Source: an uncultured Collinsella sp. (GTDB lineage: Bacteria; Actinomycetota; Coriobacteriia; Coriobacteriales; Coriobacteriaceae). Taken from it: a stretch of 64,000 nucleotides of DNA. A program made the position numbers and the translations under genes. The notes below the pieces were generated by a model. The model was not told the origin of the DNA. It did not search any database and worked only from the letters and a program-made list of their open reading frames with translations. Below are positions 1 to 64,000 of the stretch, in pieces; positions within the stretch are counted from its first letter, which is position 1; the number at the start of each line of letters is the position of its first letter. The stretch lies in NCBI GenBank assembly GCA_905199545.1, contig CAJKGW010000001.1:144606-208605 (forward strand). The letters are read 5' to 3'.

Positions 1-744
1 CATGCCCTCGCGGCCGGAGCCGGGCTGGCCGGACTTGGCCTCGGCAACGGAGTCGCGCAGGTTCTCGCTGATCAGCTTAATAGCCTCAAAGTGGAACATG
101 TCGGAAAGCTCCCAAGCGCCCTTGGTGGTGTAGCCCTCGATGGCGTGGGTCAGAGCGTCCATGCCGGTGGAAGCGGTCAGGCCGGCGGGCATGGAAGCCA
201 TCATGTCGGGGTCGACGACGGCGACCTCGGGGGCGTCGTTGGTGTCGACGCACACGAACTTGCGGACCTTCTCGGGGTCGGTGATGACGTAGTTGATGGT
301 CACCTCAGCAGCGGTACCGGCGGTCGTCGGCACGGCGATGGTGAACACGGCATGGTTCTTGGTGGGAGCAACGCCCTCGAGGCTGCGGACATCGGCGAAC
401 TCGGGGTTGTTGATGATGATGCCGATAGCCTTGGCGGTGTCCATGGAGGAGCCGCCACCGATGGTCACGATAGCGTCAGCCTCGGCGGCCTTGAAGGCCT
501 CGACGCCGTCCTTGACGTTCTGGATCGTGGGGTTGGGCTTAATCTCGGAGTACAGGCTCCAAGCGATGCCGGCGGCGTCGAGCTCGTCGGTCACCTTAGC
601 GGTAACGCCGAACTTGACCAGGTCGGGGTCGGAGCAGACGAAAATCTTCTTGTAGCCGCGACGCTGGAGCTCGCCGGGGATCTCCTTGATGGCGCCGGAA
701 CCATGATAAGAGATGGTATTGAGAACGAAACGATTAGCCATTGA
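1..744 (-). CDS. fucO: Iron-containing alcohol dehydrogenase, FucO-like lactaldehyde/1,2-propanediol oxidoreductase; 3' end runs off the window
   Basis: Reverse-strand translation begins MANRFVLNTISYHGSGAIKEIPGEL...GGGSSMDTAKAIGIIINNPEFADVRSLEG...PTTAGTAAEVTINYVITD. This is near-identical in motif order to E. coli FucO (GGGSxxD, PTTAGTA). The ATG is at complement 742-744. The ORF is missing from the track because no stop codon lies inside the window. Confidence 0.85.
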
Positions 745-1151
745 TAGCCTCCCATCGTGTGCGGGGCACCCATTACGCCCCGCGCTATGAGTCCCATCCT
801 AACGCTTTTGAAACAAAAAACACGCGAGAACATCAAAAGTGTTAAAGCGTTTCAACGTACTAACGGGGCCTTAGCCCTTCCCTCCCGACAGCAGCGAAGG
901 CTAGATTACAGGAGCAATCGCCCAAAGAATACGATCCACTCAGTCTAAATTATTTCTGCTTTAGCAATATATGTTTAACAGCACGTTTATAAAAGGATAC
1001 TTTGTGGTAAATAACATGCATGCAGCAAATAGCATCATTCATTTTGTTAGAGATTGCCCATGCAGTTATTGTGGCTGCATACACTGCAACGTACAGCGTA
1101 ATTCTCCGCACGAAGCAGACGGCGGTTCCAATTCGATCGAGGCGATGACGC

Positions 1152-1691
1152 ATGGTGGCTACTGGTCCTAAATCGAGCAAGACAGCTACAAACGAATATC
1201 AAATCTCAATTGAAGGTAACCCTTATCCGCATACTCTGGCTCTCATCAACCCAGCGGGAGACAACCTCAACATCAAAAAACATGGGTTCGCGGGTCCATT
1301 AGGACAGCTATTGAGTCTTAAATATACCGTTTATGACGATGCAAATGAAAAACTCTTCACTGTCGTCGACGGCGGTTTTAGCAACATGCCCAGGGTTGCG
1401 CTCATCATCGAACACGAGGAAGTTGCGGTGTTCGATTATGGCTTAAACAGACTTGAGATGAAGTGCGTAACGAACATACCGAATTACACAATAAAAGGTA
1501 ACTTCCTATTTGGAGATTACGGTATATTCAGCCAACGGGAAGTGAAGCTATCTTCAGTTATCGTCCTTCAATGTGATAAACAATCGTGCTTTAGCATACA
1601 GGTTTTGGATAAAGCCGAATTAGCCGCCGCAATTGGAATACCTACAGCCATTGCCCTTCTTAAGGCTCGGATTGAAGAGCATCTCGAATAA
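1152..1691 (+). CDS. Hypothetical protein encoded in a low-GC island
   Basis: 179-aa ORF with a GAGG-like SD about 9 nt upstream. The surrounding ~0.95-1.75 kb is visibly AT-rich compared with the flanks. No recognisable motif. Confidence 0.5.
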   Translation: MVATGPKSSKTATNEYQISIEGNPYPHTLALINPAGDNLNIKKHGFAGPLGQLLSLKYTVYDDANEKLFTVVDGGFSNMPRVALIIEHEEVAVFDYGLNRLEMKCVTNIPNYTIKGNFLFGDYGIFSQREVKLSSVIVLQCDKQSCFSIQVLDKAELAAAIGIPTAIALLKARIEEHLE

Positions 1692-1704
1692 ATCGCAAAA
1701 AGCA

Positions 1705-1763
1705 GTTCGTAACAGCATTCAGGAGCTAGATAGTTTTTCTGGCTCCTGAATGTCGTTACGAAC
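1705..1763. terminator. Long hairpin that could terminate transcription in both directions, between convergent genes
   Basis: gttcgtaacagcattcaggagc...ggctcctgaatgtcgttacgaac gives a ~21-bp stem with a T-rich loop. Confidence 0.5.
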
Positions 1764-1770
1764 ATGCACC

Positions 1771-2490
1771 TTAGCGCTTAAGACTCGTGGTCTGCCAGTC
1801 AGCTACGATGCGGGCCCATTTCCTGTGCAAATCGCGTTCACGGTCGATAAACATGATGGCAAACGCGATAAACAGCAGCACGCTCGCCACCGCAATGGCG
1901 TGCAGGCCCATGCGCTCAATACACCAGTTGCCCAGCACGGCGCCAAACACAAAGGTGAAGATCACGCCAAAGTACAGTGCGCCGTTTTCCAAAAAGCCGC
2001 GCTTGTGGGTGATGATATAGTCGTCCACGTTTTGCAGGGCGTTGCGCAAGTTGCCGATGCACATGGTCGTAGCGATGCCGTGTCCATGAATCTTGCGGAA
2101 GCTCTCGACCTGCATACCGCAAGCAAACGAGGTAAGGCAGTTGGCGAGCAGGTTGAAATCGCCACCGGGGATAAAGCTCACGCCCAGCAAGATGACGGCT
2201 TCAAAGAACACCGTCACCTGGCGCCAGTGAATCACGCTGCCAAACCGCTCGTGTACCAGGTCGGCAAGCATAATGCCCACGGCAAACGACACCACGGGGA
2301 AGAAATAGCGTCCCGCGAGCGCCCAATTGCCCTCCGAGATGCTCACGCCCACCAGCAGGATATTGCCTGTCTGCGCGTTGGCGAAAACATGGTCGCGCCC
2401 AATGTACGAATACACGTCCATAAAGCCACCAGCGAGCGCCAGAATGATGCCCAGCTCGATGGACTCCGATATCTGCTTGGCACGCTGCAT
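1771..2490 (-). CDS. YoaK/DUF1275 family membrane protein
   Basis: Multi-TM protein with a DUF1275-like profile. The likely start is the internal M (MQRAKQ...) rather than the long ORF start at 2727. Confidence 0.7.
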   Translation of the reverse strand: MQRAKQISESIELGIILALAGGFMDVYSYIGRDHVFANAQTGNILLVGVSISEGNWALAGRYFFPVVSFAVGIMLADLVHERFGSVIHWRQVTVFFEAVILLGVSFIPGGDFNLLANCLTSFACGMQVESFRKIHGHGIATTMCIGNLRNALQNVDDYIITHKRGFLENGALYFGVIFTFVFGAVLGNWCIERMGLHAIAVASVLLFIAFAIMFIDRERDLHRKWARIVADWQTTSLKR

Positions 2491-2746
2491 CGTCGTGCGG
2501 CCTCCTTGTTGACGACCCTCTCGTGCGTTGGCGGAGACATAGCCGCCGTTCATACTGTAACCCATTGACAACATGGCGTGCGCGCGAGACGGGCTCCCCA
2601 ACGCGCAGATACACAGTCTGGAAACAAACGGCGGGCGCGGCGCCACACCCGACGCCCGACGCCTCGTGTACTCCACCAGTCTTTTTAGCCCCGTCCCAAA
2701 AAGACTGGTTACAATTACGTGCAGCATACAAACACCGGGAGGGATC

Positions 2747-4888
2747 GTGGCAAAAAAGCCTCAGCACGCTCAGAACAACCAGCGCAGTCAGCAGGGCAAA
2801 CAGGGCCAGCAACAAAAGCGCGGCGGCAAGGCGCAGGCCACGGTCGCCCGCACCAAGCATTCCCAAGCGACGCCCGCCCGCCCCTGGCGGCCGGGCCGCG
2901 ATAAGTTCCTCCCCGTCAGCCGCGCCGACATGGATGCGCGCGGCTGGGACCAGTGCGACTTTGTCTACATCTGCGGCGACGCCTACGTGGACCATCCCAG
3001 CTTTGGTATGGCCATCGTCAGCCGCGTCCTCGACGCGCACGGCTACAAGGTGGGCATCATCTGCCAGCCCGACTGGACCGACCCCGCCAGCATCACCGTG
3101 CTTGGCGAGCCGCGCCTGGGCTTTCTCGTCAGCGCCGGCAACATGGACTCCATGGTCAACCACTATTCGGTGACCAAGCACCGCCGCCACACCGACGCCT
3201 ATACCCCTGGTGGCGAGGAGGGGCGCCGTCCCAATCGTGCCGTCACGGTCTACGGCAACCTCATCCGCCAGACGTTCAAGGACGCTCCCATCATCATCGG
3301 CGGCATCGAGGCAAGCCTGCGCCGCCTGGCCCACTACGACTACTGGCAGGACAAGCTCAAGCGCTCGGTACTGCTCGACTCGGGCGCCGACATCCTCATC
3401 TACGGCATGGGCGAGCACGCGATTGTCGAGATCGCCGACGCGCTCGATGCGGGGCTGCCCGTCGATCAGATCACCTATATCAACGGCACCGTCTACCGCA
3501 CGGGCTCGCTCGACGAGGTCTACGACTACGACCTGCTGCCCAGCTGGGACGACCTTACCGCCGACAAGCTCAACTACGCGCGCAGCTTTAACGTGCAGCA
3601 GCAGAATATGGACCCCATCACCGGTCATCGCCTGGTAGAGCCCTACCCCAACAGCGTCTATGTGGTGCAGAACCCGCCGTCGGCGACACTCACCACCGAC
3701 GAGATGGACGAGGTGGCCGAACTCCCCTACGCACGCGATTGGCATCCCGACTACGACACGGCGGGCGGCGTGCCGGCCTTTGCCGAGATCAAGTTTTCAA
3801 TTAGCTCCAACCGCGGCTGTTTTGGCGAGTGCTCGTTTTGCGCCCTCACCTTCCACCAAGGCCGCGTGCTGCAGATGCGCAGCCACGACTCGATCATGCG
3901 CGAGGCCGAGCTGCTCACGCGCGATCCCGAGTTTAAGGGCTACATCAACGACGTGGGAGGACCAACGGCCAACTTTAGCCGTCCCGCCTGCGACAAGCAG
4001 CTCAAGCACGGCGTATGCAAGAACAAGCGCTGCCTGTGGCCGAGCGTGTGCAAGAACATGGTGGTCGACGAGAGCGGCTACACGCAGCTGCTGCGCGACC
4101 TGCGTCAGCTGCCGGGCGTCAAAAAGGTCTTCGTGCGCAGCGGCATCCGCTTTGACTACACCATGGCCGACGCCTCGGACGAGTTTTTGCGAGAGCTGCT
4201 GGAGCATCATGTCTCGGGCCAGCTACGCGTGGCGCCCGAGCATGTGAGCGATGCGGTGCTGTCCGTGATGGGCAAACCGAGCCGTGCCGTCTACGACGCG
4301 TTCTGCCGTAAATTTGAACGCTTGAACCGCGAATACGGACTCAAGCAGTACGTGGTGCCGTATCTGATCTCGAGCCATCCCGGCTCGACGATGAAGGAAG
4401 CCGTGGACCTTGCCGAGGCCGTGCGCGACATGGGCTATATGCCCGAGCAGGTGCAGGACTTCTACCCCACGCCGTCCACCATGTCGACCTGCATGTACTA
4501 CACCGGCGTGGATCCGCGCACCATGGAGCCGATCTACGTAGCCCGCGACCCGCACGAGAAGGCCATGCAGCGCGCGCTCATCCAGTACCGCAAGCCCGAG
4601 AACTACAAGCTCGTGCGCGAAGCACTGGAAAAGGCCGGGCGTCGTGACCTGATCGGCTACACCAAGCATTGCCTGATTCGCCCCGTGCCGCCGCGCCCGG
4701 GCGAGACGTCTGCTGGCGGTGGGCATGGCACCGGCAAGAAGGGCGGCAAGGCCCACGGTGGCGCCGCCGGCAAGGGGCCCAAGGGCAGCAAGGGGCGCAG
4801 TGGCATGTCGCGCGCGCAGAACACCGCAGGCCGCAACCGCGCGGCGCAGGGGCGTCAGGGCGCCAACGGCGGCGGCAGGCGCAACTAG
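2747..4888 (+). CDS. ygiQ: YgiQ family radical SAM protein (UPF0313) with low-complexity N- and C-terminal tails
   Basis: FLPVSRADMDARGWDQCDFVYICGDAYVDHPSFG matches the YgiQ N-terminal signature. CFGECSFC is the radical-SAM Cys cluster. The start is ambiguous. GTG at 2747 has a GGGAGGG SD, and ATG at 2930 is the alternative. The C-terminus is a K/G-rich tail. Confidence 0.85.
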   Translation: MAKKPQHAQNNQRSQQGKQGQQQKRGGKAQATVARTKHSQATPARPWRPGRDKFLPVSRADMDARGWDQCDFVYICGDAYVDHPSFGMAIVSRVLDAHGYKVGIICQPDWTDPASITVLGEPRLGFLVSAGNMDSMVNHYSVTKHRRHTDAYTPGGEEGRRPNRAVTVYGNLIRQTFKDAPIIIGGIEASLRRLAHYDYWQDKLKRSVLLDSGADILIYGMGEHAIVEIADALDAGLPVDQITYINGTVYRTGSLDEVYDYDLLPSWDDLTADKLNYARSFNVQQQNMDPITGHRLVEPYPNSVYVVQNPPSATLTTDEMDEVAELPYARDWHPDYDTAGGVPAFAEIKFSISSNRGCFGECSFCALTFHQGRVLQMRSHDSIMREAELLTRDPEFKGYINDVGGPTANFSRPACDKQLKHGVCKNKRCLWPSVCKNMVVDESGYTQLLRDLRQLPGVKKVFVRSGIRFDYTMADASDEFLRELLEHHVSGQLRVAPEHVSDAVLSVMGKPSRAVYDAFCRKFERLNREYGLKQYVVPYLISSHPGSTMKEAVDLAEAVRDMGYMPEQVQDFYPTPSTMSTCMYYTGVDPRTMEPIYVARDPHEKAMQRALIQYRKPENYKLVREALEKAGRRDLIGYTKHCLIRPVPPRPGETSAGGGHGTGKKGGKAHGGAAGKGPKGSKGRSGMSRAQNTAGRNRAAQGRQGANGGGRRN

Positions 4889-4942
4889 GGCAGCGAGGGC
4901 CAGCCGGCGTCTCATGGCCAGCCGGCGTCCTTTCATCGGCCA

Positions 4943-5094
4943 AGCGTGTTTTCCCTAGGGGGAACACGCTTGGGCTGTCTCCAGTCGTGTTTTCCCTAGG
5001 GGGAACACGCTCAGACACACCTAGCCGTGTTTTCCTTAGGGGAATCACAGCAGATTTGTTTTTATCCACGTTGGCCCTTAAGGGAATCACGCTT
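4943..5094. repeat. Four tandem copies (period ~41-42 bp) of a palindromic unit AGCGTGTTTTCCCTAGGGGGAACACGCT, progressively degenerate
   Basis: Direct reading. Copies start at approximately 4943, 4985, 5026 and 5067. The array lies between convergent ygiQ and the CPBP gene. The last copy overlaps the CPBP 3' end. Confidence 0.65.
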
Positions 5095-5995
5095 GCTGGT
5101 AGGGACGATCCGTCTGGCACGTCAGCTTGAGCGACCGCATCGCCTCTACCAGTACAAAGCCGGCGATGGCAACCGTGACCGCCACGTCGAGCGGCGTGTT
5201 CACAAACCACAGCAGGCCCATCAGGTACGACCCGGCATTAAAGGCAAAGTGCAGCAGGATCGTGTAGCGGAGCTTTCCGGTCGTCACGAGCACCCAACCA
5301 AAGATGAGGCCGGCGGCGCCCGCGTAGCAACCCTGCACCCAATTCATGTGCATAAAACCGAAGATTGCCGCCTGCAACACAGTCGCCGCGGCGATACCCC
5401 ACGTGCTTGGAGCCGCCCAGGGCACCATGGCGCCGTCCTGTGCGCTCGCACGACGCCGGCGTTTCCAGAGCGGACGGCACTGCGGGTTAAACGCTCGGAG
5501 CGAAAACTCAAAAATGATACCGCGCACCAGCAGCTCCTCGCAAAACGGAGCGCCGAGCACCGTGGTCAGGACGGACAGATAGCTCGTGTCGCCCATGCCC
5601 GTCTCCTCGACAAGTTCGCTATAATCGGCCGCGGCATCAGGCAACAGCGACAGCACAGCGTCGGTCACGTAGCCAACGACCACCTGCAGGGCAAGACCGA
5701 TCACGATAACGCAGGCGATGCGTTTCCACGCCCCACGCGCTCCCCCGCCAAGCGGACGCTCGTCCTGCCAGCGCGCCATAAACGAGCGCGGCCACAGATA
5801 ACGCCACCACAGCAGCGCCATCAAAAACGATGCCGTCTGAGCGGCAGCCTGGAACCATTGGATATCGAGATTGTCGATCGGATAGCCCATCAGCACCGAC
5901 ACGGCATCGAGAACTGAAAACAGAACCGCGCTCAGGGCTATATCGGCAGCGACGACGCCAAAACAGGCAAGCGCCCAAATCATCGCATTGAGCAT
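5087..5995 (-). CDS. CPBP family intramembrane metalloprotease (CAAX protease / Abi domain)
   Basis: Motifs EELLVRG, FGFMHM and HFAFN are present in a multi-TM protein. The ATG is at complement 5993-5995 with a GAGGAGG SD 5 nt upstream. Confidence 0.8.
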   Translation of the reverse strand: MLNAMIWALACFGVVAADIALSAVLFSVLDAVSVLMGYPIDNLDIQWFQAAAQTASFLMALLWWRYLWPRSFMARWQDERPLGGGARGAWKRIACVIVIGLALQVVVGYVTDAVLSLLPDAAADYSELVEETGMGDTSYLSVLTTVLGAPFCEELLVRGIIFEFSLRAFNPQCRPLWKRRRRASAQDGAMVPWAAPSTWGIAAATVLQAAIFGFMHMNWVQGCYAGAAGLIFGWVLVTTGKLRYTILLHFAFNAGSYLMGLLWFVNTPLDVAVTVAIAGFVLVEAMRSLKLTCQTDRPYQQA

Positions 5996-6049
5996 GCCAA
6001 CCTCCTCAAAACCGTTCCCTAGTTCTACCACAACTCGGCAGAGAGCTGA

Positions 6050-6080
6050 TCCCATGGGGACGGAGGAAAACGGATCACTT
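6050..6080. repeat. Copy 1 of a ~28-bp direct repeat CCCATGGGGACGGAGGAAAACGGATCAC
   Basis: Direct reading. A second copy sits at 6448-6478. Confidence 0.7.
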
Positions 6081-6279
6081 ATTGATGAGAATCGGGCGCA
6101 GTGCCAAAGGCCCCGTTGGGCGAAATGTCGAACGGAAAGGTGCCGCAGCGATTAAACGCGGCGATAAACATGCGGATGGCGTTGGACGGCGTGGTGCCCA
6201 CGAGTTGGGTTGCCGCCGCGAAGGCCGCCTTTTCCTCGGGCAAGACCTTCGCGACAACCGGGGTCATGTGTTCTGCCAT
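6079..6279 (-). CDS. RelB/DinJ-family antitoxin-like small protein (COG3077)
   Basis: 66 aa, MAEHMTPVVAKVLPEEKAAFAAATQLVGTTPSNAIRMFIAAFNRCGTFPFDI. This fits the DinJ pattern (DxxLK...LGLTxSxAIRMFL...IPF). An AAGGAAG SD lies upstream. Confidence 0.6.
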   Translation of the reverse strand: MAEHMTPVVAKVLPEEKAAFAAATQLVGTTPSNAIRMFIAAFNRCGTFPFDISPNGAFGTAPDSHQ

Positions 6280-6447
6280 GGCGCTTCCTTTTTGAAACGA
6301 CGGTGGTGCGGATAGATGCGGGCCACGCGGCTGGGCGACGGGCTGTGAAGGCAACCCGATTGGCCCGCATCTGGAGTTTGTTTCTGCGGCGTTGGTATTA
6401 CTTGGTATCCCTAAGTATTACCCCCCAGATAGAATACCACAGCCGAC

Positions 6448-6478
6448 CCCATTGGGACGGAGGAAAAACGGATCATTT
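6448..6478. repeat. Copy 2 of the ~28-bp direct repeat CCCATTGGGACGGAGGAAAAACGGATCAT
   Basis: Direct reading. Each copy contains a CCCATGGG or CCCAATGGG palindrome and a GGAGGAAAA stretch. Confidence 0.7.
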
Positions 6479-6740
6479 TGTTGCTGAATGAGTATTTAGA
6501 GCGTGATGATGCCCGAGACATTGAGGGCCCGAGCGTCAGCGGCATCGTGCGTGGCAAGCAACAGTATGCGGCCGCCGCGCGTCAGCAGAAAACCTCATGC
6601 CCTGCATCGATGTCGGATAGCCCATCCCCCATATCAGCCCTTTGCACCAAACGACAATGCCCCGTCCGCGCAAGCACGCGAACGGGGCATTGGTCAAGTT
6701 TTGCGGTCAGCGACCCTTTTGTGCCAGCGTCCTTCTGTCT

Positions 6741-8123
6741 TTAGCTAAGCTCGGGCCAGTAACCCTTGTTGGCCTCGATCATGTCGTCGAGAACCTCCTT
6801 GGCGACCTTCATCGAAGGCACGGTCTTGTTGAGCGTGAAGGCCTTGAGTGCCTTCTCGTACGAGCCCTCGATCGTGGCCTCGACCACGAGCTTCTCGGAG
6901 TTCAGCTGCTGCATCATGAGGCCCTGCTGGAACAGAGGAATATTGTCGCGGCTGATGACCTCGGGGCCGTTCTTGCCAATGTAGGCAGGCAGCTCGACCA
7001 TGGCGTCGTAGGGCATGTTGGGAATAGCGCCCTTGTTCTCGCAGATGACCAGGAAGCGCTGCTTGGTATCGTTCTTCAGAGCGATTGCCAGGTCGGCGAT
7101 CCAGTCGCCGTGGCTGCCCGCATAGAACGTGCTCTCGTCGATCTCGCCCGTCTTCTCGTAGTGGTCGATGCCGTCGAAGAGGTTCTTCTCGCGCGTCTCC
7201 TCAACCTCGTTTGCACGGGTGCGCTCGGGGTTGGAATGCTCGACGAACTCCTTCTGCTGCAGGTAGTAGTTCAGGTACGTGTTGGGCAGGTACTCCGGGA
7301 AGCACTCCATGATCTCGTACTCGCCCTTCCAGACGTAGTACCAGCTGCCCTTGGTGTGGCGGTTCTGCTCGGGGTGCTCGTCAGTGGCCTCCTCGGGCTT
7401 CTTTGCCATGAGCGAGCCCATGCCCTTGAGGTAGGAGTCGGGCAGCAGAATCTCATGCTCCTTGATGTACTCGCGCAGCTGCGGGAGCACCTCCTCGCCC
7501 TTGTGGCGGATCGAGGTGAACCAACCAAAGTGGTTGAGGCCAAAGTAATCGTACTCGACATCCTTCTTGTCGATATCGAGTGCGGCGCAAACCACGTCGA
7601 TGATCGCGATCGGCATGTCGCAGATGTTGATGATGCGAGCGTTGGGGCGCAGCACACGGCAGCCCTCGGACACGATGGCGGCAGGGTTGGAGTAGTTGAG
7701 AATCCAGTAGTCCTTCTTGGCGTACTTCTCGACGTCATCGATCAGCTCGACCATGGGGAAGATGGTGCGCATGCCGTAGGCAAGGCCGCCGCAACCGCAG
7801 GTCTCCTGGCCCACGCAGCCGTGACGCAGCGGAATCTTCTCGTCCTGCTCGCGCATGGCGTAGCCGCCCACGCGCATCTGGGCAAACACGAAGCTCGCGT
7901 CGGTAAAAGCCGTCTTTTTGTCGGTGGTCACCGTAAGCTTGATGTCCAGGCCGAGGTCCTCGTGCAAAATCCAGTCCACGAGCACGCCGATCTTGCGCTG
8001 GCGCTCCTCGTTGATGTCGTACAGACGAATCTCGTCAACATCGAGCTCGTCCTTGCGCAGGGCGATGGACTTGACGATGCCGGGGGTAAAGGTGGATCCG
8101 CCACCACACAGAGTAATGATCAT
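6741..8123 (-). CDS. glvA: GH4 6-phospho-alpha-glucosidase (maltose-6'-phosphate glucosidase, GlvA/MalH-like)
   Basis: Strong motif-by-motif match to B. subtilis GlvA: NYSNPAAIV, NICDMP, GLNHFGWF, PNTYLNYYL, SNPERTRANEV, ENKGAIPNMPYDAMVELP, EANKGYWPEL. GAAGGAG SD. Confidence 0.9.
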   Translation of the reverse strand: MIITLCGGGSTFTPGIVKSIALRKDELDVDEIRLYDINEERQRKIGVLVDWILHEDLGLDIKLTVTTDKKTAFTDASFVFAQMRVGGYAMREQDEKIPLRHGCVGQETCGCGGLAYGMRTIFPMVELIDDVEKYAKKDYWILNYSNPAAIVSEGCRVLRPNARIINICDMPIAIIDVVCAALDIDKKDVEYDYFGLNHFGWFTSIRHKGEEVLPQLREYIKEHEILLPDSYLKGMGSLMAKKPEEATDEHPEQNRHTKGSWYYVWKGEYEIMECFPEYLPNTYLNYYLQQKEFVEHSNPERTRANEVEETREKNLFDGIDHYEKTGEIDESTFYAGSHGDWIADLAIALKNDTKQRFLVICENKGAIPNMPYDAMVELPAYIGKNGPEVISRDNIPLFQQGLMMQQLNSEKLVVEATIEGSYEKALKAFTLNKTVPSMKVAKEVLDDMIEANKGYWPELS

Positions 8124-8126
8124 TGT

Positions 8127-9743
8127 TTACTGCTCCTTCTCAATTGCGTTTTCGACCTTGTCGCGCATCTCGGCGACCTTCATGCCAAAGATGATCTGGA
8201 TATTATTGCCGTTGCGGTTGATGCCGCTGTTGGGCACGTGGTTGATGAGGTTCTCATCGATGAGGTCCGGGTTCTTAACGTTCACGCGGAGACGCGTAAA
8301 GCAGTTCTCGAGCTCCTCGATGTTGTCCTTGCCGCCAAGACCTGCGACCAGGTCGGCAATACCTGCATCGACACCCTCTGCAGGAGCCGCGGCAACAGCG
8401 CCCTGCTTTACCGCGACAGACGCGGCGGCCTCGCCCTCGGCAACGGACTCGGCGAGCTCGGACTCCTCCTCGCGACCAGGCGTGTGGAGCTTGAGCTTCT
8501 TAATGAGGAAGCTAAAGAGGAAGAAGTACAGAGCGGCGTTGACGACTCCAAGCACCAGCATAACCGGCCAGTTGGTCTTATCGACACCAAGAACCAGGTT
8601 GGAAACCACGATGTTGATGATGCCGCCTGCAGTCGAAGCGGGCACGGAGAGGACCTTGAGCAGAACCAGGAAGATGCCGGAAAGAACCGAGTGAACGACA
8701 AAGAGCACGGGAGCGGCAAAGACAAAGAGGAAGTCCATGGGCTCGGTCACGCAGGAGAGCACGGCGGTGATGATCAGCGGGATGATAACGGCCTTGGTCT
8801 TATCCTTGTTCTCCTTGTAAGCGGTGAAGATAAAGGCGAGACCGATACCGATATAGGGCCACAGGTTGTTGAAGGTGTAGCTGTTGAAATACGTGCTGTC
8901 GGAGAAGGGCTGGCCCGTCATTGCCATCTCGGCGACACGGATGGGATAGGCGCCGGCGATAACCTGACCACCCAGCGTCAGGGTGCCGCCCACATCGGAG
9001 AACTGGAACGGGGTGTAGATGAGGTGGTGCAGACCGGTGGGAACGAGCAGCTTATTGAGCATGCCGTAGATAAACAGACCGATGTTGCCCGACTCCTTAA
9101 TAATGCCGGCAACGGAGGAGATGGCACCCTGAACCGGAGGCCAAACGATGCAGAAGCCAGCACCCATGATCCAGGAAATGATGATCATGATCAGGAAAGG
9201 AAAACGAACGCCCGAGAACATCGAAAGGGCAATGGGGAACTGCTTGTTCGAGTACTTGTTGAACACGGCACCGGTGATGCAGCCCAGGATGATGCCACCA
9301 AACACGCCGGTATCGAGCACCTGGATGCCCATAACGGTGGCCTGGCCGGTTCCGGTAAGACCGAGCATGCCACTCGCATCGGCAAGAGAGCCGGTGGCGT
9401 TGAGCACGATGTTGTTAGCCTGCAGGAACAGGAAGAACGACATCAGGGCAATCAGCGAAGCATGGCCCTTGTTCTTCTTTGCCATGGCGCCGGCAATGCC
9501 CACGCAGAACAGAATCGAGAGGTTGTTGATGATAAACATCAGCGACTGATAGACAACGGCGCCCACAAGCTGGAACGGACCGGAGCCCAGTACGGGGATC
9601 AAGGCGCAAATGGTCTTGTTGGTCAGAATAATGCCCACGATGAGCAGAATGCCGGCAACCGAGAGATACATCATCGGCTGAACGATTGACTTCGCGAACA
9701 CCTCCAACGGCGCTTTGAAATTGAACTTCTTTTTTGCGGTCAT
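8127..9743 (-). CDS. PTS glucose/maltose-family EIICB component (alpha-glucoside specific by context)
   Basis: Multi-TM EIIC domain followed by an EIIB domain with the ENCFTRLRVNV phospho-Cys motif. Start MTAKKKFNFK has an AAGGAAGGGGA SD. The stop abuts the glvA start. Confidence 0.9.
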   Translation of the reverse strand: MTAKKKFNFKAPLEVFAKSIVQPMMYLSVAGILLIVGIILTNKTICALIPVLGSGPFQLVGAVVYQSLMFIINNLSILFCVGIAGAMAKKNKGHASLIALMSFFLFLQANNIVLNATGSLADASGMLGLTGTGQATVMGIQVLDTGVFGGIILGCITGAVFNKYSNKQFPIALSMFSGVRFPFLIMIIISWIMGAGFCIVWPPVQGAISSVAGIIKESGNIGLFIYGMLNKLLVPTGLHHLIYTPFQFSDVGGTLTLGGQVIAGAYPIRVAEMAMTGQPFSDSTYFNSYTFNNLWPYIGIGLAFIFTAYKENKDKTKAVIIPLIITAVLSCVTEPMDFLFVFAAPVLFVVHSVLSGIFLVLLKVLSVPASTAGGIINIVVSNLVLGVDKTNWPVMLVLGVVNAALYFFLFSFLIKKLKLHTPGREEESELAESVAEGEAAASVAVKQGAVAAAPAEGVDAGIADLVAGLGGKDNIEELENCFTRLRVNVKNPDLIDENLINHVPNSGINRNGNNIQIIFGMKVAEMRDKVENAIEKEQ

Positions 9744-9769
9744 AGCGGTACTCCCCTTCCTTTTCCGCA

Positions 9770-9842
9770 AATTAAGACAAATGTGCCCTGGGCAAGACCG
9801 TGAGCCTTGCCTTATATCAATCGATGTGTGGGCACGTTATGC
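9770..9842 (-). promoter_or_regulatory. Leader region with a candidate RAT/terminator for the LicT-type antiterminator
   Basis: The reverse strand reads GATTGATATAAGGCAAGGCTCACGGTCTTGCC. That is a GGCAAG...CTTGCC hairpin with partial similarity to the RAT consensus (ATTG..GCAGGCAA). Confidence 0.35.
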
Positions 9843-10709
9843 CTAGAGATCAGGTTCTCCAAGCAGGTTAACAATGTGGTACGCGAGATAACTCTTCTCG
9901 GCATCGGTAACGACAACGTTATAGGTAGACAACAAGTGGGCGGCTATGGCGTCCGCGCACGAGAATGCACACGGATACGCCGTTTCATCGATTCGGAACA
10001 GCGCGTCTCCGTTGATTTGCCCGGCCGTAGGATCGAGCGCTCGCTGTGCGAAAAACTGCAGGTGACGAACGAAACGTTCGTAAGGCAGCGAGGTGTCGTC
10101 GAGGGTCGTGGCATAGCGCTCGGAAACAATCGCGAGCACGTCGCGAACAAGCTGGACCGAAACAATCAGACGGTCAGAGCGCTGCGGCATGGTGGCGTTG
10201 ACGATATGCAAGGTAATGAAACCCTGCTCCTCCTCGCTCATCTGGATGCCCAAATAGTCCTTGATGATCTGAAGGGCACGGCCCGCAAGCGCGTACTCCT
10301 TGCGATAGAACTGCTGGATCTCGAGCAGCAGCGGGTTCTCGCAGGGAACGCCTTTGCGCTCGCGCTCCAAAGCAAGGCTGATATGGTCTGCGAGAGCGAT
10401 GAGGATCTTGTCGTTAATATCAACATTGAGCTCTCGACGAAGCATCTGAACGATATCCTCGGAAATCACGAGGTTGACGGTGGGGATGGACTCCAAAAGA
10501 TGTGCCAAGCGGTCAATCGTGCGCGAATCCTGAGAAGTTCCCTCCTGCAACGCGTAGGTCTTTTCGACTGACGCCTCGTCGATGGCATCGCCGGCATGAC
10601 GGCCAAAGCAGAGGCCTCGACCGATGACGATGAGCTCGGAGCCATCGTCCGAAGTGACCATTGCGACGTTGTTGTTAAAAACTCGCTTGATAACCACGGT
10701 ACCCACCAC
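9843..10709 (-). CDS. licT: BglG/LicT-family transcriptional antiterminator (CAT RNA-binding domain plus two PRDs)
   Basis: The N-terminus VVIKRVFNNNVAMVTSDDGSELIVIGRGLCFG matches the CAT domain. The length is consistent with two PRDs. Confidence 0.85.
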   Translation of the reverse strand: MVGTVVIKRVFNNNVAMVTSDDGSELIVIGRGLCFGRHAGDAIDEASVEKTYALQEGTSQDSRTIDRLAHLLESIPTVNLVISEDIVQMLRRELNVDINDKILIALADHISLALERERKGVPCENPLLLEIQQFYRKEYALAGRALQIIKDYLGIQMSEEEQGFITLHIVNATMPQRSDRLIVSVQLVRDVLAIVSERYATTLDDTSLPYERFVRHLQFFAQRALDPTAGQINGDALFRIDETAYPCAFSCADAIAAHLLSTYNVVVTDAEKSYLAYHIVNLLGEPDL

Positions 10710-10715
10710 AAGAAT

Positions 10716-11228
10716 TTACTCGGAAAGCCAGACGACAGGCTCTTTAACAGCAACAGGGCCGGAAGCATGCTCACGAAGAGTCGAGTTCTCCGAGCGCTCG
10801 CACACGATAACGAAGACCGTGGGATCGAAGCCGGCGGCGCGGACCGCGTCGAAATCGACCTCGACGAGGGGCTGGCCCGCATCGACATGGTCACCCTGGG
10901 CAACAAGCGCATGGAAGCCCTTGCCCTCAAGCTTAACAGTATCGATTCCGATATGCAGCATCACCTGAGCAGAGCTGTCGTCGGACATGATGCCCAGCGC
11001 GTGCTCAGTCGGGAACAGCGCCGCGATGGTACCGGAGACAGGAGCACACACCGTTCCCTCTTGGGGAACCACGGCAACGCCATCGCCCACTGCGCGGCTG
11101 CTAAAAGCGGGGTCCTTGGTATTTTCTAGATGAACAAGCTCGCCGGAAACAGGGGCGAGGATTTCGAACTCGGAAGCCGCAGTCGTCTGCTTATCCGAGC
11201 CACCCATAAGGCGAGAAAAGAAACCCAT
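10716..11228 (-). CDS. crr: PTS EIIA-Glc (Crr-like) component
   Basis: Motifs GDGVAVVP, APVSGT and HIGIDTVKLEGKGF match the EIIA-Glc signatures. The likely start is MGFFSRL. Confidence 0.85.
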   Translation of the reverse strand: MGFFSRLMGGSDKQTTAASEFEILAPVSGELVHLENTKDPAFSSRAVGDGVAVVPQEGTVCAPVSGTIAALFPTEHALGIMSDDSSAQVMLHIGIDTVKLEGKGFHALVAQGDHVDAGQPLVEVDFDAVRAAGFDPTVFVIVCERSENSTLREHASGPVAVKEPVVWLSE

Positions 11229-11531
11229 GGTGGCATGTCCCTTCATAAATATAGCCCAACCAAAATCAATCGAATGCGCCCATTGAGACGCGCACGATCA
11301 AAGACTTTGGTTAGGCCCACGTCCGAGGGGACTCGGTAACCTTCCGCATTTCTTTTTACGGGGGTTATTGTAGACAAGCCCAAAGCCGGAACAATCATTA
11401 TGACCGGCGAACGGTATTTTTTCTCCGATAAACGGTATTTAGGCGATATTTGGATGTCTCTATGACACTTAGGGACGTTCCTTTTCTGCCAGTACCCAGG
11501 GACACTCCTTGCTCTGACCTCTTTGCACTAA

Positions 11532-11568
11532 AAAGGGCCCCGAGCATAGTCTGCTCGGGGCCCTTAGT
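11532..11568 (-). terminator. Rho-independent terminator of the helicase gene
   Basis: GGGCCCCGAGCA...TGCTCGGGGCCC hairpin followed by a T-run on the minus strand. Confidence 0.6.
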
Positions 11569-11597
11569 TCGCCTCGCTCTAGCGTGCGACGCGTGTG

Positions 11598-13847
<2,250 letters not shown>

Positions 13848-14120
13848 ATGTTGTTGTTCCTTATCTGCACGCGCAAGGGGCACGGCATGCGGCCGCGCGG
13901 GGCGTGCTTGGTAGTGCGCTAATACATACAAAAACAGGTGCGCACAGAGAGGACGTTGCTCAGCACGCTGGCGATCGCTTTGGCAGCCCTATCACGCGCC
14001 GTCCAGACGCAGCAGCTCTAAGCGATGGAGCAGATTCGCCGCCGGTTAGTATACCCGCACTCCGTATGCACCCACGTAAACCACAGATGACGAGGCGGAC
14101 GGGGCGGACCTGGGCCAATT

Positions 14121-14257
14121 GTCTCAATCTGTAACAGATACTCAGCAAAAACCGGTCCAGCTGTTATAGATCGAGACAAACTCAAACCTCGCAAAACAAA
14201 ATCTCGATCTATAACAACTAGAGGTCATTTTCCCTGCTAGATGTTACAGATTGAGAT
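14121..14257. repeat. Family A hairpin array, locus 1 (2 units plus a degenerate arm)
   Basis: Arms gtctcaatctgtaacag / ctgttatagatcgagac and tctcgatctataacaa / tgttacagattgagat. The loop of unit 1 is in reverse orientation (aaaaccgg). Confidence 0.8.
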
Positions 14258-14333
14258 GTTTGGCAGGGACTGCCAACGATTGAGCAGCCGCCCTCATCTG
14301 TAATGAAAAGTCATACATTCCAACTATTACTAG

Positions 14334-14356
14334 ACACCCCCAGGGGGTATGGGTGT
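14334..14356 (+). promoter_or_regulatory. Candidate CsoR operator overlapping the copA promoter
   Basis: ACACCCCCAGGGGGTATGGGTGT is a GC-rich pseudo-palindrome. It closely resembles the B. subtilis copZA CsoR operator (TACCCTACGGGGGTAT). It lies ~55 nt upstream of the copA ATG. Confidence 0.5.
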
Positions 14357-14408
14357 ATAGTATCGGTTGGTTAACAATTCCAACACTAAACTACAGAAAG
14401 GAGAAGCC

Positions 14409-16748
14409 ATGGCTCAAGATAAATTCGATGTGGGTGGCATGACGTGCGCCGCCTGCCAGGCGCACGTAGACCGCGCCGTGAGCAAGCTCGACGGCGTCGA
14501 GAGCGTCGCGGTCAATCTGCTCGCCGGCTCTATGCTGGTGGACTACGACCCTGCGCAGGTCTCCCCCGACGATATCTGCACCGCCGTCGACCGCGCTGGC
14601 TACTCGGCCTCACCCGTCAGCACGGGCACCGACGCCGCCCAAAGCGGCAGTACGCAAGCCAGGTCCGGCGCCGCCCATATGGAGTCGCCGACCAAAAAGT
14701 TGGAGGCCGCCGCCTCTGCCATGCGCACCCGCCTCATCGTCTCAATCGTCTTCCTCATCCCGCTGTTCTACATAGGCATGGGGCACATGCTCGGTTGGCC
14801 ACTGCCCGGCGTCTTCACCGACCACACCCACAGCATGACGCTCGCCCTCACCGAGCTCGTCTTGCTCATCCCCATCGTCTACGTCAACGACGCGTACTTT
14901 ATCAACGGCTTCAAGTCGCTCGTGCACGGCGCGCCCACCATGGACGCCCTCATCGCCGTCGGCGCCACCGCTTCCATTGCCTGGTCGCTCTACGCCATGT
15001 TCATCATGGCCGACCAGCTAGCCGCAGGTCAGGTGCACGAGGCCATGATGACGGGCATGGACAACCTCTATTTTGAGAGCGCGGGCACGATTCTGTCGCT
15101 CGTCACCGTGGGCAAATACCTCGAGACGCGCAGCAAGTCCAAGACCGGCGGCGCCATCGAGGCGCTCATCGACTTGGCGCCCAAGACCGCGACCGTCGTT
15201 GCCGATGACAGCACCGAGACCACGGTGGACGTCGACAGTATCCTTCCCGGCCAGGTCCTGCGCGTGCGCCCCGGCGAGTCTATCCCCGTCGACGGCGTGG
15301 TACTCGAGGGCGCGTCGGCCGTGGACGAGAGTGCGCTCACCGGCGAGTCCATCCCCGTGGAAAAGACCGCCGGCGACACCGTCAACGCCGCCACCGTCAA
15401 CCGCACCGGTTCGTTTACCTTCCGTGCCACACGCGTGGGCGCCGACACGTCGCTTGCCAAAATCATCCAGCTCGTCGAGGACGCCAACGCCACCAAGGCG
15501 CCCATCGCCCGCCTGGCCGACAAGGTCGCCGGCGTGTTTGTGCCCGTGGTGTTCGTGATCTCGGCCGTGACCTTTGCGGTATGGATGGCGCTGACCGGCA
15601 GCATAAACGAGGCGCTCACCTCCGCCGTGGCCGTGTTGGTGATCAGCTGCCCGTGCGCACTCGGCCTGGCCACGCCCGTCGCCATTATGGTGGGCACCGG
15701 CAAGGGCGCCGAAATGGGCATCCTGTTCAAGAGCGCCGAGGCGCTGGAGAATCTGCGCAGCGTGGGCACCGTGGTGCTCGACAAGACGGGCACCGTCACC
15801 CGCGGCAAGCCGGCCGTGACCGACATTGTGGTTGCCGCGCGCGCCGACGGCTCGCCCGCCATGAGCGAAAAGGCGCTGCTCAAGCTGGCCGCCGCGCTGG
15901 AGCGCTCGAGCGAGCACCCGCTGGCAGAGGCGATTATGGCCGAGTGCGAGGCGCGCGGAATCGTCGCACGCATGGTCGAGGACTTTGCCGCCGTGCCTGG
16001 ACGAGGCGTTACGGCGCGCGAGGGACAAAACGTCATCGCTGCCGGCAACGCGCGCTTCATGGGCGAGTTGGGCGCTGCCGTGCCTACGGACCTTGCCGAG
16101 CAATTTGCCACCGAGGGCAAAACGCCGCTGTTCTTTGCCAAGAACGGTGAGCTTGTCGGCACCATTGCCGTGGCCGACGAGGTCAAAGAGACGAGCGCTG
16201 CCGCCATTGCCGCATTGCGCAAGCTCGGCGTCGATGTGCGCATGCTCACCGGCGACAACCGCGTGACGGCCGAGGCCATCGCCCGCCGCGTGGGACTGAG
16301 CAGCGAACAGGTTGTCGCCGACGTCCTGCCCGCCGACAAGGAGCACCAGGTGCGCGAACTGCAGGATGCGGGCGGCAAGGTCGCCATGGTGGGCGACGGC
16401 ATCAACGACTCCCCCGCCCTGGCGCGCGCCGACGTGGGCCTTGCGATCGGCACCGGCGCCGACATCGCCAAAGAAGGGGCAGATGTGGTGCTCATGCGCA
16501 GCGACCTCATGGATGTTGCGCGCGCCATCGAGCTTTCGCGCGCCACGATCCGCAACATCAAGCAGGACCTGTTCTGGGCGCTGTTCTACAACGGCATCGG
16601 CATTCCGCTGGCGGCAGGCGTGTTCTTCCCCCTCACCGGTTGGCAGCTCTCGCCGATGTTCGGCGCCGCGGCCATGAGCCTGTCGAGCGTGTGCGTCGTA
16701 AGCAATGCGCTGCGCCTACGAACCTTTAAGCCTAAAGTGGCAAAATAG
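14409..16748 (+). CDS. copA: Copper-translocating P1B-type ATPase
   Basis: N-terminal HMA domain [11 protein letters not shown] motif ([11 protein letters not shown]), DKTGTVT and [17 protein letters not shown] before ATG 14409. Confidence 0.9.
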
Positions 16749-16895
16749 GTTCACCCTTAAGTCCATTTAGAACGGGTTTTCCAGGTGCCCGAGATTGACC
16801 TGAAAGAGGAGCGACGCGTACTTTGGTACGCGAGCGACGGCTTGAAGGTCAAGGTCGGGTGCCTGGGAAAGCCGACACAACAGAGAGGAATACCC

Positions 16896-17117
16896 ATGCG
16901 TTACACAATCAAGACTTCCGGCCTCATGTGCGGCCACTGCGACGCTACTGTCGAGACGGCACTGCTCAACGTGGCCGGCGTGACCGACGCCGACGCCGAT
17001 CACGAGACCCAGACCGTCCAGGTGGAGTGCGCCGACACCGTGACCGCCGAGCAGCTCGCCGCCGCCGTCGAGGCCGCGGGTGAGAAGTTCCACGCCCTTT
17101 CGGTGACCGCCGCGTAA
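16896..17117 (+). CDS. copZ: Heavy-metal-associated domain copper chaperone (CopZ-like)
   Basis: 74 aa with a MCGHC metal-binding motif. AGAGAGGAA SD. Confidence 0.8.
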   Translation: MRYTIKTSGLMCGHCDATVETALLNVAGVTDADADHETQTVQVECADTVTAEQLAAAVEAAGEKFHALSVTAA

Positions 17118-17160
17118 CGACCCGCACGTACCCCCCCCCGACCAGAAACGAGGACCCGCC

Positions 17161-17433
17161 ATGATGGCAGACCACAAATCGGTAACCCGCATGCTCAAGA
17201 CGGCACGCGGCCAGATCGACGGCATCTTGCGGATGGTCGATGAGGACCGTTACTGCGTCGATATTTCCACGCAGCTCATGGCAACGCAGGCGCTCATTGC
17301 GCGCATCAACGCCGACGTGCTCAAGGCGCATATCGAGGGCTGCGTGACTTCGGCAATCGAATCGGGCGACGAAGACCTCAAGGCCGCCAAGCTCGCCGAG
17401 ATCGAACGCGTCGTCGACAAGCTCTCCAAGTAA
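17161..17433 (+). CDS. csoR: CsoR/RcnR-family metal-sensing repressor
   Basis: 90 aa. RYCVDISTQL and the C/H/C ligand spacing are typical of DUF156 CsoR. Confidence 0.85.
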   Translation: MMADHKSVTRMLKTARGQIDGILRMVDEDRYCVDISTQLMATQALIARINADVLKAHIEGCVTSAIESGDEDLKAAKLAEIERVVDKLSK

Positions 17434-17443
17434 TTGGGGCATT

Positions 17444-17525
17444 GGGGACGGACTGCTTTGCACCTTCTTGGTGCATCGGGGACAGGTATGTTTGCACCAC
17501 CTTGGTGCAGATTGACCTGTCCCCC
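17444..17525. repeat. Family C motif, tandem pair (GGGGACnG...TTTGCACCnnCTTGGTGCA) with an enclosing GGGGACAGG...CCTGTCCCC stem
   Basis: Direct reading immediately after the csoR stop. It probably also acts as the terminator. Confidence 0.6.
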
Positions 17526-17579
17526 TTGCTCTAAATCGGGTATAAAGGCGTGCAGCATATCGAACGAAAGGCAATTTGC

Positions 17580-18053
17580 ATGAATGACTTTATGAAGGGC
17601 CGCAATGGCGCCGATGAGCTCACCATCGTTATGGGCTTTGTCGGCATCGTCATCGCGATGATCGGATCGATAGCCCATATCCAGTGGCTCAGCTGGATTG
17701 CCATCGCCGTAATCGTGATTGGCGTGCTGCGCGGCCTGTCCAAAAATATCGATGCACGTCGCAAGGAAAACGCGGCCTTTGTCGCCGCGACCGCTAACGT
17801 CCCCGGCCTGGGCAAGTTCGTAGCGAGCTTGGGTAGCGGCACCGCGGCTGCCAACGCCTCGCGCACGGCCGGTACCAGCAAGGAAGACTTTGAGCGTGCC
17901 AAGCGCACGGCCAAGAAGATGTGGAAGGGTCGCAAGACCACAGCATACCTCAAGTGCCCCAACTGCGGCCAGATGCTCTCCGTCCCCAAGGGCAAAGGCA
18001 AGATCCGCGTCACCTGCCCCAAGTGCCACGCCAAGATGGAAACCCGCTCCTAG
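17580..18053 (+). CDS. Small membrane protein with a C-terminal zinc-ribbon (CPNC...CPKC)
   Basis: One or two TM segments followed by a basic linker and a CxxC...CxxC motif. The start is assumed at MNDFMKG. Confidence 0.5.
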   Translation: MNDFMKGRNGADELTIVMGFVGIVIAMIGSIAHIQWLSWIAIAVIVIGVLRGLSKNIDARRKENAAFVAATANVPGLGKFVASLGSGTAAANASRTAGTSKEDFERAKRTAKKMWKGRKTTAYLKCPNCGQMLSVPKGKGKIRVTCPKCHAKMETRS

Positions 18054-18186
18054 CGCCCGCACGCGGGACAAATTAATCAGGTTTGTTTGTCCCAAATCTT
18101 AAGTATTTGTTCGATAAAAAAGCCGAGGCCTCGTGTTGAGACCTCGGCTTTTTGCATGCGGCAACGGAGCTGCCCCTTTGTCACAT

Positions 18187-19557
18187 CTACGCCACACCGT
18201 CGCGGGCGAGCTCCTCAGCCAGCGCTTCGGCAGGCATGGCCATAATCGCGTCGAGCTCGGCGTCCACCTCGGGAATACGCTTCACCTTGAGTTTGCGCAC
18301 CAGATCACCACGGCACATCACGTACGTCGGCTCACGCAGTGCGCACAGATCATCGAGCGGGTTCTTGCGCGTTACCAAGATATCGGCAGCCTTGCCGCAC
18401 TCGATCGTACCGGTCTCGCCGCCCAGCCCCAGCAGCTCGGCATTGATCTGCGTAGCCGTATGCAGCGCAAAGGCGTTGCTCACGCCCACGTACTTGGCAA
18501 AAAAGGCAACCTCACGCCACATGTCGTACTGCGTCACAAACGGGCAGCTCGAGTCCGTGCCCAGGCCCACCTTAACGCCAGCTTCCAGTGCGGCACGGGC
18601 GCTCTCGATGATGCCCGAACACACAATGTCGCCGTTCTTCTTTTGCGTGTCGGTCGAATGGGTCTTCTCCGGATCGAGCAGCACAAACGGCAGCGCGGGG
18701 CTGATAGTGCAGGTAACGCTGGGCGCACGCCCCTCAAGCTGCGTGCCCGCGGCGCCGCGGTACAGTTCCAAGATCTCGGGAGTCATCGGGGCACCGTGCT
18801 CGATCGTATCGACGCCGGCCTCAAGCGCGGCCTTCACGCCCTCGGTGCTCTCGACATGAGCCATAACCGGCAGGCCCACCTCGTGCGCAGCCTTGCACGC
18901 CGCCGCGGCAACCTCGACCGGCATGCGCAGCACGCCCGGCTCACCTACTTCGGTCGCGTCGAACACGCCGCCCGTCACGAACAGCTTGATGACGTCGGCA
19001 CCGCGCGCATACAAGTCACGCACTTGTTCGGCCGCCTCATCGGGGGTATCGGCGACCTGCGCGAACAGCCCCGCACCGTGACCGCCCGGCACCGTGACAC
19101 CCGTTCCCGGCGCCACCAGACGCGGACCCTGATACTTGCCGGCGTCGATAGCGTTGCGCACGGCAATATCGGCAAACAGCGGGTCACCCGCACCGCGCAC
19201 CGTGGTCACGCCGCTTGCCAACTGCTGCTGGGCGCTGCCCTTAAGAATATGGCGCACGATGGCGCGCCCCACGGGATTATCGAGCTTCTTCATCAGCGCG
19301 CCCGCATCGCCGGCCGAGACAGGCTTGCCCGAGCCGCACAGGTGCACATGCATATTGATGAGGCCGGGCATGAGGTACGCGCCGGCCAGGTCGATGACCT
19401 CGGCACCTGCAGGCGCCTGCGCCACAGCACTCGGCCCCACCCACGTGATGACACCGCGCTCAACGGCCACGGCCATATCGGGTTGCGGCTCCATATGCTC
19501 CGAGCCATCCAGGACGGTCGCATTGATAAACAACGTGGAACGATCGGCAGACGCCAT
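18187..19557 (-). CDS. Amidohydrolase-family metal-dependent hydrolase
   Basis: GLINMHVHL (HxH), conserved H and D ligands, and an amidohydrolase fold pattern. Start MASADRS with a GGGAGGAG SD. Confidence 0.8.
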   Translation of the reverse strand: MASADRSTLFINATVLDGSEHMEPQPDMAVAVERGVITWVGPSAVAQAPAGAEVIDLAGAYLMPGLINMHVHLCGSGKPVSAGDAGALMKKLDNPVGRAIVRHILKGSAQQQLASGVTTVRGAGDPLFADIAVRNAIDAGKYQGPRLVAPGTGVTVPGGHGAGLFAQVADTPDEAAEQVRDLYARGADVIKLFVTGGVFDATEVGEPGVLRMPVEVAAAACKAAHEVGLPVMAHVESTEGVKAALEAGVDTIEHGAPMTPEILELYRGAAGTQLEGRAPSVTCTISPALPFVLLDPEKTHSTDTQKKNGDIVCSGIIESARAALEAGVKVGLGTDSSCPFVTQYDMWREVAFFAKYVGVSNAFALHTATQINAELLGLGGETGTIECGKAADILVTRKNPLDDLCALREPTYVMCRGDLVRKLKVKRIPEVDAELDAIMAMPAEALAEELARDGVA

Positions 19558-19706
19558 ATCGAGCTCCTCCCTCACGAGCAACTTGAACATTTGTCCATTA
19601 TCACCCAGTGCGGCAGGGTTGCTGCGGACATATCGGTTAACGGAGAAAGGATGAGACACGGAGAACGGAATGCATTGCAGTCCCATCCCAGCGACATCCG
19701 GGAAAT

Positions 19707-19923
19707 GTCTAGATCTGTAACAGGTAGACCGGGTTTTAGCAGCCAGATGTTACAGATCGAGATCTTTCGGCACCGCGTCCAACCTTTGTCTCAATCTGTA
19801 ACAAGTAGACAGGTTTTCGGCCTCTAGATGTTACAGATCGAGATATTTTAGCGGCAGCCAACCTTCTGTCTCGATCTGTAACAGTTGCGAGGCCAAACGG
19901 CCCCTTGTTGTTACAGATCGAGA
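19707..19923. repeat. Family A hairpin array, locus 2 (3 units, period ~80 bp)
   Basis: gtctagatctgtaacag...tgttacagatcgagat; gtctcaatctgtaaca...tgttacagatcgagat; gtctcgatctgtaacag...ttgttacagatcgagac. Confidence 0.85.
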
Positions 19924-19965
19924 CAAACTCGGCAGGAACAACCACATCCGCGTCAGTTACACCCC

Positions 19966-21042
19966 TCAGCGCCCATACCACTGCCGCCTCCACTGCTCAG
20001 CCAAATCGGCCCACTGCGGAATGCCCGCCAGTCTCATCTTTTCAGCCAGCTTCCCCGGATTCTTGAGCTCATCAAACGTAAACCTCAGCACCTTATGTCC
20101 GAGCATCGTCAGATGAGACTCTCGCTGACGTTCTGCCACGAACGGGTCGACCGACTCCCGACCCTCGTCGTTCTGTAAGGCATACTTTCCCTTTCCATCG
20201 AGCTCGCCAATCACGCACGTCCCGTCCTCGAGCCTCCAGAAATAATCAACGCGAAACACTTGGCTCGAATCAAGCGGGTCACGAAACTCCACCTGCAACT
20301 CTGGCACCGGAAAACCGTATGCAATAAAGAATGCCCGGAACCGAGACTCGCCACCGTTTTCGGACAGCCCGTCCGCATGCGACGCAATCACCTGAGCTCT
20401 GCGATATCCGCGTCTGCCCTCGCAATCGGCCTGGAGCCGTTCGCAGAGGTCGTCGCGCGATATGCCCTTCGCCCGCAGCGCAGAATCGGCGATCGCCAGA
20501 CCATACGAAAACGGCGCACGCAGCAGACAGTCCTTCACCGTGCGCCAAAACGGCGTCACTCGCACGCCGTCGACGCGCTCAAGCGCACCCGCCGCCTGCG
20601 GACGCAACAGCCGGCATCCTGCACTCAGCGGCACCGAGCAACCTGTCTTAACAAGAAATCGCGGCCCAAGCAGATCATTTGGCACCTCCAGACCCCACAA
20701 AAGTGCCGCGTCGTAACCCCAAAACGCCCAATCGGGATGAAACTCCGCAAGCCCTTTGATGGTCCGCAGCGCTCGCTCCGTCGGCGTCAACGCATCCCAA
20801 TCATGCTGAAAACAGAACAGGTGCGACTCAGGCTCCGCGATATCGTCGGTTCCCACATGGCGCCGCAGCCACATGAGCTCGGCATTGTCGTGCGTCACAA
20901 GCAGCACGCCTAGTTCAGCCGCCTCCGTGAGCCTGGCAAGCATCCTATTCCGCGCCAACGTGTTGCGAGCCGTATGCTTGTGTTTGAGAACGGTATTAGA
21001 CACTTCCATCACCACCACATCGGACAAATGGACCATTGTCAC
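19966..21042 (-). CDS. DUF559 (REase-like) domain protein with an AbiEi-like N-terminal region
   Basis: The C-terminus ESRFRAFFIAYGFPVPELQVEF...VDYFWRLEDGTCVIGELDGKGKY...TMLGHKVLRF matches the DUF559 pattern that is common in Actinobacteria. Confidence 0.65.
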   Translation of the reverse strand: MTMVHLSDVVVMEVSNTVLKHKHTARNTLARNRMLARLTEAAELGVLLVTHDNAELMWLRRHVGTDDIAEPESHLFCFQHDWDALTPTERALRTIKGLAEFHPDWAFWGYDAALLWGLEVPNDLLGPRFLVKTGCSVPLSAGCRLLRPQAAGALERVDGVRVTPFWRTVKDCLLRAPFSYGLAIADSALRAKGISRDDLCERLQADCEGRRGYRRAQVIASHADGLSENGGESRFRAFFIAYGFPVPELQVEFRDPLDSSQVFRVDYFWRLEDGTCVIGELDGKGKYALQNDEGRESVDPFVAERQRESHLTMLGHKVLRFTFDELKNPGKLAEKMRLAGIPQWADLAEQWRRQWYGR

Positions 21043-21063
21043 CGTTGCCTCCGCTGATAAACG

Positions 21064-21199
21064 TCTTGATCTGTAACAGTTAGACGTTCTCCAGGCCCCT
21101 AAACGTTACAGATTTAGACAAACCAGCGGCGCCCAGGTATTCGTCTCGATCTGTAACAGGTAGACCGGTTTTTTGTCCCTAAACGTTACAGATCGAGAC
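21064..21199. repeat. Family A hairpin array, locus 3 (2 units)
   Basis: gtcttgatctgtaacag...cgttacagatttagac; gtctcgatctgtaacag...cgttacagatcgagac. Confidence 0.85.
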
Positions 21200-21239
21200 A
21201 TAAAGGCAGAAGGCAAGGCAGGCGACAACCGTCCATCCC

Positions 21240-21947
21240 CTACTCCCATTCCTGTTCGTAGATGTTGAGCGACTTCACATACCGCCCCTGGGCACCCATG
21301 ATGTCGCGGACCAGGCGCAAAAAGAAGCTGATGCACGAGGTGTCGAAACCGTCCTCCAGGTCCTCGGGATGCACCGAGCCCGGCCCGTCGACCGTCGTGT
21401 CGCTCAGGCGCGCGATGTCATACAGGTAGAGCTGCCCCGCCGTCAGCCAGACATCGTCGACGCACGCGAGTCGCACCGCAATCGCACCATCGTTCCAGCG
21501 CTCCTTTTGCACGATATGTGGGTCGTAGACGTCAAAGCGACGGTCGGTGCGCGTGTCCTTCAGCACGACCATGCCAGTCGCGGGATCCTTGTCCAAAATG
21601 CCAAAGCGCGAGAAATACTGCGTGTCACGCACCTGCTTAAGTCGCCCGAGCGAAGCAGGAGAAATTGACGCTGGCGGCTCGTCCACATACAGCTCCAACA
21701 GCGTCTTGCCGTGGTAATAGGGGCGCTCAAACAGCAGCCAATCGGTAAACGCCATGTTGTAGGCCATGATTTCGTTTTGAGATGGTTCCTCGCAATAGCT
21801 GAGCCACGGATCGACGATAATCTCGAACTGCTCGCGCGCCGGCTCCAGAAATTGAAACTTCCGCAGCATCCAAAAGTGAGCCATGTCGGCAATATCGTTG
21901 CCGACGGCCTCGGCCAGCTGCGCTCGATCAAAAACTTGGTCAGTCAT
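21240..21947 (-). CDS. Hypothetical protein
   Basis: 235-aa ORF with coding-like composition. No recognisable motif. Confidence 0.5.
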   Translation of the reverse strand: MTDQVFDRAQLAEAVGNDIADMAHFWMLRKFQFLEPAREQFEIIVDPWLSYCEEPSQNEIMAYNMAFTDWLLFERPYYHGKTLLELYVDEPPASISPASLGRLKQVRDTQYFSRFGILDKDPATGMVVLKDTRTDRRFDVYDPHIVQKERWNDGAIAVRLACVDDVWLTAGQLYLYDIARLSDTTVDGPGSVHPEDLEDGFDTSCISFFLRLVRDIMGAQGRYVKSLNIYEQEWE

Positions 21948-22242
21948 GGCATCCTCCTCAAACTGATGGACCTCAATTTGAGCTTACGAGGAGGGTGGGC
22001 AACCGAGGCAAGCGCGGGCAAAATAGGCCTTCGACTGCAAACCAGATGCTAACCAAACACTTGACGGGACACTTGACCGAATGAGTCCACCGCAACAAAA
22101 CCGCAGGTAGACATAGACAGCCAACCCGCCCTTTTGAGCCAGATGCCCGCAGCCACCACAGAAACAACAGGTGACCACAGCCCAAGAAGTCGACAAATGA
22201 ACACCCGTACGTCGACAAACGAGCAAATCGCTCGCAAATCCG

Positions 22243-22307
22243 CAAGGAGTGTCCCCAACGACTAGACAAAAAATGACTAGTCATTGAGGACGTTCTTAAA
22301 TGACTAC
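22243..22307. repeat. Family B motif copy (CAAGGAGTGTCCCC...AATGACTAGTCATTGAGGACGTTCTTAAATGACTA)
   Basis: Direct reading just 3' of gltD. Confidence 0.6.
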
Positions 22308-22308
22308 T

Positions 22309-23790
<1,482 letters not shown>

Positions 23791-23795
23791 GGCAC

Positions 23796-26700
23796 TTACG
23801 CCTCCTTCTTGGTCGAAGCAACAGGGCTGGCAGCCACGGACGCAGCACCCGCAGCACCGCCCGCAATATCGAAGCGAGCGACATCCGCGGCGCTCGCGCG
23901 ACCGGTCACAATGTCAAACGCCAGCTCCTCTGCCTGCGCATGCGTCTTACCGGCAGCCTCGCTCGCAGCGACAATCGCCAGCACACGCTCGTACTCGGTC
24001 GGAATGACCTTCACAAAGTGCTTGCTCATCGTCTCAAAGCTGTAGAGCAGCTTGATGCCGCGCGGGCTCTGCGTCGCGTCCACGTGCTCCTGGATGAGCT
24101 CGCGAATCTGCGCCAGCTCGCCGGCAGTCGGGGCCTTGAGCTCAACGCTCTCGTGGTTCACGCGGGCATCGAGCGTGCCGTACTGGTCAAAAACATAAGC
24201 CACGCCACCCGTCATGCCGGCAGCGAAGTTCTGCCCGACCTCGCCCAGGATGAGCGCCAGGCCACCCGTCATGTACTCGCAACCGTGGTTGCCGCAACCC
24301 TCGACCACCACGGTGGCACCGGAGTTGCGTACGCCAAAGCGCTGGCCGGCCAGGCCGTTGATGAAGCCACGGCCGCTCGTGGCGCCAAAGAACGCAACGT
24401 TGCCCACGATGATGTTTTCGTCGAACTTATAGGTCGCATGCGGGTTGGGGCGCACCGACACCTCGCCGCCCGAAAGGCCCTTGCCAAAGTAGTCGTTGGC
24501 GTCGCCGCACACGTTGAGCGTAATGCCGCGCGGCAGGAAGGCGCCAAAGCTCTGACCGGCCGAGCCATCGCAATCGATGGTGATGGAGCCGGCGGGCAGG
24601 CCCTCGGGATGCGCCTTGGTCACCGCGTTGCCCAAGATGGTGCCCACGCAGCGGTTGACGTTGGCGATATCGGCGCGGAAGCGAATCGGGCGCAGTTGCG
24701 CGCGAGCGTCGGCCGTGTAGGGCACAAACAGCGTGGAGTCGAGCGTCTTGTCGAGCTCGCTGTCCGCAGCCATCTGGGGCAGGAAGTGACGGCCGTCGGC
24801 ACCCGGGATGTGGGCACCAAACTCACAGGTCGCACCTGCCAGCACGGGCGACAGATCCAGCAGGTTAGCCTTGCGGTTGCCCGGGACCTCGATCTGGCGC
24901 AAGCACTCGGGATGGCCGACCATCTCGTCGACGGTGCGGAAGCCCAGGCTCGCCATGACCTCGCGCAGCTGCTCGGCAACAAAGAGCATAAAGTGCTCGA
25001 CATGCTCGGGCTTGCCGCGGAAGCCGCGACGCAGGCGACAGTTTTGCGTCGCGATGCCGGCGGGGCAGGTATCCTGCTGGCAGTCGCGCTGCATGAAGCA
25101 GCCCATCGAGATGAGCGGCATGGTCGCAAAGCCAAACTCCTCGGCGCCCAGCAGGCAGGCGACGGCAACATCGGTGCCGTCCATGAGCTTGCCGTCGGCC
25201 TCGAGCACTACGCGCGAGCGCAGGCCGTTTTGCAGCAGCGTCTGCTGGGCCTCGGCAAGACCGAGCTCCAGCGGCAGACCCGCGTGCCAGATCGAATCGC
25301 GAGCAGCGGCACCCGAGCCGCCGTTGTGGCCGCTGATCAAGATCTTGTCGGCAGCGCCCTTGGCAACACCAGTGGCGATGGTGCCGACGCCGGCCTCGCT
25401 GACCAGCTTGACCGACACGCGCGCGCCGGGGTTGGCGTTCTTAAGGTCAAAGATCAGCTCTGCCAGGTCCTCGATGGAGTAGATGTCGTGGTGCGGCGGA
25501 GGCGAGATCAGGCCGATACCGGGCGTGGACTGACGGACCTCGGCAATCCAGGGGTAGACCTTCTTGCCGGGCAGGTGGCCACCCTCGCCGGGCTTGGCGC
25601 CCTGGGCCATCTTGATCTGAATCTCGAAGGCGCTGCACAGGTAGCGGCTCGTCACGCCAAAGCGCGCACTTGCCACCTGCTTGATCGCGGAGTTCTTGGA
25701 GTCGCCGTTGGCCAGCGGGGTCTCGCGACGCGGATCCTCACCGCCCTCGCCCGAGTTGGAACGGCCGTGTAGGCGGTTCATGGCGATGGCCATGCACTCG
25801 TGTGCCTCTTTGCTGATGGAGCCATACGACATGGCGCCGGTGTTAAAGCGGCGGACGATGTTGAGCGCGGGCTCGACCTCGTCGAGTGCCACCGGCGTGC
25901 GACCGTTGGCATTAAAGTCGAGCAAGTCGCGCAGGCGCACGGCACGGCCGGTGCGGTGCAGGCGGGCGCTGTACTCCTTAAAGGTGTCGTAGCTGTCCTC
26001 GCGGCAGGCGGTCTGCAGCAGGTAGACAGTCTGAGGGTCGATCAGGTGATCCTCGCCGCCGAGCGGGCGCCACTTGGTCAGGCCCAGTGTGGGCAGCTGA
26101 TCGGGAGCCGGGCTCTTAAGGATGGCGAGTGCGGCGTCGTAGCGCTCATTCTGCTCGCGCTCGACGTCCTCGACACCCATACCGCCCACACGGCTCACCG
26201 TGCCGGCAAAGTACGCGTTAACAAACTCCGGGGTAAAGCCCACGGCCTCGAAGATTTGCGCCGAATGGTAGCTCTGCACCGTGGAGATGCCCATCTTGGA
26301 CATAATGGAGACGATGCCAGCGGTCGCAGCCCTGTTGTAATTGGCGATGCCCTGCTCGGCCGTCACGTCCAGATCGCCGCGCGCCGCCAGATCGCGGATG
26401 CACGCATGCGCGTTATACGGATAGATGCCGCTCGCGGAGTAACCCACCAGTGCCGCAAAGTCGTGCGGGGACACGGCATCGCCGCACTCCACCACGATGT
26501 CGGCAAAGGTACGCACGCCGGCGCGGATCAGGTGGTTGTGCACGCAGCCCACGGCAAGCAGCGACGGCACGGGTACCTCGCCCGCTCCGGCACGATCGCT
26601 CAACACCACGATGTTCACGCCGTCGCGGACCGCAGCCTCAACGTCCTCTGCAAGCTGCTTGAGCGCAGCCTGCAGCGCGCCCTCGCCGGCATCGCGGCGG

Positions 26701-28493
26701 TACACGGCACGGAAACGGCGGGTCTTAAAGCCCACGCGGTCGATGGCACAGATACGCTCGAACTCCTCCTCGTTCAGCAGTGGGCGCTCCAAGCGCACCA
26801 GCTGGCAGGCCGTACGAGAGTCCTCGAGCAGGTTGCCGTGGTTGCCCAGGTAGAGCGTGGTCGAGGTGACCATATGCTCGCGAAGGGCGTCGATGGGCGG
26901 GTTCGTGACCTGAGCGAACAGCTGATAGAAATAGTCGTAGAAGGAGCGCGTCTTCTTGGACAGGCAGGCCAGCGGCGCATCGATGCCCATCGAGGCGAGC
27001 GGCGCCTTGCCCTGCTGGGCCATGGGACGCACAACCTCGTCAACATCATCCCAGTGATACCCGAGCTTAGCCATGCGCACGGCGGCGGGCACCTCGGCGT
27101 CCTCGGCGGGCGTTGCCGTGGCAGGCCTATCGAGCGCGTCGACGGTCAGCGTCTCCTCGGCAATCCAATCACGGTAGGGCTTCTCCTTGGCGTAACGGGC
27201 GCGCAGCTCGTCGTTGTAGATCACGCGGCCGCGGGCAAAATCGACCTCGAGCATCTGGCCCGGCCCCAGACAGCCGCTCGTCAGGATGTTCTCGGGGCTC
27301 ACCTCGATGGTGCCCACCTCGCTTGCCAGCATAAAGCGACCGTCGCGCGTCACATAGTAGCGGGCGGGGCGCAGGCCGTTACGGTCGAGGGCGGCGCCCA
27401 GCGTGCGACCGTCGGTAAAGGCGATGGCTGCCGGGCCATCCCACGGCTCCATGAGCATGGACTGGTAAGCGTCGTAGGCGCGGCGCTCCTCACTCAGGCT
27501 GTCGTTGTGGTCCCACGGCTCGGGCAGCAACATGGACGCGGCACGCGTGAGCGGACGACCGTTCATGACCAGGAACTCAAGCACGTTATCCAGAATCGCG
27601 GAATCGGATCCCTCGCGGTTGATGATAGGCATCACGCGCTCAAGATCGTGCTGCAGCACGGGGCTGTACAGGTTGGGCTCGCGGGCGCGAATCCAGTTGA
27701 CGTTGCCCTTGAGGGTGTTGATCTCGCCGTTATGGATGATAAAGCGGTTGGGGTGCGCGCGCTCCCAGCTGGGCGTGGTGTTGGTGGAGTAGCGCGAGTG
27801 GACGAGCGCCACGGCCGTCTTGACGGCGGCGTCGTTGAGGTCGATGAAGAAGCGGCGCATCTGCGTGGCGACGAGCATGCCCTTGTACACGATAGTGCGC
27901 GAGCTCATGGAGCAGACGTAGAAGATCTTGTCGCGCAGGGCAAACTCGGCATCGGCCTTCTTCTCGATAGTGCGACGGCACACGTACAGGCGACGCTCGA
28001 AGGCATCGCCGGCGGGCGTGTCGTCGGGGCGGCCCAGAAAGGCTTGCAGAATGGTGGGCATGCAGGCGCGTGCCGTCTCGCCCAAGTCGTGCGGGTCGAC
28101 GGGCACCTCGCGCCAAAAGAGCAGCGGCACGCCGGCCTCGGCGCAGCCCTCCTCAAACACGCGACGGGCATCCTCTACGCCCTTGTCGTCCTGCGGGAAG
28201 AACAGCATGGCCACGCCATAGTCGCCCTCTGCCGGCAGAATCTGGCCGCACTTTTGAGCCTCTTTGCGGAAAAAGTGATGCGGAACCTGGAACAGGATAC
28301 CGGCACCGTCGCCGGTGTTCTTCTCGAGTCCCGTACCGCCGCGGTGCTCCAAGTTGACCAGAATGGACAGTGCGTCGTCCAGAATCTGGTGATGGCGCTC
28401 ACCGTTGATATCGGCAAGCGCGCCGATGCCACATGCATCGTGGTCGAATTCGGGGCGATAAAGGCCCTGCTGCCGAGCGGAATCTGCCTGCAT
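23796..28493 (-). CDS. gltB: Glutamate synthase large subunit
   Basis: 1565 aa. N-terminal amidotransferase domain (CGIGA), FMN-binding domain and a GXXG-repeat domain. Immediately upstream of gltD. Confidence 0.95.
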   Translation of the reverse strand: MQADSARQQGLYRPEFDHDACGIGALADINGERHHQILDDALSILVNLEHRGGTGLEKNTGDGAGILFQVPHHFFRKEAQKCGQILPAEGDYGVAMLFFPQDDKGVEDARRVFEEGCAEAGVPLLFWREVPVDPHDLGETARACMPTILQAFLGRPDDTPAGDAFERRLYVCRRTIEKKADAEFALRDKIFYVCSMSSRTIVYKGMLVATQMRRFFIDLNDAAVKTAVALVHSRYSTNTTPSWERAHPNRFIIHNGEINTLKGNVNWIRAREPNLYSPVLQHDLERVMPIINREGSDSAILDNVLEFLVMNGRPLTRAASMLLPEPWDHNDSLSEERRAYDAYQSMLMEPWDGPAAIAFTDGRTLGAALDRNGLRPARYYVTRDGRFMLASEVGTIEVSPENILTSGCLGPGQMLEVDFARGRVIYNDELRARYAKEKPYRDWIAEETLTVDALDRPATATPAEDAEVPAAVRMAKLGYHWDDVDEVVRPMAQQGKAPLASMGIDAPLACLSKKTRSFYDYFYQLFAQVTNPPIDALREHMVTSTTLYLGNHGNLLEDSRTACQLVRLERPLLNEEEFERICAIDRVGFKTRRFRAVYRRDAGEGALQAALKQLAEDVEAAVRDGVNIVVLSDRAGAGEVPVPSLLAVGCVHNHLIRAGVRTFADIVVECGDAVSPHDFAALVGYSASGIYPYNAHACIRDLAARGDLDVTAEQGIANYNRAATAGIVSIMSKMGISTVQSYHSAQIFEAVGFTPEFVNAYFAGTVSRVGGMGVEDVEREQNERYDAALAILKSPAPDQLPTLGLTKWRPLGGEDHLIDPQTVYLLQTACREDSYDTFKEYSARLHRTGRAVRLRDLLDFNANGRTPVALDEVEPALNIVRRFNTGAMSYGSISKEAHECMAIAMNRLHGRSNSGEGGEDPRRETPLANGDSKNSAIKQVASARFGVTSRYLCSAFEIQIKMAQGAKPGEGGHLPGKKVYPWIAEVRQSTPGIGLISPPPHHDIYSIEDLAELIFDLKNANPGARVSVKLVSEAGVGTIATGVAKGAADKILISGHNGGSGAAARDSIWHAGLPLELGLAEAQQTLLQNGLRSRVVLEADGKLMDGTDVAVACLLGAEEFGFATMPLISMGCFMQRDCQQDTCPAGIATQNCRLRRGFRGKPEHVEHFMLFVAEQLREVMASLGFRTVDEMVGHPECLRQIEVPGNRKANLLDLSPVLAGATCEFGAHIPGADGRHFLPQMAADSELDKTLDSTLFVPYTADARAQLRPIRFRADIANVNRCVGTILGNAVTKAHPEGLPAGSITIDCDGSAGQSFGAFLPRGITLNVCGDANDYFGKGLSGGEVSVRPNPHATYKFDENIIVGNVAFFGATSGRGFINGLAGQRFGVRNSGATVVVEGCGNHGCEYMTGGLALILGEVGQNFAAGMTGGVAYVFDQYGTLDARVNHESVELKAPTAGELAQIRELIQEHVDATQSPRGIKLLYSFETMSKHFVKVIPTEYERVLAIVAASEAAGKTHAQAEELAFDIVTGRASAADVARFDIAGGAAGAASVAASPVASTKKEA

Positions 28494-28629
28494 CGCGATC
28501 CTCCCCTAGATATTTAGACAGTCAGTTGAATAGGCATAGTAGGAGCATCGTCGGCCCGTTGTGTTTCCCACCCGTTTCGAAACAATCGCGTAACGCACAC
28601 CGACCATCAACGTCTTGCTATCAAACATG

Positions 28630-28680
28630 TACGTCAGCCCCCAAACATGTCGAAATTTGACATCTTTGGAGGCTGACGTA
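28630..28680. promoter_or_regulatory. ~47-bp imperfect palindrome in the gltB upstream region
   Basis: tacgtcagcccccaaacatgtcgaaatttgacatctttggaggctgacgta. The arms match at about 21 of 24 positions. Confidence 0.35.
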
Positions 28681-28842
28681 CACGTTTTAGTGCAGGGACA
28701 GCCGGCACATATGCATCTGGCCCCTTTGAATCATTCTGGAAACAAGGGCCATGCGGACTTTTGCATGATGGGGCTCGACACAGCAGGCCTCAAGGGCGGC
28801 AACAAGACGCCCAAGTTCGGCCTGTAAGCTCACCGCTTCAAA

Positions 28843-29060
28843 CATCTCAATCTGTAACAGGAAGACCCAATTTTGGCGCCTAGATGTTACAGATTGAGAT
28901 TTTCTGCGGAGCGGTTTTGGTTTGTCTCGATCTGTAACACGAAGGGCCGGTTTTGGCGGCCAGCTGTTACAAATCGAGATTTTCCATAGGACCATTTCTT
29001 CCTGTCTCGATCTGTAACACCTAGGCCCAATTTCCATCCCTAGTTGTTACAGATCGAGAC
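28843..29060. repeat. Family A hairpin array, locus 4 (3 units)
   Basis: catctcaatctgtaacag...atgttacagattgagat; gtctcgatctgtaacac...ctgttacaaatcgagat; gtctcgatctgtaacac...ttgttacagatcgagac. Confidence 0.85.
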
Positions 29061-29196
29061 ATTTCGGCAGCCCCCTTCACCATCCCATTCAAATAGAACA
29101 ATTTTGTTAGTCTTGGTTAACTTTTAAGCTTAAACGGGTATCCTTTGCGGCGTCAAGCAAACGGCACGCACACCGTGCCAGATCAAGGAGGCCCCT

Positions 29197-29970
29197 ATGG
29201 CGCACCAAGCAGACCAGCAGACGATGCAACTCGTCCTTATCCGTCACGGAGAGTCCGAGTGGAACAAGCTCAACCTGTTCACCGGCTGGACCGATGTCGA
29301 GCTCACCGACACGGGCCGCGAAGAGGCGGCAGCAGGCGGCCGCGCCCTCAAAGAAGCCGGTTTCGACTTTGACGTCTGCTACACTTCGCGTCTCAAGCGC
29401 GCGATCCACACCCTCAACATCGTGCTCGGCCAAATGGATCGCGAGTGGCTGCCCGTCATCAAATCCTGGAAGCTCAACGAGCGCCACTACGGTGCGTTGC
29501 AGGGTCTCAACAAGGCCGATGCCGCCGCGGAGCACGGCGACGAACAGGTGCTCATCTGGCGCCGCTCCTTCGATATCTGCCCGCCGGCACTCGAGCCGAA
29601 CGACGCGCGCGATCCCCACACCCAGGAGCAATACCGTGATGTCGCGCCTGATCAGCTGCCCTATACCGAATGCCTCAAGGACACGATCGCCCGCGCCTGG
29701 CCCTATTTCGAAGACGAGATTCGCCCCCAGATGCTCGCCGGCAAGCGCGTACTCATCGCCGCACACGGCAACTCCCTGCGCTCACTCGTCATGAAGCTCG
29801 AACACCTCACGCCCGAGGAGATCCTCAAGGTCAACATCCCCACCGGCGTGCCGCTCGTCTACACCTTCGATACCGATTTCAATGTCCTCGACAAGCGCTA
29901 CATCGGCGACCCGGCGACCATCGCCGCCAAGATCGACGCCGTGGCCAATCAGGGCAAAGCACACAAGTAG
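29197..29970 (+). CDS. gpmA: 2,3-bisphosphoglycerate-dependent phosphoglycerate mutase
   Basis: LIRHGESEWN, RLNERHYGALQG. AAGGAGG SD. Confidence 0.9.
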   Translation: MAHQADQQTMQLVLIRHGESEWNKLNLFTGWTDVELTDTGREEAAAGGRALKEAGFDFDVCYTSRLKRAIHTLNIVLGQMDREWLPVIKSWKLNERHYGALQGLNKADAAAEHGDEQVLIWRRSFDICPPALEPNDARDPHTQEQYRDVAPDQLPYTECLKDTIARAWPYFEDEIRPQMLAGKRVLIAAHGNSLRSLVMKLEHLTPEEILKVNIPTGVPLVYTFDTDFNVLDKRYIGDPATIAAKIDAVANQGKAHK

Positions 29971-30045
29971 CCCCAACCCAAAACCGACGCGTGGCGCCGC
30001 ACGGCCCAGATGTGACGTCACGCCGCCCATACACAGGAGCGCACC

Positions 30046-31302
30046 ATGCTCAGCCATCTCAAACAACACTTTGGCTCCCGACGCACCGGTGGTCACGGAG
30101 GCCTAGACATTGCGCGGCATATCGGCCCCGGGCTGCTCGTGACCGTCGGCTTTATCGACCCGGGCAACTGGGCCTCCAATATGGCCGCGGGCTCGCAGTT
30201 TGGCTACGCGCTGCTGTGGATCGTCACGCTGTCCACGATTATGCTCATCGTGCTGCAGCACAACGCGGCGCACCTGGGTATCGCCACGGGCGCCTGCCTT
30301 GCCGAGGCCACGACACGTTACCTCCCCCGCTTCGTCGGGCGTACGGTGCTCGCCAGCGCCTATCTCGCGACCATCGCCACCGCCATGGCCGAAGTCCTGG
30401 GCGGCGCGATTGCCCTTCAAATGCTCTTTGGGCTGCCCGTGCGCGCGGGCTGCGTCATCGTGGCGGCAGTATCGATGGCGATGCTCATGACGAACTCCTA
30501 CAAGCATGCCGAACGCTGGATCATCGCCTTCGTAGGCGTGGTAGGACTCTCGTTTTTGGCCGAGCTTGCACTAGTCAAGGTCGACTGGCCGCAAGCCGCC
30601 GCAAGCTGGATCACGCCCAGTATGCCCACTGGCTCTGCCGCGATTATCGTGAGTGTCCTGGGTGCGGTCGTTATGCCCCACAACCTTTTTCTGCACTCCG
30701 AGGTCATCCAATCCATGCACTTCGAAGGCCAAGGCGAGCAGGTTATCGAGGAACGTCTGCGCTATGAGCTCTTCGACACGCTCTTTTCGATGGGCGTGGG
30801 CTGGGCAATCAACTCGGCCATGGTCATCCTGGCCGCAACGACCTTCTTTGCGCACGGCATTGTCGTAGACGACCTCGCCGTCGCAGCGGACACACTCTCC
30901 CCCATTCTGGGCCCGGCGAGCTCGACCATCTTTGCGGTAGCACTGCTGTTTGCGGGCATATCGAGTAGTGTGACGGCGGGCATGGCGGCGGGCACCATCA
31001 CCGCGGGCATGTTCGACGAGGAATACGACATCCACGACCGACATTCCTCGATCGGGGTGGCGGCCAGTTTCGTCGGCGCAGTGGCGGCGTGCCTGGTCGT
31101 CCCAAATCCTTTTGAAGGTCTCATCTGGAGTCAGGCGCTGCTGTCGCTTCAGCTGCCGATTACGGTCTTTGTGCTCATACGGCTCACCAGCTCACGCCGC
31201 GTCATGGGCAAATACGCCAACTCGCGCCCGCTCAACGCGCTGCTCATAGGGATCGGCGCCATCGTGACGATTCTCGATGTCGTGTTATTGACGGGGATGT
31301 AA
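30046..31302 (+). CDS. mntH: Nramp-family divalent metal (Mn2+/Fe2+) transporter
   Basis: DPGNWASN motif with 11-12 TM segments. Confidence 0.9.
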   Translation: MLSHLKQHFGSRRTGGHGGLDIARHIGPGLLVTVGFIDPGNWASNMAAGSQFGYALLWIVTLSTIMLIVLQHNAAHLGIATGACLAEATTRYLPRFVGRTVLASAYLATIATAMAEVLGGAIALQMLFGLPVRAGCVIVAAVSMAMLMTNSYKHAERWIIAFVGVVGLSFLAELALVKVDWPQAAASWITPSMPTGSAAIIVSVLGAVVMPHNLFLHSEVIQSMHFEGQGEQVIEERLRYELFDTLFSMGVGWAINSAMVILAATTFFAHGIVVDDLAVAADTLSPILGPASSTIFAVALLFAGISSSVTAGMAAGTITAGMFDEEYDIHDRHSSIGVAASFVGAVAACLVVPNPFEGLIWSQALLSLQLPITVFVLIRLTSSRRVMGKYANSRPLNALLIGIGAIVTILDVVLLTGM

Positions 31303-31328
31303 TGGGGCGGGGCACCTACCCAGGCAAA

Positions 31329-31547
31329 CGTCTCAATCTGTAACATCTAGACACGCTTTTAATATCTAGATGTTACAGATCGAGATTATTCCGAGGGACA
31401 GCTCCGTTTGTCTCAATCTGTAACAAGTGGACCCAATTTTCACCGTTAGATGTTACAGATTGAGACCTTCTGCCGGACGGTTTTGGTTTGTCTCGATCTG
31501 TAACAGGAAGACCCGTTTTGAGCCGTTAGACGTTACAGATTAAGACA
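31329..31547. repeat. Family A hairpin array, locus 5 (3 units)
   Basis: gtctcaatctgtaacat...atgttacagatcgagat; gtctcaatctgtaacaag...gatgttacagattgagac; gtctcgatctgtaacag...cgttacagattaagac. Confidence 0.85.
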
Positions 31548-31691
31548 AAAGGTCGGCCGGACTCACAACAGACAGGATCGGCCAACAGCAACCGTGATCC
31601 CTTGGGGGCGGAGAAAAAGGGTCCCGGCCGGGATATCCGACCGGGACCCTTGGACAGAGCTATATGTTGCCGTGAGCCGCGTGCCGACGAG

Positions 31692-31835
31692 CTACTCCTC
31701 GACGAGCTCAAACTGATCGGGACCGACGCCGCAGACCGGGCACACGTAGTCCTCGGGCAGCTCGGGCGTGTCGACCTCAACCTCGTAGCCACAAACGATG
31801 CACACGAACTTATACGTCTTCTTCTCCTCAGCCAT
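31692..31835 (-). CDS. Rubredoxin
   Basis: CIVCGY...CPVCG double CxxCG motif. GAGGAG SD. Confidence 0.8.
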
Positions 31836-31924
31836 GATGTTCTCCTCTCGAACGCGACTGGTGATGTACTTCATTTATCAGTATAGATTCTCAATAATAT
31901 AATGCAAGTATTTTTAAAACATTT

Positions 31925-32428
31925 CTAGCCTTGATACGAGGACGCCTTCGGAGGCGTCTTGCCCTTCAGGACCTTATGGTAGTAATCGTAGGTGAGCGGC
32001 GTCTCGTCACTCAAGCGCTCGGCATCCTCGACCTCGCCGATAAACAGTAGATGCGTGCCAACATCCACAGTGTCGATCAAATGGCAGCTAAACAGGGCCG
32101 CCGCGTGCTCGGGCACATAGGGCATGCCCAGAGCCGTCTCGCGGGTCTCGTATTTGGCAAACTTGTCATAATCGCTGCTGGTGCGGAACCCAAAGTTACC
32201 GATGTAGAGCATATCGGCGGTCTGATCGATCACGGTCAGCGCGAACGCTTTGGCCGAAGCGATGACGCCCGAGGTGACGTTGTCCTTGTTCACGGCAACC
32301 GAAATGCGCGGCGGCATGGACGTCACCTGCACCGCAGTGTTGATGACGCAGCCGGCGCGCAGCCCGTCTGCCGCGGCGCTCACCACGTACAGGCCGCTCG
32401 GCATGGTAAAGAACGCAGTTTTGTCCAT
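31925..32428 (-). CDS. Flavin reductase-like FMN-binding domain protein
   Basis: Split-barrel flavin reductase pattern. Start assumed at MDKTAFF. Confidence 0.7.
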   Translation of the reverse strand: MDKTAFFTMPSGLYVVSAAADGLRAGCVINTAVQVTSMPPRISVAVNKDNVTSGVIASAKAFALTVIDQTADMLYIGNFGFRTSSDYDKFAKYETRETALGMPYVPEHAAALFSCHLIDTVDVGTHLLFIGEVEDAERLSDETPLTYDYYHKVLKGKTPPKASSYQG

Positions 32429-32477
32429 AACGATCACTCCCCTAGCTCGGGTTGGAACCTCATGGATGTATGTACCC

Positions 32478-32512
32478 ACAAAAAAGGCAGCGCCCATAAC
32501 GGACGCCGCCTT
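32478..32512 (-). terminator. Rho-independent terminator downstream of smpB
   Basis: Minus strand AAGGCGGCG...CGCTGCCTT followed by TTTTTTGTGGG. Confidence 0.5.
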
Positions 32513-32634
32513 TGAAACATATGTGTCAGAACAGTAAGAAAGATGAGACACCCGCAGCTGCGGTGAAATAGGGACTGAATAGCCCCTCAAACAGGCAAAA
32601 CAGTCCGTATTCCACCGCAACTTATGAAGGACGG

Positions 32635-33102
32635 TCAGCGGTTGCGTTCCTTGAGGGCGCGGTCAATCTCGCGTTGAACATCGCGTTTGGCCATGTCCTC
32701 GCGCTTGTCGTAGAGCTTTTTGCCTCGGCCCAGGCCCAGCAGCAGCTTTACGCGGCCGTCGGTATTAAAGTAGAGCTCCAACGGAACCAGCGCATAACCA
32801 CGGTTGCGAAGTTTGCCGTCAAGAAAGTCGATCTCCTTGCGGTGCAGCAGCAGACGGCGCCGACGGTCGGGATCGCGATTCCACACGCCACCATGGCTAT
32901 AAGGGTGGATATGTAGGCCGACGAGCCAGCACTCCCCGCCACGAATCAGTGCAAAGGTATCGGTAATCTGGCACGCGCGCTCGCGAATCGACTTGACTTC
33001 GGTACCGCTCAGCTCAATACCGCACTCAAACGTCTCATCGATAAAGTACTCGTGATGTGCCGAGCGATTCTTGGAAATGAGCTTGCGCTCGCGCTTACTG
33101 GG
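32635..33102 (-). CDS. smpB: SsrA-binding protein
   Basis: MPSKRERKLISKNRSAHHEYFIDETFECGIELSGTEVKSIRE is a canonical SmpB N-terminus. Confidence 0.85.
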   Translation of the reverse strand, partial: PSKRERKLISKNRSAHHEYFIDETFECGIELSGTEVKSIRERACQITDTFALIRGGECWLVGLHIHPYSHGGVWNRDPDRRRRLLLHRKEIDFLDGKLRNRGYALVPLELYFNTDGRVKLLLGLGRGKKLYDKREDMAKRDVQREIDRALKERNR

Positions 33103-34012
33103 CATCGCCGGCCTCCTTGGCGCCATCGGCGTTTGAGCCCGCAGCCTCGCGCTTTGCCTTGCGCTCGGCGTTAAGCTCGGCATCACTCTCGCGCACCAGC
33201 TTGATAATCGCCGCGCACGCCTCTTCGCCCACCAGGTCGCGGGCACGGACCGTCAGGCGCGTAGCCTCCTGCTTGTCGCCGTCGCTTGCAGCATCGGTCG
33301 CGCACATGATCAGGCAGATGGCGATCTCGGCCGAAGGCGAGGTCGGCACGCCCTGCAGGGCGAGCTCACCCATCACATGGTCGTCACTCTCGTCCGCGGC
33401 ATCCGGATAGGTGGTATGGATCTTGTTGAGCAGGCGCGTCGTATGCGCATCGTTGGGCGCCAGGCGCAGCGCCAGACGCGCGCAGCCCACGGCAGCCGAA
33501 ATGTTCTCGGTCTCGGGCTCCAAGAAGTACTGACCCAAATTGGTGTAGGCGCGTGCGGCGCACTTACCGTCGCTCGCGCGCTCCAGCACCGAGAACGAGA
33601 GCGATGCCCACTCCTGCTTGTCCTCGAGCGCGCGGAACAGCTCGGCCAAGTCCAAGCGATAGTTGCAGTTCATGGGATCCCAACGCACGGCCTGCATCAG
33701 GGCATTCCGAGCACTCACATAATCCTGCTGGCGAATGTAGGCAAACGCCATGTCGGAGTACAGGCGGTCAAAGGGAACCTCGACCTGCACCAGCTCGCGC
33801 GGATCCTTCTCCACGCGGCGATAGGCCAGGCGCTCAAACTTGCTGTCGAAGCTAAAGTACTGGCGCTTCTCCTCCGTCTTGCACTCGGCGTCGATATACT
33901 CCTCGGCGAGCTCCACCAGACGCTCCAACAGCGGCGTCGCCGTAGCCAGGTCGCCCTGCGCCAGATAGTTCTCGGCATACGTGATGTCTTCCAAGCTGAT
34001 AGGCAGGTCCAT
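33095..34012 (-). CDS. TPR-like repeat protein, hypothetical
   Basis: 305-aa acidic helical protein. Its 3' end overlaps the smpB start by 8 nt. Confidence 0.5.
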   Translation of the reverse strand: MDLPISLEDITYAENYLAQGDLATATPLLERLVELAEEYIDAECKTEEKRQYFSFDSKFERLAYRRVEKDPRELVQVEVPFDRLYSDMAFAYIRQQDYVSARNALMQAVRWDPMNCNYRLDLAELFRALEDKQEWASLSFSVLERASDGKCAARAYTNLGQYFLEPETENISAAVGCARLALRLAPNDAHTTRLLNKIHTTYPDAADESDDHVMGELALQGVPTSPSAEIAICLIMCATDAASDGDKQEATRLTVRARDLVGEEACAAIIKLVRESDAELNAERKAKREAAGSNADGAKEAGDAQ

Positions 34013-34109
34013 GACAACTCCTCGGTCCGGGCGGCAGACTCAACGCGCGCCTTAAATATCGGTCAATACACAAAACCCGGGTCTCTTACGAGGCCCGGGC
34101 GTTCAATTT

Positions 34110-34186
34110 TGGTAGCCCGTACCAGATTCGAACTGGTGATCTCCGCCTTGAGAGGGCGGCGTCCTAAACCGCTAGACGAACGGGCC
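34110..34186 (-). tRNA. tRNA-Glu (anticodon CTC)
   Basis: Reverse strand GGCCCGTTCGTCTAGCGGTTTAGGACGCCGCCCTCTCAAGGCGG...GGTTCGAATC-like T-arm...ACGGGCTACCA. A cloverleaf can be drawn. Confidence 0.8.
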
Positions 34187-34203
34187 ATATGTAGCAAATG
34201 CAA

Positions 34204-34277
34204 TGGCTGGGATGGAGGGAGTCGAACCCCCATTGACGGAACCAGAATCCGCTGTCCTGCCATTAGACGACATCCCA
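34204..34277 (-). tRNA. tRNA-Gln (anticodon CTG)
   Basis: Reverse strand TGGGATGTCGTCTAATGGCAGGACAGCGGATTCTGGTTCCG...GGGGGTTCGACTCCCTCCATCCCAGCCA. Confidence 0.8.
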
Positions 34278-34553
34278 ATGACTGCATCGCTGCGCTCGGC
34301 TGTGCCTTTGCGCAAGAAAGAAATATACGGGAAGTACCGCCGTGACGCAAGCCCCAATTTTGACTTTTTTAAAATTCAGCCAAATTGGCCTAATTTAGTC
34401 CAACCCGTGAAGGACCTGTGAAGCCGACCGCTGCACACGAAGGGCAAAACGCCGCGAGCGGTAGCCGTCAACCGTTGGCAGATTCTACCGTGAAAACGAT
34501 AGCACCAGGCAACACAATCGGAGTATCAATGATCGCGTAGATATCGAGGCGCC

Positions 34554-34964
34554 ATGGACGAAGAGCTTGATTACCTATGGGAGACCCTGGGCCTCGAGAT
34601 CACTGCTGACCTTTGGCCCGAACGGGACAAAATCCATCCCACACTGCGCCCCGCCATCACGGTGATGCAGGCAAACTACCGCCGTGCATCCTTTTTGATC
34701 ATGCGGATGTCATGGCACGCGGGACTCCCCGACCTTAAGCGAATCCAGGCAAGCCTCGTCGAGCTGTCCGGCATGCCGACCGTCATATCCGAGGCGCGCC
34801 TGGAGCAGCGCCAGCGCGAGCGACTGCAACAGCAGCGGATTCCCTTTATCTGCCCCGGCATTCAGGCATACCTGCCCTTTATGGACGAGGAGTACTGGAG
34901 CGGCAAGCCCAACAAGCACGTAAAGGTCTACGATCCGCACGAATGGGCACAGCTGAAGGACTGA
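34554..34964 (+). CDS. Hypothetical protein
   Basis: 136-aa ORF with no recognisable motif. Confidence 0.45.
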   Translation: MDEELDYLWETLGLEITADLWPERDKIHPTLRPAITVMQANYRRASFLIMRMSWHAGLPDLKRIQASLVELSGMPTVISEARLEQRQRERLQQQRIPFICPGIQAYLPFMDEEYWSGKPNKHVKVYDPHEWAQLKD

Positions 34965-35009
34965 CTGGGGCAGGCCCGCACTCGAAATGGGACGTACTTT
35001 CCGCAGCCG

Positions 35010-35369
35010 CTACAGCAACGCCTCGGCCCAAGCCGATTCCCTAAAGCCGGGAATCACAAAGTCGTCGCCCACCAGCAGCGGACGCTTGACCAGCATGCCG
35101 TCGGTCGCCAGCAGCTCGTAGCACTCCCGATCCGTCATGCCCGCATCCAGGCGCGCCTTCAGGCCCAGCTCTCGATATTTCATGCCCGACGAATTAAAGA
35201 AGCGCCGCACCGGCAGCCCCGAACGAGCAATCCAGGTCGCTAGCTCATCAGCCGTGGGATTGTCCAAAACGATATCGCGGTCGATATACTCTACCCCGTG
35301 TTCGTCCAGCCACGCCTTGGCCTTTTTGCAGGTCGAGCACTTGGGATATTCAACAAACAGTACGGTCAT
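35010..35369 (-). CDS. ArsC/Spx/YffB-family thioredoxin-fold protein
   Basis: MTVLFVEYPKCSTCKKAKAWL with a CxxC-like N-terminal cysteine context typical of the family. Start at the internal M. Confidence 0.7.
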   Translation of the reverse strand: MTVLFVEYPKCSTCKKAKAWLDEHGVEYIDRDIVLDNPTADELATWIARSGLPVRRFFNSSGMKYRELGLKARLDAGMTDRECYELLATDGMLVKRPLLVGDDFVIPGFRESAWAEALL

Positions 35370-35491
35370 GGGATTTCCTTTCTTAGAGAAAACAGGTGTC
35401 TGGAAAACTGCACATCGACGGCCACTCGCGATTGCAGCCGTTATTGTAGTCAATGTCGAAGCGCAGGCAGTCGCGATGTCTCGTCTTAAGG

Positions 35492-36073
35492 CTAGCGCCT
35501 CGCATGGGCGCCGATCGGCCGATTCGCATGGCGCACCAACGCCGCCGCCAGCAATACCAACAGCATGGCGGTGACATAGCCCGCAGCATCGAATCCTAGA
35601 TCGATAACGTCGAAATGCCTGCCGGGAACAAAGATCTTATGTACCTGATCGCCAACGGAGCAGGCGGCGCAAAAGAGCAATACGGGCACGCAACGGGAGC
35701 ATACGCTCCACGGACGCCTGGAAAAGCAAACCACGACCACCGAGGCGAACAATCCGACGAAGAAAAACTCTACGGTATGGGCAACGCGACGGACGTTCGT
35801 GCCCACCCACATGCGAATGGAAGCAAGTCGGCCAGACCGGACATTCGAGGCAGCCGAATCGGCGCCCCCGGTCATTCCGTTCTCCGTCTGGGCTTCACCC
35901 GTGGCATCGACAGCCTGAACGCCCGTAGCCTGACCCTCTACCACACGCGCGGTGGACTCGCTCAGCAACGACGTCTCCACCGCATTTTGCTCCGTCAGCA
36001 CCCAGATGCCCGCCAGCGTTACAACGAACAGAACGATCGCGGTCCATCCGATTATTTGTTTTACGCGCGACAA
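35492..36073 (-). CDS. VanZ-family membrane protein
   Basis: TM helices with a GDQVHKIFVPGRHFDVIDLGFDAAG motif typical of VanZ-like proteins. Confidence 0.55.
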   Translation of the reverse strand: MSRVKQIIGWTAIVLFVVTLAGIWVLTEQNAVETSLLSESTARVVEGQATGVQAVDATGEAQTENGMTGGADSAASNVRSGRLASIRMWVGTNVRRVAHTVEFFFVGLFASVVVVCFSRRPWSVCSRCVPVLLFCAACSVGDQVHKIFVPGRHFDVIDLGFDAAGYVTAMLLVLLAAALVRHANRPIGAHARR

Positions 36074-36178
36074 GGGCCAACCTCCTTTTTTTGAATATCA
36101 GCGAGTGTAGCCCCAAATGACATCGTCACCGTATCAAAATTTGAATCGCAACAGGAAGCGACAAAGCGACGCAAACCC

Positions 36179-36784
36179 CTACCCCGCCTCGCGCATCCAG
36201 CGATCGAACGTCCCCACGCACACGCCCAGGCACTTTGCTGCCTGGCTGCGGGTAATATCGCCCGCCTCATAGCTATCGCGTACCAGATCAAACTGAGGAG
36301 GGCACGGCTTGCGAGGTCGACCGAAACGAACCCCTCGCGCCCGCGCCGCTGCAATTCCCTCCGCCTGGCGCCGATGGATATTCTCGCGCTCCACCTGCGC
36401 CACGTAGCTCAGCAGTTGCAGCACAATATCGGCAATCAGGGTATTGGTCACATCCGGCGTGCCGCTTGCCCTGGCGCGCGTGTCAAGCAATGGCATGTCC
36501 AACACCACAATGGCAACCCCGAGCTCCTTGGTAATGCGTCGCCATTCCTCAAGAATCTCGGAGTAATTACGACCAAGTCGGTCGATAGAAAGCACCACCA
36601 GCACGTCCCCGTCTCCCAGGACGTGCAGCAGCTCGCGATAGCGCGGTCGATCGAAGTCCTTGCCGCTCGCATGGTCGGCATAAATATTCGCCGAGCCCAC
36701 GCCATAGGCGCCCAGCGCATCCAGCTGCCGATTAAGATTCTGATCGCGCGAACTCACCCGCGCATAACCATACACCGTCGCCAT
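36179..36784 (-). CDS. Small serine recombinase (resolvase/invertase family)
   Basis: N-terminal catalytic domain YARVSSRDQNLNRQ, SIDRLGRN, and a C-terminal HTH. Confidence 0.8.
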   Translation of the reverse strand: MATVYGYARVSSRDQNLNRQLDALGAYGVGSANIYADHASGKDFDRPRYRELLHVLGDGDVLVVLSIDRLGRNYSEILEEWRRITKELGVAIVVLDMPLLDTRARASGTPDVTNTLIADIVLQLLSYVAQVERENIHRRQAEGIAAARARGVRFGRPRKPCPPQFDLVRDSYEAGDITRSQAAKCLGVCVGTFDRWMREAG

Positions 36785-36906
36785 CTCATCCCCGCTTTCT
36801 TGTAAACCTGCCAAAAAGGGACAGGTTTATTTTGGTAGGTTTTACCTCTCAAATAGCAGGTAAGCGGGCGGCCGAGCAGACGGCAAGGTAGCCATGATCC
36901 AAATGC

Positions 36907-36935
36907 GGAGGGCGGCCCCGAAAGACCGCCCTCCG
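36907..36935 (-). terminator. rnr terminator hairpin
   Basis: GGAGGGCGG...CCGCCCTCC. Confidence 0.5.
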
Positions 36936-36961
36936 CTCTCCCGCCATGAGTCGAGATTTGG

Positions 36962-39097
36962 CTAATGGATAAGCTTAAAGTCCAAGTGCCCACGCGTGGT
37001 ATTGACGCGCGAGACCTCGATAATCACGCGCTGGCCCAGTTCATAGCGAGTCCCCGTGTCGGCGCCCGTCAGCGTAAGCGCATCCTCGTCGAACTCGAAC
37101 CACTCGTTGCCCAGGCTCTTGATCGAAACCAAGCCTTCGACCTGCGTCAGGTCCAAGCGCACAAAGAGGCCCATGCTGCTAACCCACGAGACGGTTCCGG
37201 CATAGCGCTCGCCCAGACGGTCCTCATAGTACTGGGCAATCTTGATCTTTTGCGTCGCATGGCTGGCGGCATCGGCCGCACGCTCCGCATCGCTGCATGC
37301 GCGGCAGATCTGCGGCAGAATGCGCGGCAGCGACTCGCGCCCCTTGCCGATCAGCCGCGGCGTACGGACCAGGGCGTCCTTGCCGCCGAGCTGTTCATAG
37401 GCCAACTGCAGTTTGAGCACGCGGTGCACCACCAGATCGGGGTAGCGACGGATGGGACTCGTAAAGTGACAGTAGCACGGCGCGGCGAGCGCAAAGTGAC
37501 CCTCGTTGCGCGGCTTGTACAGTGCGCGCTGCATGCTGCGCAGAAGCAGCGTGTTGACGAGCGGTGCGTTGGCCGTACCGGCGGCAGCATCAACTGCAGC
37601 CTGTAGCTCATCGGGACTCCCCAGGGCGATACCGGCAGCACGGCGATCGTCGATGATGCCTAGCTGCGCCAGCGCAACGGCGGCACCGTGCAGGCTATCG
37701 GGGCTCGGATCCTCATGCACGCGATAGCAGGCCTCGATATCACGGTCTGCCAGCCACTCTGCAACGCACTCGTTGGCGAGTAGCATGGCTTCCTCGATAA
37801 GCGACGTGGCACACGAACGCTCGCGCGCCACAATCTGCACGGGCACTCCGTCCTCATCCAATAGAGCGCGAATCTCGGCCGTGTCAAAATCGACTGAGCC
37901 GCGGGCACGACGAATACGACGGCGAAGTTCGGCGAGTTCGTTGGCGGCGACAAGGAAATCGCCGAGGTCGACGTTATAGCCGCGAGCAGTTTCCTCGCAC
38001 GCAAGACCGCGCTCAAGCGCCTCCTCGCGCGAGGCCTCAGCAGCCGCAACATCCTCAGCGGCGCCTTCCAGCACCGAATACTCAACAGCGTCGGCACGCA
38101 CCAGCAGCGCCTCGGCGCCGTCATAGTCCATACGCACACGCGAGCGAATCACGCTGGGGTACGGATCGTAATGCCGCACGCGACCCTGCGCATCGAGCTC
38201 AATGTCAACGGTAAACGCAAGACGGTCCTCGTCAGGGCGAAGAGAGCATAGGTCACAGGACAGGCGTTCGGGCAGCATGGGAAGCACGCGATCGGCCAGA
38301 TACACCGATGTCGTACGATGGCGAGCCTCAAGATCGATATGCCCGTCCCAAGCCACATAGTGAGAAACGTCAGCGATATGCACACCCAGCTTGTAGCCAC
38401 CCTCGGGCGTGCGCTCAAGCGAAATGGCATCGTCAAAGTCGCGCGCGTCGACCGGGTCGATCGTGATGACAAAGCGGTCGCGCAGATCGCGGCGGAGCGG
38501 GTCCTTAAGCGCCGCGGACACATCGAGCGAAAGCCCCTCGGCCTCGTCCAGCGCGGCCTCGGGATAGCTATCGGTATAGCCGTAACGCGCCATCACGTAT
38601 TGAACGCCCAAATCGGGCGCGTCATCTCCGCCAATGCGGCGTTCGATCGTCACGGTGCCCGATTCCAGGCGCGTCGGGTAGGTCAAAATGCGCGCGACAA
38701 CGGCATCACCCGGGTGGACGCCCAGACGATCCGCCGAGGTATCCTCGGGCAGAATGAAGAAGTCGGCCTTCAGGCGCGAATCGAGCGGCTCGATCACACC
38801 GAGCGGACCAGCGGTCTGGTACGTACCCACCACGCTTATGGCTGCGCGCTCAACCACGCCTTCGATCACGGCGCGCCGCTCACCGTGCGGGCTGTTCTTA
38901 ATGCTCACGGCAACGGTGTCGCCGTCCATGATCTCGCGCTTACCGCGGCCCATAACCTTGTAGTCGCCGCTCTCGGTTATGACATAGGCGCCATGCTCAT
39001 GGAGCTGCACGCGCCCGGTCAGGCTCGGACGGCGTTCGCTGCGCACCGGCCCACGCTTATTGCGAGCACCGCGCTTATGCTTGTTATTGCGCCCCAT
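36962..39097 (-). CDS. rnr: Ribonuclease R
   Basis: RNB catalytic domain motifs and a C-terminal S1 domain. N-terminal basic region. Confidence 0.9.
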   Translation of the reverse strand: MGRNNKHKRGARNKRGPVRSERRPSLTGRVQLHEHGAYVITESGDYKVMGRGKREIMDGDTVAVSIKNSPHGERRAVIEGVVERAAISVVGTYQTAGPLGVIEPLDSRLKADFFILPEDTSADRLGVHPGDAVVARILTYPTRLESGTVTIERRIGGDDAPDLGVQYVMARYGYTDSYPEAALDEAEGLSLDVSAALKDPLRRDLRDRFVITIDPVDARDFDDAISLERTPEGGYKLGVHIADVSHYVAWDGHIDLEARHRTTSVYLADRVLPMLPERLSCDLCSLRPDEDRLAFTVDIELDAQGRVRHYDPYPSVIRSRVRMDYDGAEALLVRADAVEYSVLEGAAEDVAAAEASREEALERGLACEETARGYNVDLGDFLVAANELAELRRRIRRARGSVDFDTAEIRALLDEDGVPVQIVARERSCATSLIEEAMLLANECVAEWLADRDIEACYRVHEDPSPDSLHGAAVALAQLGIIDDRRAAGIALGSPDELQAAVDAAAGTANAPLVNTLLLRSMQRALYKPRNEGHFALAAPCYCHFTSPIRRYPDLVVHRVLKLQLAYEQLGGKDALVRTPRLIGKGRESLPRILPQICRACSDAERAADAASHATQKIKIAQYYEDRLGERYAGTVSWVSSMGLFVRLDLTQVEGLVSIKSLGNEWFEFDEDALTLTGADTGTRYELGQRVIIEVSRVNTTRGHLDFKLIH

Positions 39098-39232
39098 GGC
39101 GCCTCCTTGCTATCGATGACGAACTCCAAAGAGTCTACCCAAATGATTCGCTTTCCTGCCGTCCCCTAGAGATCAAAAAACGGGCCGCCCCATAAGAGAC
39201 GACCCGTTGGAAGGGATGAATTCCAGGCATGC

Positions 39233-40153
39233 CTACACGCGCAGGTAGCGGCGCATGGCTATGGCAGAACCAAAGAGACCGATAATCACACCGACCAGAA
39301 TCAGCGCAGCATAGGTCACCAGGTAGTACTGCATCGGCAGGGCAAACGACATCCAGCCGATGCTCTCCTGCAAACGCGGAATCATCAGATTGCGCAGCAG
39401 CTCCAGAACGCCGATGGAAAGCAGCGAGCCCAAAATGGCCTGCAGTACGCCCTCGGTGATAAACGGGCCGCGAATGAAGCCGTTGCTGGCGCCGACCAGA
39501 CGCATAATCGCAATCTCACGACGACGCGCCGTGATGGACAGGCGAATCGTGTTGTTGATGAAGATGAATGCGATAAAGGTCAAAAGGCCAACGAGCACCA
39601 CGGCGGCGATGCGGATGTAGTTGGTCACCTGGAACAGGCGGCTCACTTCCTCTTGGCCGTACAGCACGCTCGCGTTGACGTCGCCGTCATCCGCGATCTT
39701 CTGGAAGTCGGCGTTCTTCTTGAGCTTCTGGGCCGTGCTCTCGACCTTGGACGGATCGTCCATCTCAATTGCAAACGAAGCCGGCAGCGGGTTCTGGCCA
39801 TCGAGCGCGCTCATGGTGGCGTCGGCGTTGCCCGACATCTTGCTCGTATACTCGGCCAGCGCGTCGTCCTTGTCCTTGTACGTCACGGACTTGACGTTGC
39901 TCCACGTCTTGAGCTCAGCCTCAAAAGCCTGAACATCGGCCTGATCGGCGTCATCGCTAATAAAGGCGTTGATGACGACCTGATCCTCGACGGTGCCGAT
40001 CACGGAGTTCAGCATCGCGGAGCCCATGATGAACAGGCCGATGATAAACAGCGAAAGGAAGATCGTGATGACGGCGCCGAGCGAGGTAGTCCAGTTACGG
40101 AAGAAGTGACTGATTGCCTCTTTGAAGGAGTAGCCCACGTTAGTTGGTGCCAT
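39233..40153 (-). CDS. ftsX: Cell division ABC transporter permease FtsX
   Basis: 4-TM topology with a large extracellular loop. Adjacent to ftsE. Confidence 0.85.
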   Translation of the reverse strand: MAPTNVGYSFKEAISHFFRNWTTSLGAVITIFLSLFIIGLFIMGSAMLNSVIGTVEDQVVINAFISDDADQADVQAFEAELKTWSNVKSVTYKDKDDALAEYTSKMSGNADATMSALDGQNPLPASFAIEMDDPSKVESTAQKLKKNADFQKIADDGDVNASVLYGQEEVSRLFQVTNYIRIAAVVLVGLLTFIAFIFINNTIRLSITARRREIAIMRLVGASNGFIRGPFITEGVLQAILGSLLSIGVLELLRNLMIPRLQESIGWMSFALPMQYYLVTYAALILVGVIIGLFGSAIAMRRYLRV

Positions 40154-41360
40154 AGTTGCCGTAACCTCCCCTCTCCTGGTCGCGGATAACGTGGCCGCCC
40201 TCGAGGGCGATCACGCGACGGTGCATGCTATCGACCATCTCGCGGTCGTGCGTGGCGACGATCACGGTGGTGCCGGTGCGGTTAATACGCTCGAGCAGCT
40301 TCATGATGCCCAGCGAGATCGCCGGGTCGAGGTTGCCCGTGGGCTCGTCGCAGATAAGCAGCGGCGGGCGGTTGACCATGGCGCGGGCAACGGCAACGCG
40401 CTGCTGCTCGCCACCGGAAAGCTGATCGGGCAGCGAGTCCATCTGATCGGCCAGGCCGACCAGACGCAGCACCTCGGGAACCTGGCTGCGAATGACACCC
40501 TTGGGCTTGCCGATGCACTGCAGGGCAAACGCCACGTTTTCGTAGGCGGATTTTTGAGGCAGAAGCTTAAAGTCCTGGAACACGGCGCCAATCTGACGGC
40601 GCAGGAACGGAACCTTGCGGTTCTTGATCTTCATGAGGTCCTGACCGGCAACCAAGATGCGGCCGCTCGTCGGCTTGACGTCGCGGTTGAGCGTCGACAG
40701 CAGCGTGGTCTTACCCGAGCCGGAATGACCGACCAGGAAGACGAACTCGCCCGGATAGATCTCGATGTTGATGTCGTCGAGTGCAGGCTTGTTGGGCTGT
40801 GCCGGATAGATCTTGGTGACATGCTCCATAAGGATGACGGGCTCGACACCGGCCTGCTTGGCCATCTTCTTGCGGCTGGCTTGCGGATCGATGGGCGCAA
40901 ACACCGACGTAAAATCGGGGTTGTTGAGCGCGTTATCGAGGCTTGCGACCTCGGCGGCCTGATCGCTCTCGACCACCGGGGCAGCAGGCTGCGTGGGATC
41001 GGGAATAGCGGCAAAGAGACCGGACTGCGCAGGCTGAGGAACCGGCGTCGCAGGGGCCATGGGGTCGGGAATGCCGGCCATGGTAGGCTGCGGCGTGGCG
41101 GCGCCAGCCTGAGGCTGCTCCACGCGAGCGGTCACGGCCTGAACGGGCTCAAAACCCGCCGTGCCGGAAAGCGCGACATCGCTGGTGGGATTGTAGGCAA
41201 AGGGATCGGATGCCGGCTGTGCCTGATCTGCCGGCTGAGCGGGGGCCTGAGCAACAGGCTGGCCCTCTGAATCCGGAGTGGCGAAACGACTGCCCTGGAC
41301 GCCTGTCTGCGTCTTGGGGGCATCATCGCCCGCACCGGAGGTACGGAAGTGGTTACCCAC
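40140..41360 (-). CDS. ftsE: Cell division ATP-binding protein FtsE with a ~170-aa P/Q/A-rich N-terminal extension
   Basis: Walker A GHSGSGKTT, LSGGEQQR signature and Walker B LLICDEPTGNLD. GTG start at complement 41358-41360 with an AAGGAG SD 5 nt upstream. Confidence 0.8.
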   Translation of the reverse strand: MGNHFRTSGAGDDAPKTQTGVQGSRFATPDSEGQPVAQAPAQPADQAQPASDPFAYNPTSDVALSGTAGFEPVQAVTARVEQPQAGAATPQPTMAGIPDPMAPATPVPQPAQSGLFAAIPDPTQPAAPVVESDQAAEVASLDNALNNPDFTSVFAPIDPQASRKKMAKQAGVEPVILMEHVTKIYPAQPNKPALDDINIEIYPGEFVFLVGHSGSGKTTLLSTLNRDVKPTSGRILVAGQDLMKIKNRKVPFLRRQIGAVFQDFKLLPQKSAYENVAFALQCIGKPKGVIRSQVPEVLRLVGLADQMDSLPDQLSGGEQQRVAVARAMVNRPPLLICDEPTGNLDPAISLGIMKLLERINRTGTTVIVATHDREMVDSMHRRVIALEGGHVIRDQERGGYGNYGTN

Positions 41361-41462
41361 TGGTGCTCCTTATCGTCGTGCGTTTAAACTACATGAGCGC
41401 TTTGTATTTTAGCAGCATTAGCTTTGCTGCACATAAGAAGCATGGCGGGGTTTGGTCCCACC

Positions 41463-41585
41463 GGCCGCGCACAGGGTTACCTCCCAAATCGTCCTCGGAC
41501 ATGTCGGCGCCCCCGCTGCGCGCTTCGCGCTGCGGGGGCGCCTCCGTCCTGCGGAAAGATTTGGGAGGTAACCCTGTGCGCGGCC
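41463..41585. repeat. 28-bp perfect inverted repeat (GGCCGCGCACAGGGTTACCTCCCAAATC) flanking a 67-bp GC-rich core with its own palindrome
   Basis: Direct reading. Left arm 41463-41490, right arm 41558-41585. Confidence 0.75.
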
Positions 41586-41808
41586 TGCGGCTACTATGGG
41601 GTCGCCGCGTGATCTTGGGGTGCTGCACATACAAAGTTGGGAGGGCTGAATTGCACGTTGCCGTACTGGGCCCTTTTCCCGAAGAAGGCCTTGCTTGATG
41701 CGGCACTGATTTTGCTGAAATATAAAAACAGGGGCGTCCTCTTTTTGAGGGCGTCCCTGTCTACGTCTATTTGCTATTGGCTTGTGGCCGATTTGAGCGG
41801 TGGTTGCT

Positions 41809-42756
41809 CTATGCCAAGAACTCCTTGGTGGTCGCCACGATGTTGGCGGCGTCCAGGCCGTACTTGTGCAGGAGCTCGGCACCCGGGCCGGACTCGCCGA
41901 AGGTGTCGTTGACACCGATCTTCTTGAGCGGCGTCGGGCACTGCTCGCACAGGACGTCGGCAACGGCGCTGCCCAGGCCACCGATCACAGAGTGCTCCTC
42001 AACGGTCACGACGTGGCCGGTCTTGGTGGCGCTCTTGACGATCAGGTCGGCATCGATGGGCTTGATGGTGTGCATGTTGATGACCTCGGCATCGATGCCC
42101 TCGGCAGCAAGCTGCTCGGCGGCCTCGAGAGCCTCGCCGACCATCAGGCCGCAGGCGATGATGGTCACATCGGCGCCCTCGCGCATGACAATGCCCTTAC
42201 CCAACTCGAACTTGTAGGTCTCGGGGTCGTTGATAACCGGCGAGGCCAGACGGGCAAAGCGCATGTACACGGGGCCGTCGCACTCGTAGGCGGCGCGCGT
42301 CACGGCGCGGGCCTCGACATCGTCGGCCGGAACGATAACGGTCATGCCGGGGATGACGCGCATCAGGGCGATATCCTCGCAGCACTGATGCGTAGCACCG
42401 TCCTCGCCCACCGAGATACCGGCGTGCGTGGCACCGATCTTAACGTTGAGGTGCGGGTAGCCGATGGAGTTACGGACCTGCTCAAAGGCGCGGCCGGCGG
42501 CGAACATGGCAAAAGTGCTCGCGAAGGCAACGCGACCGGTGGTTGCGATACCGGCGGCAACACCCATCAGGTTGCTCTCGGCGATACCCACATCGAAGAA
42601 ACGGTCGGGGCAGGCGGCCTTAAACTTACCGGTCTGCGTGGCGGCGGCCAGGTCGGCGTCGAGGACCACAAAGTCATCGTGCTCGTTGGCGAGCTCGACG
42701 AGGGCCTCGCCGTAGCTTACGCGCGTGGCGATTTTCTTGACGTCTGCCATCCTAGA
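41809..42756 (-). CDS. Transketolase, C-terminal subunit
   Basis: Pyrimidine-binding and C-terminal domains of a split transketolase. Confidence 0.9.
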   Translation of the reverse strand, partial: SRMADVKKIATRVSYGEALVELANEHDDFVVLDADLAAATQTGKFKAACPDRFFDVGIAESNLMGVAAGIATTGRVAFASTFAMFAAGRAFEQVRNSIGYPHLNVKIGATHAGISVGEDGATHQCCEDIALMRVIPGMTVIVPADDVEARAVTRAAYECDGPVYMRFARLASPVINDPETYKFELGKGIVMREGADVTIIACGLMVGEALEAAEQLAAEGIDAEVINMHTIKPIDADLIVKSATKTGHVVTVEEHSVIGGLGSAVADVLCEQCPTPLKKIGVNDTFGESGPGAELLHKYGLDAANIVATTKEFLA

Positions 42757-43582
42757 GCTCCTCTCCGGCGGCCGTGAGCTCTGCCATGGCCTGCTCAAAC
42801 TGTTCATCATTGGGGGCCTTGCCGTGCCAACCAACCTGGTTCTCCATAAAGGACACGCCCTTGCCCTTCAGGGTCTCGGCGATAATGGCGGTCGGCTGGC
42901 CCTTGGTGGCGCGAGCCTCGGCAAAGGCGGCGCGGATCTGATCGAAATCGTTGCCGTCGGCAAGCTCCACCACGTGGAACTTAAAGGCGCGGAACTTGTC
43001 GGCGAGCGGCATGGGGTCGTTGACCTCCTCGACGGGACCGTCGATCTGCAGGCCGTTGTGGTCGACGATCACACAGAGGTTATCGAGCTGCTGGTTGCCG
43101 GCAAACATGGCGGCCTCCCAGACCTGGCCCTCCTCGCTCTCGCCATCGCCCAGCAGGGCGTACGTGCGATAAGTATCGCCCCAGTGCTTGGCGGCAACGG
43201 CCATGCCCACGGCGGCGGAGATGCCCTGGCCGAGCGAACCGGTGGACATGTCAACGCCCGGAGTGTCGTTCATGTTGGGATGACCCTGCAGGTGGCTGCC
43301 GATGTGGCGCAGCGTCTCAAGATCCTCCTTGGGGAAGAACCCACGCTCGGCGAGCACAGCGTACAGACCAGGTGCACAGTGGCCCTTGGAAAGCACAAAG
43401 CGATCGCGGTCGGCCTTGCGGGGATGGGCCGGGTCGACGTTCATTTCCTCAAAGTACAGATAGGTCATGATGTCGGCAGCGCCGAGCGAACCGCCCGGAT
43501 GGCCGGACTTGGCAGCGTGCACGCCGGTGACGATGCCCTTCCTTACCTCGTTGGCAACCTTTTTGAGCTCTTCGTCGCTCAT
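42752..43582 (-). CDS. Transketolase, N-terminal (TPP-binding) subunit
   Basis: GHPGGSLG and GDGESEEG TPP-binding motifs. Confidence 0.9.
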   Translation of the reverse strand: MSDEELKKVANEVRKGIVTGVHAAKSGHPGGSLGAADIMTYLYFEEMNVDPAHPRKADRDRFVLSKGHCAPGLYAVLAERGFFPKEDLETLRHIGSHLQGHPNMNDTPGVDMSTGSLGQGISAAVGMAVAAKHWGDTYRTYALLGDGESEEGQVWEAAMFAGNQQLDNLCVIVDHNGLQIDGPVEEVNDPMPLADKFRAFKFHVVELADGNDFDQIRAAFAEARATKGQPTAIIAETLKGKGVSFMENQVGWHGKAPNDEQFEQAMAELTAAGEEL

Positions 43583-43789
43583 TGTGCCTTCCTTTCATCC
43601 TCATTAGACAAAATGCGCACGGCACCGAAGGTAATCCCAACACAGCCGCAATGCACGTACGTCATTCATTATGCTGGAAACTGATGGCTTTACCAGAGTT
43701 TTTATCATTATTTGAACAATTTAGCAGGCAGAACCGCTGATGAAACGGTTTATCAATGTGAACGTCTTTTGGATGGGACGCGGTCGGCC

Positions 43790-44680
43790 CTACGCGCTAA
43801 TGTCCTTGAATCCCTCGCCGAAAGCTTCCGTAACGTCGGCGACCGTCACAATGGCGTGAGGATCGCGCTCGCGCACGATCGTCTTGAGGGTATTGAGCTC
43901 TCGACGGTTCACGATGACCATGATCACCGGCTTCTCGGCACCCGAATACATGCCAGTCGCCTTAAACTTGGTACAACCACGACCCAGGCCATACATGATA
44001 TCGGCAGCGATATCAGGGAACTTGTCCGAGATGATGAGTACCATACGGCGTTTGTTGCCACCATCGACCACGGCATCGATCACGTAGCCGCTAATGACCA
44101 TCGAAAGGCCTGCATATAGTGCATTTTCGATTGAAAAGACCGGAGCCGACAGCGCGCATACGGCAACATCGATCGCCATGACGGTCGAGCCCACGGGCAG
44201 CGAGGTATTACGCGAGATGATTTGGCCAATCGTGTCCGAGCCGCCGGTGTTGGCGCCGGCGCGCAGCACCATGCCGTAACCGATGCCTGTAATAATGCCG
44301 CCCCACATGGCAGGGAGCATCAGGTCCGCATCCGCCAGAGGTGCTACAAACGGGGCGAACAGATCGGTAAAGAAGCCCAGCAGCACAAAGCCCGTCGCGG
44401 TCTGCACCACGTAGAACATGCCGCCCTCGCGCATAACGACCAGCAACAGCAAGGCGTTCATCACGATCGTCTGAATACCAACGGGAAGCGATATGCCGCG
44501 CGATGCGCCGACCGCCTGGATAATGGTGGCAAGGCCCGTAACACCACCGGCAGCAAGGCCGTTGGGAATCAAAAACAGGTCGGTCGCAATAGCGGCCAGA
44601 GCGCACCCCAACATAATCTGGGGCAGGTCGTGAAAGAAGTTCATCGATAGAATGCGCTTGATGTCCAGACGATATGCCAT
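43790..44680 (-). CDS. YitT-family (DUF161/DUF2179) membrane protein
   Basis: Multi-TM N-terminus with a C-terminal DUF2179-like domain. Confidence 0.7.
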   Translation of the reverse strand: MAYRLDIKRILSMNFFHDLPQIMLGCALAAIATDLFLIPNGLAAGGVTGLATIIQAVGASRGISLPVGIQTIVMNALLLLVVMREGGMFYVVQTATGFVLLGFFTDLFAPFVAPLADADLMLPAMWGGIITGIGYGMVLRAGANTGGSDTIGQIISRNTSLPVGSTVMAIDVAVCALSAPVFSIENALYAGLSMVISGYVIDAVVDGGNKRRMVLIISDKFPDIAADIMYGLGRGCTKFKATGMYSGAEKPVIMVIVNRRELNTLKTIVRERDPHAIVTVADVTEAFGEGFKDISA

Positions 44681-44846
44681 GCTACCTCCCTCAAAAAAGC
44701 GCACCCAAACGGATGCGCTTCGAACTTCTTGCTGTATTCGATTCTACCGATTCGCCGAACAAAAACCACCCCTGCGCAGGGTTTGCTTTGGATACAAAAC
44801 CACCCTGCTCGGAGGGTTTTATCCATTTCCACATAAACCGGGCGGT

Positions 44847-45994
44847 TTATGCAGATGGGATCTCCGCGTCAGCGTTGCCAGTGGCCCAGCGATGGTAGCC
44901 AATAACAAACGGGTCCAGGTCGCCATCGTCAAGAACGGCCTCGACATTGCTGGTCTCAACGCCCGTGCGTAGGTCCTTAACCATCTGATACGGGTAGAGC
45001 ACGTAGCTGCGGATCTGGTTGCCAAAACCAATCGTGGTTTTGGGTCCGCGAATCTCATCCAGGGCCTCGGCGCGCTTCTCGAGCTCAATCTCGTACAGGC
45101 GAGCCTTGAGGATCTGCATGCACGCGGCCTTGTTCTGGATCTGGCTGCGCTCGTTTTGGCAGGTGACCACAATGCCGCTGGGGAAATGCGTCACGCGCAC
45201 GGCGGAGTCGGTGGTGTTAACGCCCTGACCGCCCGGGCCGCTCGCGTGGTACACGTCCACGCGGATGTCATCGGGACTGATCTCGATGTCGATATCATCG
45301 GGTAGCACGGGGATGACCTCGACGCCGGCAAACGTGGTCTGGCGGCGCTTCTTGTCGTCGGTGGGGCTAATGCGAACCAAGCGGTGGACGCCGGCCTCGG
45401 CGCGCAGCATGCCAAATGCGTCCTTGCCCTCGACGGTAAAGGTCGCGCGGTCGATGCCGATGACCTCAGCAGCGGGGCAGTCGTTAATCGTGACCTTCCA
45501 GCCGCGACGCTGGCAGTACTTCATGTACATCTTAAAGAGCATGAAGGTCCAGTCCTGGGCCTCCAGACCACCCTGTCCGGGCTTGATGGTCACAATGGCA
45601 TCGCCGTGATCGAACTCACCGGTAAACCAGCTCGAAAGCTCAAACTCATCGATGGCACGGGCCAGGCGCTCAGCCGTGGCTGTAGCCTCCTCGCGAAGGG
45701 CGGCGGCATCGGGGTCATCCCCCATCTCCTCGGCAAGCTCCAGCGCGGCGCGGGCATCGGAAAGCTCGCCGCGCGCGTTGTCCACGGCAGCGATATCTTC
45801 CTTGGTGCGCGCGATTTCCTCCATGGTGGCACGGGCGGCGTCGGCGTCATCCCAAAAGCCGAGGGCCACGCTTTTGGCCTCGAGCTCGGTCACGCGCGTG
45901 CGCTTTTCGTCCAAGTGGAGATACGACTCGACCTCGCCGAGCCGGTCCGCAAACGCGTCCAGCTCGGCGGGCGTTACCTCTAAAGCCTCAGCCA

Positions 45995-45995
<1 letters not shown>
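44847..45995 (-). CDS. prfB: Peptide chain release factor 2, uninterrupted ORF
   Basis: GGQ motif and RF2-type domain 2 (VHRLVRISP-). There is no programmed frameshift. The tripeptide reads SPT rather than SPF. Confidence 0.85.
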
Positions 45996-48823
<2,828 letters not shown>

Positions 48824-48997
48824 CGCCCACGCCGTGCAGCTGCGGGCGAGTTAAACACAGATGATTGTACTTTAGCCAAACAAGGCGCGGCCTATACGGT
48901 CGAGCTCGACCGCCACGTAATAACTATGACCAACCTGCCGCAATGGAACGGGTTTATTTTGGCAGGTTTTATCTGAGCAAACGCCGTCTCTCTGCCA

Positions 48998-49030
48998 TTT
49001 GGTGCCACGGGGACAGGTTAGCTTGCACCA
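48998..49030. repeat. Family C motif copy (TTGGTGCCACGGGGACAGGTTAGCTTGCACCAA)
   Basis: Direct reading in the secA upstream region. Confidence 0.55.
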
Positions 49031-49034
49031 ATAA

Positions 49035-49075
49035 AAAGAAAAGGGCCGCGCACCCAAATGGATGCACGGCCCTCA
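49035..49075 (-). terminator. rpmE rho-independent terminator
   Basis: Minus strand GGGCCGTGCATCCATTTGGGTGCGCGGCCC followed by TTTTCTTTTTATT. Confidence 0.6.
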
Positions 49076-49109
49076 TGCCATGAATGCGAGTGATTCCGCG
49101 GCGAGCTAT

Positions 49110-49535
49110 TTACTCAGCAGCCTCGGTGGTCTCGGCCTCGGCAGCGGCCTCCTCGACGGGAGCCTCTGCGGGAGCCTCGGCGGCCTGCTTGGCAGCCTCC
49201 TCGGCAAACTTAGCAGCACGCTTGGCCTTCTCGGCAGCCTTAGCCTCAGCGGCGGCCTTGCGAGCGGCCTCGGCCTCAGCAGCCTTGGCGGCCTTGGCAG
49301 CCTTGGCCTCCTCAGCCTTCTTGAGCTGGGCGGCAGCGGCGCCACCGAACTTGTCGGCGAAGCGCTGGACGCGTCCACCGGTGTCGACGAACTTCTGCTG
49401 GCCGGTGTAGAACGGGTGGCACTCGTTGCAAAGCTCGACCTTCATCTCGGACACGGTAGCGTGCGTCTTGAAGGTGTTGCCGCAGGAGCACGTCACCGTG
49501 CACTCGACATACTGGGGATGGATACCCTGCTTCAT
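49110..49535 (-). CDS. rpmE: Ribosomal protein L31 (Zn-ribbon type) fused to a ~75-aa Ala/Lys/Glu-rich C-terminal tail
   Basis: [22 protein letters not shown]...[10 protein letters not shown] is a canonical L31. It is followed by [30 protein letters not shown] low-complexity sequence. Confidence 0.8.
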
Positions 49536-49722
49536 GGTAGGACTCCTTATTGGTCAGGCGCTGGTTACCGATCAGCGCATAAGGCGTCTTGGTTTCCGAC
49601 CAAGACAACAAACTCGGCTATGGTACCACGGCGCCGCATGTCCCACAAAAGGTTCACGGTCTTTTCGGCACGACACGAGCTGGCCCTTGAATATCAACTA
49701 TCATCCGAACACTCCCCCACAT

Positions 49723-51531
49723 TCATCCTTCGTATGTATCGAGGTATTCCTGCTTGAGCGTCTGCGAGGACGACTTGATCTTTTCCACGAGCGTGCCGGC
49801 CTCGATGAAGTAGAACGAGTCGGTGAGGTCTGCCAGGTCGTCGAGCAGATGGCTTGAAATGAGCACGCTGCGTCCCCGCGCCACCTCGCTGCGCATCGCG
49901 TCGCAGGAGGTTTTCCGTTTTCCCGGATCGAGGCCGTTCAGCGGTTCATCGAGGATGAGGTACGGGCAATCGGTCGCTATCGCCATGGCAAGCTTTACCT
50001 GCTGCTTCATTCCTGTCGAGAGTTTACGGGTCGGCTTGTCGAGATATGGGGAGATTCCGAGGGAGTCGCAGAGCGAGTCGATGTCGGCGGCCGATTTCCA
50101 CGCCTCCCTAACGAAAGCAAGGTGCTCGATGGCCGATAGCGTGGGATAGAGATCCGCGCTGCCCGAAGAGCTCAGGTAGACGAGTTCTGCAAATTCGGCT
50201 GATCGACGTTGGCAGATTCCGTCTGCCGCCAGGCTTCCCGAGCGGATGCGGGTGGGAAATTGGCCCGACAGCGCTTCAAGAAGGGTGGTTTTCCCCGAGC
50301 CGTTGGGAGCAACGAGGCCCGCCGCCGTTCCCGGGCTCAGGAAAAGCGACCCGATTGAAAGTATCGTCGTGCTTCCGTATCCCACGCTCACGTCCAGAAG
50401 CTCGAGCCCATGGCGCTTTTTCGCGGGTCCAGGCTGTTTGGGCGAACGTGTCGCAACGGCGCCGACCGCAAAAAGGACCGCGACGTATGCCAGGGCCACG
50501 GCAAGCATCGATGCGCTGCCTGAACCGGAGCCAATGAATTCTGTCGGGAAGCATCCTACGTAACCCGTTGCCTCGATAGGCGAGAACACGGCCAGCGGCA
50601 GGAGCCCGAGCACGGCATTATGCCCTAGTGCCGAATCGGACAGCAACGGGAATGCCGGGGCCGCGACAAGCAGCGCTGAGGTAAGGGGGCCCGCGAGGAC
50701 GCGCCTCGTTGCGGTCGATAGGACGGCGGAGCAAACGGATATCAAGGTTCCGCCCGCAAGCAGCGCGAGAAGCAGGGCTGTGAAGACGTTTCCCGCGGTC
50801 GTGGTGGTAAGCGCGCCGTCATGGAAGAAGGCGATCGGGTACCCAATTTGCCCGAAGCCGTTTAGGACCAAGGCGTAAATGCCCCCGGGTGCGAGGCCGG
50901 CGAGGAGCATCGCGGTCCCCGCGACGATTATCGAAAACACGATCTGGATAAGGCGCCGGAATTTGGGCGCGGGCGCCTTTGCCGCCAGGGTCGCAGGCCT
51001 TGTGGCGCCGAGCACGAGTATCGACGAGAGAAGGAAGGGGATGAAGGGAAGGAAAGACGGCGCCGTGGCAATGGCGTAAGGCAGGAAGGAAAGGAATGGC
51101 AGGTCGTTTGCGGAGGCCGGGATATCCGTGATGCCGGAGCTGCTCAGGGCACGGCAATATGCGAGCGCTGCGTCATTGGTCTCTCGGTCTCCCACGATGG
51201 ACCCGGATTGGAAGCCTTCGCCCATGAGCGCGTAGTAGCTCTCGGCAGAATCGAGAAAGGCGGCGTCGGTTTGAGCGGCAAGGGCGGCGTTCGCGTATCT
51301 TGCAAGCTCCGCGTCAGCTTGCTGCTCTGGCGATAGGTCTGTGCCGCTGGCCTGGGGCGCGCGCGTATTGAATGCGTCGACAAAGCCCTGCATGCCCTGC
51401 TTCATAAAGAAGGGCCCGTAGATGGGTGAATTGAACGCAATGGGGACGGAAAAGGCTGCAGCGAGAACGAGCGTACAAATCCATGCGGCCTTGTCTCTTA
51501 GGATCAGTTTGAGAAGAAGTCGACAGTACAT
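49723..51531 (-). CDS. Fused ABC-2-type permease (N-terminal) and ABC ATPase (C-terminal)
   Basis: N-terminal ~390 aa are multi-TM. The C-terminus carries Walker A GLVAPNGSGKTTL, the signature LSTGMKQQ and Walker B LILDEP. Confidence 0.75.
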   Translation of the reverse strand: MYCRLLLKLILRDKAAWICTLVLAAAFSVPIAFNSPIYGPFFMKQGMQGFVDAFNTRAPQASGTDLSPEQQADAELARYANAALAAQTDAAFLDSAESYYALMGEGFQSGSIVGDRETNDAALAYCRALSSSGITDIPASANDLPFLSFLPYAIATAPSFLPFIPFLLSSILVLGATRPATLAAKAPAPKFRRLIQIVFSIIVAGTAMLLAGLAPGGIYALVLNGFGQIGYPIAFFHDGALTTTTAGNVFTALLLALLAGGTLISVCSAVLSTATRRVLAGPLTSALLVAAPAFPLLSDSALGHNAVLGLLPLAVFSPIEATGYVGCFPTEFIGSGSGSASMLAVALAYVAVLFAVGAVATRSPKQPGPAKKRHGLELLDVSVGYGSTTILSIGSLFLSPGTAAGLVAPNGSGKTTLLEALSGQFPTRIRSGSLAADGICQRRSAEFAELVYLSSSGSADLYPTLSAIEHLAFVREAWKSAADIDSLCDSLGISPYLDKPTRKLSTGMKQQVKLAMAIATDCPYLILDEPLNGLDPGKRKTSCDAMRSEVARGRSVLISSHLLDDLADLTDSFYFIEAGTLVEKIKSSSQTLKQEYLDTYEG

Positions 51532-51684
51532 TCAGAAGCACCTACGTTCCTCAAAGAATCGTTAGATTAAAAGTAACAGACCGGATGAAGATACGTGCGA
51601 CGGGGGCGAGGCGAATGGCTGAGCGGTATCGATACGCGGGTTCAACGGTATCACATTGGCCACATAGATTTTTAACTTGCATTT

Positions 51685-52434
51685 CTACCCGCCCTTTTCG
51701 TAGAGTCGCCGATACGTGCTTAGCGCACCCTCGGCGCGTCCGGCAGGCTTTGCGAAATGGGATCCAGGAGACTTCGGCGCAGCATCATCTTGCGGAATGC
51801 TTCTAATGAGCCTCCCATCCTTCAAAAACAGAATCTCATCGCACAGCCTATCGACCGAATCCAAGATGTGGGATGACATGATGATGCACGTACCAGAATC
51901 GGCCAGCTTCCTGAGAATCTCGGAATGCAAGTCCACCCTGCTGGGGTCGAGCGCGTTCATGGGCTCATCTAATAGAAGGTACCGCGCGCCCGTCGCATAC
52001 GCAATCGCCAGGGTAAGCTGCTGCTTCATGCCCTGGCTCAGAGTGCGGATCCTCATCTTCGCGAACTCGCCTATCTGCGTTTGTTCCACTATCTCTTCGA
52101 TATCGCGAGCATGCGGCCACATATCGCAAACCATCTTGAGGTGATCTTCCGCACGCAATCCGGGATACAGCAGCGTCCCCTCACCAGGTGCATAGAAGAT
52201 CATAGAACGGACCTCTCTCGCACCCGTACCCTGCACCTCATCCAGAACGATGCTCCCGTCCACGCGAGGACCCGGCAAACCTGCCATCGCACGCAGCAAC
52301 GTCGTCTTTCCATGCCCGTTCGGAGCGACGAGACCGTAGACCGTACCCGGGGCAAACTCAGCGTTCACCGAATCTACGAGCACCTTCTTTCCATAAGAGA
52401 TCGTCAGCGTTTGAAGGTCAATCATCGAGATCAT
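51685..52434 (-). CDS. ABC transporter ATP-binding protein
   Basis: Walker A GLVAPNGHGKTTL, signature LSQGMKQQ, Walker B LLLDEP. The ATGA start overlaps the stop of the upstream permease. Confidence 0.85.
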   Translation of the reverse strand: MISMIDLQTLTISYGKKVLVDSVNAEFAPGTVYGLVAPNGHGKTTLLRAMAGLPGPRVDGSIVLDEVQGTGAREVRSMIFYAPGEGTLLYPGLRAEDHLKMVCDMWPHARDIEEIVEQTQIGEFAKMRIRTLSQGMKQQLTLAIAYATGARYLLLDEPMNALDPSRVDLHSEILRKLADSGTCIIMSSHILDSVDRLCDEILFLKDGRLIRSIPQDDAAPKSPGSHFAKPAGRAEGALSTYRRLYEKGG

Positions 52435-54653
52435 CCCCTTTCGATCTTTGGAACACTCAGGCGCACCATCAACGGAGATACGGCGCCCAAGACCACCAGC
52501 AGAGCGCCCGATGCGCCGACGACCTCTCCAAAAGGCATCGCGTTCGTCCCTCGCCCAAGGAACCCAATCGTCCCCACCTGGGAAGCGGGATCAAACGAGG
52601 CGAATGGAGCCAGCAGCGCGACGCCCATGCCCACGCTTTCAACATGAGCGCTCAACGAACCCAACACCAAGAGAACCGCGCAAACCATTCCGGTGACAAC
52701 GGAGTTGCGGCTAATCGCTGCTGTCAACGCAGCGACGACGGAAATCACGCCGTATGCCATGACCAGCAACGGAATACTGCACAACACCGCCTCCCCCACC
52801 GTGGACGTTGTCGAAGCTCCCGCCCGAATGAGAGCGACGGGATACTCCGATCCACCCGCACCGTTCTTAATCACGGACACAACGACAGCGGGAACCATCG
52901 ACACCAAAAGCAGCACCAAGCCAAGCAGGAGAGCCAGCGCAACAGCCGTCAGAAAACGCACATGCGCTGTTGCGGGGATCTGGAGAACCAGAAGGGAACG
53001 ACACTGCAGGTGGGTGCACGCGAGCGATGTGACAACCACGGGCAACAGCAAAAATAAGGAGGGAAGCGCTGCCTGGAGATACGAAAGGAGGATTAATGGG
53101 GGCATCTTCGTACTTAACTCGTAAACCTTGGGGTCCGGCAAGCTCGCGATCGACTCAAGCAGAAGGGCGCGCGCCTCCGCACGAGAAGGAGTCTCCGGCT
53201 CGATTCCGATCGATTGCAGGAGAGTCGCATCTGCCGCGCCCAGCTCACCTCGAGCGCGCTCGTACGTCGCAAGGCTTCGAAACCCCTCCGCAGGCATAGG
53301 CGCGTACACGAAACCCGAAAGAGCATCCCGCATGTCTTCCAGGGCCGCTTTGCCCTCGACGTCCATATTCGCAGCGTTCTGCTCTAGATACCGATCTATT
53401 GAACGGAGCTCTCCATCCCTATACCGAACAGCGGAAACGTTATCAGCGTCAGGAAACATCTCGACCAGAGCCGGGGCCAGCATCGTCGTCGACATTGCAA
53501 TCGCGCATACGGCGAGGGTAGGAGAACGCAGGAGCAGTTTCCCCATCGTTCTTACGTATGCAACGGCGAAGGCACAAGCGCTCGAACGAGTTGCCGTTCT
53601 CGATGCAGTGAAGGAACCTCTCTCAAGACAAATCGGGGATATCGGGCACGCGCAGCCGCTCTTTCCAGCAACGCAAAGCAGGCTAATTGCCAGCACCTCG
53701 ATCCCGATTGCGCATACGAGGGCAATCGCGCCACGCTCGAAGCAAAGTCCAGGCAGATTCACTATCTGCGTTGTCGGGTACGGGCTATAGGCGCCGACGG
53801 TCAACTCAGTGTTCGCATACGTAAGGGGATTCAACAGGGCGAACTCACGTAAAGCGATGGATCTTCCGTAATACCCGGGAACCATCGTCACCCCCATCAG
53901 GGCACATACGAACACGATTCCAAGCGTAGGGTTATTGGCAATCTTCACGGCAAGGTGAACGACAAGCGAGATGAACGCTGCCACCAAGAATTGCAAGATG
54001 GCCGTCTGCGCGAACACCAGCCAAGCCGGTTTGATAACCGGAGTCGCATATTGAATGTAGCCTATCGGATAGAACGGCGAGCCCGGGCCATTCTTCACAA
54101 GCGCGGCGATTATCCCTGGAAGATTGATGGCGAGGACGGCAAGCATTGCAAAAACACTCGCCCATACGCTCGATGCAACAAGTCTACCCAGCTCGCCCAT
54201 CGGTGCCTGGATGATGAGCTTTTCACGTTTGTTAAGACGCGCGGCAAGGAACGAGACGGCAACGGCCGTTGCGACCCATAGCAAGTACTCCTTCGATCCG
54301 TCATAATAGGTGTACTCTCCATCCGATATCTGCAGAAACGGAAGTAGGGGAGAGAGCGGTGCCAAGATAAGACGTCCCGCGGCAAGAGGGTACAGAAGCG
54401 CGGGCATGCTTGATGAAGAGGTACAGACACCGTCCTCCCCCGCATTCACAAGCGCATCCGCATAGGATGCTGACAATTCCTGCTCAACACGGGTTATTCC
54501 CGACTCGAGGTATTCGACCCGTCCGTCGATGCCAGCCGCGCTCCTGAAGACGGCCAGAGCACAAAGAACCATCAACGCAACAACGACAACACAGAGCGAC
54601 CTGGAGGAGAGAAGCGACCTAAAGATCGCCTTCGAGATTTTGAGCATATTCAT
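52431..54653 (-). CDS. Large polytopic permease with duplicated modules; presumed ABC-2 partner
   Basis: 741 aa with many TM segments and two large non-TM domains. Translationally coupled to the ATPase. Confidence 0.55.
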   Translation of the reverse strand: MNMLKISKAIFRSLLSSRSLCVVVVALMVLCALAVFRSAAGIDGRVEYLESGITRVEQELSASYADALVNAGEDGVCTSSSSMPALLYPLAAGRLILAPLSPLLPFLQISDGEYTYYDGSKEYLLWVATAVAVSFLAARLNKREKLIIQAPMGELGRLVASSVWASVFAMLAVLAINLPGIIAALVKNGPGSPFYPIGYIQYATPVIKPAWLVFAQTAILQFLVAAFISLVVHLAVKIANNPTLGIVFVCALMGVTMVPGYYGRSIALREFALLNPLTYANTELTVGAYSPYPTTQIVNLPGLCFERGAIALVCAIGIEVLAISLLCVAGKSGCACPISPICLERGSFTASRTATRSSACAFAVAYVRTMGKLLLRSPTLAVCAIAMSTTMLAPALVEMFPDADNVSAVRYRDGELRSIDRYLEQNAANMDVEGKAALEDMRDALSGFVYAPMPAEGFRSLATYERARGELGAADATLLQSIGIEPETPSRAEARALLLESIASLPDPKVYELSTKMPPLILLSYLQAALPSLFLLLPVVVTSLACTHLQCRSLLVLQIPATAHVRFLTAVALALLLGLVLLLVSMVPAVVVSVIKNGAGGSEYPVALIRAGASTTSTVGEAVLCSIPLLVMAYGVISVVAALTAAISRNSVVTGMVCAVLLVLGSLSAHVESVGMGVALLAPFASFDPASQVGTIGFLGRGTNAMPFGEVVGASGALLVVLGAVSPLMVRLSVPKIERG

Positions 54654-54719
54654 CGCCAACCTTAACCTCATCCAGTCGGAACAGAAGGGCCGAACAAAAT
54701 GCTCGGCCCTTCCTCGCAT

Positions 54720-55085
54720 CTAGTAGGTGCTATAGACAAATTGCCATTTATCAGTTGTGCCAAGAACACCACAGGAGCACATTGCAGCGAGGCGGGATTC
54801 CCTATGATGCGCGGATCGGCGATAGCCATTTCGGTAGGAAATCGTCTTGTAAGAGATGTTGAACATCGAGATGCTGTGCCCGCTTACGCCGCGAGGACAG
54901 CTGTAGCTCCAGTAGGTATCGACGACGTCGTCCGTATACCCGAGGGGCTCAACGAGGGCACACTGGCTGCTCTCATGGGAAGGAGGCATCGGGGTATCCG
55001 CAAAAGCGGGGGCTCCCGGCAGCAACAAACAAAGAGCGAGGCCGAGGAAAACCAAGAGCTTACACGACTTAACAGTACTGAACAT
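54720..55085 (-). CDS. Small secreted Cys-containing protein (signal peptide then ~95-aa mature part)
   Basis: MFSTVKSCKLLVFLGLALCLLLPGAPAFA|DTP... with an AxA cleavage site and 5 Cys in the mature part. GGAGAGGA SD. Local AT-richness. Confidence 0.5.
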   Translation of the reverse strand: MFSTVKSCKLLVFLGLALCLLLPGAPAFADTPMPPSHESSQCALVEPLGYTDDVVDTYWSYSCPRGVSGHSISMFNISYKTISYRNGYRRSAHHRESRLAAMCSCGVLGTTDKWQFVYSTY

Positions 55086-55205
55086 AATCCTCTCCAATCT
55101 AGAGGGGTTTCGGTTGCAGTATGCTGTGATTACTTGCCGGCAAAGTCAATTTAACATAAACTGTTAAAAAGTAACCTGAGTTTTTTAAATTCTTCGGAGG
55201 TTATT

Positions 55206-55718
55206 ATGAGTTCCGACAATCGCACTCCCCGGCTTCATTCCTTCCGCATCGCATGTGCGATAGCCTCTGCGACCCTTTGCGCCACCGCCATCGCACAAGT
55301 GGCGTTCTCCTTAAAGCCAGCAATCGAAGTGCTCGACAACCCTGTAATTGCAGACTCCCCCGCGTATCCAGCCCTTGCGATCTCGACATTGGTCCCTGCC
55401 GTCATCGGTATCGCTACGACCATCCTCAGCGCCGTTCTCGTGTGGACGATCAAGAGCGGAGACCCCTTCAAGAAAGGGTCTGCGACATGCTTGAAGGTGC
55501 TCGGCATTCTCTTCGTTGTTCAAGCTGCCACCAGCCTCTACGCCGGCTCACTCAAAACCTCCGTTTCGATGTTTGGCGGCGAGGGGGCCGTCGGCGCCCA
55601 AGAGATCGCTTCATCATTCGATTGGACCTCTCTGGTTCTCGGCATCGTCCTGTTCATGCTTTCCCAGCTCTTCTTGTACGCCCGAGAGCTGTACCTCGAC
55701 TCCGACGAGATTGCGTAA
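55206..55718 (+). CDS. DUF2975-family membrane protein
   Basis: ~170 aa with 4 TM segments, in the classic pairing with a YozG-like HTH downstream. GGAGG SD. Confidence 0.65.
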   Translation: MSSDNRTPRLHSFRIACAIASATLCATAIAQVAFSLKPAIEVLDNPVIADSPAYPALAISTLVPAVIGIATTILSAVLVWTIKSGDPFKKGSATCLKVLGILFVVQAATSLYAGSLKTSVSMFGGEGAVGAQEIASSFDWTSLVLGIVLFMLSQLFLYARELYLDSDEIA

Positions 55719-55727
55719 GGAAACGCC

Positions 55728-55979
55728 ATGCCCGTAATTGTTCGCCTCGACAAGATCATGGCCGAGCGAAAGATTTCCTCGAACGAACTTGCCGAAAGGA
55801 TTGGAACCACGCCCGTGAACCTGTCCCGTATTAAAAAAGGGCATATTCGCGGCATTCGCTTCAACACACTCGAGCAGCTATGCCTCGCCCTTCGTTGCCA
55901 ACCCGGAGACCTTCTCGAAGTCATGAGCGAAGAGGATGCCCGAAAGGAGTTCGGACTCGATTGGTCCGCCGAGGATTAG
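55728..55979 (+). CDS. YozG-like (COG3655) HTH transcriptional regulator
   Basis: IVRLDKIMAERKISSNELAERIGTTPVNLSRIKKGHIRGIRFNTLEQLCLALRCQPGDLLE matches the YozG consensus closely. Confidence 0.8.
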   Translation: MPVIVRLDKIMAERKISSNELAERIGTTPVNLSRIKKGHIRGIRFNTLEQLCLALRCQPGDLLEVMSEEDARKEFGLDWSAED

Positions 55980-56705
55980 AGGGCGGTCGTACTCGCCCTG
56001 CACACGGGGATGCGAATCGGCGAGGTCTGCGGCCTTCGGTGGTGCGATGTGGATTTCGAGACGGGCCTGATCTCGATCAGACACTCGGTGGCGTACGCGA
56101 AGGGAATGGGTTCGTTCATCAAGGACACCAAGACCCATGACGCCAGGGGTATCCCCATCGACCCGGTCGGCCTACTCCCCTTCCTGAAGGAGACCCACGA
56201 GATCGACTGCGGAAAGCTGCGCTTGCGCGGCCTTACCGGGGCGGTCGAGATCGGGGACTGCTACATCCTGTCGGAGCCGGGCGCGACCTTCGCGACGACA
56301 AGCTATATCCGCAGGGCGTTCAAGACGTTCTCGGAGACCAACGGCCTCATGGGCACCAACGACGAGCTGATCACGTTCCACGGCCTTCGCCACACGTTCG
56401 CAACGCAGTGGATCCGCCAAGGCGGCGATATCAAGGCGCTCCAATCGATCCTCGGCCACAAGGACGCCATGGCGACGCTCAACGTCTACGCCGACATCGA
56501 GCCCATCTCCAAAATCCATAACATGCTGCGCGCCACGCCGTGCCTTTGGCGCGGGCACCTCGGGCCGAGGGTCGATCCGGGTCCCATGTTCCAACAGAGG
56601 ATCCAGGAGTCCATCGAGACGCTCCAGGCGTTCGGCTACGGCATCACCGAGCCGGACGACCGAAATATCGCCATACGCGACGTAAAGACGAACAGTTGGC
56701 TCTAG
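55980..56705 (+). pseudogene. Tyrosine recombinase/phage integrase, catalytic C-terminal half only (remnant)
   Basis: ALHTGMRIGEVCGLRWCDVDF (catalytic R box), HGLRHTFAT, LGH...TLNVY (Y nucleophile). The reading frame continues directly from the yozG stop codon with no N-terminal core-binding domain or start. Confidence 0.65.
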
Positions 56706-57101
56706 CTCACCGAGTACGCGGCAGTGCTGGGCCCATCCCAACTGAGGTCACGGTGGTCCGATAGGGGCGCCGCCCGCGGCATGCGCCGCGGAGCGGTATC
56801 CCCTACCGAAGGGCGGGGATGCCCTCCGCTTCCAGTTCGGAATCAGCCGTCGGAGGCGTTCGGCTGACTGCGGGAACGGTCTGTCCGCTCAACGTGTTCG
56901 GCTGAGATCGGAAATCAACCCAACACGAGCCGGACACGCGCCAGACGGCTCTTCCCCGTGCGGCCCTCCCCCTTACGCTCATGTTGCAGGCATGTAACGC
57001 CGCAGCGAGCGCGCCTTTTTTGCGCCAGACAGGTACAATGATGAACACTGTACCGTAGCGGAGCGCCCCGCGCGCGCCGCAATCACGCGAAAGGGTTTCC
57101 C

Positions 57102-57389
57102 ATGGCCGAGATCTCGTCCTCCCGTATCGTCATCACCGTCCTTGGCAAGAACCGCCCCGGCATCGTCGCCGGCGTCACCCGCGTTTTGGGCGAGGCCAAT
57201 GTCGACATCCGCGACATCACGCAGTCCATTATCGAGGACATCTTCACCATGACCATGCTGGCCGACACCGCCGAGTCCAAGCTCGACTTCGCCGAGCTGC
57301 AGAAGGCGCTGGCCGAGGCCGGCGAGCTTTCGGGCGTCAACGTGTCCATCCAGCGCGAGGACGTCTTTAACTTTATGTACCGCCTGTAG
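57102..57389 (+). CDS. ACT-domain protein (UPF0237 family)
   Basis: RIVITVLGKNRPGIVAGVTRVLGEANVDI is the ACT fold signature. Confidence 0.75.
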   Translation: MAEISSSRIVITVLGKNRPGIVAGVTRVLGEANVDIRDITQSIIEDIFTMTMLADTAESKLDFAELQKALAEAGELSGVNVSIQREDVFNFMYRL

Positions 57390-57468
57390 CGAACAGGCCG
57401 TACGGGAACAGGCCGGCGCATCTGCACCCAAGCACGCCGCCCCCCATACGGCCCCGAGAGGAGCGCGC

Positions 57469-58887
57469 ATGGCTTACGACGCCAAGAAAATCTACTACCG
57501 CTTCGATGACCATCTGAGCCGCCTGGTCTTGGATTATGAGGCGAGCCGCCAGATTTCGCCCGAAAGCGAAAACCTCTACCACGGCCTGCCGACTGATCCG
57601 TACGACGAGGGTCTGTTCGTCGAGCACAACGTCAAGCGCGGCCTGCGCAATGCCGACGGCTCGGGCGTGGTCGCGGGCCTTACCCGTATCTCGGATGTGC
57701 ACGGCTACAACAAGGTCGACGGCAAAGTCGTGCCCGACCAGGGCAAGCTCACGCTGCGCGGCTATAGCATCGAGGATCTGGTCAACAATGCCCAGTCCGA
57801 GAATCGCTATGGCTACGAAGAAGTCGCCTATCTGCTTATCACGGGCTCGCTGCCCAACAAAGAGGAGCTCGACGGTTTTTGCGAGCGCTTGGGCGCCTTT
57901 AGGCATCTGAGCGACGAATACGTCAAAGAGTTCCCCATGACCACGGTGTCGTCGAGCATCATGAATGTGCTCCAGCGCGCCGTGTTGCTGCTTTACGCCT
58001 TCGACGCCGAGCCCGACGCGATTACGCCCGAGCATGAGATCGACGTGGCCATTTCCATGCTCGCACGTCTCCCGCGCATCGCCGCCTTCGCACACATGGC
58101 CTCGATCGCCAAGCTTCGCGGCTCCGAGGTTCACGTGCCGCACCCCACGCCCGGTCTCTCCACCGCCGAGACCATCCTACAGGTGCTCCGCGGCGGTATG
58201 GCGTTCACCCGCGATGAAGCCATGCTGCTCGACGTGATGCTCATGCTGCATGCAGAGCACGGCGGCGGCAACAACTCCACCTTCGCCTGCCGCGTGCTGT
58301 CCTCTTCGGCCACCGACCCGTATTCTGCCTACGCCGCGGCTATCGGCTCGCTCAAGGGTCCGCGCCACGGCGGTGCCAACGCCAAGGTCGTGTCCATGCA
58401 CGAGGACATCCGTGCGCATGTCTCCAATTGGGAGGACGAGGACGAGGTCGCGGCCTACCTAGGCAAGATCCTCGATAAGCAGGCCTTCGACGGCACGGGT
58501 CTCATCTACGGTATGGGCCACGCCGTCTACACGCTGAGCGACCCACGTGCCGAGGTGTGCCGCCGTTACGCGCGCACGCTTGCCGCCAAGAAGGACCTGG
58601 GCGATGAGTTCGCACTCATCGAGCGCATCGAGCGCCTGGCGCCGCAGGTGATGCGCGATCACGGCATGACCAAGCCCATCTGCGCCAACATCGACCTATA
58701 CACGGGCTTTATCTACAAGATGCTCGGCGTGCCCGAGACGCTCTTTACGCCGCTATTCGCCGTTGCCCGCATGGCCGGCTGGTCGGCGCACCGCATGGAA
58801 GAGCTCTTCTGCGCACATCGCATCATCCGCCCGGCATACCGTCCGGTGATCGAGCCGCTGAAGTACAAGCCGCTCGCCGACCGCTAG
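57469..58887 (+). CDS. Citrate synthase family protein
   Basis: LHAEHGGGNNSTF, GMGHAVY and NIDLYTG are the three conserved citrate synthase boxes. Confidence 0.85.
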   Translation: MAYDAKKIYYRFDDHLSRLVLDYEASRQISPESENLYHGLPTDPYDEGLFVEHNVKRGLRNADGSGVVAGLTRISDVHGYNKVDGKVVPDQGKLTLRGYSIEDLVNNAQSENRYGYEEVAYLLITGSLPNKEELDGFCERLGAFRHLSDEYVKEFPMTTVSSSIMNVLQRAVLLLYAFDAEPDAITPEHEIDVAISMLARLPRIAAFAHMASIAKLRGSEVHVPHPTPGLSTAETILQVLRGGMAFTRDEAMLLDVMLMLHAEHGGGNNSTFACRVLSSSATDPYSAYAAAIGSLKGPRHGGANAKVVSMHEDIRAHVSNWEDEDEVAAYLGKILDKQAFDGTGLIYGMGHAVYTLSDPRAEVCRRYARTLAAKKDLGDEFALIERIERLAPQVMRDHGMTKPICANIDLYTGFIYKMLGVPETLFTPLFAVARMAGWSAHRMEELFCAHRIIRPAYRPVIEPLKYKPLADR

Positions 58888-58974
58888 GACGCGGACCGTT
58901 ATAGAACCCGAGCGTGGCCAGGGCATCACCGCCCTCGGCCACGCTTTTTATGCCAGTAGAAAGGGCTGCATCGA

Positions 58975-59817
58975 ATGATTGTGTTTTCCGACATGGATGG
59001 AACGCTGCTGACGAGCGATAAGCAGATGAGCGACGCCACCTGGGCGATGCTCGACGAGCTCGCGCGCCGCGGTATTGAGTTTGTGCCCTGCACGGGGCGC
59101 CCGCTGTCGGGCGTCTTTGAGCCCATCCTCGCCCACCCCGCCGTACACTACGCAGTCTGCGCCAACGGTGCCAGCGTCTGGCAGCTCGACGACGGTACGC
59201 CTACCGATGTCTCACGTGCTACACGCATTTTGAGCCGACCACTCGACCGCGCCATCGCCCACCGCGTCCATAGCATTGCCGCCGGCCACGATGTGACCTT
59301 CGATATCTTCGCGGACGGGCAGTGCTTCCTCCCCCGCCCGCTCTACACGCGCCTGGACGAATTCTGTGGCGGCGATCCTCACATCGCGGCTTCGCTCAAG
59401 CGCACGCGAACGCCGATCGACATGGATATCGACAGCAAAATCGACGAAGTCGAGGTGCTCGAACGCATCGCCATGTACTGGCACGACCCGGCCGATCGCG
59501 ACGCCATCGCGGTTGAGCTCGACACGCTCGGAGGCATTGAGGTCACGCGTTCGTACTCCATGAATATCGAGGTCATGGGCGAGGGCGCCACCAAGGGAAC
59601 AGCCCTCACGTGGCTATGCGAGCACCTGGGCGAGCGTCTCGCCGACGCCTGGGCGTTCGGCGACAACATCAACGACATCCCCATGCTGCAGGCAGCGGGC
59701 CACGGCATGGCCATGATCAACGGCGAACCCGAAGACCACGAGGCCGCCGACGCCATCACCGAATACGACAACGACCACGACGGCGTCGCCCGCACCATCA
59801 TGGCCGCCCTCGCCTAG
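58975..59817 (+). CDS. Cof-type HAD-IIB phosphatase
   Basis: DMDGTLL motif I, GDNINDIPM motif IV. Confidence 0.8.
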   Translation: MIVFSDMDGTLLTSDKQMSDATWAMLDELARRGIEFVPCTGRPLSGVFEPILAHPAVHYAVCANGASVWQLDDGTPTDVSRATRILSRPLDRAIAHRVHSIAAGHDVTFDIFADGQCFLPRPLYTRLDEFCGGDPHIAASLKRTRTPIDMDIDSKIDEVEVLERIAMYWHDPADRDAIAVELDTLGGIEVTRSYSMNIEVMGEGATKGTALTWLCEHLGERLADAWAFGDNINDIPMLQAAGHGMAMINGEPEDHEAADAITEYDNDHDGVARTIMAALA

Positions 59818-59820
59818 TCA

Positions 59821-59955
59821 TCGGCCAGTCATTGGGGACGTTCTTAAACGACTAGTCATTGGGGACGTTCTTCGCGAAAGCCACAAGGACTGTCCCAACC
59901 TGCCGGCACTTGGGGACGTTCCCAAACTGCCGGCAGGAAAGGAACGTCCCCAAAT
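59821..59955. repeat. Family B locus. It holds two direct copies of GACTAGTCATTGGGGACGTTCTT(AAAC) plus a TTGGGGACGTTCC...GGAACGTCCCCAA hairpin with a CTGCCGGCAG loop palindrome
   Basis: Direct reading between two convergent Cof genes. Confidence 0.75.
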
Positions 59956-59961
59956 GCCAGT

Positions 59962-60756
59962 CTAGGCGAGGCTCTCCAGCATGCGGCGGAGCTCCTGTTG
60001 GACGGCGTGGTCGCGGTTGCACCCCACCACACGATCGGCAACGGCCTTGAGCGCAGGGCGCGCGTTTTCCATCGCGCAGCCCGTGCCGACAAAGCGAATG
60101 ATCTCGTAGTCGTTCATCGAGTCGCCAAACGCCATGACCTCGTCGCGTCCAATGCCGTAATGCTCCGCGAGCTGCGCGATACCCGAGGCCTTCGACACAC
60201 CAGGCTGCATGGCATCGATCCACGCGTTGCCCGAAGGCGCAAAAGTAAAGAGCTGACCAAGTTCGCGCTGTAGCACGTACGCACTGTCCATAACCGCACT
60301 GTCGTCGCAAAAGATACTCGCTTTGATGATATTTACGCTGGGATCGGGCAGCTCCCAAATGCGCTCGGCATTGGGAAGGTCCTTATCGACCTCACGCACG
60401 AACTTGCACTCGTCATCGAGCAGGAAGGACTTGGTTCGGTCAAAGAGCGCAAGATGCAGATTGGGAAACGTCCTGACGGCTTGGGCGAGCCTTCGAATCG
60501 CCAGGTGGGAATACACCTCACGGTCTACCATCTTACCGTCGGCGTAGACCTGGGCGCCGTTAGCGGCGACAAAGTCCATCTTGTCGCGAACGGGCGCAAA
60601 GAACTCGCACAGGCGATCGTAGCGACGACCTGACGATGCGGCGAAATGCACGCCATGCTCGCGTAGCGCCAGAATCAGTTCGTAGGTCTCGGGAGGCACC
60701 TGGCCGTTTTCGTCAAGCAGTGTGCCGTCCATATCGGATGCAATCAGTTTAAACAT
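59962..60756 (-). CDS. Cof-type HAD-IIB phosphatase
   Basis: SDMDGTLL, GDSMNDYEI. Confidence 0.8.
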   Translation of the reverse strand: MFKLIASDMDGTLLDENGQVPPETYELILALREHGVHFAASSGRRYDRLCEFFAPVRDKMDFVAANGAQVYADGKMVDREVYSHLAIRRLAQAVRTFPNLHLALFDRTKSFLLDDECKFVREVDKDLPNAERIWELPDPSVNIIKASIFCDDSAVMDSAYVLQRELGQLFTFAPSGNAWIDAMQPGVSKASGIAQLAEHYGIGRDEVMAFGDSMNDYEIIRFVGTGCAMENARPALKAVADRVVGCNRDHAVQQELRRMLESLA

Positions 60757-60917
60757 AGAAAAGCTCCCTTCGGGCTTGTTGGAATCGAACGTGTATCCGA
60801 TTCCAACGTACCCAAAGGGAGCTCAAATAAGACGCCGCAGTCGTAAACGTTACATAGACCTGGCAAATAGCTCACACATGCCAGGGGTCCTACGGTCGCG
60901 GCGTCAGGCAGCCCGCC

Positions 60918-60996
60918 AAAGAGTGTCCCCGATGACTAGTCGTTTAAGAACGTCCCCGATGACTAGTCGTTTAAGAACGTCCCCGATGACTAGTCG
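60918..60996. repeat. Family B locus in the opposite orientation, 2.5 tandem copies of GTTTAAGAACGTCCCCGATGACTAGTC
   Basis: Direct reading. Reverse complement of the 59825-59872 unit. It abuts the ade stop. Confidence 0.75.
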
Positions 60997-62810
60997 GCGT
61001 AGGTGAAAGTGGTGACGTCGAACATGCCCTCGGGGCGGATGCGGAGCGTCGGGATAACCGGCAAGGGCAGGAAGATGATGCCCATGATGGGATCGAGCGG
61101 CGGCTCAATGCCCATGGCGCGCGCCTTGACCATAAAGTCGTCATGCTGTGCGGCCACGTCCTCGGCAGCGCCTTCGCTCATCAGGCCGCCGAGCGCCAGC
61201 GGAATGCGCGCCACGACCTCGCCGTTGCGCACCAGCACGTGGCCGCCCTGGCCCACGGCCTCAACGGCAGCCATCATATCCGCCGCATTGTCGCCCACCA
61301 CGCACACGTTGTGCGAGTCGTGGCCAATCGTGGAGGCAATGGCGCCACCCGTGATGGTAAAGCCGCGCACCCAGCCGCGACCGATATGCTTGCCAACCAA
61401 GCCCAGACCCGCGGGGCCGTCACCGTCGGCGCCCTCGGCCTGCAGCGACACGCCGCGGCCGTGGCGCTCGATCAGCATAATGCGGCGCAGGCCCTCGGCA
61501 CTCTCGGGGCGAACCATACCCGTGATAGCCATACCCGGGATGACATCGATAACGGCCTCGCCCGGCTTAAAGGCATAGTCGAACACGTCGAGCGATAGCT
61601 TCGGCAGCTTAACGGAAGCACGCAGCTCATCGGCAAGCGCTGCGACCTCGGCCATCTCGGGTGCGATCTCGCCCACAAAGGTGCCGTCCTGCGCCACCAG
61701 AGCACCGGCGGCATATACGCGATGCGGAGCCTTGGCAAACGTCAGGTCATCGAGCAACAGCAGGTCGGCGCGTTTGCCCGGGGCGATCGCGCCACGGAGC
61801 TCATGCGGGTCGCGACAGCCGTGGTCCAGGCCAAATGCCTCAGCCGTGGAAAGGGACGCCATGGAGATGGCGACCACCGGGTCGATGCCGGCCTCGATGG
61901 CCACGCGGCAGGCATTGTCGATCATACCGGTCGAAAGAGCATCGGAGGGAGCGCGGTCGTCGGTCGCAAAGCAGCAGCGGCGGGCGCGGGCAGGGTTCTC
62001 CAGCAGCATCGGAGACAAATTGGCCAGGTCGTGGCTGCACGTGCCCTCACGCAGCATCACATACATGCCGCGGGACAGCTTGTCGAGCGCCTCCTCGGGA
62101 ATCGTCGACTCGTGGTCGGCGATAATGCCCGCTGCGGCATAGGCGTTGAGGTCCATACCGGCAACGAGCGGCGCGTGGCCGTCAACCTGCTTGGACGGCG
62201 TCTGGTTGGCAGCATCGATGCGGGCACAGGTCTCGGGGTCGGCCATAAAGACGCCCGGCAGGTTCATCATTTCGCCCAGACCAAAGACATCGCCCGGATG
62301 CTCGGCAAAAAACGCCTGCATGTCAGCGGCGGTAATCACAGCGCCCGCTTGCTCGTCGGGCAGTGCGGGCACGCACGAAGGCATCATGTACTTGATGGAG
62401 ATGGGCGCACGACGACCATCCTCGATCATAAAGCGCAGGCCGTCGAGACCGGCAACATTGGCAATCTCGTGGCTGTCGGCAATGGCGGTGGTAGTACCGC
62501 GCGTCGCGGCCATGCGAGCATACTCGGCGGGACGGATGTTCGAGGACTCAATGTGCAGATGCCCGTCAATAAAACCGGGAGCGAGATAGCGACCCTGGCA
62601 GTCGACGACCTCAGTTGCCTCGTAGGTGCCAGCGGCATCGTCGCGACCATCGTAGAGCACGCCGACGATCACACCGTCCTTGACGGCAACGCTACCGGGC
62701 GCCACACGCTGGCCATACACGTCGACGATCTGCGCATTGGTAAACAGCGTGTCGACGGGCACGCGGCCCTCGGCGGCCTCGATCACAGACCTCATGACCT
62801 CAACGGACAT
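60990..62810 (-). CDS. ade: Adenine deaminase
   Basis: GFIDGHLHIESS metal site and an amidohydrolase fold. Start MSVEVMRS with an AAAGGAGAA SD. Confidence 0.85.
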   Translation of the reverse strand: MSVEVMRSVIEAAEGRVPVDTLFTNAQIVDVYGQRVAPGSVAVKDGVIVGVLYDGRDDAAGTYEATEVVDCQGRYLAPGFIDGHLHIESSNIRPAEYARMAATRGTTTAIADSHEIANVAGLDGLRFMIEDGRRAPISIKYMMPSCVPALPDEQAGAVITAADMQAFFAEHPGDVFGLGEMMNLPGVFMADPETCARIDAANQTPSKQVDGHAPLVAGMDLNAYAAAGIIADHESTIPEEALDKLSRGMYVMLREGTCSHDLANLSPMLLENPARARRCCFATDDRAPSDALSTGMIDNACRVAIEAGIDPVVAISMASLSTAEAFGLDHGCRDPHELRGAIAPGKRADLLLLDDLTFAKAPHRVYAAGALVAQDGTFVGEIAPEMAEVAALADELRASVKLPKLSLDVFDYAFKPGEAVIDVIPGMAITGMVRPESAEGLRRIMLIERHGRGVSLQAEGADGDGPAGLGLVGKHIGRGWVRGFTITGGAIASTIGHDSHNVCVVGDNAADMMAAVEAVGQGGHVLVRNGEVVARIPLALGGLMSEGAAEDVAAQHDDFMVKARAMGIEPPLDPIMGIIFLPLPVIPTLRIRPEGMFDVTTFTYAD

Positions 62811-62940
62811 ACATTCTCCTTTAACCGTAGAAAACAGCTGCGGAGCGGACAGGCCTTCACCGCAGCAAGACAATAGCCATTGTATGCCCAAACGATGGGT
62901 CGGGAATACACCCCCTCCGCTTAACGGCACACGCCGCTTG

Positions 62941-63020
62941 GCGCAATGGGGACAGGTTGCTTTGTACCAATGACAAGGAGTGTCCCAAAGTGCCGGCACA
63001 AAAGGAACGTCCCCAAGTGC
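62941..63020. repeat. Composite Family C/B motif (GGGGACAGGTTGCTTTGTACCAA; CAAGGAGTGTCCCAAAGTGCCGGCAC...GGAACGTCCCC)
   Basis: Direct reading upstream of ade. Confidence 0.55.
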
Positions 63021-63027
63021 CGCAAAA

Positions 63028-63146
63028 TGATGAGAGTGGATAATCTCCCACTTTGAACCCCAAAGCAGGCCAAAAACGGAAGATTATCCACTCTCATTCT
63101 GTGGGCACTCATTTAAGTCTGTCCCCAATGAGTGCACCTAACTGCC
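63028..63146. repeat. Nested palindromes. 17-bp perfect IR ATGAGAGTGGATAATCT...AGATTATCCACTCTCAT plus GGGCACTCATT...AATGAGTGCACC
   Basis: Direct reading ~170 bp upstream of the IS110 transposase start. Confidence 0.7.
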
Positions 63147-63315
63147 ACCTACAACAACGGAAGCGCCGATGTCTTGGCAACGACAGACACTATGACCCAA
63201 TCCGAGGGCACTAAAAAGATAGGAGCCCCCGCTCGTGACCGCGGGTCGGGGCTGCGACAATGATGTTGAAGTGCCATAGGCGCAGCCGCGCCGCAACGAG
63301 GTTGGGAGGCTCCCA

Positions 63316-64000
63316 TGCCAAAGTATTCTACCGCGTTCGGGATGGACGTCCACCTGAGGTCGACCACCGTCTGCGCCCTCGACGCGGACACCGGCGAGGC
63401 CGTGACGAGGAGGTTCCCCGGCAACCCCTGGGGCGAGATCGCCGGGTGGATGGATGGGTTCCCCGGGCCGTCGCTCGCGGCCTACGAGAGCGGCTACCCC
63501 GGCTTCGCCCCGCAGAGGGAGCTCGCCGGGCTCGGCGTCGAGTGTGTCGTCGCCGCGGTCTCGAAGATCCCCAGGTCGGCCGCCGACTCGGCCTCCAAGA
63601 ACGACAGGAACGACGCCGCCAGGATGGCCAAGGCGATACTCGCCCACGACATCTCCCCCGTATGGGTCCCCTCCCCCGAGGTCGAGGGCATCAGGGACCT
63701 CGCCGGCGCCTACGACGGGGCGACCGCGCGCCTGGCGACCGCCAAGCAGCGGCTGCTCGCCTTCCTCGCAAAGCGAGGGTTCGTCTACGGCGGCACCACG
63801 CCCGCCGGCAACCCGAGGAAGTACTGGACCTACGACTTCCTGAGGTGGCTCGACAAGGTCAGGCCGGAGGACGACGGCGGGGTTCGGACGCTCGCCGCCC
63901 TGAGGAACGAGGTCGAGGCCGCGGCGGAGGCCCGGGCGGACCTGCTCTCCGAGTACAGGGCGGCCGTGGATGCCAGCCCGATCGCCGCGGAGGCGGCCGC
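63316..64000 (+). mobile_element. IS110-family transposase gene (5' part; continues beyond the window)
   Basis: MPKYSTAFGMDVHLRSTTVCALDADTGEAV is the DEDD N-terminal domain start. KNDRNDAARMAKA is the conserved IS110 motif. GGGAGG SD. Local GC around 70%. Confidence 0.85.

Follow-up and report, generated by a model that had tools for sequence, protein, structure and literature searches.

A RelB/DinJ-type ribbon-helix-helix protein of Collinsella as a probable autoregulated orphan repressor, linked to a CPBP protease gene in Coriobacteriaceae

Collinsella is an abundant genus of the human gut that has been linked to several diseases, and to our knowledge almost nothing has been described of its gene regulation. 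The stretch of DNA analyzed here (64,000 nucleotides, hereafter the window) belongs to Collinsella and encodes, on the minus strand and at the coordinates given by a first-pass annotation, a 66-residue protein followed by a CPBP protease (Table 1). That annotation had read the two genes as a non-canonical stress or immunity module with a 28-bp direct repeat as its operator. The locus therefore raises the question of whether an antitoxin-like protein without a toxin is half of such a module or a regulator in its own right. The explanation that we favor, with a probability of about 0.6, is that the small protein is an autoregulated orphan ribbon-helix-helix (RHH) repressor, that its operon gained the CPBP gene in Coriobacteriaceae, and that the repeat is a lineage-specific duplication.

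Table 1. Coordinates of the features of the RHH-CPBP locus (positions in the window)
Feature	Position	Strand	Remarks
Repeat copy 1	6441-6487	-	Directly upstream of the -10 element
Putative extended -10 element of the RHH gene, TGGTATTCT	6431-6439	-	Assigned by cross-lineage conservation
Candidate operator, GGGTAATACTTAGGGATACCAAGTAATACC	6394-6423	-	Three ATAC-type half-sites 10 bp apart; overall pseudo-symmetry
5' leader	6280-6393	-	Long, with a strong hairpin at 6314-6372 (inverted repeat I6)
RelB/DinJ-type RHH protein, 66 aa, orphan	6079-6279	-	Conserved core at residues 1-52; tail variable and disordered
Repeat copy 2	6044-6088	-	Spans the last 10 nt of the RHH gene and the beginning of the spacer; belongs to the "type C" spacer allele
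RHH-CPBP spacer, 83 nt (type C)	5996-6078	-	Rest of copy 2; -10-like TGTGGTAGAACT at 6021-6032; CPBP Shine-Dalgarno GAGGAGG at 6001-6007
CPBP (Rce1-like/Abi) glutamic intramembrane protease, 302 aa	5087-5995	-	Catalytic motifs intact; fast-evolving

Several lines of evidence, weak but consistent, place the 66-residue protein among RelB/DinJ-type RHH proteins, as had been proposed from the sequence. An annotation pipeline labels it a "type II toxin-antitoxin system RelB/DinJ family antitoxin". It narrowly passes the Pfam model for RelB (PF04221; 23.4 bits against a cut-off (GA) of 22.4, E = 5.6e-5) and falls below the cut-off of the NCBIfam model RelB_DinJ (TIGR02384; 22.9 against 45.65). Profile comparison with the PDB returned DinJ (9lew, E = 1e-3) and RelB (2k29, E = 0.011). 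The AF2 model contains an extended N-terminal segment, helices at residues 14-27 and 31-45, and a tail with a pLDDT below 50; RHH proteins, including Arc, head the fold matches to this model, none of which is significant (E of at least 0.44).

The resemblance to RelB/DinJ antitoxins ends with the RHH domain. Only 14 residues lie beyond the FPFD motif, and the 66-residue protein has no C-terminal region of the kind that wraps around and neutralizes a toxin; throughout the orthologous group the tail measures 10-40 residues, varies in both sequence and length, and is modeled with a pLDDT below 50. The nearest paralogues are 85-96 residues long and carry a conserved C-terminal extension of 30-45 residues, which by our own reading of the sequences appears to be the kind that binds toxin in RelB/DinJ. 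No RelE/YafQ-like gene lies next to the RHH gene, in agreement with the first-pass annotation: the CPBP gene adjoins it downstream and a GH4 glycosidase gene upstream, and the neighborhood otherwise encodes a YgiQ-type radical SAM protein, GH4/PTS functions, a DEAD helicase, an ABC amino-acid transporter, and ThrE.

Orthologues of the RHH protein form a tight group, with five clusters at 129-137 bits and the next at 88 bits among 1.84 billion representatives. Across the 80 species-representative Collinsella-type loci that match best, identity of the protein is 100%, or 98.5% in six of them, and the CPBP proteins of the same loci are 83-95% identical. Between two clades that correspond to two families, 25 residues are invariant, including T6, P7, V9, A10, and K11, which are predicted to lie within the DNA-reading strand. 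A motif after the core, DISPxGAFG, characterizes the CPBP-linked clade and is missing from the other. Judged by these features, a protein of RelB/DinJ-type ancestry looks like an orphan housekeeping-type regulator rather than one half of a toxin-antitoxin pair.

The 302-residue protein encoded downstream belongs to the Rce1-like/CPBP family (PF02517, E = 1.5e-14). It has all three motifs expected of that family of polytopic membrane proteins: six orthologues at 29-33% identity share E153-E154-xxx-R158, F212-xxx-H216, and H249-xxx-N253 without variation, and EExxxR, FxxxH, and HxxxN/D are all present in 29 orthologous ORFs. Against NCBIfam, MroQ and other CPBP models matched weakly and far under their cut-offs, and no named CPBP family there includes the protein as an equivalog. 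In the C. aerofaciens group, the median nucleotide identity of the CPBP gene is 88.8%, versus 96.5% for the RHH gene. The start codon at 5995 is the conserved one and leaves 83 nt between the genes, not the 24 bp reported earlier; a gap of 23 nt results only for an ATG at 6055, which lies inside the repeat and is missing from alleles without it.

A first scan, of species-representative genomes, returned only near-identical Collinsella loci; more diverse loci came from metagenomes, scanned in a second round with ranking by a sister-clade sequence. The co-occurrence anticipated by the first-pass annotation was borne out within one family, the CPBP gene accompanying the RHH gene in 77 of 77 genome loci and in 27 of 28 other Coriobacteriaceae loci (104 of 105 Coriobacteriaceae-type loci in all). 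The pairing recurs in Collinsella, C. tanakaei-type genomes, Enorma, and further relatives, where CPBP identity falls to 30% (30-39%); the Enorma CPBP as query retrieved just five relatives. Flanking genes change while the linkage persists, and in outgroups the two genes overlap or are separated by 14-53 nt. In the sister clade (Atopobiaceae-type), a CPBP gene lies beside the RHH gene in 0 of 49 loci; there the RHH gene stands alone with the same promoter and operator-like element, and its neighbors are unrelated and variable. One lineage (L157) has the RHH gene without CPBP, and another (L102) has a CPBP orthologue without RHH.

The DNA upstream of the RHH gene is consistent with autoregulation. 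At a fixed distance upstream of the operator-like element, all 33 lineage representatives carry TAnnnT, and 26 of them carry the fuller TGnTAnnnT. Within the C. aerofaciens group, conservation climbs to 0.97-1.00 exactly from this -10 element downstream, so that the jump occurs at the -10 element and not at the repeat. A sigma-70 scan made no call at this promoter because it has no -35 element, and the assignment therefore rests on cross-lineage conservation. The candidate operator is present in 75 of 75 distinct upstream sequences, which cover every RHH-carrying lineage, with the consensus GGGTAtaACatAg..ATAC.AAGTaATACC. Its pseudo-symmetry takes the form GGTA...TACC, extended in most lineages to GGTAT...ATACC, and every lineage shares the layout of an extended -10 followed by GGGTAwwAC-N5-mATACnAAGTmATACC.

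In 746,659 nt of loci and window combined, the element occurs at two or fewer mismatches only upstream of the RHH gene (at 6393-6408 and 6403-6418 in the window), and no further sites that would indicate a regulon were found. Since the ATAC element is unique to this position in about 747 kb, it is the better operator candidate. We infer that the RHH protein binds it; a conserved, repeated, pseudo-symmetric element overlapping the gene's own promoter is what would be expected of an autoregulated RHH protein. Its position downstream of the -10 element makes it probably part of the transcript, and it could instead act at the RNA level. The leader, which includes the ribosome-binding site of the RHH gene (AGGAAG, 6284-6289), folds with a minimum free energy of -55.3 kcal/mol (z = -3.46) and has a per-column conservation of 0.94-1.00 in the C. 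aerofaciens group; a long leader (about 90-150 nt) is restricted to the CPBP-linked clade. Comparison of the leader, the spacer, and the palindromic repeats with Rfam gave no known RNA family, only spurious microRNA hairpins far below gathering scores.

The repeat that had been taken for the operator is real, although it measures 45-47 nt rather than 28 bp. Exact blocks (6044-6070/6441-6467 and 6067-6080/6465-6478) are separated by one indel, and local alignment of 6441-6487 with 6044-6088 scores 50, compared to 18.3 +/- 2.3 (maximum 28) for 300 shuffles, so that the repeat is far beyond chance; the 14-mer GGGACGGAGGAAAA within it has two occurrences, and no more, in the 64 kb. The placement given earlier is corrected as follows: copy 1 sits 162 nt before the RHH ATG, and copy 2 overlaps the end of the RHH gene. 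The palindrome CCCCATGGG noted within the repeat is perfect only in copy 2 of the window; copy 1 reads CCCAATGGGG.

Three other accounts of the repeat were rejected. It is not a dispersed element, being found only at these two sites in the window and in 8-kb related loci. A remnant of a tandemly duplicated RHH gene upstream of copy 1 would show homology past 6487, and none was found. A divergent plus-strand gene starting from copy 1 (ORF 6478-6744) has in-frame stops in many relatives and no three-base periodicity (0.111/0.084/0.088, versus a substitution pattern of 0.006/0.001/0.078 in the RHH gene).

The distribution of the repeat argues against its proposed role as operator. Both copies are confined to the C. 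aerofaciens group, yet the N-terminal strand of the RHH protein is invariant across two families and a different element, adjacent to the promoter, is conserved in every lineage. Copy 1 has a median identity of 91.5% and a per-column conservation of 0.90-0.92, the same as flanking non-coding DNA; unrelated DNA takes its place in one locus (L032), it has diverged in two (L069 and L078), and C. tanakaei-type, Enorma-type, and L101 loci lack it ahead of the RHH gene. Copy 2 is missing from 28 of 78 C. aerofaciens-group loci, among which the spacer carries copy 2 (type C) in 50, a hairpin insert in 23, and only 40 nt in 5. From this evidence, the repeat is best read as a recent local duplication and not as a binding site of the RHH protein. 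A duplicate of the DNA just upstream of the promoter would have been inserted between the RHH and CPBP genes, the event probably being mediated by microhomology at TCAnCAAcAA.

Type C spacers are nearly invariant, the 16 variants in the 50 carriers each differing from the commonest at 1-4 positions. In these genomes copy 2 and the spacer are more conserved than the adjoining CPBP gene, and copy 2 therefore probably has some function. Whether that function is to regulate CPBP is doubtful, though possible: instead of a neutral scar, copy 2 could be an operator-less internal promoter with TGTGGTAGAACT as its -10-like sequence, or an anti-Shine-Dalgarno, UUUUCCUCC, that masks the CPBP ribosome-binding site. 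The near-invariance of the spacer, including GAGTTGTGGTAGAACTA, in 50 species-level genomes against a median of 88.8% for CPBP would fit either role, but could also come from a recent origin or spread of the allele. Past an 11-nt insertion the sequence again resembles the real promoter, from TGTGGTA onward; however, the -10-like hexamer is TAGAAC, with no T at its end, and the promoter scan was silent in the spacer. Similarly, CCUCC in copy 2 can pair with GAGGAG of the Shine-Dalgarno in the predicted fold, but the energy of that fold is no better than that of shuffles (z = 0.38), and more than a third of the relatives (28/78) manage without copy 2.

In the autoregulated-repressor reading, the RHH gene is an old, vertically inherited, and strongly constrained gene of Coriobacteriales that would encode a stand-alone transcriptional repressor descended from RelB/DinJ antitoxins, its toxin-binding tail having been lost or never possessed. 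The promoter would be the extended -10 element, followed by the roughly 30-bp element with its three ATAC-type half-sites one helical turn apart, which RHH dimers most likely occupy, thereby silencing their own gene. On the Coriobacteriaceae branch, a catalytically intact CPBP gene would have come to lie directly downstream, often overlapping or a few bases off; from this position it is presumably co-transcribed under the autoregulated RHH promoter. No terminator-like site was found on the minus strand of the spacer. The copy 2 spacer would be one of three alleles that may alter the coupling of CPBP expression to the RHH gene. It is unlikely that the repressor regulates only itself.

A closer functional tie between the two proteins appears unlikely. 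They could form a signal-transduction pair in Coriobacteriaceae, in which CPBP, by sensing or processing a membrane or peptide signal, would lift repression by the RHH protein, by analogy with BlaR1/BlaI or MecR1/MecI, or in which the RHH protein serves specifically to regulate a CPBP that gives protection from an envelope-active peptide. Operon linkage in 104 of 105 loci despite changing flanks and the invariance of the CPBP catalytic motifs would be in keeping with such a pair, and the three spacer alleles suggest selection on RHH-CPBP coupling. DISPxGAFG and the long structured leader are common to the CPBP-linked clade and missing in the other, but clade-specific features of this sort may reflect common descent only. 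Moreover, neither contact between the proteins nor cleavage finds support, the RHH protein is predicted to be soluble whereas the substrates known for CPBP proteases are peptides or proteins associated with membranes, and for each partner there is at least one lineage in which the other does without it (L102, L157). More speculative still, and improbable, is a previously undescribed membrane-to-DNA circuit, in which an envelope or peptide signal, sensed or processed by the protease, would lead it to control how active or stable the RHH protein is, possibly via DISPxGAFG. If this were true, the operon and a wider ATAC-operator regulon would respond to the signal, and the three spacer alleles would tune the response between close gut strains.

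The toxin-antitoxin, abortive-infection, or immunity module first proposed, in which the DinJ-like protein would neutralize or regulate CPBP with the 28-bp repeat as operator, is very improbable: it would account for the antitoxin-first order, the short or overlapping junctions of several lineages, the membership of the RHH protein in an antitoxin family, the pairing maintained across deep CPBP divergence, the fast evolution of CPBP (as often seen with conflict genes), and the strong conservation of copy 2 where it occurs, but not for an RHH protein that has no conserved partner-binding tail, that stands alone with the same promoter and operator-like element in all 49 sister-clade loci, and that is chromosomal, vertically inherited, and near-invariant, the opposite of typical antitoxins, nor for a repeat that is absent outside one species group and from 28 of 78 loci within it (copy 2) or unconstrained (copy 1). 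Joint retention and loss, a toxin never without its antitoxin, and patchy mobile spread are not what these genes display, since RHH occurs alone in the sister clade and at L157, CPBP occurs without RHH at L102, and RHH is near-identical in the 80 best-matching representatives. Neither protein matched the PADLOC defense-system models at E up to 0.1. Genes typical of bacteriocin loci (bacteriocin, transporter, quorum-sensing, or agr genes) were not found among the annotated neighbors of CPBP in the window and related loci, and by these neighbors the setting is not that of Abi bacteriocin immunity. A literature search for CPBP with an antitoxin or RHH protein returned nothing relevant, only a locus-tag prefix and a mere adjacency on a staphylococcal plasmid.

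The locus does not reveal a new defense or toxin system; it offers one of the most conserved small regulators of Collinsella together with a precise candidate operator. An antitoxin-labeled RHH protein that acts as an orphan regulator would be a caution for toxin-antitoxin censuses in gut metagenomes. The RHH-CPBP junction also provides a natural allelic series (short spacer, hairpin insert, and promoter-fragment insert), which could explain strain differences in CPBP expression.

Among known systems, RelB/DinJ antitoxins (E. coli RelBE and DinJ-YafQ) are the best sequence match (PF04221; PDB 9lew and 2k29). The Collinsella protein shares with them the N-terminal RHH domain, the conserved ...FPFD motif at the domain end, its place as first gene of a small operon, and, likely, autorepression through the RHH domain. 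Such autorepression has been shown for RelB (PMC2812701), the C-terminal region of which is essential for neutralization of RelE and for full repression (PMC12301738). Unlike RelB/DinJ, the Collinsella protein has neither the C-terminal toxin-binding region nor a RelE/YafQ gene, and it is near-invariant and vertically inherited. The gene downstream encodes a polytopic membrane protease, in one family only, and the candidate operator, with three half-sites 10 bp apart, is conserved across two families.

Arc, Mnt, CopG, omega, and MetJ are small, autoregulated proteins consisting essentially of the RHH domain alone, and dimers of this type bind tandem or pseudo-symmetric short repeats that overlap the promoter. 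The Collinsella protein is likewise nearly RHH-only, and the same mode of binding and autoregulation would be expected; it differs from these repressors in its sequence affinity to RelB/DinJ and in being chromosomal and order-wide, not phage- or plasmid-borne.

The protease shares PF02517 and the three intact motifs with CPBP/Abi proteins of bacteriocin loci (such as PlnI, SkkI, and SilX of Streptococcus anginosus; PMC9298176) and with MroQ of Staphylococcus aureus. In contrast to these, it is partnered with an RHH gene and has no bacteriocin, quorum-sensing, agr, or associated transporter genes as neighbors. The pair as a whole could be likened to BlaR1/BlaI and MecR1/MecI in layout only, the gene for a small repressor that binds DNA lying together with that for a membrane protease. 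The protein families are unrelated: in those systems, a winged-helix repressor and a zinc metalloprotease sensor are encoded in one operon, whereas the Collinsella pair combines an RHH protein with a glutamic intramembrane protease.

Comparison of related loci suggests that the small gene encodes an orphan RelB-type ribbon-helix-helix (RHH) protein, present across the order, that regulates its own gene and whose candidate operator is well defined. Its product passes the Pfam RelB cut-off narrowly (23.4 bits; cut-off 22.4) and falls below that of NCBIfam RelB_DinJ. A profile of its homologues, which carry the source label "type II toxin-antitoxin system RelB/DinJ family antitoxin", matched the solved structures of DinJ (9lew, E 1e-3) and RelB (2k29, E 0.011). 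The AlphaFold model reveals an extended N-terminus, two helices (residues 14–27 and 31–45) and a disordered tail. The closest fold matches (DinJ, Arc, ParD, VapB, AtaR and NikR) are all RHH proteins; none reaches significance for a monomer of this size. These results uphold the RelB/DinJ-type assignment made in the first-pass annotation.

Features of the RHH-CPBP locus and its surroundings in the window
Feature	Position	Strand	Remarks
Small (RHH) gene, 66-aa ORF	6079–6279	minus	good ribosome-binding site
CPBP gene, 302-aa ORF	5087–5995	minus	preceded by GAGGAGG
RHH-CPBP spacer	5996–6078		83 nt
Leader	6280–6393		
Leader hairpin	6314–6372		strong fold, z −3.46
Candidate operator, GGGTAwwAC-N5-mATACnAAGTmATACC	6394–6423		upstream of small gene; cross-lineage conservation
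Repeat copy 1	6441–6487		
Repeat copy 2	6044–6088		
CGTGTTTTCCCTAGGGGGAACACG array	4940–5095		3–4 tandem copies of a palindromic unit, period 41
GH4 6-phospho-glucosidase and PTS EIIC genes	6741–9770		upstream of small gene

The candidate operator was found in 75/75 distinct upstream sequences, covering every lineage and both clades of the small gene, one Coriobacteriaceae-type and CPBP-linked, the other an Atopobiaceae-type sister clade. A −10 hexamer precedes it by about 8–10 nt and, in 26 of 33 lineage representatives, is extended to TGnTAnnnT; flanking sequences are otherwise unalignable across lineages. In 746,659 nt of loci plus the window, the operator core, with up to two mismatches allowed, occurs solely upstream of the small gene. 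The element contains three ATAC-type half-sites 10 bp apart with an overall two-fold pseudo-symmetry, the kind of site that RHH dimers recognise. In the lineages that share the element, the protein's predicted DNA-reading strand (MTPVVAKV) does not vary. We therefore take the element as the putative operator of the RHH protein and the arrangement as probable autorepression. The element is probably transcribed, so a role at the RNA level is possible; a search of its region against Rfam gave no match.

The first-pass annotation had proposed a different operator, a direct repeat of about 28 bp. The repeat exists and is longer than first noted, its two copies aligning with one indel (local alignment score 50 versus 18.3 ± 2.3 in shuffles). 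The final 10 nt of the small gene fall within copy 2, and copy 1 stops two bases short of the −10 region. The element is at neither position in outgroups (C. tanakaei-type, Enorma phocaeensis-type and other relatives), in which the gene pair overlaps or is separated by a short junction of 14–53 nt and has different flanking genes. Among 78 C. aerofaciens-group loci, the spacer is a 40-nt form (5 loci), carries a hairpin insert with perfect 22-bp arms (23) or contains copy 2 (50). The element is thus restricted to a single species group, and copy 2 represents a derived insertion; the start of homology between the copies, TCAGCAACAA / TCATCAA(C/T)AA, suggests a microhomology-mediated copy event. 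Conservation of copy 1 (0.90–0.92 per column, median 91.5%) is no better than that of surrounding non-coding DNA, and this copy has diverged in loci L069 and L078 and is outright replaced in L032. Conservation rises to 0.97–1.00 exactly at the −10 element and holds through the leader and small gene. Together, these features speak against the repeat as operator. In L032, from one Collinsella genome, unrelated sequence has taken the place of the stretch preceding the −10 element, copy 1 included (~3720–3860 of that locus). The inverted repeat TTTGGGACATGCCCG...CGGGCATGTCCCAA borders this replacement, which may represent one end of a small mobile element.

Among the 50 carriers, copy 2 and the spacer that holds it hardly vary, less than the neighbouring CPBP gene does (88.8% identity), and copy 2 may therefore have a role. 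It could supply a weak internal promoter, TGTGGTAGAACT at 6021–6032, but this sequence lacks the final T and a promoter scan called none in the spacer. Alternatively, the CCUCC in copy 2 could block access to the ribosome-binding site of the CPBP gene, although the predicted fold is no better than shuffles. The hairpin allele (L009 4199–4292 and 22 other loci) folds at −56.8 kcal/mol (z −7.7) and is followed by GGGUUUUGAGG. It resembles a terminator/attenuator, or else a miniature inverted-repeat insert separating the two genes, and the L009 and L069 versions differ by compensatory changes.

As first proposed, the large protein belongs to the CPBP/Rce1-like proteases; it matches PF02517 (E 1.5e-14) with motifs EExxxR, FxxxH and HxxxN intact. 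The 24-bp gap originally placed between the genes does not hold: a distance of 23–24 nt fits only an ATG at 6055, which lies within the repeat and is missing from repeat-less alleles. Homologues of both proteins derive from Collinsella. Among species-representative genomes, the 80 best matches were all Collinsella-type, and the CPBP gene follows the small gene in 77/77 of their loci with enough downstream sequence. Across the set, the small protein shows 100% identity (98.5% in six), against 83–95% for CPBP. The outgroup pairs encode CPBP proteins that are only 30–39% identical and keep the catalytic residues. The pairing thus recurs across genomes, as the first-pass annotation had anticipated. 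In a second sample, a metagenome scan ranked on sister-clade sequence, CPBP accompanied 27/28 loci whose protein core ends in FPFD (Coriobacteriaceae-type) and 0/49 loci (25 distinct protein cores) ending in FPFE, one cluster of which bears the NCBI name Atopobiaceae. The sister-clade small gene is solitary, with unrelated neighbours. In locus L157, ThrE directly follows the RHH gene, so CPBP has been lost there; in L102, a DEAD-box helicase is followed directly by a CPBP orthologue and the locus has no RHH gene. The clade split and these exceptions therefore indicate that the pairing is a derived operon fusion at the family level rather than an obligatory two-gene unit. One family's RHH operon would have acquired the protease gene as cargo.

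Several features surround these genes. The CGTGTTTTCCCTAGGGGGAACACG array separates the convergent CPBP (stop 5087) and YgiQ-type radical SAM (stop 4888) genes; the unit is confined to this place within the 64 kb, and most related loci do not conserve the region. The downstream YgiQ gene is syntenic. The GH4/PTS EIIC genes (scored by a match covering 85% or more of a 600-nt probe taken from the 3' end of the GH4 gene) were found in only 8/80 related Collinsella loci, many of which end short of that region. Upstream gene content thus varies, with a DEAD helicase in C. tanakaei-type loci and an ABC transporter in Enorma. Two sister-clade lineages encode a 75-amino-acid protein (53% identity) beside the RHH gene, after it in one lineage and before it in the other (L081 4605–4832, L098 1677–1904); it has no Pfam match and is absent from the window and Collinsella loci. 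In two distinct lineages of the sister clade, the solitary RHH gene is bordered by genes of the Tad-pilus type (T2SSF and DUF4860 in L086/L087, 1–2787; SAF/CpaB, MipZ-like, T2SSE and T2SSF downstream in L092–L094), which could be chance. L013 (CAVCKO010000028.1), from a bin titled "Treponemataceae bacterium", is a Collinsella-type locus (small protein 100%, CPBP 89.5% identical) and probably a mis-binned contig.

A functional link between RHH and CPBP beyond co-transcription appears unlikely. Some room for it is left by a DISPxGAFG segment after the RHH core, conserved in the CPBP-linked clade, and by the leader, which reaches about 90–150 nt only in that clade (28–60 nt elsewhere). The leader is 97.5–100% conserved in the C. 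aerofaciens group, above protein-coding genes; that of L101 is unrelated in sequence with a similarly strong hairpin (z −2.15), and an Rfam search of the leader found no match. A true signalling circuit is less probable still.

The toxin or immunity module of the first-pass annotation gained no support: neither protein matches PADLOC defence models, no bacteriocin genes lie in the neighbourhoods of the window and related loci, the RHH gene is solitary in the sister clade, and the antitoxin part appears to be absent. A search of 1.84 billion cluster representatives delimits the orthologous group to five clusters (129–137 bits), after which scores fall to 88 bits. The next relatives have the same core (…GTTPSNAIRMF…FPFD) and add 30–45 residues that resemble the toxin-binding part of RelB/DinJ. 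The locus is relevant to Collinsella biology and to how toxin-antitoxin genes are annotated; it does not constitute a new system. Repression requires the RHH of RelB (PMC2812701), and neutralisation of RelE requires its C-terminus (PMC12301738). Since the extension occurs only in the next relatives, the small protein would be an RHH domain of antitoxin ancestry; unlike RelB/DinJ antitoxins, it lacks the toxin-binding C-terminal part.

Follow-up and report, generated by a model that had tools for sequence, protein, structure and literature searches.

An intergenic repeat of paired inverted arms in Collinsella with features of a DNA-level element of the REP/BIME kind

A short hairpin-forming repeat recurs between genes in a 64-kb stretch of Collinsella DNA (the window), which raises the questions of what kind of element it is and whether it acts as DNA or as RNA. 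Matches to GTCTCGATCTGTAACA with at most three mismatches occur 26 times in the window, where 0.27 are expected by chance according to shuffled sequences, and these arms combine into 13 arm-loop-arm hairpin units in five intergenic arrays (Table 1). With an nhmmer profile trained on 331 units from other genomes exactly these 13 units were recovered (E 4e-19 to 6e-14), with no other match in the 64 kb. The dispersed repeat of 13 units at five intergenic loci given in a preliminary description is therefore real, and its array coordinates are correct to within 1 base. The 25-nt loop is exact in every unit, the period of about 80 bp was measured as 80-81 bp, and mixed loop orientations are indeed seen in the window. 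The hairpins were also rightly described as very stable, as the single-strand folding energy of the units ranges from -16 to -34 kcal/mol and the three-unit array A4 reaches z-scores of -9.8 (RNA) and -8.5 (DNA). Several details had to be corrected: the 16-bp stem, described as perfect, is fully complementary in just 4 of the 13 units, the linkers measure 23 or 24 nt and not 22 nt, and the linker motif reported as conserved is common to just two or three of the linkers in the window. The density of one array per 5 kb is true only inside 14-31.5 kb; the mean of the window is one per 12.8 kb (about 13 kb), and 46.6 kb of it are array-free.

Table 1. The five repeat arrays of the window with their units, loop orientations and neighbouring genes.
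Array	Units	Coordinates	Strand	Left arms	Loop orientations	Neighbours
A1	2	14121..14257	.	14121, 14201	-+	DEAD-box helicase gene 11598-13931 (minus) / copA 14367-16748 (plus); divergent; Pfam matches of flanking genes
A2	3	19707..19924	.	19707, 19788, 19868	++-	42 bp downstream of 358-aa gene 19966-21042 (minus); 20 bp upstream of amidohydrolase gene 18187-19686 (minus)
A3	2	21063..21199	.	21063, 21143	++	20 bp upstream of start codon of the 358-aa gene; 40 bp downstream of gene 21240-21947 (minus)
A4	3	28844..29060	.	28844, 28924, 29004	+++	gltB 23796-28493 (minus) / gpmA 29197-29970 (plus); divergent
A5	3	31330..31546	.	31330, 31410, 31490	+++	27 bp past stop of mntH 30046-31302 (plus); convergent flavin-reductase-like gene 31925-32620 (minus)

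The anatomy of the unit was compared across 120 genome stretches, all from Collinsella or from unlabelled or mislabelled bins orthologous to Collinsella loci, with the loci picked for exact arm matches. Choosing loci by exact arms inflates arm conservation somewhat and also hides empty sites. The sample contains 372 units in 149 arrays of 1-5 units, at 45 or more distinct loci (45-62 counted; Chao1 about 65). One module of 80-81 bp comprises two inverted 16-bp arms (consensus R-TCT-Y-R-ATCTGTAACA), a 25-bp asymmetric core between them with the pattern ..TAGA...TTTT...CTAG., and a spacer of 23/24 bp, and modules follow each other head to tail in the intergenic DNA that borders operons. Throughout the 372 units the loop length is constant at 25 nt and the linker has 23 or 24 nt. 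The spacing from arm(+) to arm(-) is 41 bp in 355 of 358 cases and that from arm(-) to arm(+) is 39 bp (n = 135) or 40 bp (n = 85), so the half-sites are alternately 41 and 39-40 bp apart, about four helical turns each. The helical phasing is approximate, since 80.5 bp correspond to 7.7 turns at 10.5 bp per turn. While 92% of the arms carry no more than two mismatches to the consensus, stems are fully complementary in only 49 of 344 distinct units, the median unit having two non-Watson-Crick positions, and an arm by itself reads as free of self-complementarity. The linkers are diverse (52 unrelated clusters among 223), and the only feature they have in common family-wide is a 4-nt R-W-W-Y adjoining each arm. 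The W-tracts flanking a unit are either TTT (232) or AAN (227), independently on its two sides. GC content is 44% in the repeat vs 61% in the genome.

None of the 149 arrays lies inside a gene. Among the 114 that were classified, 37 are located between divergent, 35 between convergent and 42 between tandem genes, and in the sampled loci, which are a biased sample, about 40% of convergent and divergent intergenic regions are occupied. In the window three of the five arrays face at least one gene 5' end. The single gene that had been described as bracketed by arrays is the 358-aa gene between A2 and A3, and because it is encoded on the minus strand both arrays fall between tandem genes; in 11 of 11 orthologues of this gene, arrays are found within 11-48 bp on both sides. 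In tandem contexts the array is 56-70 bp from the upstream stop codon vs 180-198 bp from the next start codon. A canonical GC-rich terminator with a T run separates stop codon and array in 17 of 36 non-redundant 3'-facing intervals, and in none of 34 5'-facing intervals. The orientation of the loops shows no relation to gene direction. A3 and A5 are probably transcribed because of their nearness to coding sequence (20 bp from a start codon and 27 bp past the mntH stop, respectively).

Between species the arrays are variable in length but stay in register. Orthologous arrays differ by multiples of 80 bp, and unit number per locus ranges from 1 to 5 and changes at every well-sampled locus. Aligned orthologues of A4 have 3, 3, 3, 2 and 1 units with junctions in register, and those of A2 differ in unit number as well. 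Loops are sometimes chimaeric in the orthologue alignments, and in one A4 orthologue a linker has been swapped for an A5-type linker. The second linker of A5 and the first of A4 agree at 18 of 23 positions, a likeness that shows modules to be common to different loci, and near-identical adjacent linkers in another stretch (L014) point to tandem duplication. The arrays also mark sites where gene segments come and go. At the orthologous site of A1 three stretches (L073, L049 and L067) have a solo unit and another array of 1-5 units that are kept apart by an insert of 3.4 kb with two genes, and in another stretch (L039) one single unit takes the place of A2, the 358-aa gene and A3. In total six loci were found where one genome has a gene segment between two arrays and another genome has a single unbroken array instead.

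Which property of the arms is under constraint can be seen from orthologous loci. In 60 orthologous pairs 3.5% of the arm sites diverge, compared with 12.1% in loops and 10.7% in linkers, and in 10 orthologous groups 5.7%, 19.5% and 11.3% of the alignment columns are variable, respectively (Fisher p = 9e-12). Arm variation between orthologous loci is thus about three times below that of loops and linkers. Variants of the arm, e.g., ATCTCA vs GTCTCG, are retained at the same orthologous position, which argues against homogenisation of the arms by gene conversion. No covariation was detected between the arms, as the Watson-Crick frequency at polymorphic arm positions equals the shuffled expectation (0.53 vs 0.50 at position 6/52 and 0.53 vs 0.53 at position 1/57), and pairing at core positions is below expectation; because most arm positions never vary, covariation is testable only at positions 1, 5 and 6. 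A preference for G.U on the sense strand was likewise absent in tandem-gene contexts (78 G.U vs 84 A.C stem mismatches, p = 0.69). Within the explanation that we favour, selection on the arms plausibly acts on their sequence and not on their pairing. Against this explanation stand the very stable hairpins into which single strands of the units would fold, so that recognition could also take place in ssDNA or RNA, and the position of A3, which 20 bp from a start codon must be transcribed there.

An element working at the RNA level, with transcript hairpins serving as bidirectional terminators, 3'-end exonuclease stabilisers, RNase III sites or small-RNA modules, would agree with the stability of the hairpins, with the many arrays after gene 3' ends, with the shorter distance to the upstream stop codon in tandem contexts and with the probable transcription of A3 and A5. 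It would also have a precedent, because a preprint describes E. coli REPs acting as 3'-UTR elements (bioRxiv 10.64898/2026.03.23.713779). We nevertheless regard this as quite unlikely, as neither covariation of the arms nor the G.U bias is seen, there is no U-tract rule, loop orientation is independent of gene direction, about a third of the arrays lie in divergent promoter regions, a separate terminator precedes nearly half of the 3'-facing arrays, none of the arrays matches an Rfam family, and identity over hundreds of copies is far above the needs of a structural role. The repeat was also considered as an intrinsic (Rho-independent) terminator in its own right and rejected: the stem has 44% GC, the loop has 13-25 nt, TTT or AAA flank it at random, and the canonical terminators described above are separate from the arrays.

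A transposon-type origin, in which the arms are the terminal inverted repeats for a DDE transposase encoded elsewhere and the arrays are nested or adjacent insertions of selfish, neutral DNA, is unlikely as well. The inverted terminal arms that enclose a short core, the spread over at least 45-62 distinct intergenic loci, the confinement to one lineage, the occurrence of either orientation within one array and the low GC content all fit such an element, and the 16-bp arms are terminal inverted repeats as in a MITE. However, in 62 non-redundant arrays direct repeats of 2-8 bp were not enriched at offsets 0 to 6, i.e., there was no target-site duplication, no empty orthologous site was encountered in 466 flank-anchored comparisons (a biased sample, because loci were selected for containing arms), and none of the stray arm matches was seen to bound a longer element. 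The strict 23/24-bp inter-unit spacing and the 80-bp steps are unlike independent insertions, and neutral decay does not predict orthologous arms three times better conserved than the core. The six loci with cassette-like segments, the enclosed 358-aa gene and nine provirus contigs in which an array adjoins an integrase gene would suit arrays that are integron-like or attB-like cassette junctions used by a dedicated recombinase. This is very unlikely, since the direct repeats of three of five cassettes reach 45-167 bp past the arrays into unique DNA, the hallmark of general homologous recombination. The prophage at the GDSL-lipase locus has as its junction a 22-bp core that lies at the upstream gene's 3' end, some 90 bp away from the array, and this array is present both with and without the prophage; at the MurT locus a tRNA-like sequence separates recombinase gene and array. 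None of the cassettes was seen to recur at a second locus, no recombinase is associated, and no inversion was found among orthologues (0/172 loops, 0/87 linkers). Read from the sequence, the arms do not match the integron cores RYYYAAC and GTTRRRY. An integron attC site, an imperfect palindrome with these cores at its outer ends and intI adjacent, was rejected for the same misfit, CTGTAAC and GTTACAG sitting at the inner arm ends, along with the absence of an associated integrase and the cassette repeats that overrun the arrays. The constant length and diverse sequence of the linkers would allow a CRISPR-like array with the 57-bp hairpins as repeats and the 23/24-nt linkers as acquired spacers, yet its probability is practically negligible: the linkers are orthologously inherited with neutral-like divergence and no turnover, their ends are held to R-W-W-Y, linker types reappear at other loci, dozens of loci carry just 1-5 units each, the arms are inverted and not direct repeats, and no cas gene is present among the flanking genes scanned against Pfam.

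We consider it about an even call that the repeat behaves as a DNA-level element like E. coli REP/BIME and not as an RNA gene or terminator. The arms would then be sequence-specific recognition half-sites for a putative protein, placed at fixed distances with A/T tracts of free polarity in between, and hairpin pairing would be a by-product of the inverted arm layout and not a selected property. The candidate partner may be a transposase-like enzyme that dispersed the units in the past, or a protein of the nucleoid or of DNA topology for which they may now serve as sites. In this reading the arrays are passed on vertically at fixed loci, gain and lose whole modules in register by slippage or unequal recombination, exchange modules between loci via the common arms and, being repeated, mark breakpoints where gene cassettes were inserted or deleted. 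The data establish that the repeat exists, how it is built, its taxonomic restriction, the constraint pattern, its position relative to genes and terminators and the dynamics of the arrays, and protein binding and a transpositional origin are inferred from them. The preliminary interpretation thus stands in part. Its comparison with BOX and BIME elements holds, as arms alternate at fixed spacings, unit number is variable and modules are common to several loci, and its protein-binding site or transposase target fits arms that are constrained as sequence and not as a pair. Its terminator/attenuator and sRNA module find no support, given the absence of covariation and of a sense-strand G.U bias, the loop orientations that do not follow gene direction, the 37 arrays between divergent genes and the terminators ahead of 3'-facing arrays.

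More tentatively, and with considerable doubt, the arrays could be functional chromosomal sites and not selfish DNA, namely phased half-site platforms for a dedicated candidate Collinsella DNA-binding protein, which would either mark or insulate operon borders in a topology or nucleoid role or be a non-RAYT enzyme maintaining the repeats. Such a role would explain why arm sequence is under purifying selection when pairing is not, why the spacing is exactly 41 and 39/40 bp, why the A/T tracts are free in polarity and why the arrays lie outside transcription units. In its non-RAYT version, equally doubtful, it would amount to a REP-like host-element partnership that evolved independently in Actinomycetota.

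Arrays have so far been found only in the gut genus Collinsella (all 120 array-bearing stretches are Collinsella or Collinsella-orthologous bins), and three more distant relatives had no unit in 60 kb. In Rfam 15 no array scores at the gathering threshold, and at E up to 10 only noise from miRNA-precursor hairpins appears (17-25 bits vs thresholds of 80-95). No paper describing the repeat was found in the searchable literature, and the REP surveys consulted report no such family in Coriobacteriia or Actinomycetota. The novelty claimed in the preliminary description survives, since the arms re-align and neither Rfam 15 nor the searchable literature holds a catalogued match. The repeat may well be an undescribed, lineage-restricted, high-copy, non-coding family of the REP/BIME kind, and a family of its own. 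The genus Collinsella is common in the human gut and has unusually many species-level lineages. The occupancy of intergenic regions, the changing unit number and the location at breakpoints make the repeat a likely contributor to genome plasticity. It offers a ready-made, VNTR-like marker for strain typing and probably causes assembly breaks in metagenome bins. Arm sequence is constrained and hairpin pairing is not, in a phylum without a REP family in the REP surveys consulted, and this makes the old question of host-serving vs self-serving repeats testable.

REPs are defined as 20-40 bp palindromes forming a short stem-loop that carries the tetranucleotide GTAG or CGTC on one of its ends; they are high-copy, extragenic, mainly downstream of coding regions, and their cognate RAYT (HUH/Y1 transposase) gene is repeat-flanked (PMC3733652). 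The Collinsella palindrome is longer (57 bp with a 25-nt core vs 20-40 bp; PMC3733652), its single arm is no palindrome, and the stem foot lacks a GTAG/CGTC tag, the outer end being R-W-W-Y followed by GTCTC. A C at position -1, which would give CGTC, is present in just 22-28% of arms, and TAG occurs inside the core at the stem top, preceded by G in about a quarter of loops. Unlike REPs, the arrays show no preference for positions downstream of genes, and the host is an actinobacterium of the class Coriobacteriia. A tblastn search with IS200 TnpA and E. coli RAYT, a weak test with approximate queries, gave no match below E = 0.4 in 0.93 Mb of array-bearing loci. The likeness to the RAYT-mobilised REP/BIME/REPIN elements of Proteobacteria lies in short, extragenic palindromic repeats of high copy number, in copies alternating in orientation across fixed-length spacers, in unit numbers that vary between strains, in a mosaic make-up with spacer types common to several loci and in vertical inheritance at fixed loci. 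As in a REPIN, two inverted short sequences enclose a less conserved spacer. MITEs and interspersed repeats (Correia/NEMIS of Neisseria, RUP and BOX of Streptococcus, ERIC) are similarly non-autonomous, intergenic, lineage-specific and of high copy number with inverted ends, and BOX is modular too (boxA-boxB(n)-boxC, its internal modules varying in number). In contrast to them the Collinsella unit is much shorter, lacks target-site duplications and observed insertion polymorphism, is strictly tandem-phased and has constrained orthologous arms. BIMEs are bound by IHF, DNA gyrase or DNA polymerase I, and arrays of protein sites are known in E. coli BIME-2 for gyrase, in RIP/RIB elements for IHF and in Noc and SlmA sites. 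The Collinsella sites differ from these in being inverted pairs in tandem modules for a putative partner. Like them, they would be sequence-specific extragenic sites distributed chromosome-wide, for which fixed spacing matters.

Family A is a real, highly non-random and previously undescribed modular palindromic repeat family restricted to Collinsella. When the window was searched for the arm sequence GTCTCGATCTGTAACA at ≤3 mismatches, 26 matches were obtained versus 0.27 expected from dinucleotide-preserving shuffles. These form 13 units, each with a 25-nt loop between a left and a right arm, grouped as five arrays (A1 to A5, from left to right) with a period of 80-81 bp, all inside 17.4 kb. 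A profile HMM built on 331 units, all from genomes other than that of the window, detected the same 13 units (E 4e-19 to 6e-14) and no further unit in the 64 kb. The 13 units at five loci of the preliminary description were thus re-found both by the arm-pattern count and by an independent profile. Some of its details had to be revised: the stems, described as perfect, are fully complementary in only 4 of 13 window units, the linker, given as 22 nt, measures 23-24 nt, its supposed sequence conservation does not hold family-wide, and the density of one array per 5 kb becomes one per 12.8 kb as a window average.

Coordinates of the Family A arrays, array-bounded cassettes and neighbouring features
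Feature	Location	Details
Array A1	window 14121-14257	2 units; between the helicase gene and copA
Array A2	window 19707-19924	3 units; flanks the 358-aa gene
Array A3	window 21063-21199	2 units; flanks the 358-aa gene
Array A4	window 28844-29060	3 units; between gltB and gpmA
Array A5	window 31330-31546	3 units; after mntH
Degenerate solo arm	window 14290-14305	gccctcatctgtaatg; 33 bp right of A1
Palindrome	window 14334-14350	ACACCCCCAGGGGGTAT; between A1 and copA
HMA-domain protein and CsoR-type repressor genes	window 16785-17433	copA operon
358-aa protein gene	window 19966-21042	minus strand
Putative MITE-like insert	window 28601-28800	palindrome arms 28616-28654/28656-28694
gpmA	window 29197-29970	
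FHA/kinase pair	L073 1615-5055	orthologous to window 14121-14257; also in L049, L067, L055
AAA-ATPase cassette	L047 2250-4120	
Cassette of two small proteins	L010 3100-5600	no Pfam match
PTS-EIIC/GH1/LacI sugar operon cassette	L071 1900-7300	
CCACCGCAAAGG...CCTTTGCGGTGG hairpins	L144 5830-5875; L147 5215-5245, 5420-5460	also at array flanks in L043/L109
41-bp tandem hairpins	window 4945-5042	unrelated to Family A
34-bp tandem with palindrome	window 17434-17534	unrelated to Family A
33-nt inverted repeats	window 41458-41590	unrelated to Family A; 94% complementary, 67 nt apart
Nested palindromes	window 59850-59962	unrelated to Family A
27-bp tandem	window 60925-60996	unrelated to Family A; perfect, 2.7 copies

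A scan of 185,579 species-representative genomes for RTCTCRATCTGTAACA gave at least 120 stretches, and the 120 matches listed all belong to Collinsella (class Coriobacteriia), to 'Coriobacteriaceae bacterium' or to unlabelled or mislabelled bins. The window itself comes from an aerofaciens-group Collinsella, because several unlabelled bins are 87-97% identical to it next to its arrays. Its taxonomic assignment agrees with two tRNA genes and with an L31-Coriobacteria ribosomal-protein leader whose score slightly exceeds the gathering score (window 34113-34277 and 49543-49578). Neither the arm nor a comparable hairpin array was found in 20 kb from each of three more distant relatives, a small sample picked via GpmA homologues of 80-84% identity, one being Collinsella sp. 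AGMB00827 (52% GC; window 60.7%). Within IMG/VR, nine Collinsella-like provirus contigs are the only ones with true arrays, which are placed at or close to the junction with the host.

The anatomy of the family was analyzed in the window and the 120 loci (0.93 Mb), which hold at least 372 units in at least 149 arrays. By orthology the 149 arrays sort into at least 45 groups (62 when de-replicated by flank), with a Chao1 estimate of about 65. One unit is present in 20 arrays, two in 59, three in 50, four in 16 and five in 4. The starts of the (+) and (-) arms of a unit lie 41 bp apart in 355/358 cases, and the next (+) arm follows the (-) arm at 39 bp (n = 135) or 40 bp (n = 85). The arm consensus is R-TCT-Y-R-ATCTGTAACA, with 92-100% conservation at positions 2-4 and 7-16 and polymorphism at positions 1, 5 and 6; a CpG within TCGA/GATC occupies positions 5-6. 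The loop is asymmetric (..TAGAcc.g.TTTTg.c..CTAG.) and its orientation is mixed inside arrays (+++ 26, -+ 24, ++ 21, +-+ 15, +- 14). The 223 linkers fall into 52 unrelated clusters, the majority of them merely orthologues, and have in common only R-W-W-Y beside each arm, frequently with C-rich sequence (CCG) ahead of it. The W-tract reads TTT (232) or AAN (227), and its type on one side of a unit does not depend on that on the other. The GC content of units is 43.8% versus 60-66% in the adjoining genes.

At orthologous arrays of equal length, divergence affects 3.5% of sites in arms, 12.1% in loops and 10.7% in linkers. A count of variable columns over 10 groups of orthologues, free of the non-independence of pairs, gave 5.7% for arms, 19.5% for loops and 11.3% for linkers (Fisher p = 9e-12). 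The comparison loci were chosen by exact arm match, which biases them toward conserved arms; the contrast between arms and linkers, which are unrecognisably diverged within intact arrays, exceeds what this selection bias alone gives. Arm variants specific to one locus are retained across species, and therefore the arm conservation does not stem from rapid homogenisation. Family A keeps arm sequence, distances and A/T tracts with free polarity.

Orthologous arrays differ in length by multiples of 80 bp, and one locus can hold 1 to 5 units depending on the species. The A4 locus, for example, has three units in the window, L030 and L002, two in L035 and one in L007, with junctions in register and a chimaeric loop in the lone L007 unit. 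Near-identical adjacent linkers in L014 indicate a recent tandem duplication. In L002 one linker is swapped for a type known from another locus, and one A4 and one A5 linker of the window are identical at 18/23 positions. Shufflon-like inversion in situ was ruled out, as 0/172 loops and 0/87 linkers were flipped among orthologues.

No array lies inside any called neighbouring gene; the calls were made by a GC3-based heuristic checked against Pfam, which was wrong for one low-GC3 gene, that of the 358-aa protein. The 114 arrays with callable neighbours are found in divergent (37), convergent (35) and tandem (42) contexts, and fill 41%, 37% and 11% of the respective regions within this biased set of loci. 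Loop orientation bears no relation to the direction of the neighbouring genes. In convergent regions a GC-rich terminator with a T run often follows each of the two genes, and the array is found between these terminators. By strict criteria (GC-rich hairpin with T run) a terminator separates stop codon and array in 17/36 non-redundant 3'-facing intervals versus 0/34 5'-facing controls, and Family A itself is not a canonical terminator. Terminator-like hairpins on the common motif CCACCGCAAAGG...CCTTTGCGGTGG followed by T's adjoin arrays at unrelated loci and could represent a second family of repeated hairpins.

Family A also sits at recombination breakpoints. At six loci, a segment that one genome carries between two arrays has a single uninterrupted array as its counterpart in another genome. 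At the A1 site, a 3.4-kb FHA and Ser/Thr-kinase gene pair is present in L073, L049 and L067 and missing in the window; the kinase carries DUF6273 and matches the PADLOC PD-T4-6/mad6 models. A2, the 358-aa gene and A3 have one unit as their counterpart in L039, the empty form of the L047, L010 and L071 cassettes is carried by other species, and the array-bounded segment of L026 is short. The cassettes are not defence islands in general, since only the kinase matches PADLOC and the L071 cassette is a sugar operon.

The 358-aa protein has no significant Pfam match and a weak C-terminal match to DUF559 (Vsr-like nuclease, E = 0.039). In 11/11 orthologous loci arrays bound its gene at both ends at a distance of 11-48 bp, leaving no room for a promoter of its own. 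A role as RAYT-like partner is not supported: the family is very large (4785 representative clusters at E ≤ 1e-3), its Collinsella paralogue has no flanking arrays, the unit in L039, where the gene is absent, is intact, and other array-flanked cassettes encode unrelated proteins. In the nine provirus contigs the arrays adjoin integrase genes. They are not the prophage att site, as the att core is about 90 bp away, at the upstream gene's 3' end, and the array is also present in prophage-free genomes; at a second locus a tRNA-gene-like sequence intervenes.

Several other features were observed around the window arrays. The degenerate solo arm beside A1 has an intact counterpart, ATCTCAATCTGTAACG, in L067. 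The palindrome between A1 and copA is probably the CsoR operator; the copA promoter would then be downstream of A1. Further products of the copA operon are a copper chaperone-like protein with an HMA domain and a repressor of the CsoR type. Between A4 and mntH, gpmA is missing in L016 and L054, where the inter-array distance is 1406 bp versus 2269 bp; the window GpmA is 82-94% identical to other Collinsella GpmA. The insert of about 200 bp upstream of A4 (39-nt palindrome arms, 82% complementary) is present in the window and L030 and lacking at this position in L007, L035 and L002. It is a second MITE-like element unrelated to Family A and, unlike Family A, shows presence/absence polymorphism.

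The repeats could act as RNA hairpins, and some arrays must be transcribed, as 20 bp separate A3 from a start codon and 27 bp separate A5 from a stop codon. Hairpin pairing is not selected, however: Watson-Crick frequencies are 0.53 vs 0.53 in shuffled pairs for positions 1/57 and 0.53 vs 0.50 for 6/52, core positions pair below expectation, unit flanks are uncorrelated, and stem mismatches on the sense strand in tandem-gene contexts are G.U in 78 and A.C in 84 cases (p = 0.69). With the arm sequence conserved and pairing not selected, the arms are kept as sequence. Together with the kept distances and the A/T tracts of free polarity, this constraint is the pattern that would be expected from a sequence- and shape-reading DNA-binding protein, not from RNA structure, and an RNA-level function is distinctly unlikely. 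The protein might be one of the host, making the array a functional set of putative binding sites, or a non-RAYT protein in a REP-like partnership; we hold either to be doubtful.

A plain MITE is a rather unlikely explanation, as no target-site duplication was found at the arrays examined and no empty orthologous site in the sample, which is biased because loci were picked by arm match. A candidate insertion sequence within a loop in L113/L004 proved to be a single truncated unit, orthologous between the two, rather than an element that recurs. The exchange of gene segments at arrays could point to a dedicated cassette-recombination system, which we regard as very improbable. At A1 and A2/A3 the common sequence is limited to the units, whereas the direct repeats in L047 (246 bp, 91% identity), L010 (311 bp, 87%) and L071 (193 bp, 75%) take in the array together with unique flanking sequence of 45-167 bp. 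Since these repeats reach past the arrays, the cassettes are read as products of general recombination between array-containing repeats, which would not be arm-specific site-specific recombination. The array is not an integron attC array either, and the chance of a CRISPR-like array is practically nil, as arms are inverted, linkers are inherited and no cas gene occurs among the flanking genes scanned.

The preliminary description proposed a search of Rfam; no Rfam family matches the arrays at the gathering threshold or at permissive E-values. No RAYT/IS200 match was obtained by tblastn in the 0.93 Mb of array-bearing loci, which is a weak test. The arm sequence is absent from the searchable literature, which holds no description of such a repeat in Collinsella and no paper connecting Collinsella with MITEs; the REP surveys consulted do not cover Coriobacteriia, and no matching sequence is present in the searched supplement files of PMC8040213, whose Collinsella structured-RNA candidates might still overlap with Family A. 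We consider it about an even chance that Family A is a REP/BIME-like DNA-level element whose arms are putative protein half-sites at fixed spacing, inherited vertically with in-register gain and loss of units and exchange of modules. Classical REPs are 20-40 bp long, carry a GTAG or CGTC tag, lie mostly downstream of genes and are RAYT-associated (PMC3733652), and Family A differs from them in size, tag and position. With BIMEs it shares the alternating orientation, the fixed spacers, the mosaic composition and the variable number.

What the first reader, a model, noticed from the sequence alone, without database searches (positions are those of the whole stretch)
19707..21199. DUF559/AbiEi-like gene exactly bracketed by two Family A arrays
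The 358-aa DUF559 (PD-(D/E)xK-like) gene at 19966-21042 has a 3-unit array 43 bp past its 3' end and a 2-unit array 22 bp before its 5' end. The next gene downstream (21240-21947) is an unannotatable hypothetical protein. Nuclease-like genes inside repeat brackets suggest either repeat-mediated gene capture or mobility, or tight insulation and regulation of a defence-type gene.
Basis: partly seen in the sequence, partly recalled or inferred. Interest (0 to 1): 0.6.

Follow-up and report, generated by a model that had tools for sequence, protein, structure and literature searches.

The report
Nuclease gene embedded in own hairpin repeats
A Collinsella gene for a DNA-binding nuclease sits between tandem arrays of an 80-bp hairpin repeat, and distant relatives of the gene are bracketed by their own, different hairpin repeats, which suggests the gene and its repeats co-evolve as a pair, much like REP elements and their transposases but with a different enzyme.

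Summary
The 358-aa gene X (19966-21042, minus strand) lies between a 3-unit array (19706-19925) and a 2-unit array (21062-21200). Each unit is two inverted 17-nt arms around a 25-nt loop, with an 80-81 bp period.

The bracket is not a local accident.
- All 148 evaluable Collinsella loci keep at least one unit on both sides. Counts run from 1 to 5 and vary independently on the two sides.
- Homologs at 34-58% identity, in other genomic contexts, are bracketed by palindromic units of unrelated, lineage-specific sequence. Six of 10 contexts pass the flank test, against 2 of 124 control genes (Fisher p=8e-7).
- In 450 kb of a C. aerofaciens chromosome, 5 of 7 arrays lie within about 10 kb of X (Poisson p=8e-8).
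- One X-less array in the window sits exactly where another lineage carries its X.

X has a predicted winged-helix domain plus a Vsr/DUF559/I-Bth0305I-type PD-(D/E)xK nuclease domain with invariant catalytic-type residues. It is absent from the phage and viral collections searched, the only full-length plasmid hit is a chromosome piece, and it matches no defence model. It is not an AbiE system.

Best reading, confidence about 0.45: a vertically inherited nuclease with its cognate hairpin repeats, RAYT/REPIN-like in logic but with a different enzyme and mostly local spread. Binding and cleavage are inferred, not shown.

The parts
19966..21042 (-). Gene X: 358 aa. Predicted winged-helix region (about aa 29-101), a middle helical domain, and a C-terminal PD-(D/E)xK nuclease domain of the Vsr/DUF559/I-Bth0305I type (about aa 230-340).
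   Evidence: ORF. AlphaFold model with pLDDT 91. Foldseek matches 3r3p (probability 0.98) and 3hrl. Invariant residues E232, D266, E280, D282 and K286 in 51 homologs. Family of 4785 clusters at 50% identity. Lowest GC3 of 33 window genes.
19706..19925 (.). Three-unit hairpin array just past the 3' end of X and upstream of the amidohydrolase gene. Units at 19706-19764, 19787-19845 and 19867-19925.
   Evidence: The units fold as DNA hairpins with z-scores of -4.5 to -7.2. Copy number is 1-5 in relatives.
21062..21200 (.). Two-unit hairpin array 19 nt upstream of the X start codon, between hyp235 and X. Units at 21062-21120 and 21142-21200.
   Evidence: Copy number is 1-5 in relatives.
21240..21947 (-). 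hyp235, the conserved upstream neighbour of X at this locus only. The model shows a helical N-terminal domain plus a beta-barrel that weakly resembles an OB fold.
   Evidence: No family match. It is 50% and 43% identical to the upstream neighbours in L091 and L181, overlaps the X start in L181, and is absent from other contexts. Model pLDDT 88, with only weak OB-fold matches.
14120..14258 (.). Two-unit array of the same family without X, upstream of copA.
   Evidence: The site is conserved in related species at about +6.8 kb from X.
28843..29061 (.). Three-unit array of the same family without X, between gltB and a histidine-phosphatase gene.
   Evidence: The site is conserved in related species at about -7.9 kb. 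Its linker sequence is shared with the array at 31329.
31329..31547 (.). Three-unit array without X, directly upstream of the rubredoxin - flavin reductase - smpB cluster. This is the site where lineage L190 carries its X homolog between degenerate arrays.
   Evidence: In strain TSDC17.2-1.1 this array is interrupted by an IS200/IS605 element.
18187..19686 (-). Amidohydrolase gene, the downstream neighbour of X. It is context, not part of the system.
   Evidence: Pfam Amidohydro_1, E=1e-38.

Best explanation
X and the hairpin units form one co-evolving pair. The units are the cognate DNA sites of the X protein.

Proposed mechanism:
1. X binds the conserved 17-nt arms through its winged-helix domain.
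2. Its PD-(D/E)xK domain nicks or cuts at or near the hairpin or cruciform.
3. Repair by recombination among units changes array copy number and keeps the arms of a genome uniform.
4. The same process seeds new arrays, mainly at nearby intergenic sites.
5. Now and then it relocates or deletes the gene, so X is always found embedded in its own repeats and X-less arrays mark other sites.

In logic this is the RAYT/REPIN arrangement: a single-copy, vertically inherited enzyme gene flanked by its own palindromic repeats, which are sometimes tandemly amplified. Here the enzyme is a Vsr/DUF559-type nuclease rather than a HUH tyrosine transposase, and spread is mostly local.

Shown: the anatomy, the conservation of the bracket, the lineage-specific unit sequences, the clustering around X, the alternative positions of X, the nuclease fold and the conserved catalytic-type residues.

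Inferred: binding, cleavage and the recombination-based mode of spread.
For: 1. The bracket is kept in all 80 genome loci and in 148 of 148 evaluable loci. Counts run from 1 to 5 units per side and vary independently (r=0.12).

2. Distant homologs are bracketed by other palindromes. The E-values below come from blastn of the upstream flank against the downstream flank.
- L091, 58% identity: 81-82-bp arrays with arms GTGCGTATCTCAGAC.
- L092, 45%: 64-nt unit, E=5e-24.
- L177, 38%: four arms on each side, E=1e-6, and none elsewhere in 11 kb.
- L182, 34%: E=5e-19.
- L184, 36%, same context as L182 but an unrelated unit: E=3e-16.
- L186 (C. tanakaei), 38%: 95-nt unit, E=3e-31.
- L190, 42%: degenerate arrays on both sides.

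3. Controls: 2 of 124 other genes reach E<1e-5, against 6 of 10 contexts for X (Fisher p=7.8e-7, Mann-Whitney p=2e-5).

4. In 450 kb of C. aerofaciens NZ_OY725717.1, 5 of 7 arrays lie within -9.4 to +9.5 kb of X (Poisson p=7.8e-8). In the window, all 5 arrays lie in 17 kb around X.

5. X in L190 sits at the site that carries the X-less array 31329-31547 in the window. X in L188 sits near copA. In L181 the hyp-X module is inverted at the same locus.

6. Twelve of the 17 arm positions are 91-100% constant across 613 distinct units, while the loops and linkers vary.

7. The fold is a PD-(D/E)xK nuclease of the Vsr/DUF559/I-Bth0305I clade, with E232, D266, E280, D282 and K286 invariant in 51 homologs at 30-56% identity. 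That clade is defined in PMC3424549.

8. X is single-copy in the 900-kb record, and no relatives are found in the viral collections. This matches the published RAYT features: flanked by REPINs, specific to one REPIN type, single copy, with tandem REPINs of up to five copies (PMC3337134).
Against: - There is no biochemical or expression evidence.
- Three of the sampled contexts lack a two-sided bracket. L188 has one upstream palindrome only. L175 has unrelated hairpins on the two sides. L181 has an array downstream only.
- Arrays persist at X-less sites, including two that are 98 and 164 kb from X.
- Arm mismatches are not compensated, so nothing demonstrates selection for the hairpin itself.
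- The same window holds another repeat family (core GGGGACG) that brackets a HAD hydrolase gene with no nuclease involved. Bracketing can therefore arise without a cognate enzyme.
- A natural deletion removes X and both arrays in two metagenome strains, so X is dispensable.
- The sample of distant contexts is small (about 10) and confined to Coriobacteriia. A Tsukamurella relative shows only short CCCGCGGG palindromes.
Confidence: 0.45

Rival explanations
1. Regulatory reading. X is a DNA-binding regulator, an AbiEi-like autorepressor. The palindromes are its operators or bidirectional terminators that insulate a potentially toxic nuclease gene. The extra arrays nearby are operators of a small local regulon (copA, gltBD, Nramp, amidohydrolase).
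For: There is a winged-helix N-terminal region, and AbiEi_4 is weakly matched in 3 of 51 homologs. UniRef names a homolog 'AbiEi family antitoxin domain-containing'. The arm sequence is conserved rather than the pairing. Several arrays lie in promoter-side intergenic regions. Arms and protein change together between lineages.
Against: It does not explain the copy downstream of the gene in almost every lineage, the different positions of X, or the X-less array in a convergent gene junction (31329-31547). Stems of 17-36 bp with 10-27-nt loops and copy numbers of 1-5 are unusual for operators. Catalytic-type residues are invariant, which a pure regulator would not need. No canonical terminators were detected.
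Confidence: 0.2
2. Ordinary reading. The arrays are generic REP/MIRU-like intergenic repeats that expand by slippage and recombination and accumulate in long spacers. X is a bystander and the bracket is a coincidence fixed in the Collinsella ancestor.
For: Other array sites (-7.9 kb, +6.8 kb) are as conserved among species as the two at X. Arrays exist without X. Another repeat family brackets a HAD hydrolase gene in the same window. With 5 arrays among about 45 spacers, an adjacent pair somewhere in the window is not rare (my estimate is about 0.35).
Against: It cannot explain why homologs in six other lineages and contexts are bracketed by unrelated units that occur nowhere else in their 7-21-kb contigs. 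It also cannot explain the roughly 50-fold enrichment of arrays around X in 450 kb, or X sitting at an array site in L190.
Confidence: 0.12
3. Passive cassette. X is cargo in a small mobile cassette. Its palindromic ends are substrates of some other recombinase or transposase, for example an IS200/IS605-type Y1 enzyme, Xer, or host recombination between repeats. The X-less arrays are MITE-like derivatives or footprints.
For: Nine different contexts occur among 12 lineages. The flanking units are in inverted orientation in L186 and L182. The hyp-X module is inverted in L181. IS200/IS605 is present in the species and inserted into one array.
Against: No recombinase gene travels with X in any context. 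The IS200 is an ordinary two-copy IS with its own end hairpins and is absent from the window. X is never found on the plasmids, phages or viral contigs searched. X is vertically inherited at one site in at least 563 species genomes. It does not explain why this one gene family is the cargo every time.
Confidence: 0.1
4. Defence or toxin-antitoxin reading. This is either an AbiE-type or other anti-phage nuclease, or a type III-like system in which the upstream tandem repeats are an RNA antitoxin of the nuclease.
For: It is a nuclease fold with tandem repeats immediately upstream of the start codon in the Collinsella aerofaciens group. Source annotation labels relatives AbiEi-like.
Against: PADLOC, PHROGs and NCBIfam give nothing. 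There is no AbiEii neighbour. The surrounding genes are housekeeping genes, not a defence island. In other lineages the upstream element is a single unit 240-370 nt from the start, and an equal copy lies downstream. The fold is not ToxN/AbiQ-like.
Confidence: 0.05

Closest known systems
RAYT with REP/REPIN/BIME elements (Bertels & Rainey 2011, PMC3116915, PMC3337134)
   Same: A single-copy, vertically inherited enzyme gene is flanked by its own palindromic repeats. Each gene lineage has its own repeat sequence type. A unit is two inverted arms around a spacer. Tandem arrays reach about five units. The elements are intergenic.
   Different: The enzyme is a winged-helix plus PD-(D/E)xK (Vsr/DUF559-type) nuclease, not a HUH/Y1 transposase. 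There are few copies (7 arrays in 450 kb) concentrated within about 10 kb of the gene, not hundreds genome-wide. The arms are not themselves small REP hairpins and carry no GTAG or CGTC tag at their ends.
Homing endonucleases of the Vsr-like/EDxHD family, e.g. I-Bth0305I (PMC3239194)
   Same: This is the best structural match of the catalytic domain (3r3p, probability 0.98). The architecture is a DNA-binding module plus a PD-(D/E)xK nuclease. The gene changes position among sites that share a recognisable sequence.
   Different: X is not in an intron or intein and not in phages. It is flanked by complete repeat units rather than by a split target. It is fixed at one site across hundreds of species.
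IS200/IS605 insertion sequences
   Same: The gene is flanked by similar subterminal hairpins rather than classical short terminal inverted repeats.
   Different: There is no Y1 transposase or TnpB. X is single-copy. The hairpin units are tandemly amplified and also occur on their own.
AbiEi antitoxin of type IV toxin-antitoxin/abortive-infection systems
   Same: It has an N-terminal winged-helix region of the AbiEi_4 kind in some homologs. AbiEi proteins bind inverted repeats (my own knowledge, not tested here).
   Different: There is no AbiEii nucleotidyltransferase partner. The C-terminal domain is a nuclease fold. There is no defence-model match.
MIRU-type intergenic VNTRs of mycobacteria and BOX elements (my own knowledge)
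   Same: These are intergenic tandem repeats of 40-100 bp whose copy number varies between strains at fixed loci.
   Different: Those repeats are dispersed genome-wide and are not known to be tied to one flanked gene.

Membership tests
Pfam DUF559 (PF04480) / Vsr-like PD-(D/E)xK clade | Match to the family HMM above the gathering score | tested here: not met
   E=0.039, 14.2 bits against a cut-off of 20.6, covering aa 302-335 only. None of 51 homologs matches at E<=0.01.
Pfam DUF559 (PF04480) / Vsr-like PD-(D/E)xK clade | Vsr/DUF559-type fold with conserved acidic and basic active-site residues | tested here: met
   Foldseek matches 3r3p (probability 0.98, TM 0.63 on the target) and 3hrl. These are the structures that define the clade in PMC3424549. 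E232, D266, E280, D282 and K286 are invariant.
AbiE type IV toxin-antitoxin system (AbiEi antitoxin) | AbiEi_4 N-terminal domain | tested here: inconclusive
   There is no hit in the window protein. Three of 51 homologs match at E>=5e-4.
AbiE type IV toxin-antitoxin system (AbiEi antitoxin) | Adjacent AbiEii/DUF1814 nucleotidyltransferase toxin gene | tested here: not met
   The neighbours are hyp235 and an amidohydrolase. No context has such a partner. A real AbiEi/AbiEii pair lies elsewhere in the chromosome. PADLOC gives no match.
RAYT/REPIN (REP, BIME) | Associated gene is flanked by its cognate palindromic repeats and is single copy | tested here: met
   There is one copy in the 900-kb record.
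RAYT/REPIN (REP, BIME) | Associated gene encodes a HUH/Y1 (IS200-like) transposase | tested here: not met
   X has no Y1_Tnp match and a PD-(D/E)xK fold. The only Y1_Tnp gene nearby in a related strain is a two-copy IS200 inserted into an array.
RAYT/REPIN (REP, BIME) | Repeats dispersed genome-wide in tens to hundreds of copies | tested here: not met
   There are seven arrays in 450 kb, five of them within about 10 kb of X.
Homing endonuclease gene | Resides in an intron or intein, or is free-standing in a phage, with presence/absence polymorphism at a cleavable target | tested here: not met
   X is a chromosomal intergenic gene present in 148 of 148 close relatives. No phage or viral relatives were found. 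Cleavage cannot be tested here.
Type III toxin-antitoxin (ToxIN-like) | ToxN/AbiQ-family endoribonuclease preceded by tandem repeats that encode the RNA antitoxin | tested here: not met
   PADLOC gives no match. The fold is PD-(D/E)xK. Repeats also lie downstream and at other sites. Rfam gives no family.
Integron cassette (attC) | IntI integrase nearby and attC core sites RYYYAAC...GTTRRRY at the outer ends of the palindrome | tested here: not met
   No integrase appears in any context. GTAAC/GTTAC lie at the inner ends of the arms, next to the loop.

The most novel reading that the evidence does not exclude
X founds a second, independently evolved class of 'repeat-associated' enzymes. It would be a single-copy, vertically inherited PD-(D/E)xK (Vsr/DUF559-type) nuclease of Actinomycetota that recognises, cuts and thereby propagates and homogenises its own hairpin repeats by break-induced gene conversion. 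It would hop locally between repeat sites. This would be the RAYT/REPIN relationship reinvented with a different catalytic fold, and it would give a function to part of the very large, uncharacterised 'AbiEi-domain/DUF559' protein family.
Probability: 0.3. Interest if true: 0.85.

Novelty: new variant of a known kind. Interest (0 to 1): 0.62.

Why it matters
REP-type repeats are common in bacterial genomes, but only one enzyme family, the RAYTs, has been tied to them. For most repeat families no agent is known.

A second kind of enzyme-repeat pair, built on a restriction-endonuclease-like fold, would matter in three ways. It would show that this kind of partnership evolved more than once. It would offer a testable function for a large family of unannotated 'DUF559/AbiEi-like' proteins (4785 clusters at 50% identity). 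It would also explain strain-variable tandem repeats in Collinsella, an abundant human gut genus whose assemblies visibly break around this locus.

The arrays are also ready-made strain-typing markers of the VNTR kind.

Tried and rejected
- The genome contigs and metagenome-contig scans returned only relatives at 79% identity or more, because the best 80 hits are kept. They settled conservation within Collinsella but gave no distant contexts.
- Rfam found no family for the units, only chance miRNA-like hits below threshold.
- PADLOC, NCBIfam and PHROGs found nothing for X or hyp235.
- A profile search of PDB sequences found nothing.
- Covariation in the stem was uninformative. Most arm positions never vary, and the two that do (the CpG positions) are not compensated.
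- An IS200/IS605 tnpA next to an array in strain TSDC17.2-1.1 was considered as the RAYT of this family and rejected. It has two identical copies and its own end hairpins, it interrupts an array that is intact in the window, and its second copy has no Family A arms nearby.
- No pseudogene remnants of X lie beside the X-less arrays.
- The Tsukamurella plasmid homolog showed only short CCCGCGGG palindromes and was not informative.
- hyp235 is not a universal partner of X.
- The blastn count of array 'places' in the 900-kb record proved ambiguous, so 450 kb were scanned directly instead.
Full report
**What is there**

The window is from a Collinsella aerofaciens-type genome with GC 0.607. Gene X is a 358-aa ORF on the minus strand at 19966-21042, with a GGAGG ribosome-binding site before its GTG start.

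On its 3' side lies a three-unit tandem array at 19706-19925. On its 5' side lies a two-unit array at 21062-21200. A unit consists of:
- a 17-nt arm, TGTCTCGATCTGTAACA;
- a 25-nt loop;
- the reverse-complement arm;
- a 21-22-nt linker before the next unit.

Across 161 loci the arm-to-arm offset is 42 nt in 822 of 844 cases, and the offset to the next unit is 38-39 nt. The arm core occurs 28 times in the window against 2.07 expected. Twenty-six of those hits make 13 units in five intergenic arrays: 14120, 19706, 21062, 28843 and 31329. Single units fold as DNA hairpins with z-scores of -3 to -7.

**The repeat**

Among 613 distinct units, arm positions 3-5 and 8-16 are 91-100% constant, while loops and linkers vary. 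The only variable arm positions are the CpG of TCGA. They change C to T or G to A without compensation (63% paired). So the data show conservation of arm sequence, not proof of selection for pairing.

Rfam has no matching family. No canonical terminators or excess promoters were found around the gene.

**The protein**

Sequence libraries barely recognise X:
- Pfam DUF559 is below threshold.
- AbiEi_4 matches weakly in 3 of 51 homologs.
- PADLOC, NCBIfam, PHROGs and PDB sequences give nothing.

X nevertheless belongs to a large family of proteins of about 330 aa: 4785 clusters at E<=1e-3, with full-length matches at 34-58% identity.

A confident model (pLDDT 91) shows a winged-helix-like N-terminal region, a helical middle domain and a C-terminal alpha/beta nuclease domain. 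The best structural matches of that domain are the catalytic domain of the homing endonuclease I-Bth0305I (3r3p, probability 0.98) and the DUF559 protein NGO0050 (3hrl). TnsA and other PD-(D/E)xK enzymes follow. 3r3p and 3hrl are two of the three structures (with Vsr itself, 1cw0) that define the Vsr/DUF559 clade (PMC3424549).

E232, D266, E280, D282 and K286 are invariant in 51 diverse homologs. This argues that the nuclease is active.

X has the lowest GC3 of the window's genes: 0.67, against a mean of 0.78.

**Close relatives**

At least 563 species-level genomes, all Collinsella or Coriobacteriaceae, carry X. The gene order gltD - hyp235 - X - amidohydrolase is conserved.

In all 148 loci with enough flanking sequence, both spacers hold arrays. 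Counts are 1-5 units per side and are uncorrelated between sides (r=0.12). The other array sites, at about -7.9 kb and +6.8 kb, are equally conserved. Within this clade alone, then, nothing singles out X.

**Distant relatives are the decisive evidence**

I looked up contigs for cluster representatives. I chose them only by identity level and contig length. I compared each gene's upstream flank with its downstream flank by blastn, and did the same for every other gene on the same contigs.

| Locus | Identity to X | Context | Flanks of the X homolog |
|---|---|---|---|
| L091 | 58% | same synteny as the window | 81-82-bp-period arrays on both sides, but with arms GTGCGTATCTCAGAC(A) |
| L092 | 45% | ParA / FAD-oxidoreductase | one 64-nt palindromic unit on each side, 93% identical, E=5e-24, absent from the rest of the 11.9-kb contig |
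| L177 | 38% | upstream of tmk/holB | four arms CTGTGCGCTTTGGGAACA on each side, none in the following 10 kb |
| L182 | 34% | DUF4012 / PGM / SIS | 68-nt unit on each side, E=5e-19 |
| L184 | 36% | same as L182 | 84-nt unit of entirely different sequence, E=3e-16 |
| L186 (C. tanakaei) | 38% | LysR / YbaK | 95-nt unit on each side, E=3e-31, plus a third copy 6 kb away |
| L190 | 42% | next to rubredoxin / smpB | degenerate arrays of AGCGGGCGGATTTC on both sides |

The exceptions are:
- L188 has one upstream palindrome only.
- L175 has unrelated hairpins on the two sides.
- L181 has an array downstream only.
- L093 has a weak 57-nt repeat.

Counting independent contexts, 6 of 10 X genes reach E<1e-5, against 2 of 124 control genes (Fisher p=7.8e-7, Mann-Whitney p=2e-5).

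The two control hits are in the window itself and involve a different repeat family (see 'Seen in passing').

**Arrays cluster around X**

The plasmid collection holds a 900-kb record, NZ_OY725717.1, filed as 'plasmid 6' of C. aerofaciens TSDC17.2-1.1. It is plainly a chromosome piece: it carries ribosomal protein operons, rpoBC, recA and dnaE.

A direct scan of 450 kb found seven arrays. Five lie between -9.4 and +9.5 kb of X. The other two are 98 and 164 kb away. The Poisson probability of that cluster is 7.8e-8. The window shows the same pattern: five arrays within 17 kb around X, and none in the other 47 kb.

**X changes place and arrays mark the places**

- In L190, X lies directly upstream of rubredoxin - flavin reductase - smpB - TPR - RNB. 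In the window the orthologous site (31303-31694) holds the X-less three-unit array.
- In L188, X lies next to ROK - copA - csoR of the same neighbourhood.
- In L181, X is at the window's own locus, but the hyp-X module is inverted, fused to its upstream gene, and has an array on one side only.
- In total, nine contexts were seen among 12 lineages.
- No remnants of X lie beside the X-less arrays in the window.
- X is single-copy in the 900-kb record. It is absent from IMG/VR and from phage and plasmid collections, apart from weak partial hits.

**Interpretation**

The simplest account of all this is that X and the hairpin units are a co-evolving pair. The facts it must cover are a nuclease gene always embedded in lineage-specific palindromes, units concentrated near the gene, tandem amplification, uniform arms within a genome, and gene position shifting among repeat-bearing sites.

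I think X most likely binds the arms and nicks or cuts there. Recombinational repair among units would then drive copy-number change, homogenisation, local seeding and occasional relocation or loss of the gene.

This reproduces point by point the published hallmarks of RAYT/REPIN systems: flanking by REPINs, one REPIN type per RAYT, single copy, and tandem REPINs of up to five (PMC3337134). Two defining features fail. The enzyme is not a HUH/Y1 transposase, and the repeats are few and local rather than genome-wide. So I file it as a new variant of that kind, not as a member.

Binding, cleavage and the mode of spread are inferences. My confidence is about 0.45.

**Rivals**

- *Regulator with operators or insulators (0.2).* This fits the winged helix and the conserved arms. 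It does not fit the downstream copies, the moving gene, or the invariant catalytic residues.
- *Coincidence with generic intergenic repeats (0.12).* The distant contexts and the clustering contradict it. It is kept alive by the GGGGACG family, which brackets a HAD hydrolase gene without any nuclease.
- *Passive cassette moved by another enzyme (0.1).* No associated recombinase is found. The IS200 seen in one strain is an ordinary IS that has inserted into an array.
- *Defence or toxin-antitoxin readings (0.05).* These fail every test available here.

**hyp235**

The neighbouring gene at 21240-21947 is a narrow family restricted to Collinsella and close relatives (79 clusters). It accompanies X only at this locus. 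Its model (pLDDT 88) has an N-terminal helical domain and a beta-barrel with weak OB-fold-like matches. That is suggestive of nucleic-acid binding but not established.

**Seen in passing**

Two metagenome strains carry an in-frame fusion of hyp235 residues 1-107 to the amidohydrolase from about residue 224. The junction is at a shared (K/E)QVRD microhomology. This is a natural deletion of X and both arrays. X is therefore dispensable, and these strains are a natural test of what happens to the remaining arrays.

A second repeat family with core GGGGACG brackets a HAD hydrolase gene and a RelB-like ORF in the window.

Noticed in passing
window 59827-59872 and 60925-60996 (also 17434-17509, 6044-6077, 6441-6475, 59900-59960): There is a second repeat family with core (A)T(T/C)GGGGACG. 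Its 27-nt tandem units bracket a HAD hydrolase gene (59962-60756, minus strand) in inverted orientation, with E=8e-19 for the upstream flank against the downstream flank. A 35-nt copy lies on each side of a RelB-like ORF (6079-6354). The motif occurs 5 times against 0.2 expected.
   Followed up: partly
window 4945-5042: A 41-nt-period tandem repeat (2.4 copies) is made of the palindrome CGTGTTTTCCCTAGGGGGAACACG. It lies between two genes and is a third small repeat type.
   Followed up: no
L191 32698-33571 (NZ_OY725717.1 422698-423571), corresponding to window 31329-31547: In strain TSDC17.2-1.1 an IS200/IS605 element (tnpA, Y1_Tnp E=7e-40) sits inside the array that is intact in the window, leaving half a unit. 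An identical tnpA copy lies at 533435. The hairpin arrays seem to be insertion targets for this IS.
   Followed up: partly
proteins P0392 and P0393 (metagenome contigs of 18 and 23 kb, not retrievable here): These are in-frame fusions of hyp235 aa 1-107 to the amidohydrolase from about aa 224, joined at a shared (K/E)QVRD microhomology. They represent a natural deletion of X and both flanking arrays in two strains.
   Followed up: partly
arm positions 6-7 of all Family A units (e.g. window 19792-19793, 28848-28849): The CpG of the TCGA inside the arm is the only hypervariable arm position. It changes C to T or G to A and is not compensated on the partner arm. This would fit cytosine methylation and deamination. 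The arm also contains GATC.
   Followed up: no
NZ_OY725717.1 (whole record): The record is filed as 'plasmid 6' of C. aerofaciens TSDC17.2-1.1, but it carries ribosomal protein operons, rpoBC, recA, dnaE, tuf and a BREX system. It is a chromosome piece. Most contigs that carry X are only 2-6 kb long, so assemblies seem to break around this repeat-rich locus.
   Followed up: partly
L181 3652-5929: At the same copA...gltD locus, another lineage has the hyp-X module in the opposite orientation. The hyp gene overlaps the X start by 4 nt, there is no amidohydrolase, and a called 172-aa ORF runs across the repeat array and is probably spurious.
   Followed up: partly
L188 14838-15155: The flanks of a csoR-like gene share a 22-nt match (E=1.4e-4). 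This is the only control gene outside the window with any flank similarity.
   Followed up: no

Follow-up and report, generated by a model that had tools for sequence, protein, structure and literature searches.

The described systems closest to the element reported here include REPINs, ERIC/IRU and YPAL/RU-2 repeats, and Correia/NEMIS elements together with other MITEs, to which template switching in quasipalindromes can be added as a mutational mechanism. REPINs are non-coding intergenic units of about 100 bp that form one long hairpin in single-stranded DNA or mRNA, persist vertically and have been proposed to act in single-stranded form; their arms are conserved REP sequences, short palindromes tagged with GTAG or CGTC, the spacer varies, and tens to hundreds of copies are found. 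ERIC/IRU (127-bp) and YPAL/RU-2 repeats are imperfect palindromes over the whole element, of low to moderate copy number in some hosts, located between genes or within operons, which vary by internal deletion or by extra internal segments and are thought to form hairpins in mRNA. Correia/NEMIS elements carry terminal inverted repeats of ~26-28 bp around a short non-coding body; internal deletions, presence/absence polymorphism, effects on neighbouring transcription and stems of a size suited to RNase III are typical of them. Template switching, finally, has been documented as both creating and repairing perfect stems (PMC8794818).

The foldback hairpin upstream of ftsE in a 64,000-nt stretch of DNA from an uncultured Collinsella sp., referred to here in its entirety as the window, is a member of an undescribed MITE/REPIN/ERIC-like foldback repeat family. 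It is probably one copy of a low-copy, non-coding repeat of ~125-150 bp in the C. aerofaciens complex, lying upstream of the conserved putative ftsE promoter and incidental to ftsEX.

The hairpin is found in the region (41361-41808) between the start of ftsE and the stop codon of the gene for the transketolase C-terminal subunit (tktC), both on the minus strand. The initial annotation had reported, in a non-coding region upstream of ftsE, a 28-bp perfect inverted repeat with its halves 67 bp apart (41463-41585) around a GC-rich palindromic core, and both are recovered by a repeat search: GGCCGCGCACAGGGTTACCTCCCAAATC is followed after 67 nt by its exact reverse complement, and the spacer is itself a near-palindromic core, in which GGCGCCCCCGC...GCGGGGGCGCC (41506-41522 and 41526-41542) pair over 17 nt at 94%. 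At 94% complementarity the hairpin repeat reaches 33 nt (41458-41590). The arm 28-mer has two sites only in the 64-kb window, even with three mismatches (0 of 100 shuffles). As RNA, the ftsE-sense strand folds at -134.4 kcal/mol (z = -14.6; 0 of 200 shuffles) and the opposite strand at -130.6 kcal/mol; with DNA parameters, the fold gives -70.1 (z = -13.7). The bounds of the whole element (Table 1) were set by local alignment with the copy after pfk, described below; nhmmer matches 41452-41596 (E 2.6e-42) and a covariance model matches 41460-41588 with 152 bits. Within this unit of ~148 bp, the outer ~10 nt of the arm vary among strains, mostly with compensation, and the inner stem shows many compensated variants between strains; on the minus strand its tip, GCGAAGC, is a C-GAA-G triloop. 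The unit has no conserved ORF, and the ORFs that cross the hairpin in a program-made list are not conserved, as their reading frame is shifted by the 5-6 nt by which the two core types differ in length. A search for tRNA and tmRNA genes found none, and Rfam, applied at gathering and permissive thresholds to the window and to the paralogous and related loci, returned only sub-threshold generic hairpin matches.

Table 1. Features of the foldback element and its surroundings (window coordinates).
Feature	Position	Strand	Description
Whole foldback element	41452-41599	+	TGGTCCCACCGG - hairpin - CCTGCGGCTACTATGG; stretch homologous among the ftsE, pfk and thrB copies
Left arm, 28 nt	41463-41490		Perfect complement of the right arm
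Right arm, 28 nt	41558-41585		Perfect complement of the left arm
Invariant block 1	41483-41505	+	CCCAAATC + GTCCTCGGACATGTC; inner end of the arm and left half of the asymmetric internal loop
Invariant block 2	41543-41565	+	TCCGTCCTGCGGAAA + GATTTGGG; right half of the asymmetric internal loop and inner end of the arm
Inner GC-rich stem with triloop tip	41506-41542		From repeat search and folds
Putative ftsE promoter	41406-41433	-	Extended -10 TGCTAAAAT (41406-41414), TGTGCA (41428-41433), 16-nt spacer; from sequence and conservation
Putative short ftsE 5' UTR, ~45 nt	41361-41405	-	Contains the SD; near-identical across the genus
Predicted intrinsic terminator of the transketolase operon	41718-41758	-	Stem 41730-41741 / 41747-41758, then minus-strand T-run; read from sequence
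Direct-repeat copy a	41425-41449		TGCTGCACATAAGAAGCATGGCGGG; overlaps the promoter -35 region; partner 41621-41645; 76% identity
Direct-repeat copy b	41621-41645		Partner of 41425-41449

The ftsE gene starts with GTG at 41360, preceded by the SD sequence AAGGAG at 41366-41371. The upstream sequence conserved throughout the genus consists only of the TGCTAAAAT box and the ~45-nt 5' UTR, both located between the hairpin and ftsE, and this promoter-like region is present in every Collinsella species examined, including those that have no hairpin. To judge from sequence and conservation, the ftsE promoter is probably the TGCTAAAAT box, a placement under which the hairpin may still enter the ftsE mRNA by read-through transcription. 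A strict consensus scan gave no sigma-70 match. Some ~100 nt separate the hairpin from the ftsE start downstream of it, and this spacing is constant in more than 100 genomes, even where genes have been inserted between tktC and the hairpin. Terminators equivalent to that of the transketolase operon are found downstream of tktC in other species. A small hairpin at 41444-41462, flagged as terminator-like, is not conserved. The 25-nt direct repeat was considered as a target-site duplication and rejected, since its two halves lie side by side in a hairpin-free species and the repeat thus pre-exists in the empty site.

The element is not confined to this locus. In a 900-kb record of C. aerofaciens (NZ_OY725717.1) three paralogues are found, at ~438.1, 685.5 and 697.7 kb, one of them upstream of ftsE and the others, whose arms have diverged, following pfk and thrB; the count rests on BLAST, whose six places correspond to three loci on two strands. 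A scan of genome contigs with an 18-mer of the arm matched 113 Collinsella contigs, in each case at the ftsE locus. After pfk and thrB, the copies begin at most ~30 nt past the stop codon, between convergent genes, and are nested in outer stems that take in the stop codon, that of pfk being followed by TTCTT. Relative to local transcription, the ftsE copy is oriented opposite to these two; relative to GC skew, all three loci share one orientation, an agreement expected by chance about one time in four. For a mobile family, three copies are few (~370 kb searched with profiles). An autonomous IS sharing the arms was not found in 364 kb by nhmmer, covariance model or BLAST, nor in phage or plasmid collections: nothing beyond chance 16-mers turned up in the phage collection or in viral contigs, and the sole plasmid match by BLAST is a piece of C. 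aerofaciens chromosome mislabelled as a plasmid. The profile searches with nhmmer and the covariance model covered ~364-370 kb of genome. A literature search for Collinsella repeats returned nothing relevant.

In sister species, whose FtsE is 81-69% identical, the tktC-ftsE synteny, the promoter and the 5' UTR are kept and the hairpin is absent: the ftsE site is empty at five such loci, with the same tktC-ftsE-ftsX-rnr order. The initial annotation had placed the repeat in a long ftsEX leader and had stated that a single copy with a structure conserved in relatives would point to a regulatory leader. Neither holds, given the three paralogues and the absence at the orthologous site; the leader itself finds no support either, as the hairpin is separated from ftsE by the TGCTAAAAT promoter-like box and the 5' UTR and is missing from sister species. 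A regulatory RNA is likewise not borne out, since in its other copies the element is placed at the 3' end of unrelated genes and the mismatches carry no RNA strand signature. The suggestion of a MITE or foldback element is supported, the repeat being multicopy and unconserved at the orthologous site in relatives; a textbook MITE it is not, given that no target-site duplication was found, that copies are few and that the arms vary.

The manner in which the copies vary is informative. In an alignment of the ftsE, pfk and thrB copies, 98.5% of the cells are paired and 17 pairs have changed on both sides, a result that none of 500 shuffles reaches. The arms and inner stems of the three copies differ yet remain complementary, and the asymmetric internal loop is invariant. 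Among 37 copies at the pfk locus, none of the 42 loop columns is polymorphic (singletons excluded), as against 14-43% of columns in the coding sequence, arms, tip and flanks. Near-identical strains differ by compensated transversions (A-T to T-A, C-G to A-T and C-G to G-C), and one locus has a 1-nt deletion matched in both arms. In 'type B' alleles a different palindrome stands in place of the inner stem, and both type A and type B cores occur within the same ftsE arms; the tip triloop nevertheless always reads C-GNA-G on one strand, including in the unrelated type B core. A strand-specific RNA signature, that is, an excess of G-U over A-C mismatches, was sought on both strands at ftsE and pfk and not found (24 vs 36 variable cells at ftsE and 59 vs 54 at pfk). 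Together, the covariation, the lack of strand bias, the compensated transversions and the matched deletion point to arm-to-arm correction at the DNA level, combined with purifying constraint on the loop. Covariation of the arms could also come from selection on an RNA or a DNA hairpin.

From the perspective of genome stability, the element behaves as a rearrangement and assembly barrier. At the pfk site, 40 sequences are copies of the family and 20 are copies of an unrelated palindrome; internal deletions and a total lack of the element are also seen there. Hybrid junctions between pfk and ftsE occur in L032 and L147, although these could be chimeras, as they come partly from low-coverage metagenome assemblies. 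A junction of a ~42-kb inversion in L113 falls at the boundary between core and arm, as does the rearrangement breakpoint in L171, and breakpoints and module swaps in general cluster there. About one in six contigs terminates within the hairpin. IS30 and IS21 are found in or beside the element; at two loci, the ftsE-proximal arm (window 41463-41490) directly adjoins, on its outer side, an end of the IS30 family, and their reading as empty or alternative ftsE alleles was rejected in favour of IS30 insertions into the arm.

These features can be accommodated in a tentative mechanism. The palindrome would fold in single-stranded DNA during replication, and intrastrand template switching would copy a change in one arm into the other; this mode of arm maintenance is suggested by the substitution patterns, and selection for the hairpin possibly reinforces the complementarity. 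The strand most likely to matter would be the G-rich minus strand of the window, which carries the C-GNA-G triloop and would be the lagging-strand template. The invariant loop may be the feature recognised by a putative protein that spreads or uses the element. Forty-two invariant positions at fixed loci are unexpected for a purely selfish or neutral element, so a function at the level of the host may exist. At ftsE, the likely effect would be passive, in that transcripts running on from the transketolase operon would be stopped shortly ahead of the ftsE promoter, and the copy would be a fragile, recombinogenic site beside an essential operon.

If the element were a structured motif with a function and a partner of its own, the overlap with the low-copy repeat favoured here would be in anatomy and the difference in why the element persists: the loop would be a binding or cleavage site on single-stranded DNA or RNA, and copies would be kept by the host. 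Candidate partners include a Y1/HUH enzyme, a structure-specific recombinase or a replication factor. This explanation, possible although doubtful, draws on the absence of polymorphism in the loop while the arms, tip, flanks and pfk coding sequence vary, on one loop shared by three paralogues with diverged helices, on the strand-constant triloop, on the single orientation relative to GC skew, on the breakpoints and swaps at the arm/core junction, on the same architecture in other families and on a RAYT-like gene in the genome. However, no partner gene is linked to any copy, the orientation comes from three loci and could be due to chance, Rfam gave no match, and the RAYT-like protein is below the cutoff, has an HVR motif and is not flanked by hairpins. 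An RNA function of the REP/ERIC type is rather improbable. Here the very stable hairpin, once transcribed, would act as a transcription terminator or stabiliser of mRNA ends: it would halt or pause the polymerase, hold back 3' exonucleases or be a cleavage site for RNase III, and the ftsE promoter would be shielded from tktC read-through. RNase III would find substrates in perfect stems of 22-40 bp, the pfk and thrB copies lie near stop codons between convergent genes, with outer stems and the TTCTT of pfk, the ftsE copy is placed between a terminator and a promoter, and a copy of another hairpin family (family 2) lies within the thrC-thrB operon. Against this, the stem of the window copy is followed by no T-run on either side, as an intrinsic terminator would require, tktC already has a canonical terminator, the ftsE copy has the opposite orientation to the other two with respect to transcription, and neither strand prefers G-U over A-C; an RNA role would also leave unexplained an asymmetric loop that is invariant in both transcript orientations.

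Two further explanations bear on the ftsE locus itself. As a cis-regulatory ftsEX leader RNA, the hairpin would be a riboregulator, an attenuator or a 5' UTR controlled by RNase III, which would suit its constant distance to ftsE and the Shine-Dalgarno-like GGGAGG of the right arm. This is very unlikely, as at five sister-species loci the promoter-like box and 5' UTR are present and the hairpin is not, the TGCTAAAAT box lies downstream of the hairpin, the paralogues are at the 3' ends of pfk and thrB, Rfam gives no match at any gathering score, and type B replaces the core wholesale while the locus is kept. The perfect inverted repeats, together with a flipped core in L032, L171 and L191, also recall an inverton, in which a recombinase flips the segment between the 28-bp repeats. 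Such an origin is hardly credible: the core points the same way in each of the 87 intact ftsE copies, and where it is flipped, the sequence is either a hybrid junction or a contig end of low coverage; the spacer is near-palindromic and without a promoter, and at 67 bp it is shorter than the segments on which invertases are known to act.

Several further families of hairpins built to this plan occur in the same genome, adding up to ~12 elements of all families per 364 kb. Some adjacent copies of families 2 and 3 are in opposite orientation, and a family 3 core is found in arms like those of the family described here (family 1). The genome also encodes a Y1_Tnp (RAYT-like) protein (Pfam E 2e-8; NCBIfam REP_Tyr_transpos 37 bits vs a cutoff of 80), whose HUH motif reads HVR; it is the one such gene in the DNA examined, and its flanks hold no hairpin of the family. 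A partner gene linked to any copy of the element was not found. It may be speculated, with considerable reserve, that C. aerofaciens harbours an undescribed class of modular hairpins comprising at least four families, in which a conserved asymmetric core of ~50-70 nt sits in perfect, copy-variable arms and cores and arms are exchanged at their junction; the loop would be the recognition or cleavage site of an enzyme on the single-stranded lagging-strand template, and the arms would be regenerated by template switching.

For annotation, these results speak against labelling the hairpin as an ftsEX leader, a riboswitch or a small ORF. For assembly, the element and its paralogues break contigs in one of the commonest Actinomycetota of the human gut and may create or reflect joins, false or real, of loci separated by 42 kb and 247 kb, with consequences for MAG quality and strain comparison. 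A fragile palindrome that is a target of IS30, IS21 and breakpoints lies ~20 bp from the putative promoter of an essential division operon. Its many natural alleles constitute a clean data set on the persistence of long perfect palindromes by substitutions and indels that are compensated in a single step, and a loop more conserved than neighbouring coding sequence points to a putative hairpin-recognising activity in Coriobacteriia.

Compared with the known systems, the element is, like a MITE, short and non-coding with terminal inverted repeats, and has filled and empty sites in relatives, with ftsE empty at five loci and pfk full, deleted, alternative or empty. Unlike a MITE, it shows three copies per 900-kb record with arms only partly alike, and no direct repeat that would mark a target-site duplication flanks the copies at ftsE, pfk or thrB. 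With Correia/NEMIS it shares the traits listed at the outset; the TA target duplication, conserved terminal repeats, IHF site and hundreds of copies of Correia were not found here. An integron attC site was rejected, as RYYYAAC / GTTRRRY core sites are missing from the ends and housekeeping genes lie on either side. Quasipalindrome template-switch mutagenesis (the Ripley model; Monttinen & Loytynoja 2022, PMC8794818) accounts for substitutions compensated in one step, for compensated indels, for perfect stems and for rewritten hairpin tips, as observed here; it is a mutational mechanism rather than a family, and leaves the invariant loop and the spread to three loci unexplained. ERIC/IRU and YPAL/RU-2 match it in size (~125-170 bp), palindromy over the whole element, copy number, location and modes of variation, but belong to another phylum and have no sequence relation to it; their palindromes are imperfect, whereas the arms here are perfect (28/28), and ERIC has a full-length consensus, whereas only the internal loop is common to the copies. 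With REPINs the element has in common the non-coding intergenic unit of about 100 bp, the single long hairpin, vertical persistence and a proposed action in single-stranded form, and there are also a RAYT-like gene in the genome and, in families 2 and 3, some adjacent copies in opposed orientation. The differences are that copies number 3 per 900 kb, that the arms are not palindromic and have no conserved or GTAG tag, that no cognate RAYT gene in the DNA examined is flanked by repeats, the candidate being sub-threshold, and that here the loop is conserved and the arms vary. If the modular class outlined above is true, it would represent a REPIN-like system with reversed logic, in which the loop is conserved and the arms are free.

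The 28-bp perfect inverted repeat that the initial annotation had described upstream of ftsE (41463-41585, arms 67 bp apart) was confirmed by the sequence and by a repeat search: the left arm, GGCCGCGCACAGGGTTACCTCCCAAATC, faces its exact reverse complement across a 67-nt spacer, and the GC-rich core, claimed to be palindromic, proved to be nearly so, with a GC stem of 11+5 bp. Folding, which had been proposed as a check, gave a very stable hairpin, the 171-nt stretch reaching -134.4 kcal/mol (z = -14.6) on the ftsE-sense strand, -130.6 kcal/mol on the opposite strand and -70.1 kcal/mol with DNA parameters. The 28-mer arm does not recur within the 64-kb window at up to three mismatches, and the surrounding 448-nt gap matched nothing in Rfam and tRNA/tmRNA searches. 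All neighbours lie on the minus strand, in the order transketolase N and C (tktN, tktC), gap, ftsE, ftsX and an RNase R-type gene (rnr), and ftsE starts with a GTG at 41360 behind an AAGGAG Shine-Dalgarno sequence.

An 18-mer from the arm found 114 matching stretches in a collection of species-representative genomes; 113 belong to Collinsella, namely C. aerofaciens and the many 'species' into which GTDB divides it, and every one lies upstream of ftsE. The identical FtsE protein is present on human-gut contigs. The spacing from hairpin to ftsE is fixed and that to tktC variable, with an additional divergent gene or an IS21 in between in some strains, and about one sixth of the contigs end inside the hairpin. 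Two core types occur within the same arms at this locus, type A of 67 nt, which is that of the window, and type B of 72-73 nt, with a different palindrome; core orientation relative to ftsE is identical in 87 of 87 intact copies (55 distinct sequences). Five more distant Collinsella loci, sampled through FtsE homologues of 81, 78, 74, 71 and 69% identity, keep the order tktN-tktC-ftsE-ftsX-rnr with gaps of 202-295 nt; the hairpin was not found in their tktC-ftsE gaps, and a covariance model gave no match in the FtsE-homologue loci of these species. In C. tanakaei, different short repeats of ~30 nt precede ftsE, as CAACTCCAACTGGAGG units in both orientations and tandem GGCGAGACGGGC units, and their number differs between two strains.

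The window and all distant Collinsella species fetched share TGTGCA-16 nt-TGCTAAAAT and, after it, CATGTAGTTTAAACGCACGAC...AAGGAG. Sequence and conservation suggest an extended -10 promoter and a 5' UTR of ~45 nt; a strict consensus promoter scan reported no promoter. On this reading, the hairpin would lie at about -60 to -185 from the start site, and tktC's own terminator is upstream of it in the direction of transcription. The long ftsEX leader in which the hairpin had been placed is not borne out, since the conserved promoter-like box and 5' UTR lie between hairpin and ftsE, and the suggested comparison with relatives shows synteny and box kept and the hairpin missing.

The search for other copies, also suggested, revealed that the hairpin is not single-copy, with paralogues after pfk and thrB in the same record as an ftsE copy (NZ_OY725717.1). 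Because an anomalous contig (L032) joined the phosphofructokinase gene, pfk, to the hairpin, pfk loci were fetched from metagenomes, and a paralogous element (family 1) was found ~30 nt past the stop codon in 40 of 80. Its layout is GGAGGCCCCAGGGCTTACCTCCCAAATC - core - GATTTGGGAGGTAAGCCCTGGGGCCTCC, and it aligns to window 41452-41599 over ~146 nt, its pfk-sense strand matching the window's plus strand. In NZ_OY725717.1 the ftsE and pfk copies are 247 kb apart, and profile searches of 308 kb of this record and the window revealed a third copy directly after thrB, with arms GGAGGCCAGGGGGCTTTGCCCCCAAATC / GATTTGGGGGCAAAGCCCCCTGGCCTCC (28/28 perfect) and a 67-nt core; BLAST with a palindromic query hit six places in the record, which fits three loci read on both strands. 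The copies at pfk and thrB each lie between convergent genes, nested in outer stems that take in the stop codon, that of pfk being followed by TTCTT. PLSDB/RefSeq list the record (900 kb; L216-L221, L135) as 'plasmid 6' of C. aerofaciens TSDC17.2-1.1, but its gene content, with recA, ftsK, rho, pnp, ftsEX and many genes for ribosomal proteins, shows it to be chromosomal DNA mislabelled as plasmid. Facing runs of ~29 G and ~29 C between its ogt-like gene and asd reflect an assembly artefact or else an odd homopolymer hairpin.

In an alignment of 21 sequences from the ftsE, pfk and thrB loci, the consensus holds 49 pairs with 98.5% of cells paired; 17 pairs changed on both sides, and the observed values were reached by none of 500 shuffles. 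The outer helix of 28 bp covaries, as does the inner GC helix, and the asymmetric bulged region between them, CCCAAATC-GTCCTCGGACATGkC / kCCGTCCTGCGGAAA-GATTTGGG, never changes. Among 37 pfk-locus copies, which were sampled via the protein and are therefore unbiased for the arms, the 42 loop columns hold zero non-singleton variants, under a selection pattern that covered 26 of the 42 positions yet left out just one otherwise intact copy; by comparison, variable columns make up 14% of the last 150 nt of pfk, 15-40% of the arms, 43% of inner stem and tip and 20-31% of the flanks. Read on the window's minus strand, the tip triloop is C-GNA-G without exception: most copies have GAA, so that the tip reads GCGAAGC, some have GTA, and the type B core, which is unrelated, has GCA. 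DNA mini-hairpins of unusual stability are closed by the C-GNA-G motif.

An RNA under selection on one strand would be expected to tolerate G-U but not A-C pairs, and no such asymmetry was found among variable pairs at ftsE (24 G-U, 36 A-C cells) or at pfk (59 G-U, 54 A-C). The direction of transcription also differs, as pfk and thrB would give the plus-strand version and tktC and ftsE the minus-strand version. Chromosomal orientation is identical at the three loci, and the GC skew of the plus strand is negative throughout the record pieces and the window, so the GNA-tipped strand is the G-rich one, in most bacteria the template of the lagging strand. Shared by so few loci (three), this orientation is no more than a hint that the GNA tip sits on the lagging-strand template. 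Near-identical strains differ by compensated transversions (T-A to A-T, C-G to A-T, C-G to G-C), and L121 has a 1-nt deletion in both arms. Replication template switching within a quasipalindrome yields one-step double changes of this kind (PMC8794818) and is most likely the reason for the perfect arms, with selection on the hairpin a possible added cause. Recombination inside the element takes place as well, as seen from heteroallelic hairpins that combine the left arm of one allele with the right arm of another (e.g. L023, L028, L048).

Several alleles occupy the pfk site (table), including an unrelated palindrome, GGGCCCTCCGACCCCGCCCGACG..TTTCGATTTGG..CCAATCGAAA.., ~30 nt past the stop codon, with a further palindrome, GTTGCGGTGGAATAGTTCC...GGAACTATTCCACCGCAAC, downstream. 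At ftsE, L006 and L226 carry an IS30-family end with an 18-bp zero-loop palindrome (CCCACATTCATCCGTACA/TGTACGGATGAATGTGGG), inserted into the outer end of the arm nearer ftsE; a candidate alternative palindrome there was rejected, being 97% identical to the end beside the gene for an IS30 transposase at another site of the genome. Strain TSDC17.2-1.1 (L135) has an IS21 (istAB) ~235 nt upstream of the hairpin. The junctions in L032 and L147 run pfk, pfk-type arm and core, ftsE-type arm, ftsE, the expected inversion product of crossing-over between one copy's arm and the other's inverted arm. In L113, from a species-representative genome, tktC, arm and core are joined to DNA from immediately before the window's start, running on into window 1-215, so that either a ~42-kb inversion has taken place or the contig is a chimera; the break falls exactly at the core/arm boundary, as in L171. 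Coverage of some contigs of these types is 1-3x, and they may thus be de Bruijn chimeras formed through the palindromic 28-nt arm.

Coordinates of the features (L numbers denote loci or contigs fetched from other Collinsella strains or species)
Feature	Location	Strand	Remarks
Hairpin arms	window 41463-41490, 41558-41585		
Inner GC stem	window 41506-41522 / 41526-41542		
Promoter-like stretch and 5' UTR	window 41361-41433		between ftsE and hairpin
tktC terminator	window 41718-41758		
FtsE N-terminal extension	window 40905-41360	minus	~150 aa, low-complexity, Pro/Ala/Gln-rich; length varies between species
L31-Coriobacteria ribosomal-protein leader match	window 49543-49578	minus	35.1 bits, gathering score 33
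tRNA-Glu/tRNA-Gln pair	window 34110-34277	minus	
REP/BIME-like repeats	window 14114-14264, 19703-19927, 28841-29061, 31327-31552; L217 9975-10110		
C. tanakaei repeats	L127 2015-2500; L128 1895-2500		
G and C runs	L217 ~32176-32328		
Family 2 pair	L218 2502-2644, 2772-2920		between pnp and rnj; adjacent, opposite orientation
Family 2, single copy	L217 36632-36743		spacer inside thrC-thrB operon; ends 13 nt before thrB start
Families 3 and 4	L216 30942-31045, 31205-31307; L220 21-147; L221 45848-45959; L219 ~5005		L216: between glycosyltransferase gene and dut
Y1_Tnp gene	L221 20955-21767	minus	
IS30-family end in arm	L006 1-100; L226 40-120		
IS30-family end, other site	L220 39062-39130		
Junction	L113 6726-7400		
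pfk site, family 1			40 of 80 loci
pfk site, ~95-nt palindrome	L138, L140, L142, L145 and 16 others		20 of 80 loci; same position
pfk site, internal deletions	L141, L182, L201		
pfk site, element wholly absent	L184		
pfk site, small terminator-like hairpin alone	L210		more distant species

A census, across 364 kb from C. aerofaciens, of perfect hairpins with arms of 18 nt or more and loops of up to 110 nt revealed further families of the same plan, a conserved asymmetric core within long perfect arms that differ between copies; none matches Rfam. In family 2, a conserved, asymmetric core of ~67-69 nt, TCGCGAGTTCCGCACG...GCAGGACTG..GAGCAG, is common to three copies whose arms (38, 40 and 22 bp) show no similarity to one another. 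Family 3 consists of two adjacent copies in opposite orientation; family 1-like arms (GGGCTTACCT) together with a GCGAAGC tip in one of them suggest that arms and cores can be swapped as modules. Family 4 has 2-3 copies. A separate multi-copy palindromic family, REP/BIME-like, has arms TGTCTCGATCTGTAACA / TGTTACAGATCGAGACA and several clustered hairpins per site. One Y1_Tnp protein encoded in NZ_OY725717.1 (Pfam E 2e-8) has 270 aa, with an IS200-like domain fused to a C-terminal HTH-like tail; its RAYT similarity is weak (37 bits against the NCBI REP-associated tyrosine transposase model, cutoff 80), its HUH motif reads HVR, and none of the hairpin families was found in the flanks of its gene. 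Possibly this is a hairpin-binding protein that has been domesticated or is inactive.

We propose that a single insertion, in the ancestor of the C. aerofaciens complex, placed a foldback DNA element just upstream of the ftsE promoter, and that intrastrand template switching would keep it a perfect palindrome. The asymmetric loop would be constrained because a putative recogniser binds it, and local effects would be passive, the element acting as read-through barrier, fragile site and IS target. A literature search found nothing on Collinsella repeats. The evidence places the hairpin among the bacterial intergenic palindromic repeats (MITE, REPIN, ERIC, Correia), apart from each of these families by its low copy number and by the absence of target duplication, conserved terminal repeats, REP tag or linked RAYT. 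The initial reading as a MITE or foldback element holds for a low-copy foldback and not for a textbook MITE, whose hallmarks of target duplication, conserved terminal repeats and high copy number are missing. Compared with REPINs, the logic is reversed: in the Collinsella element, it is the loop that is conserved, whereas the arms are free to vary.
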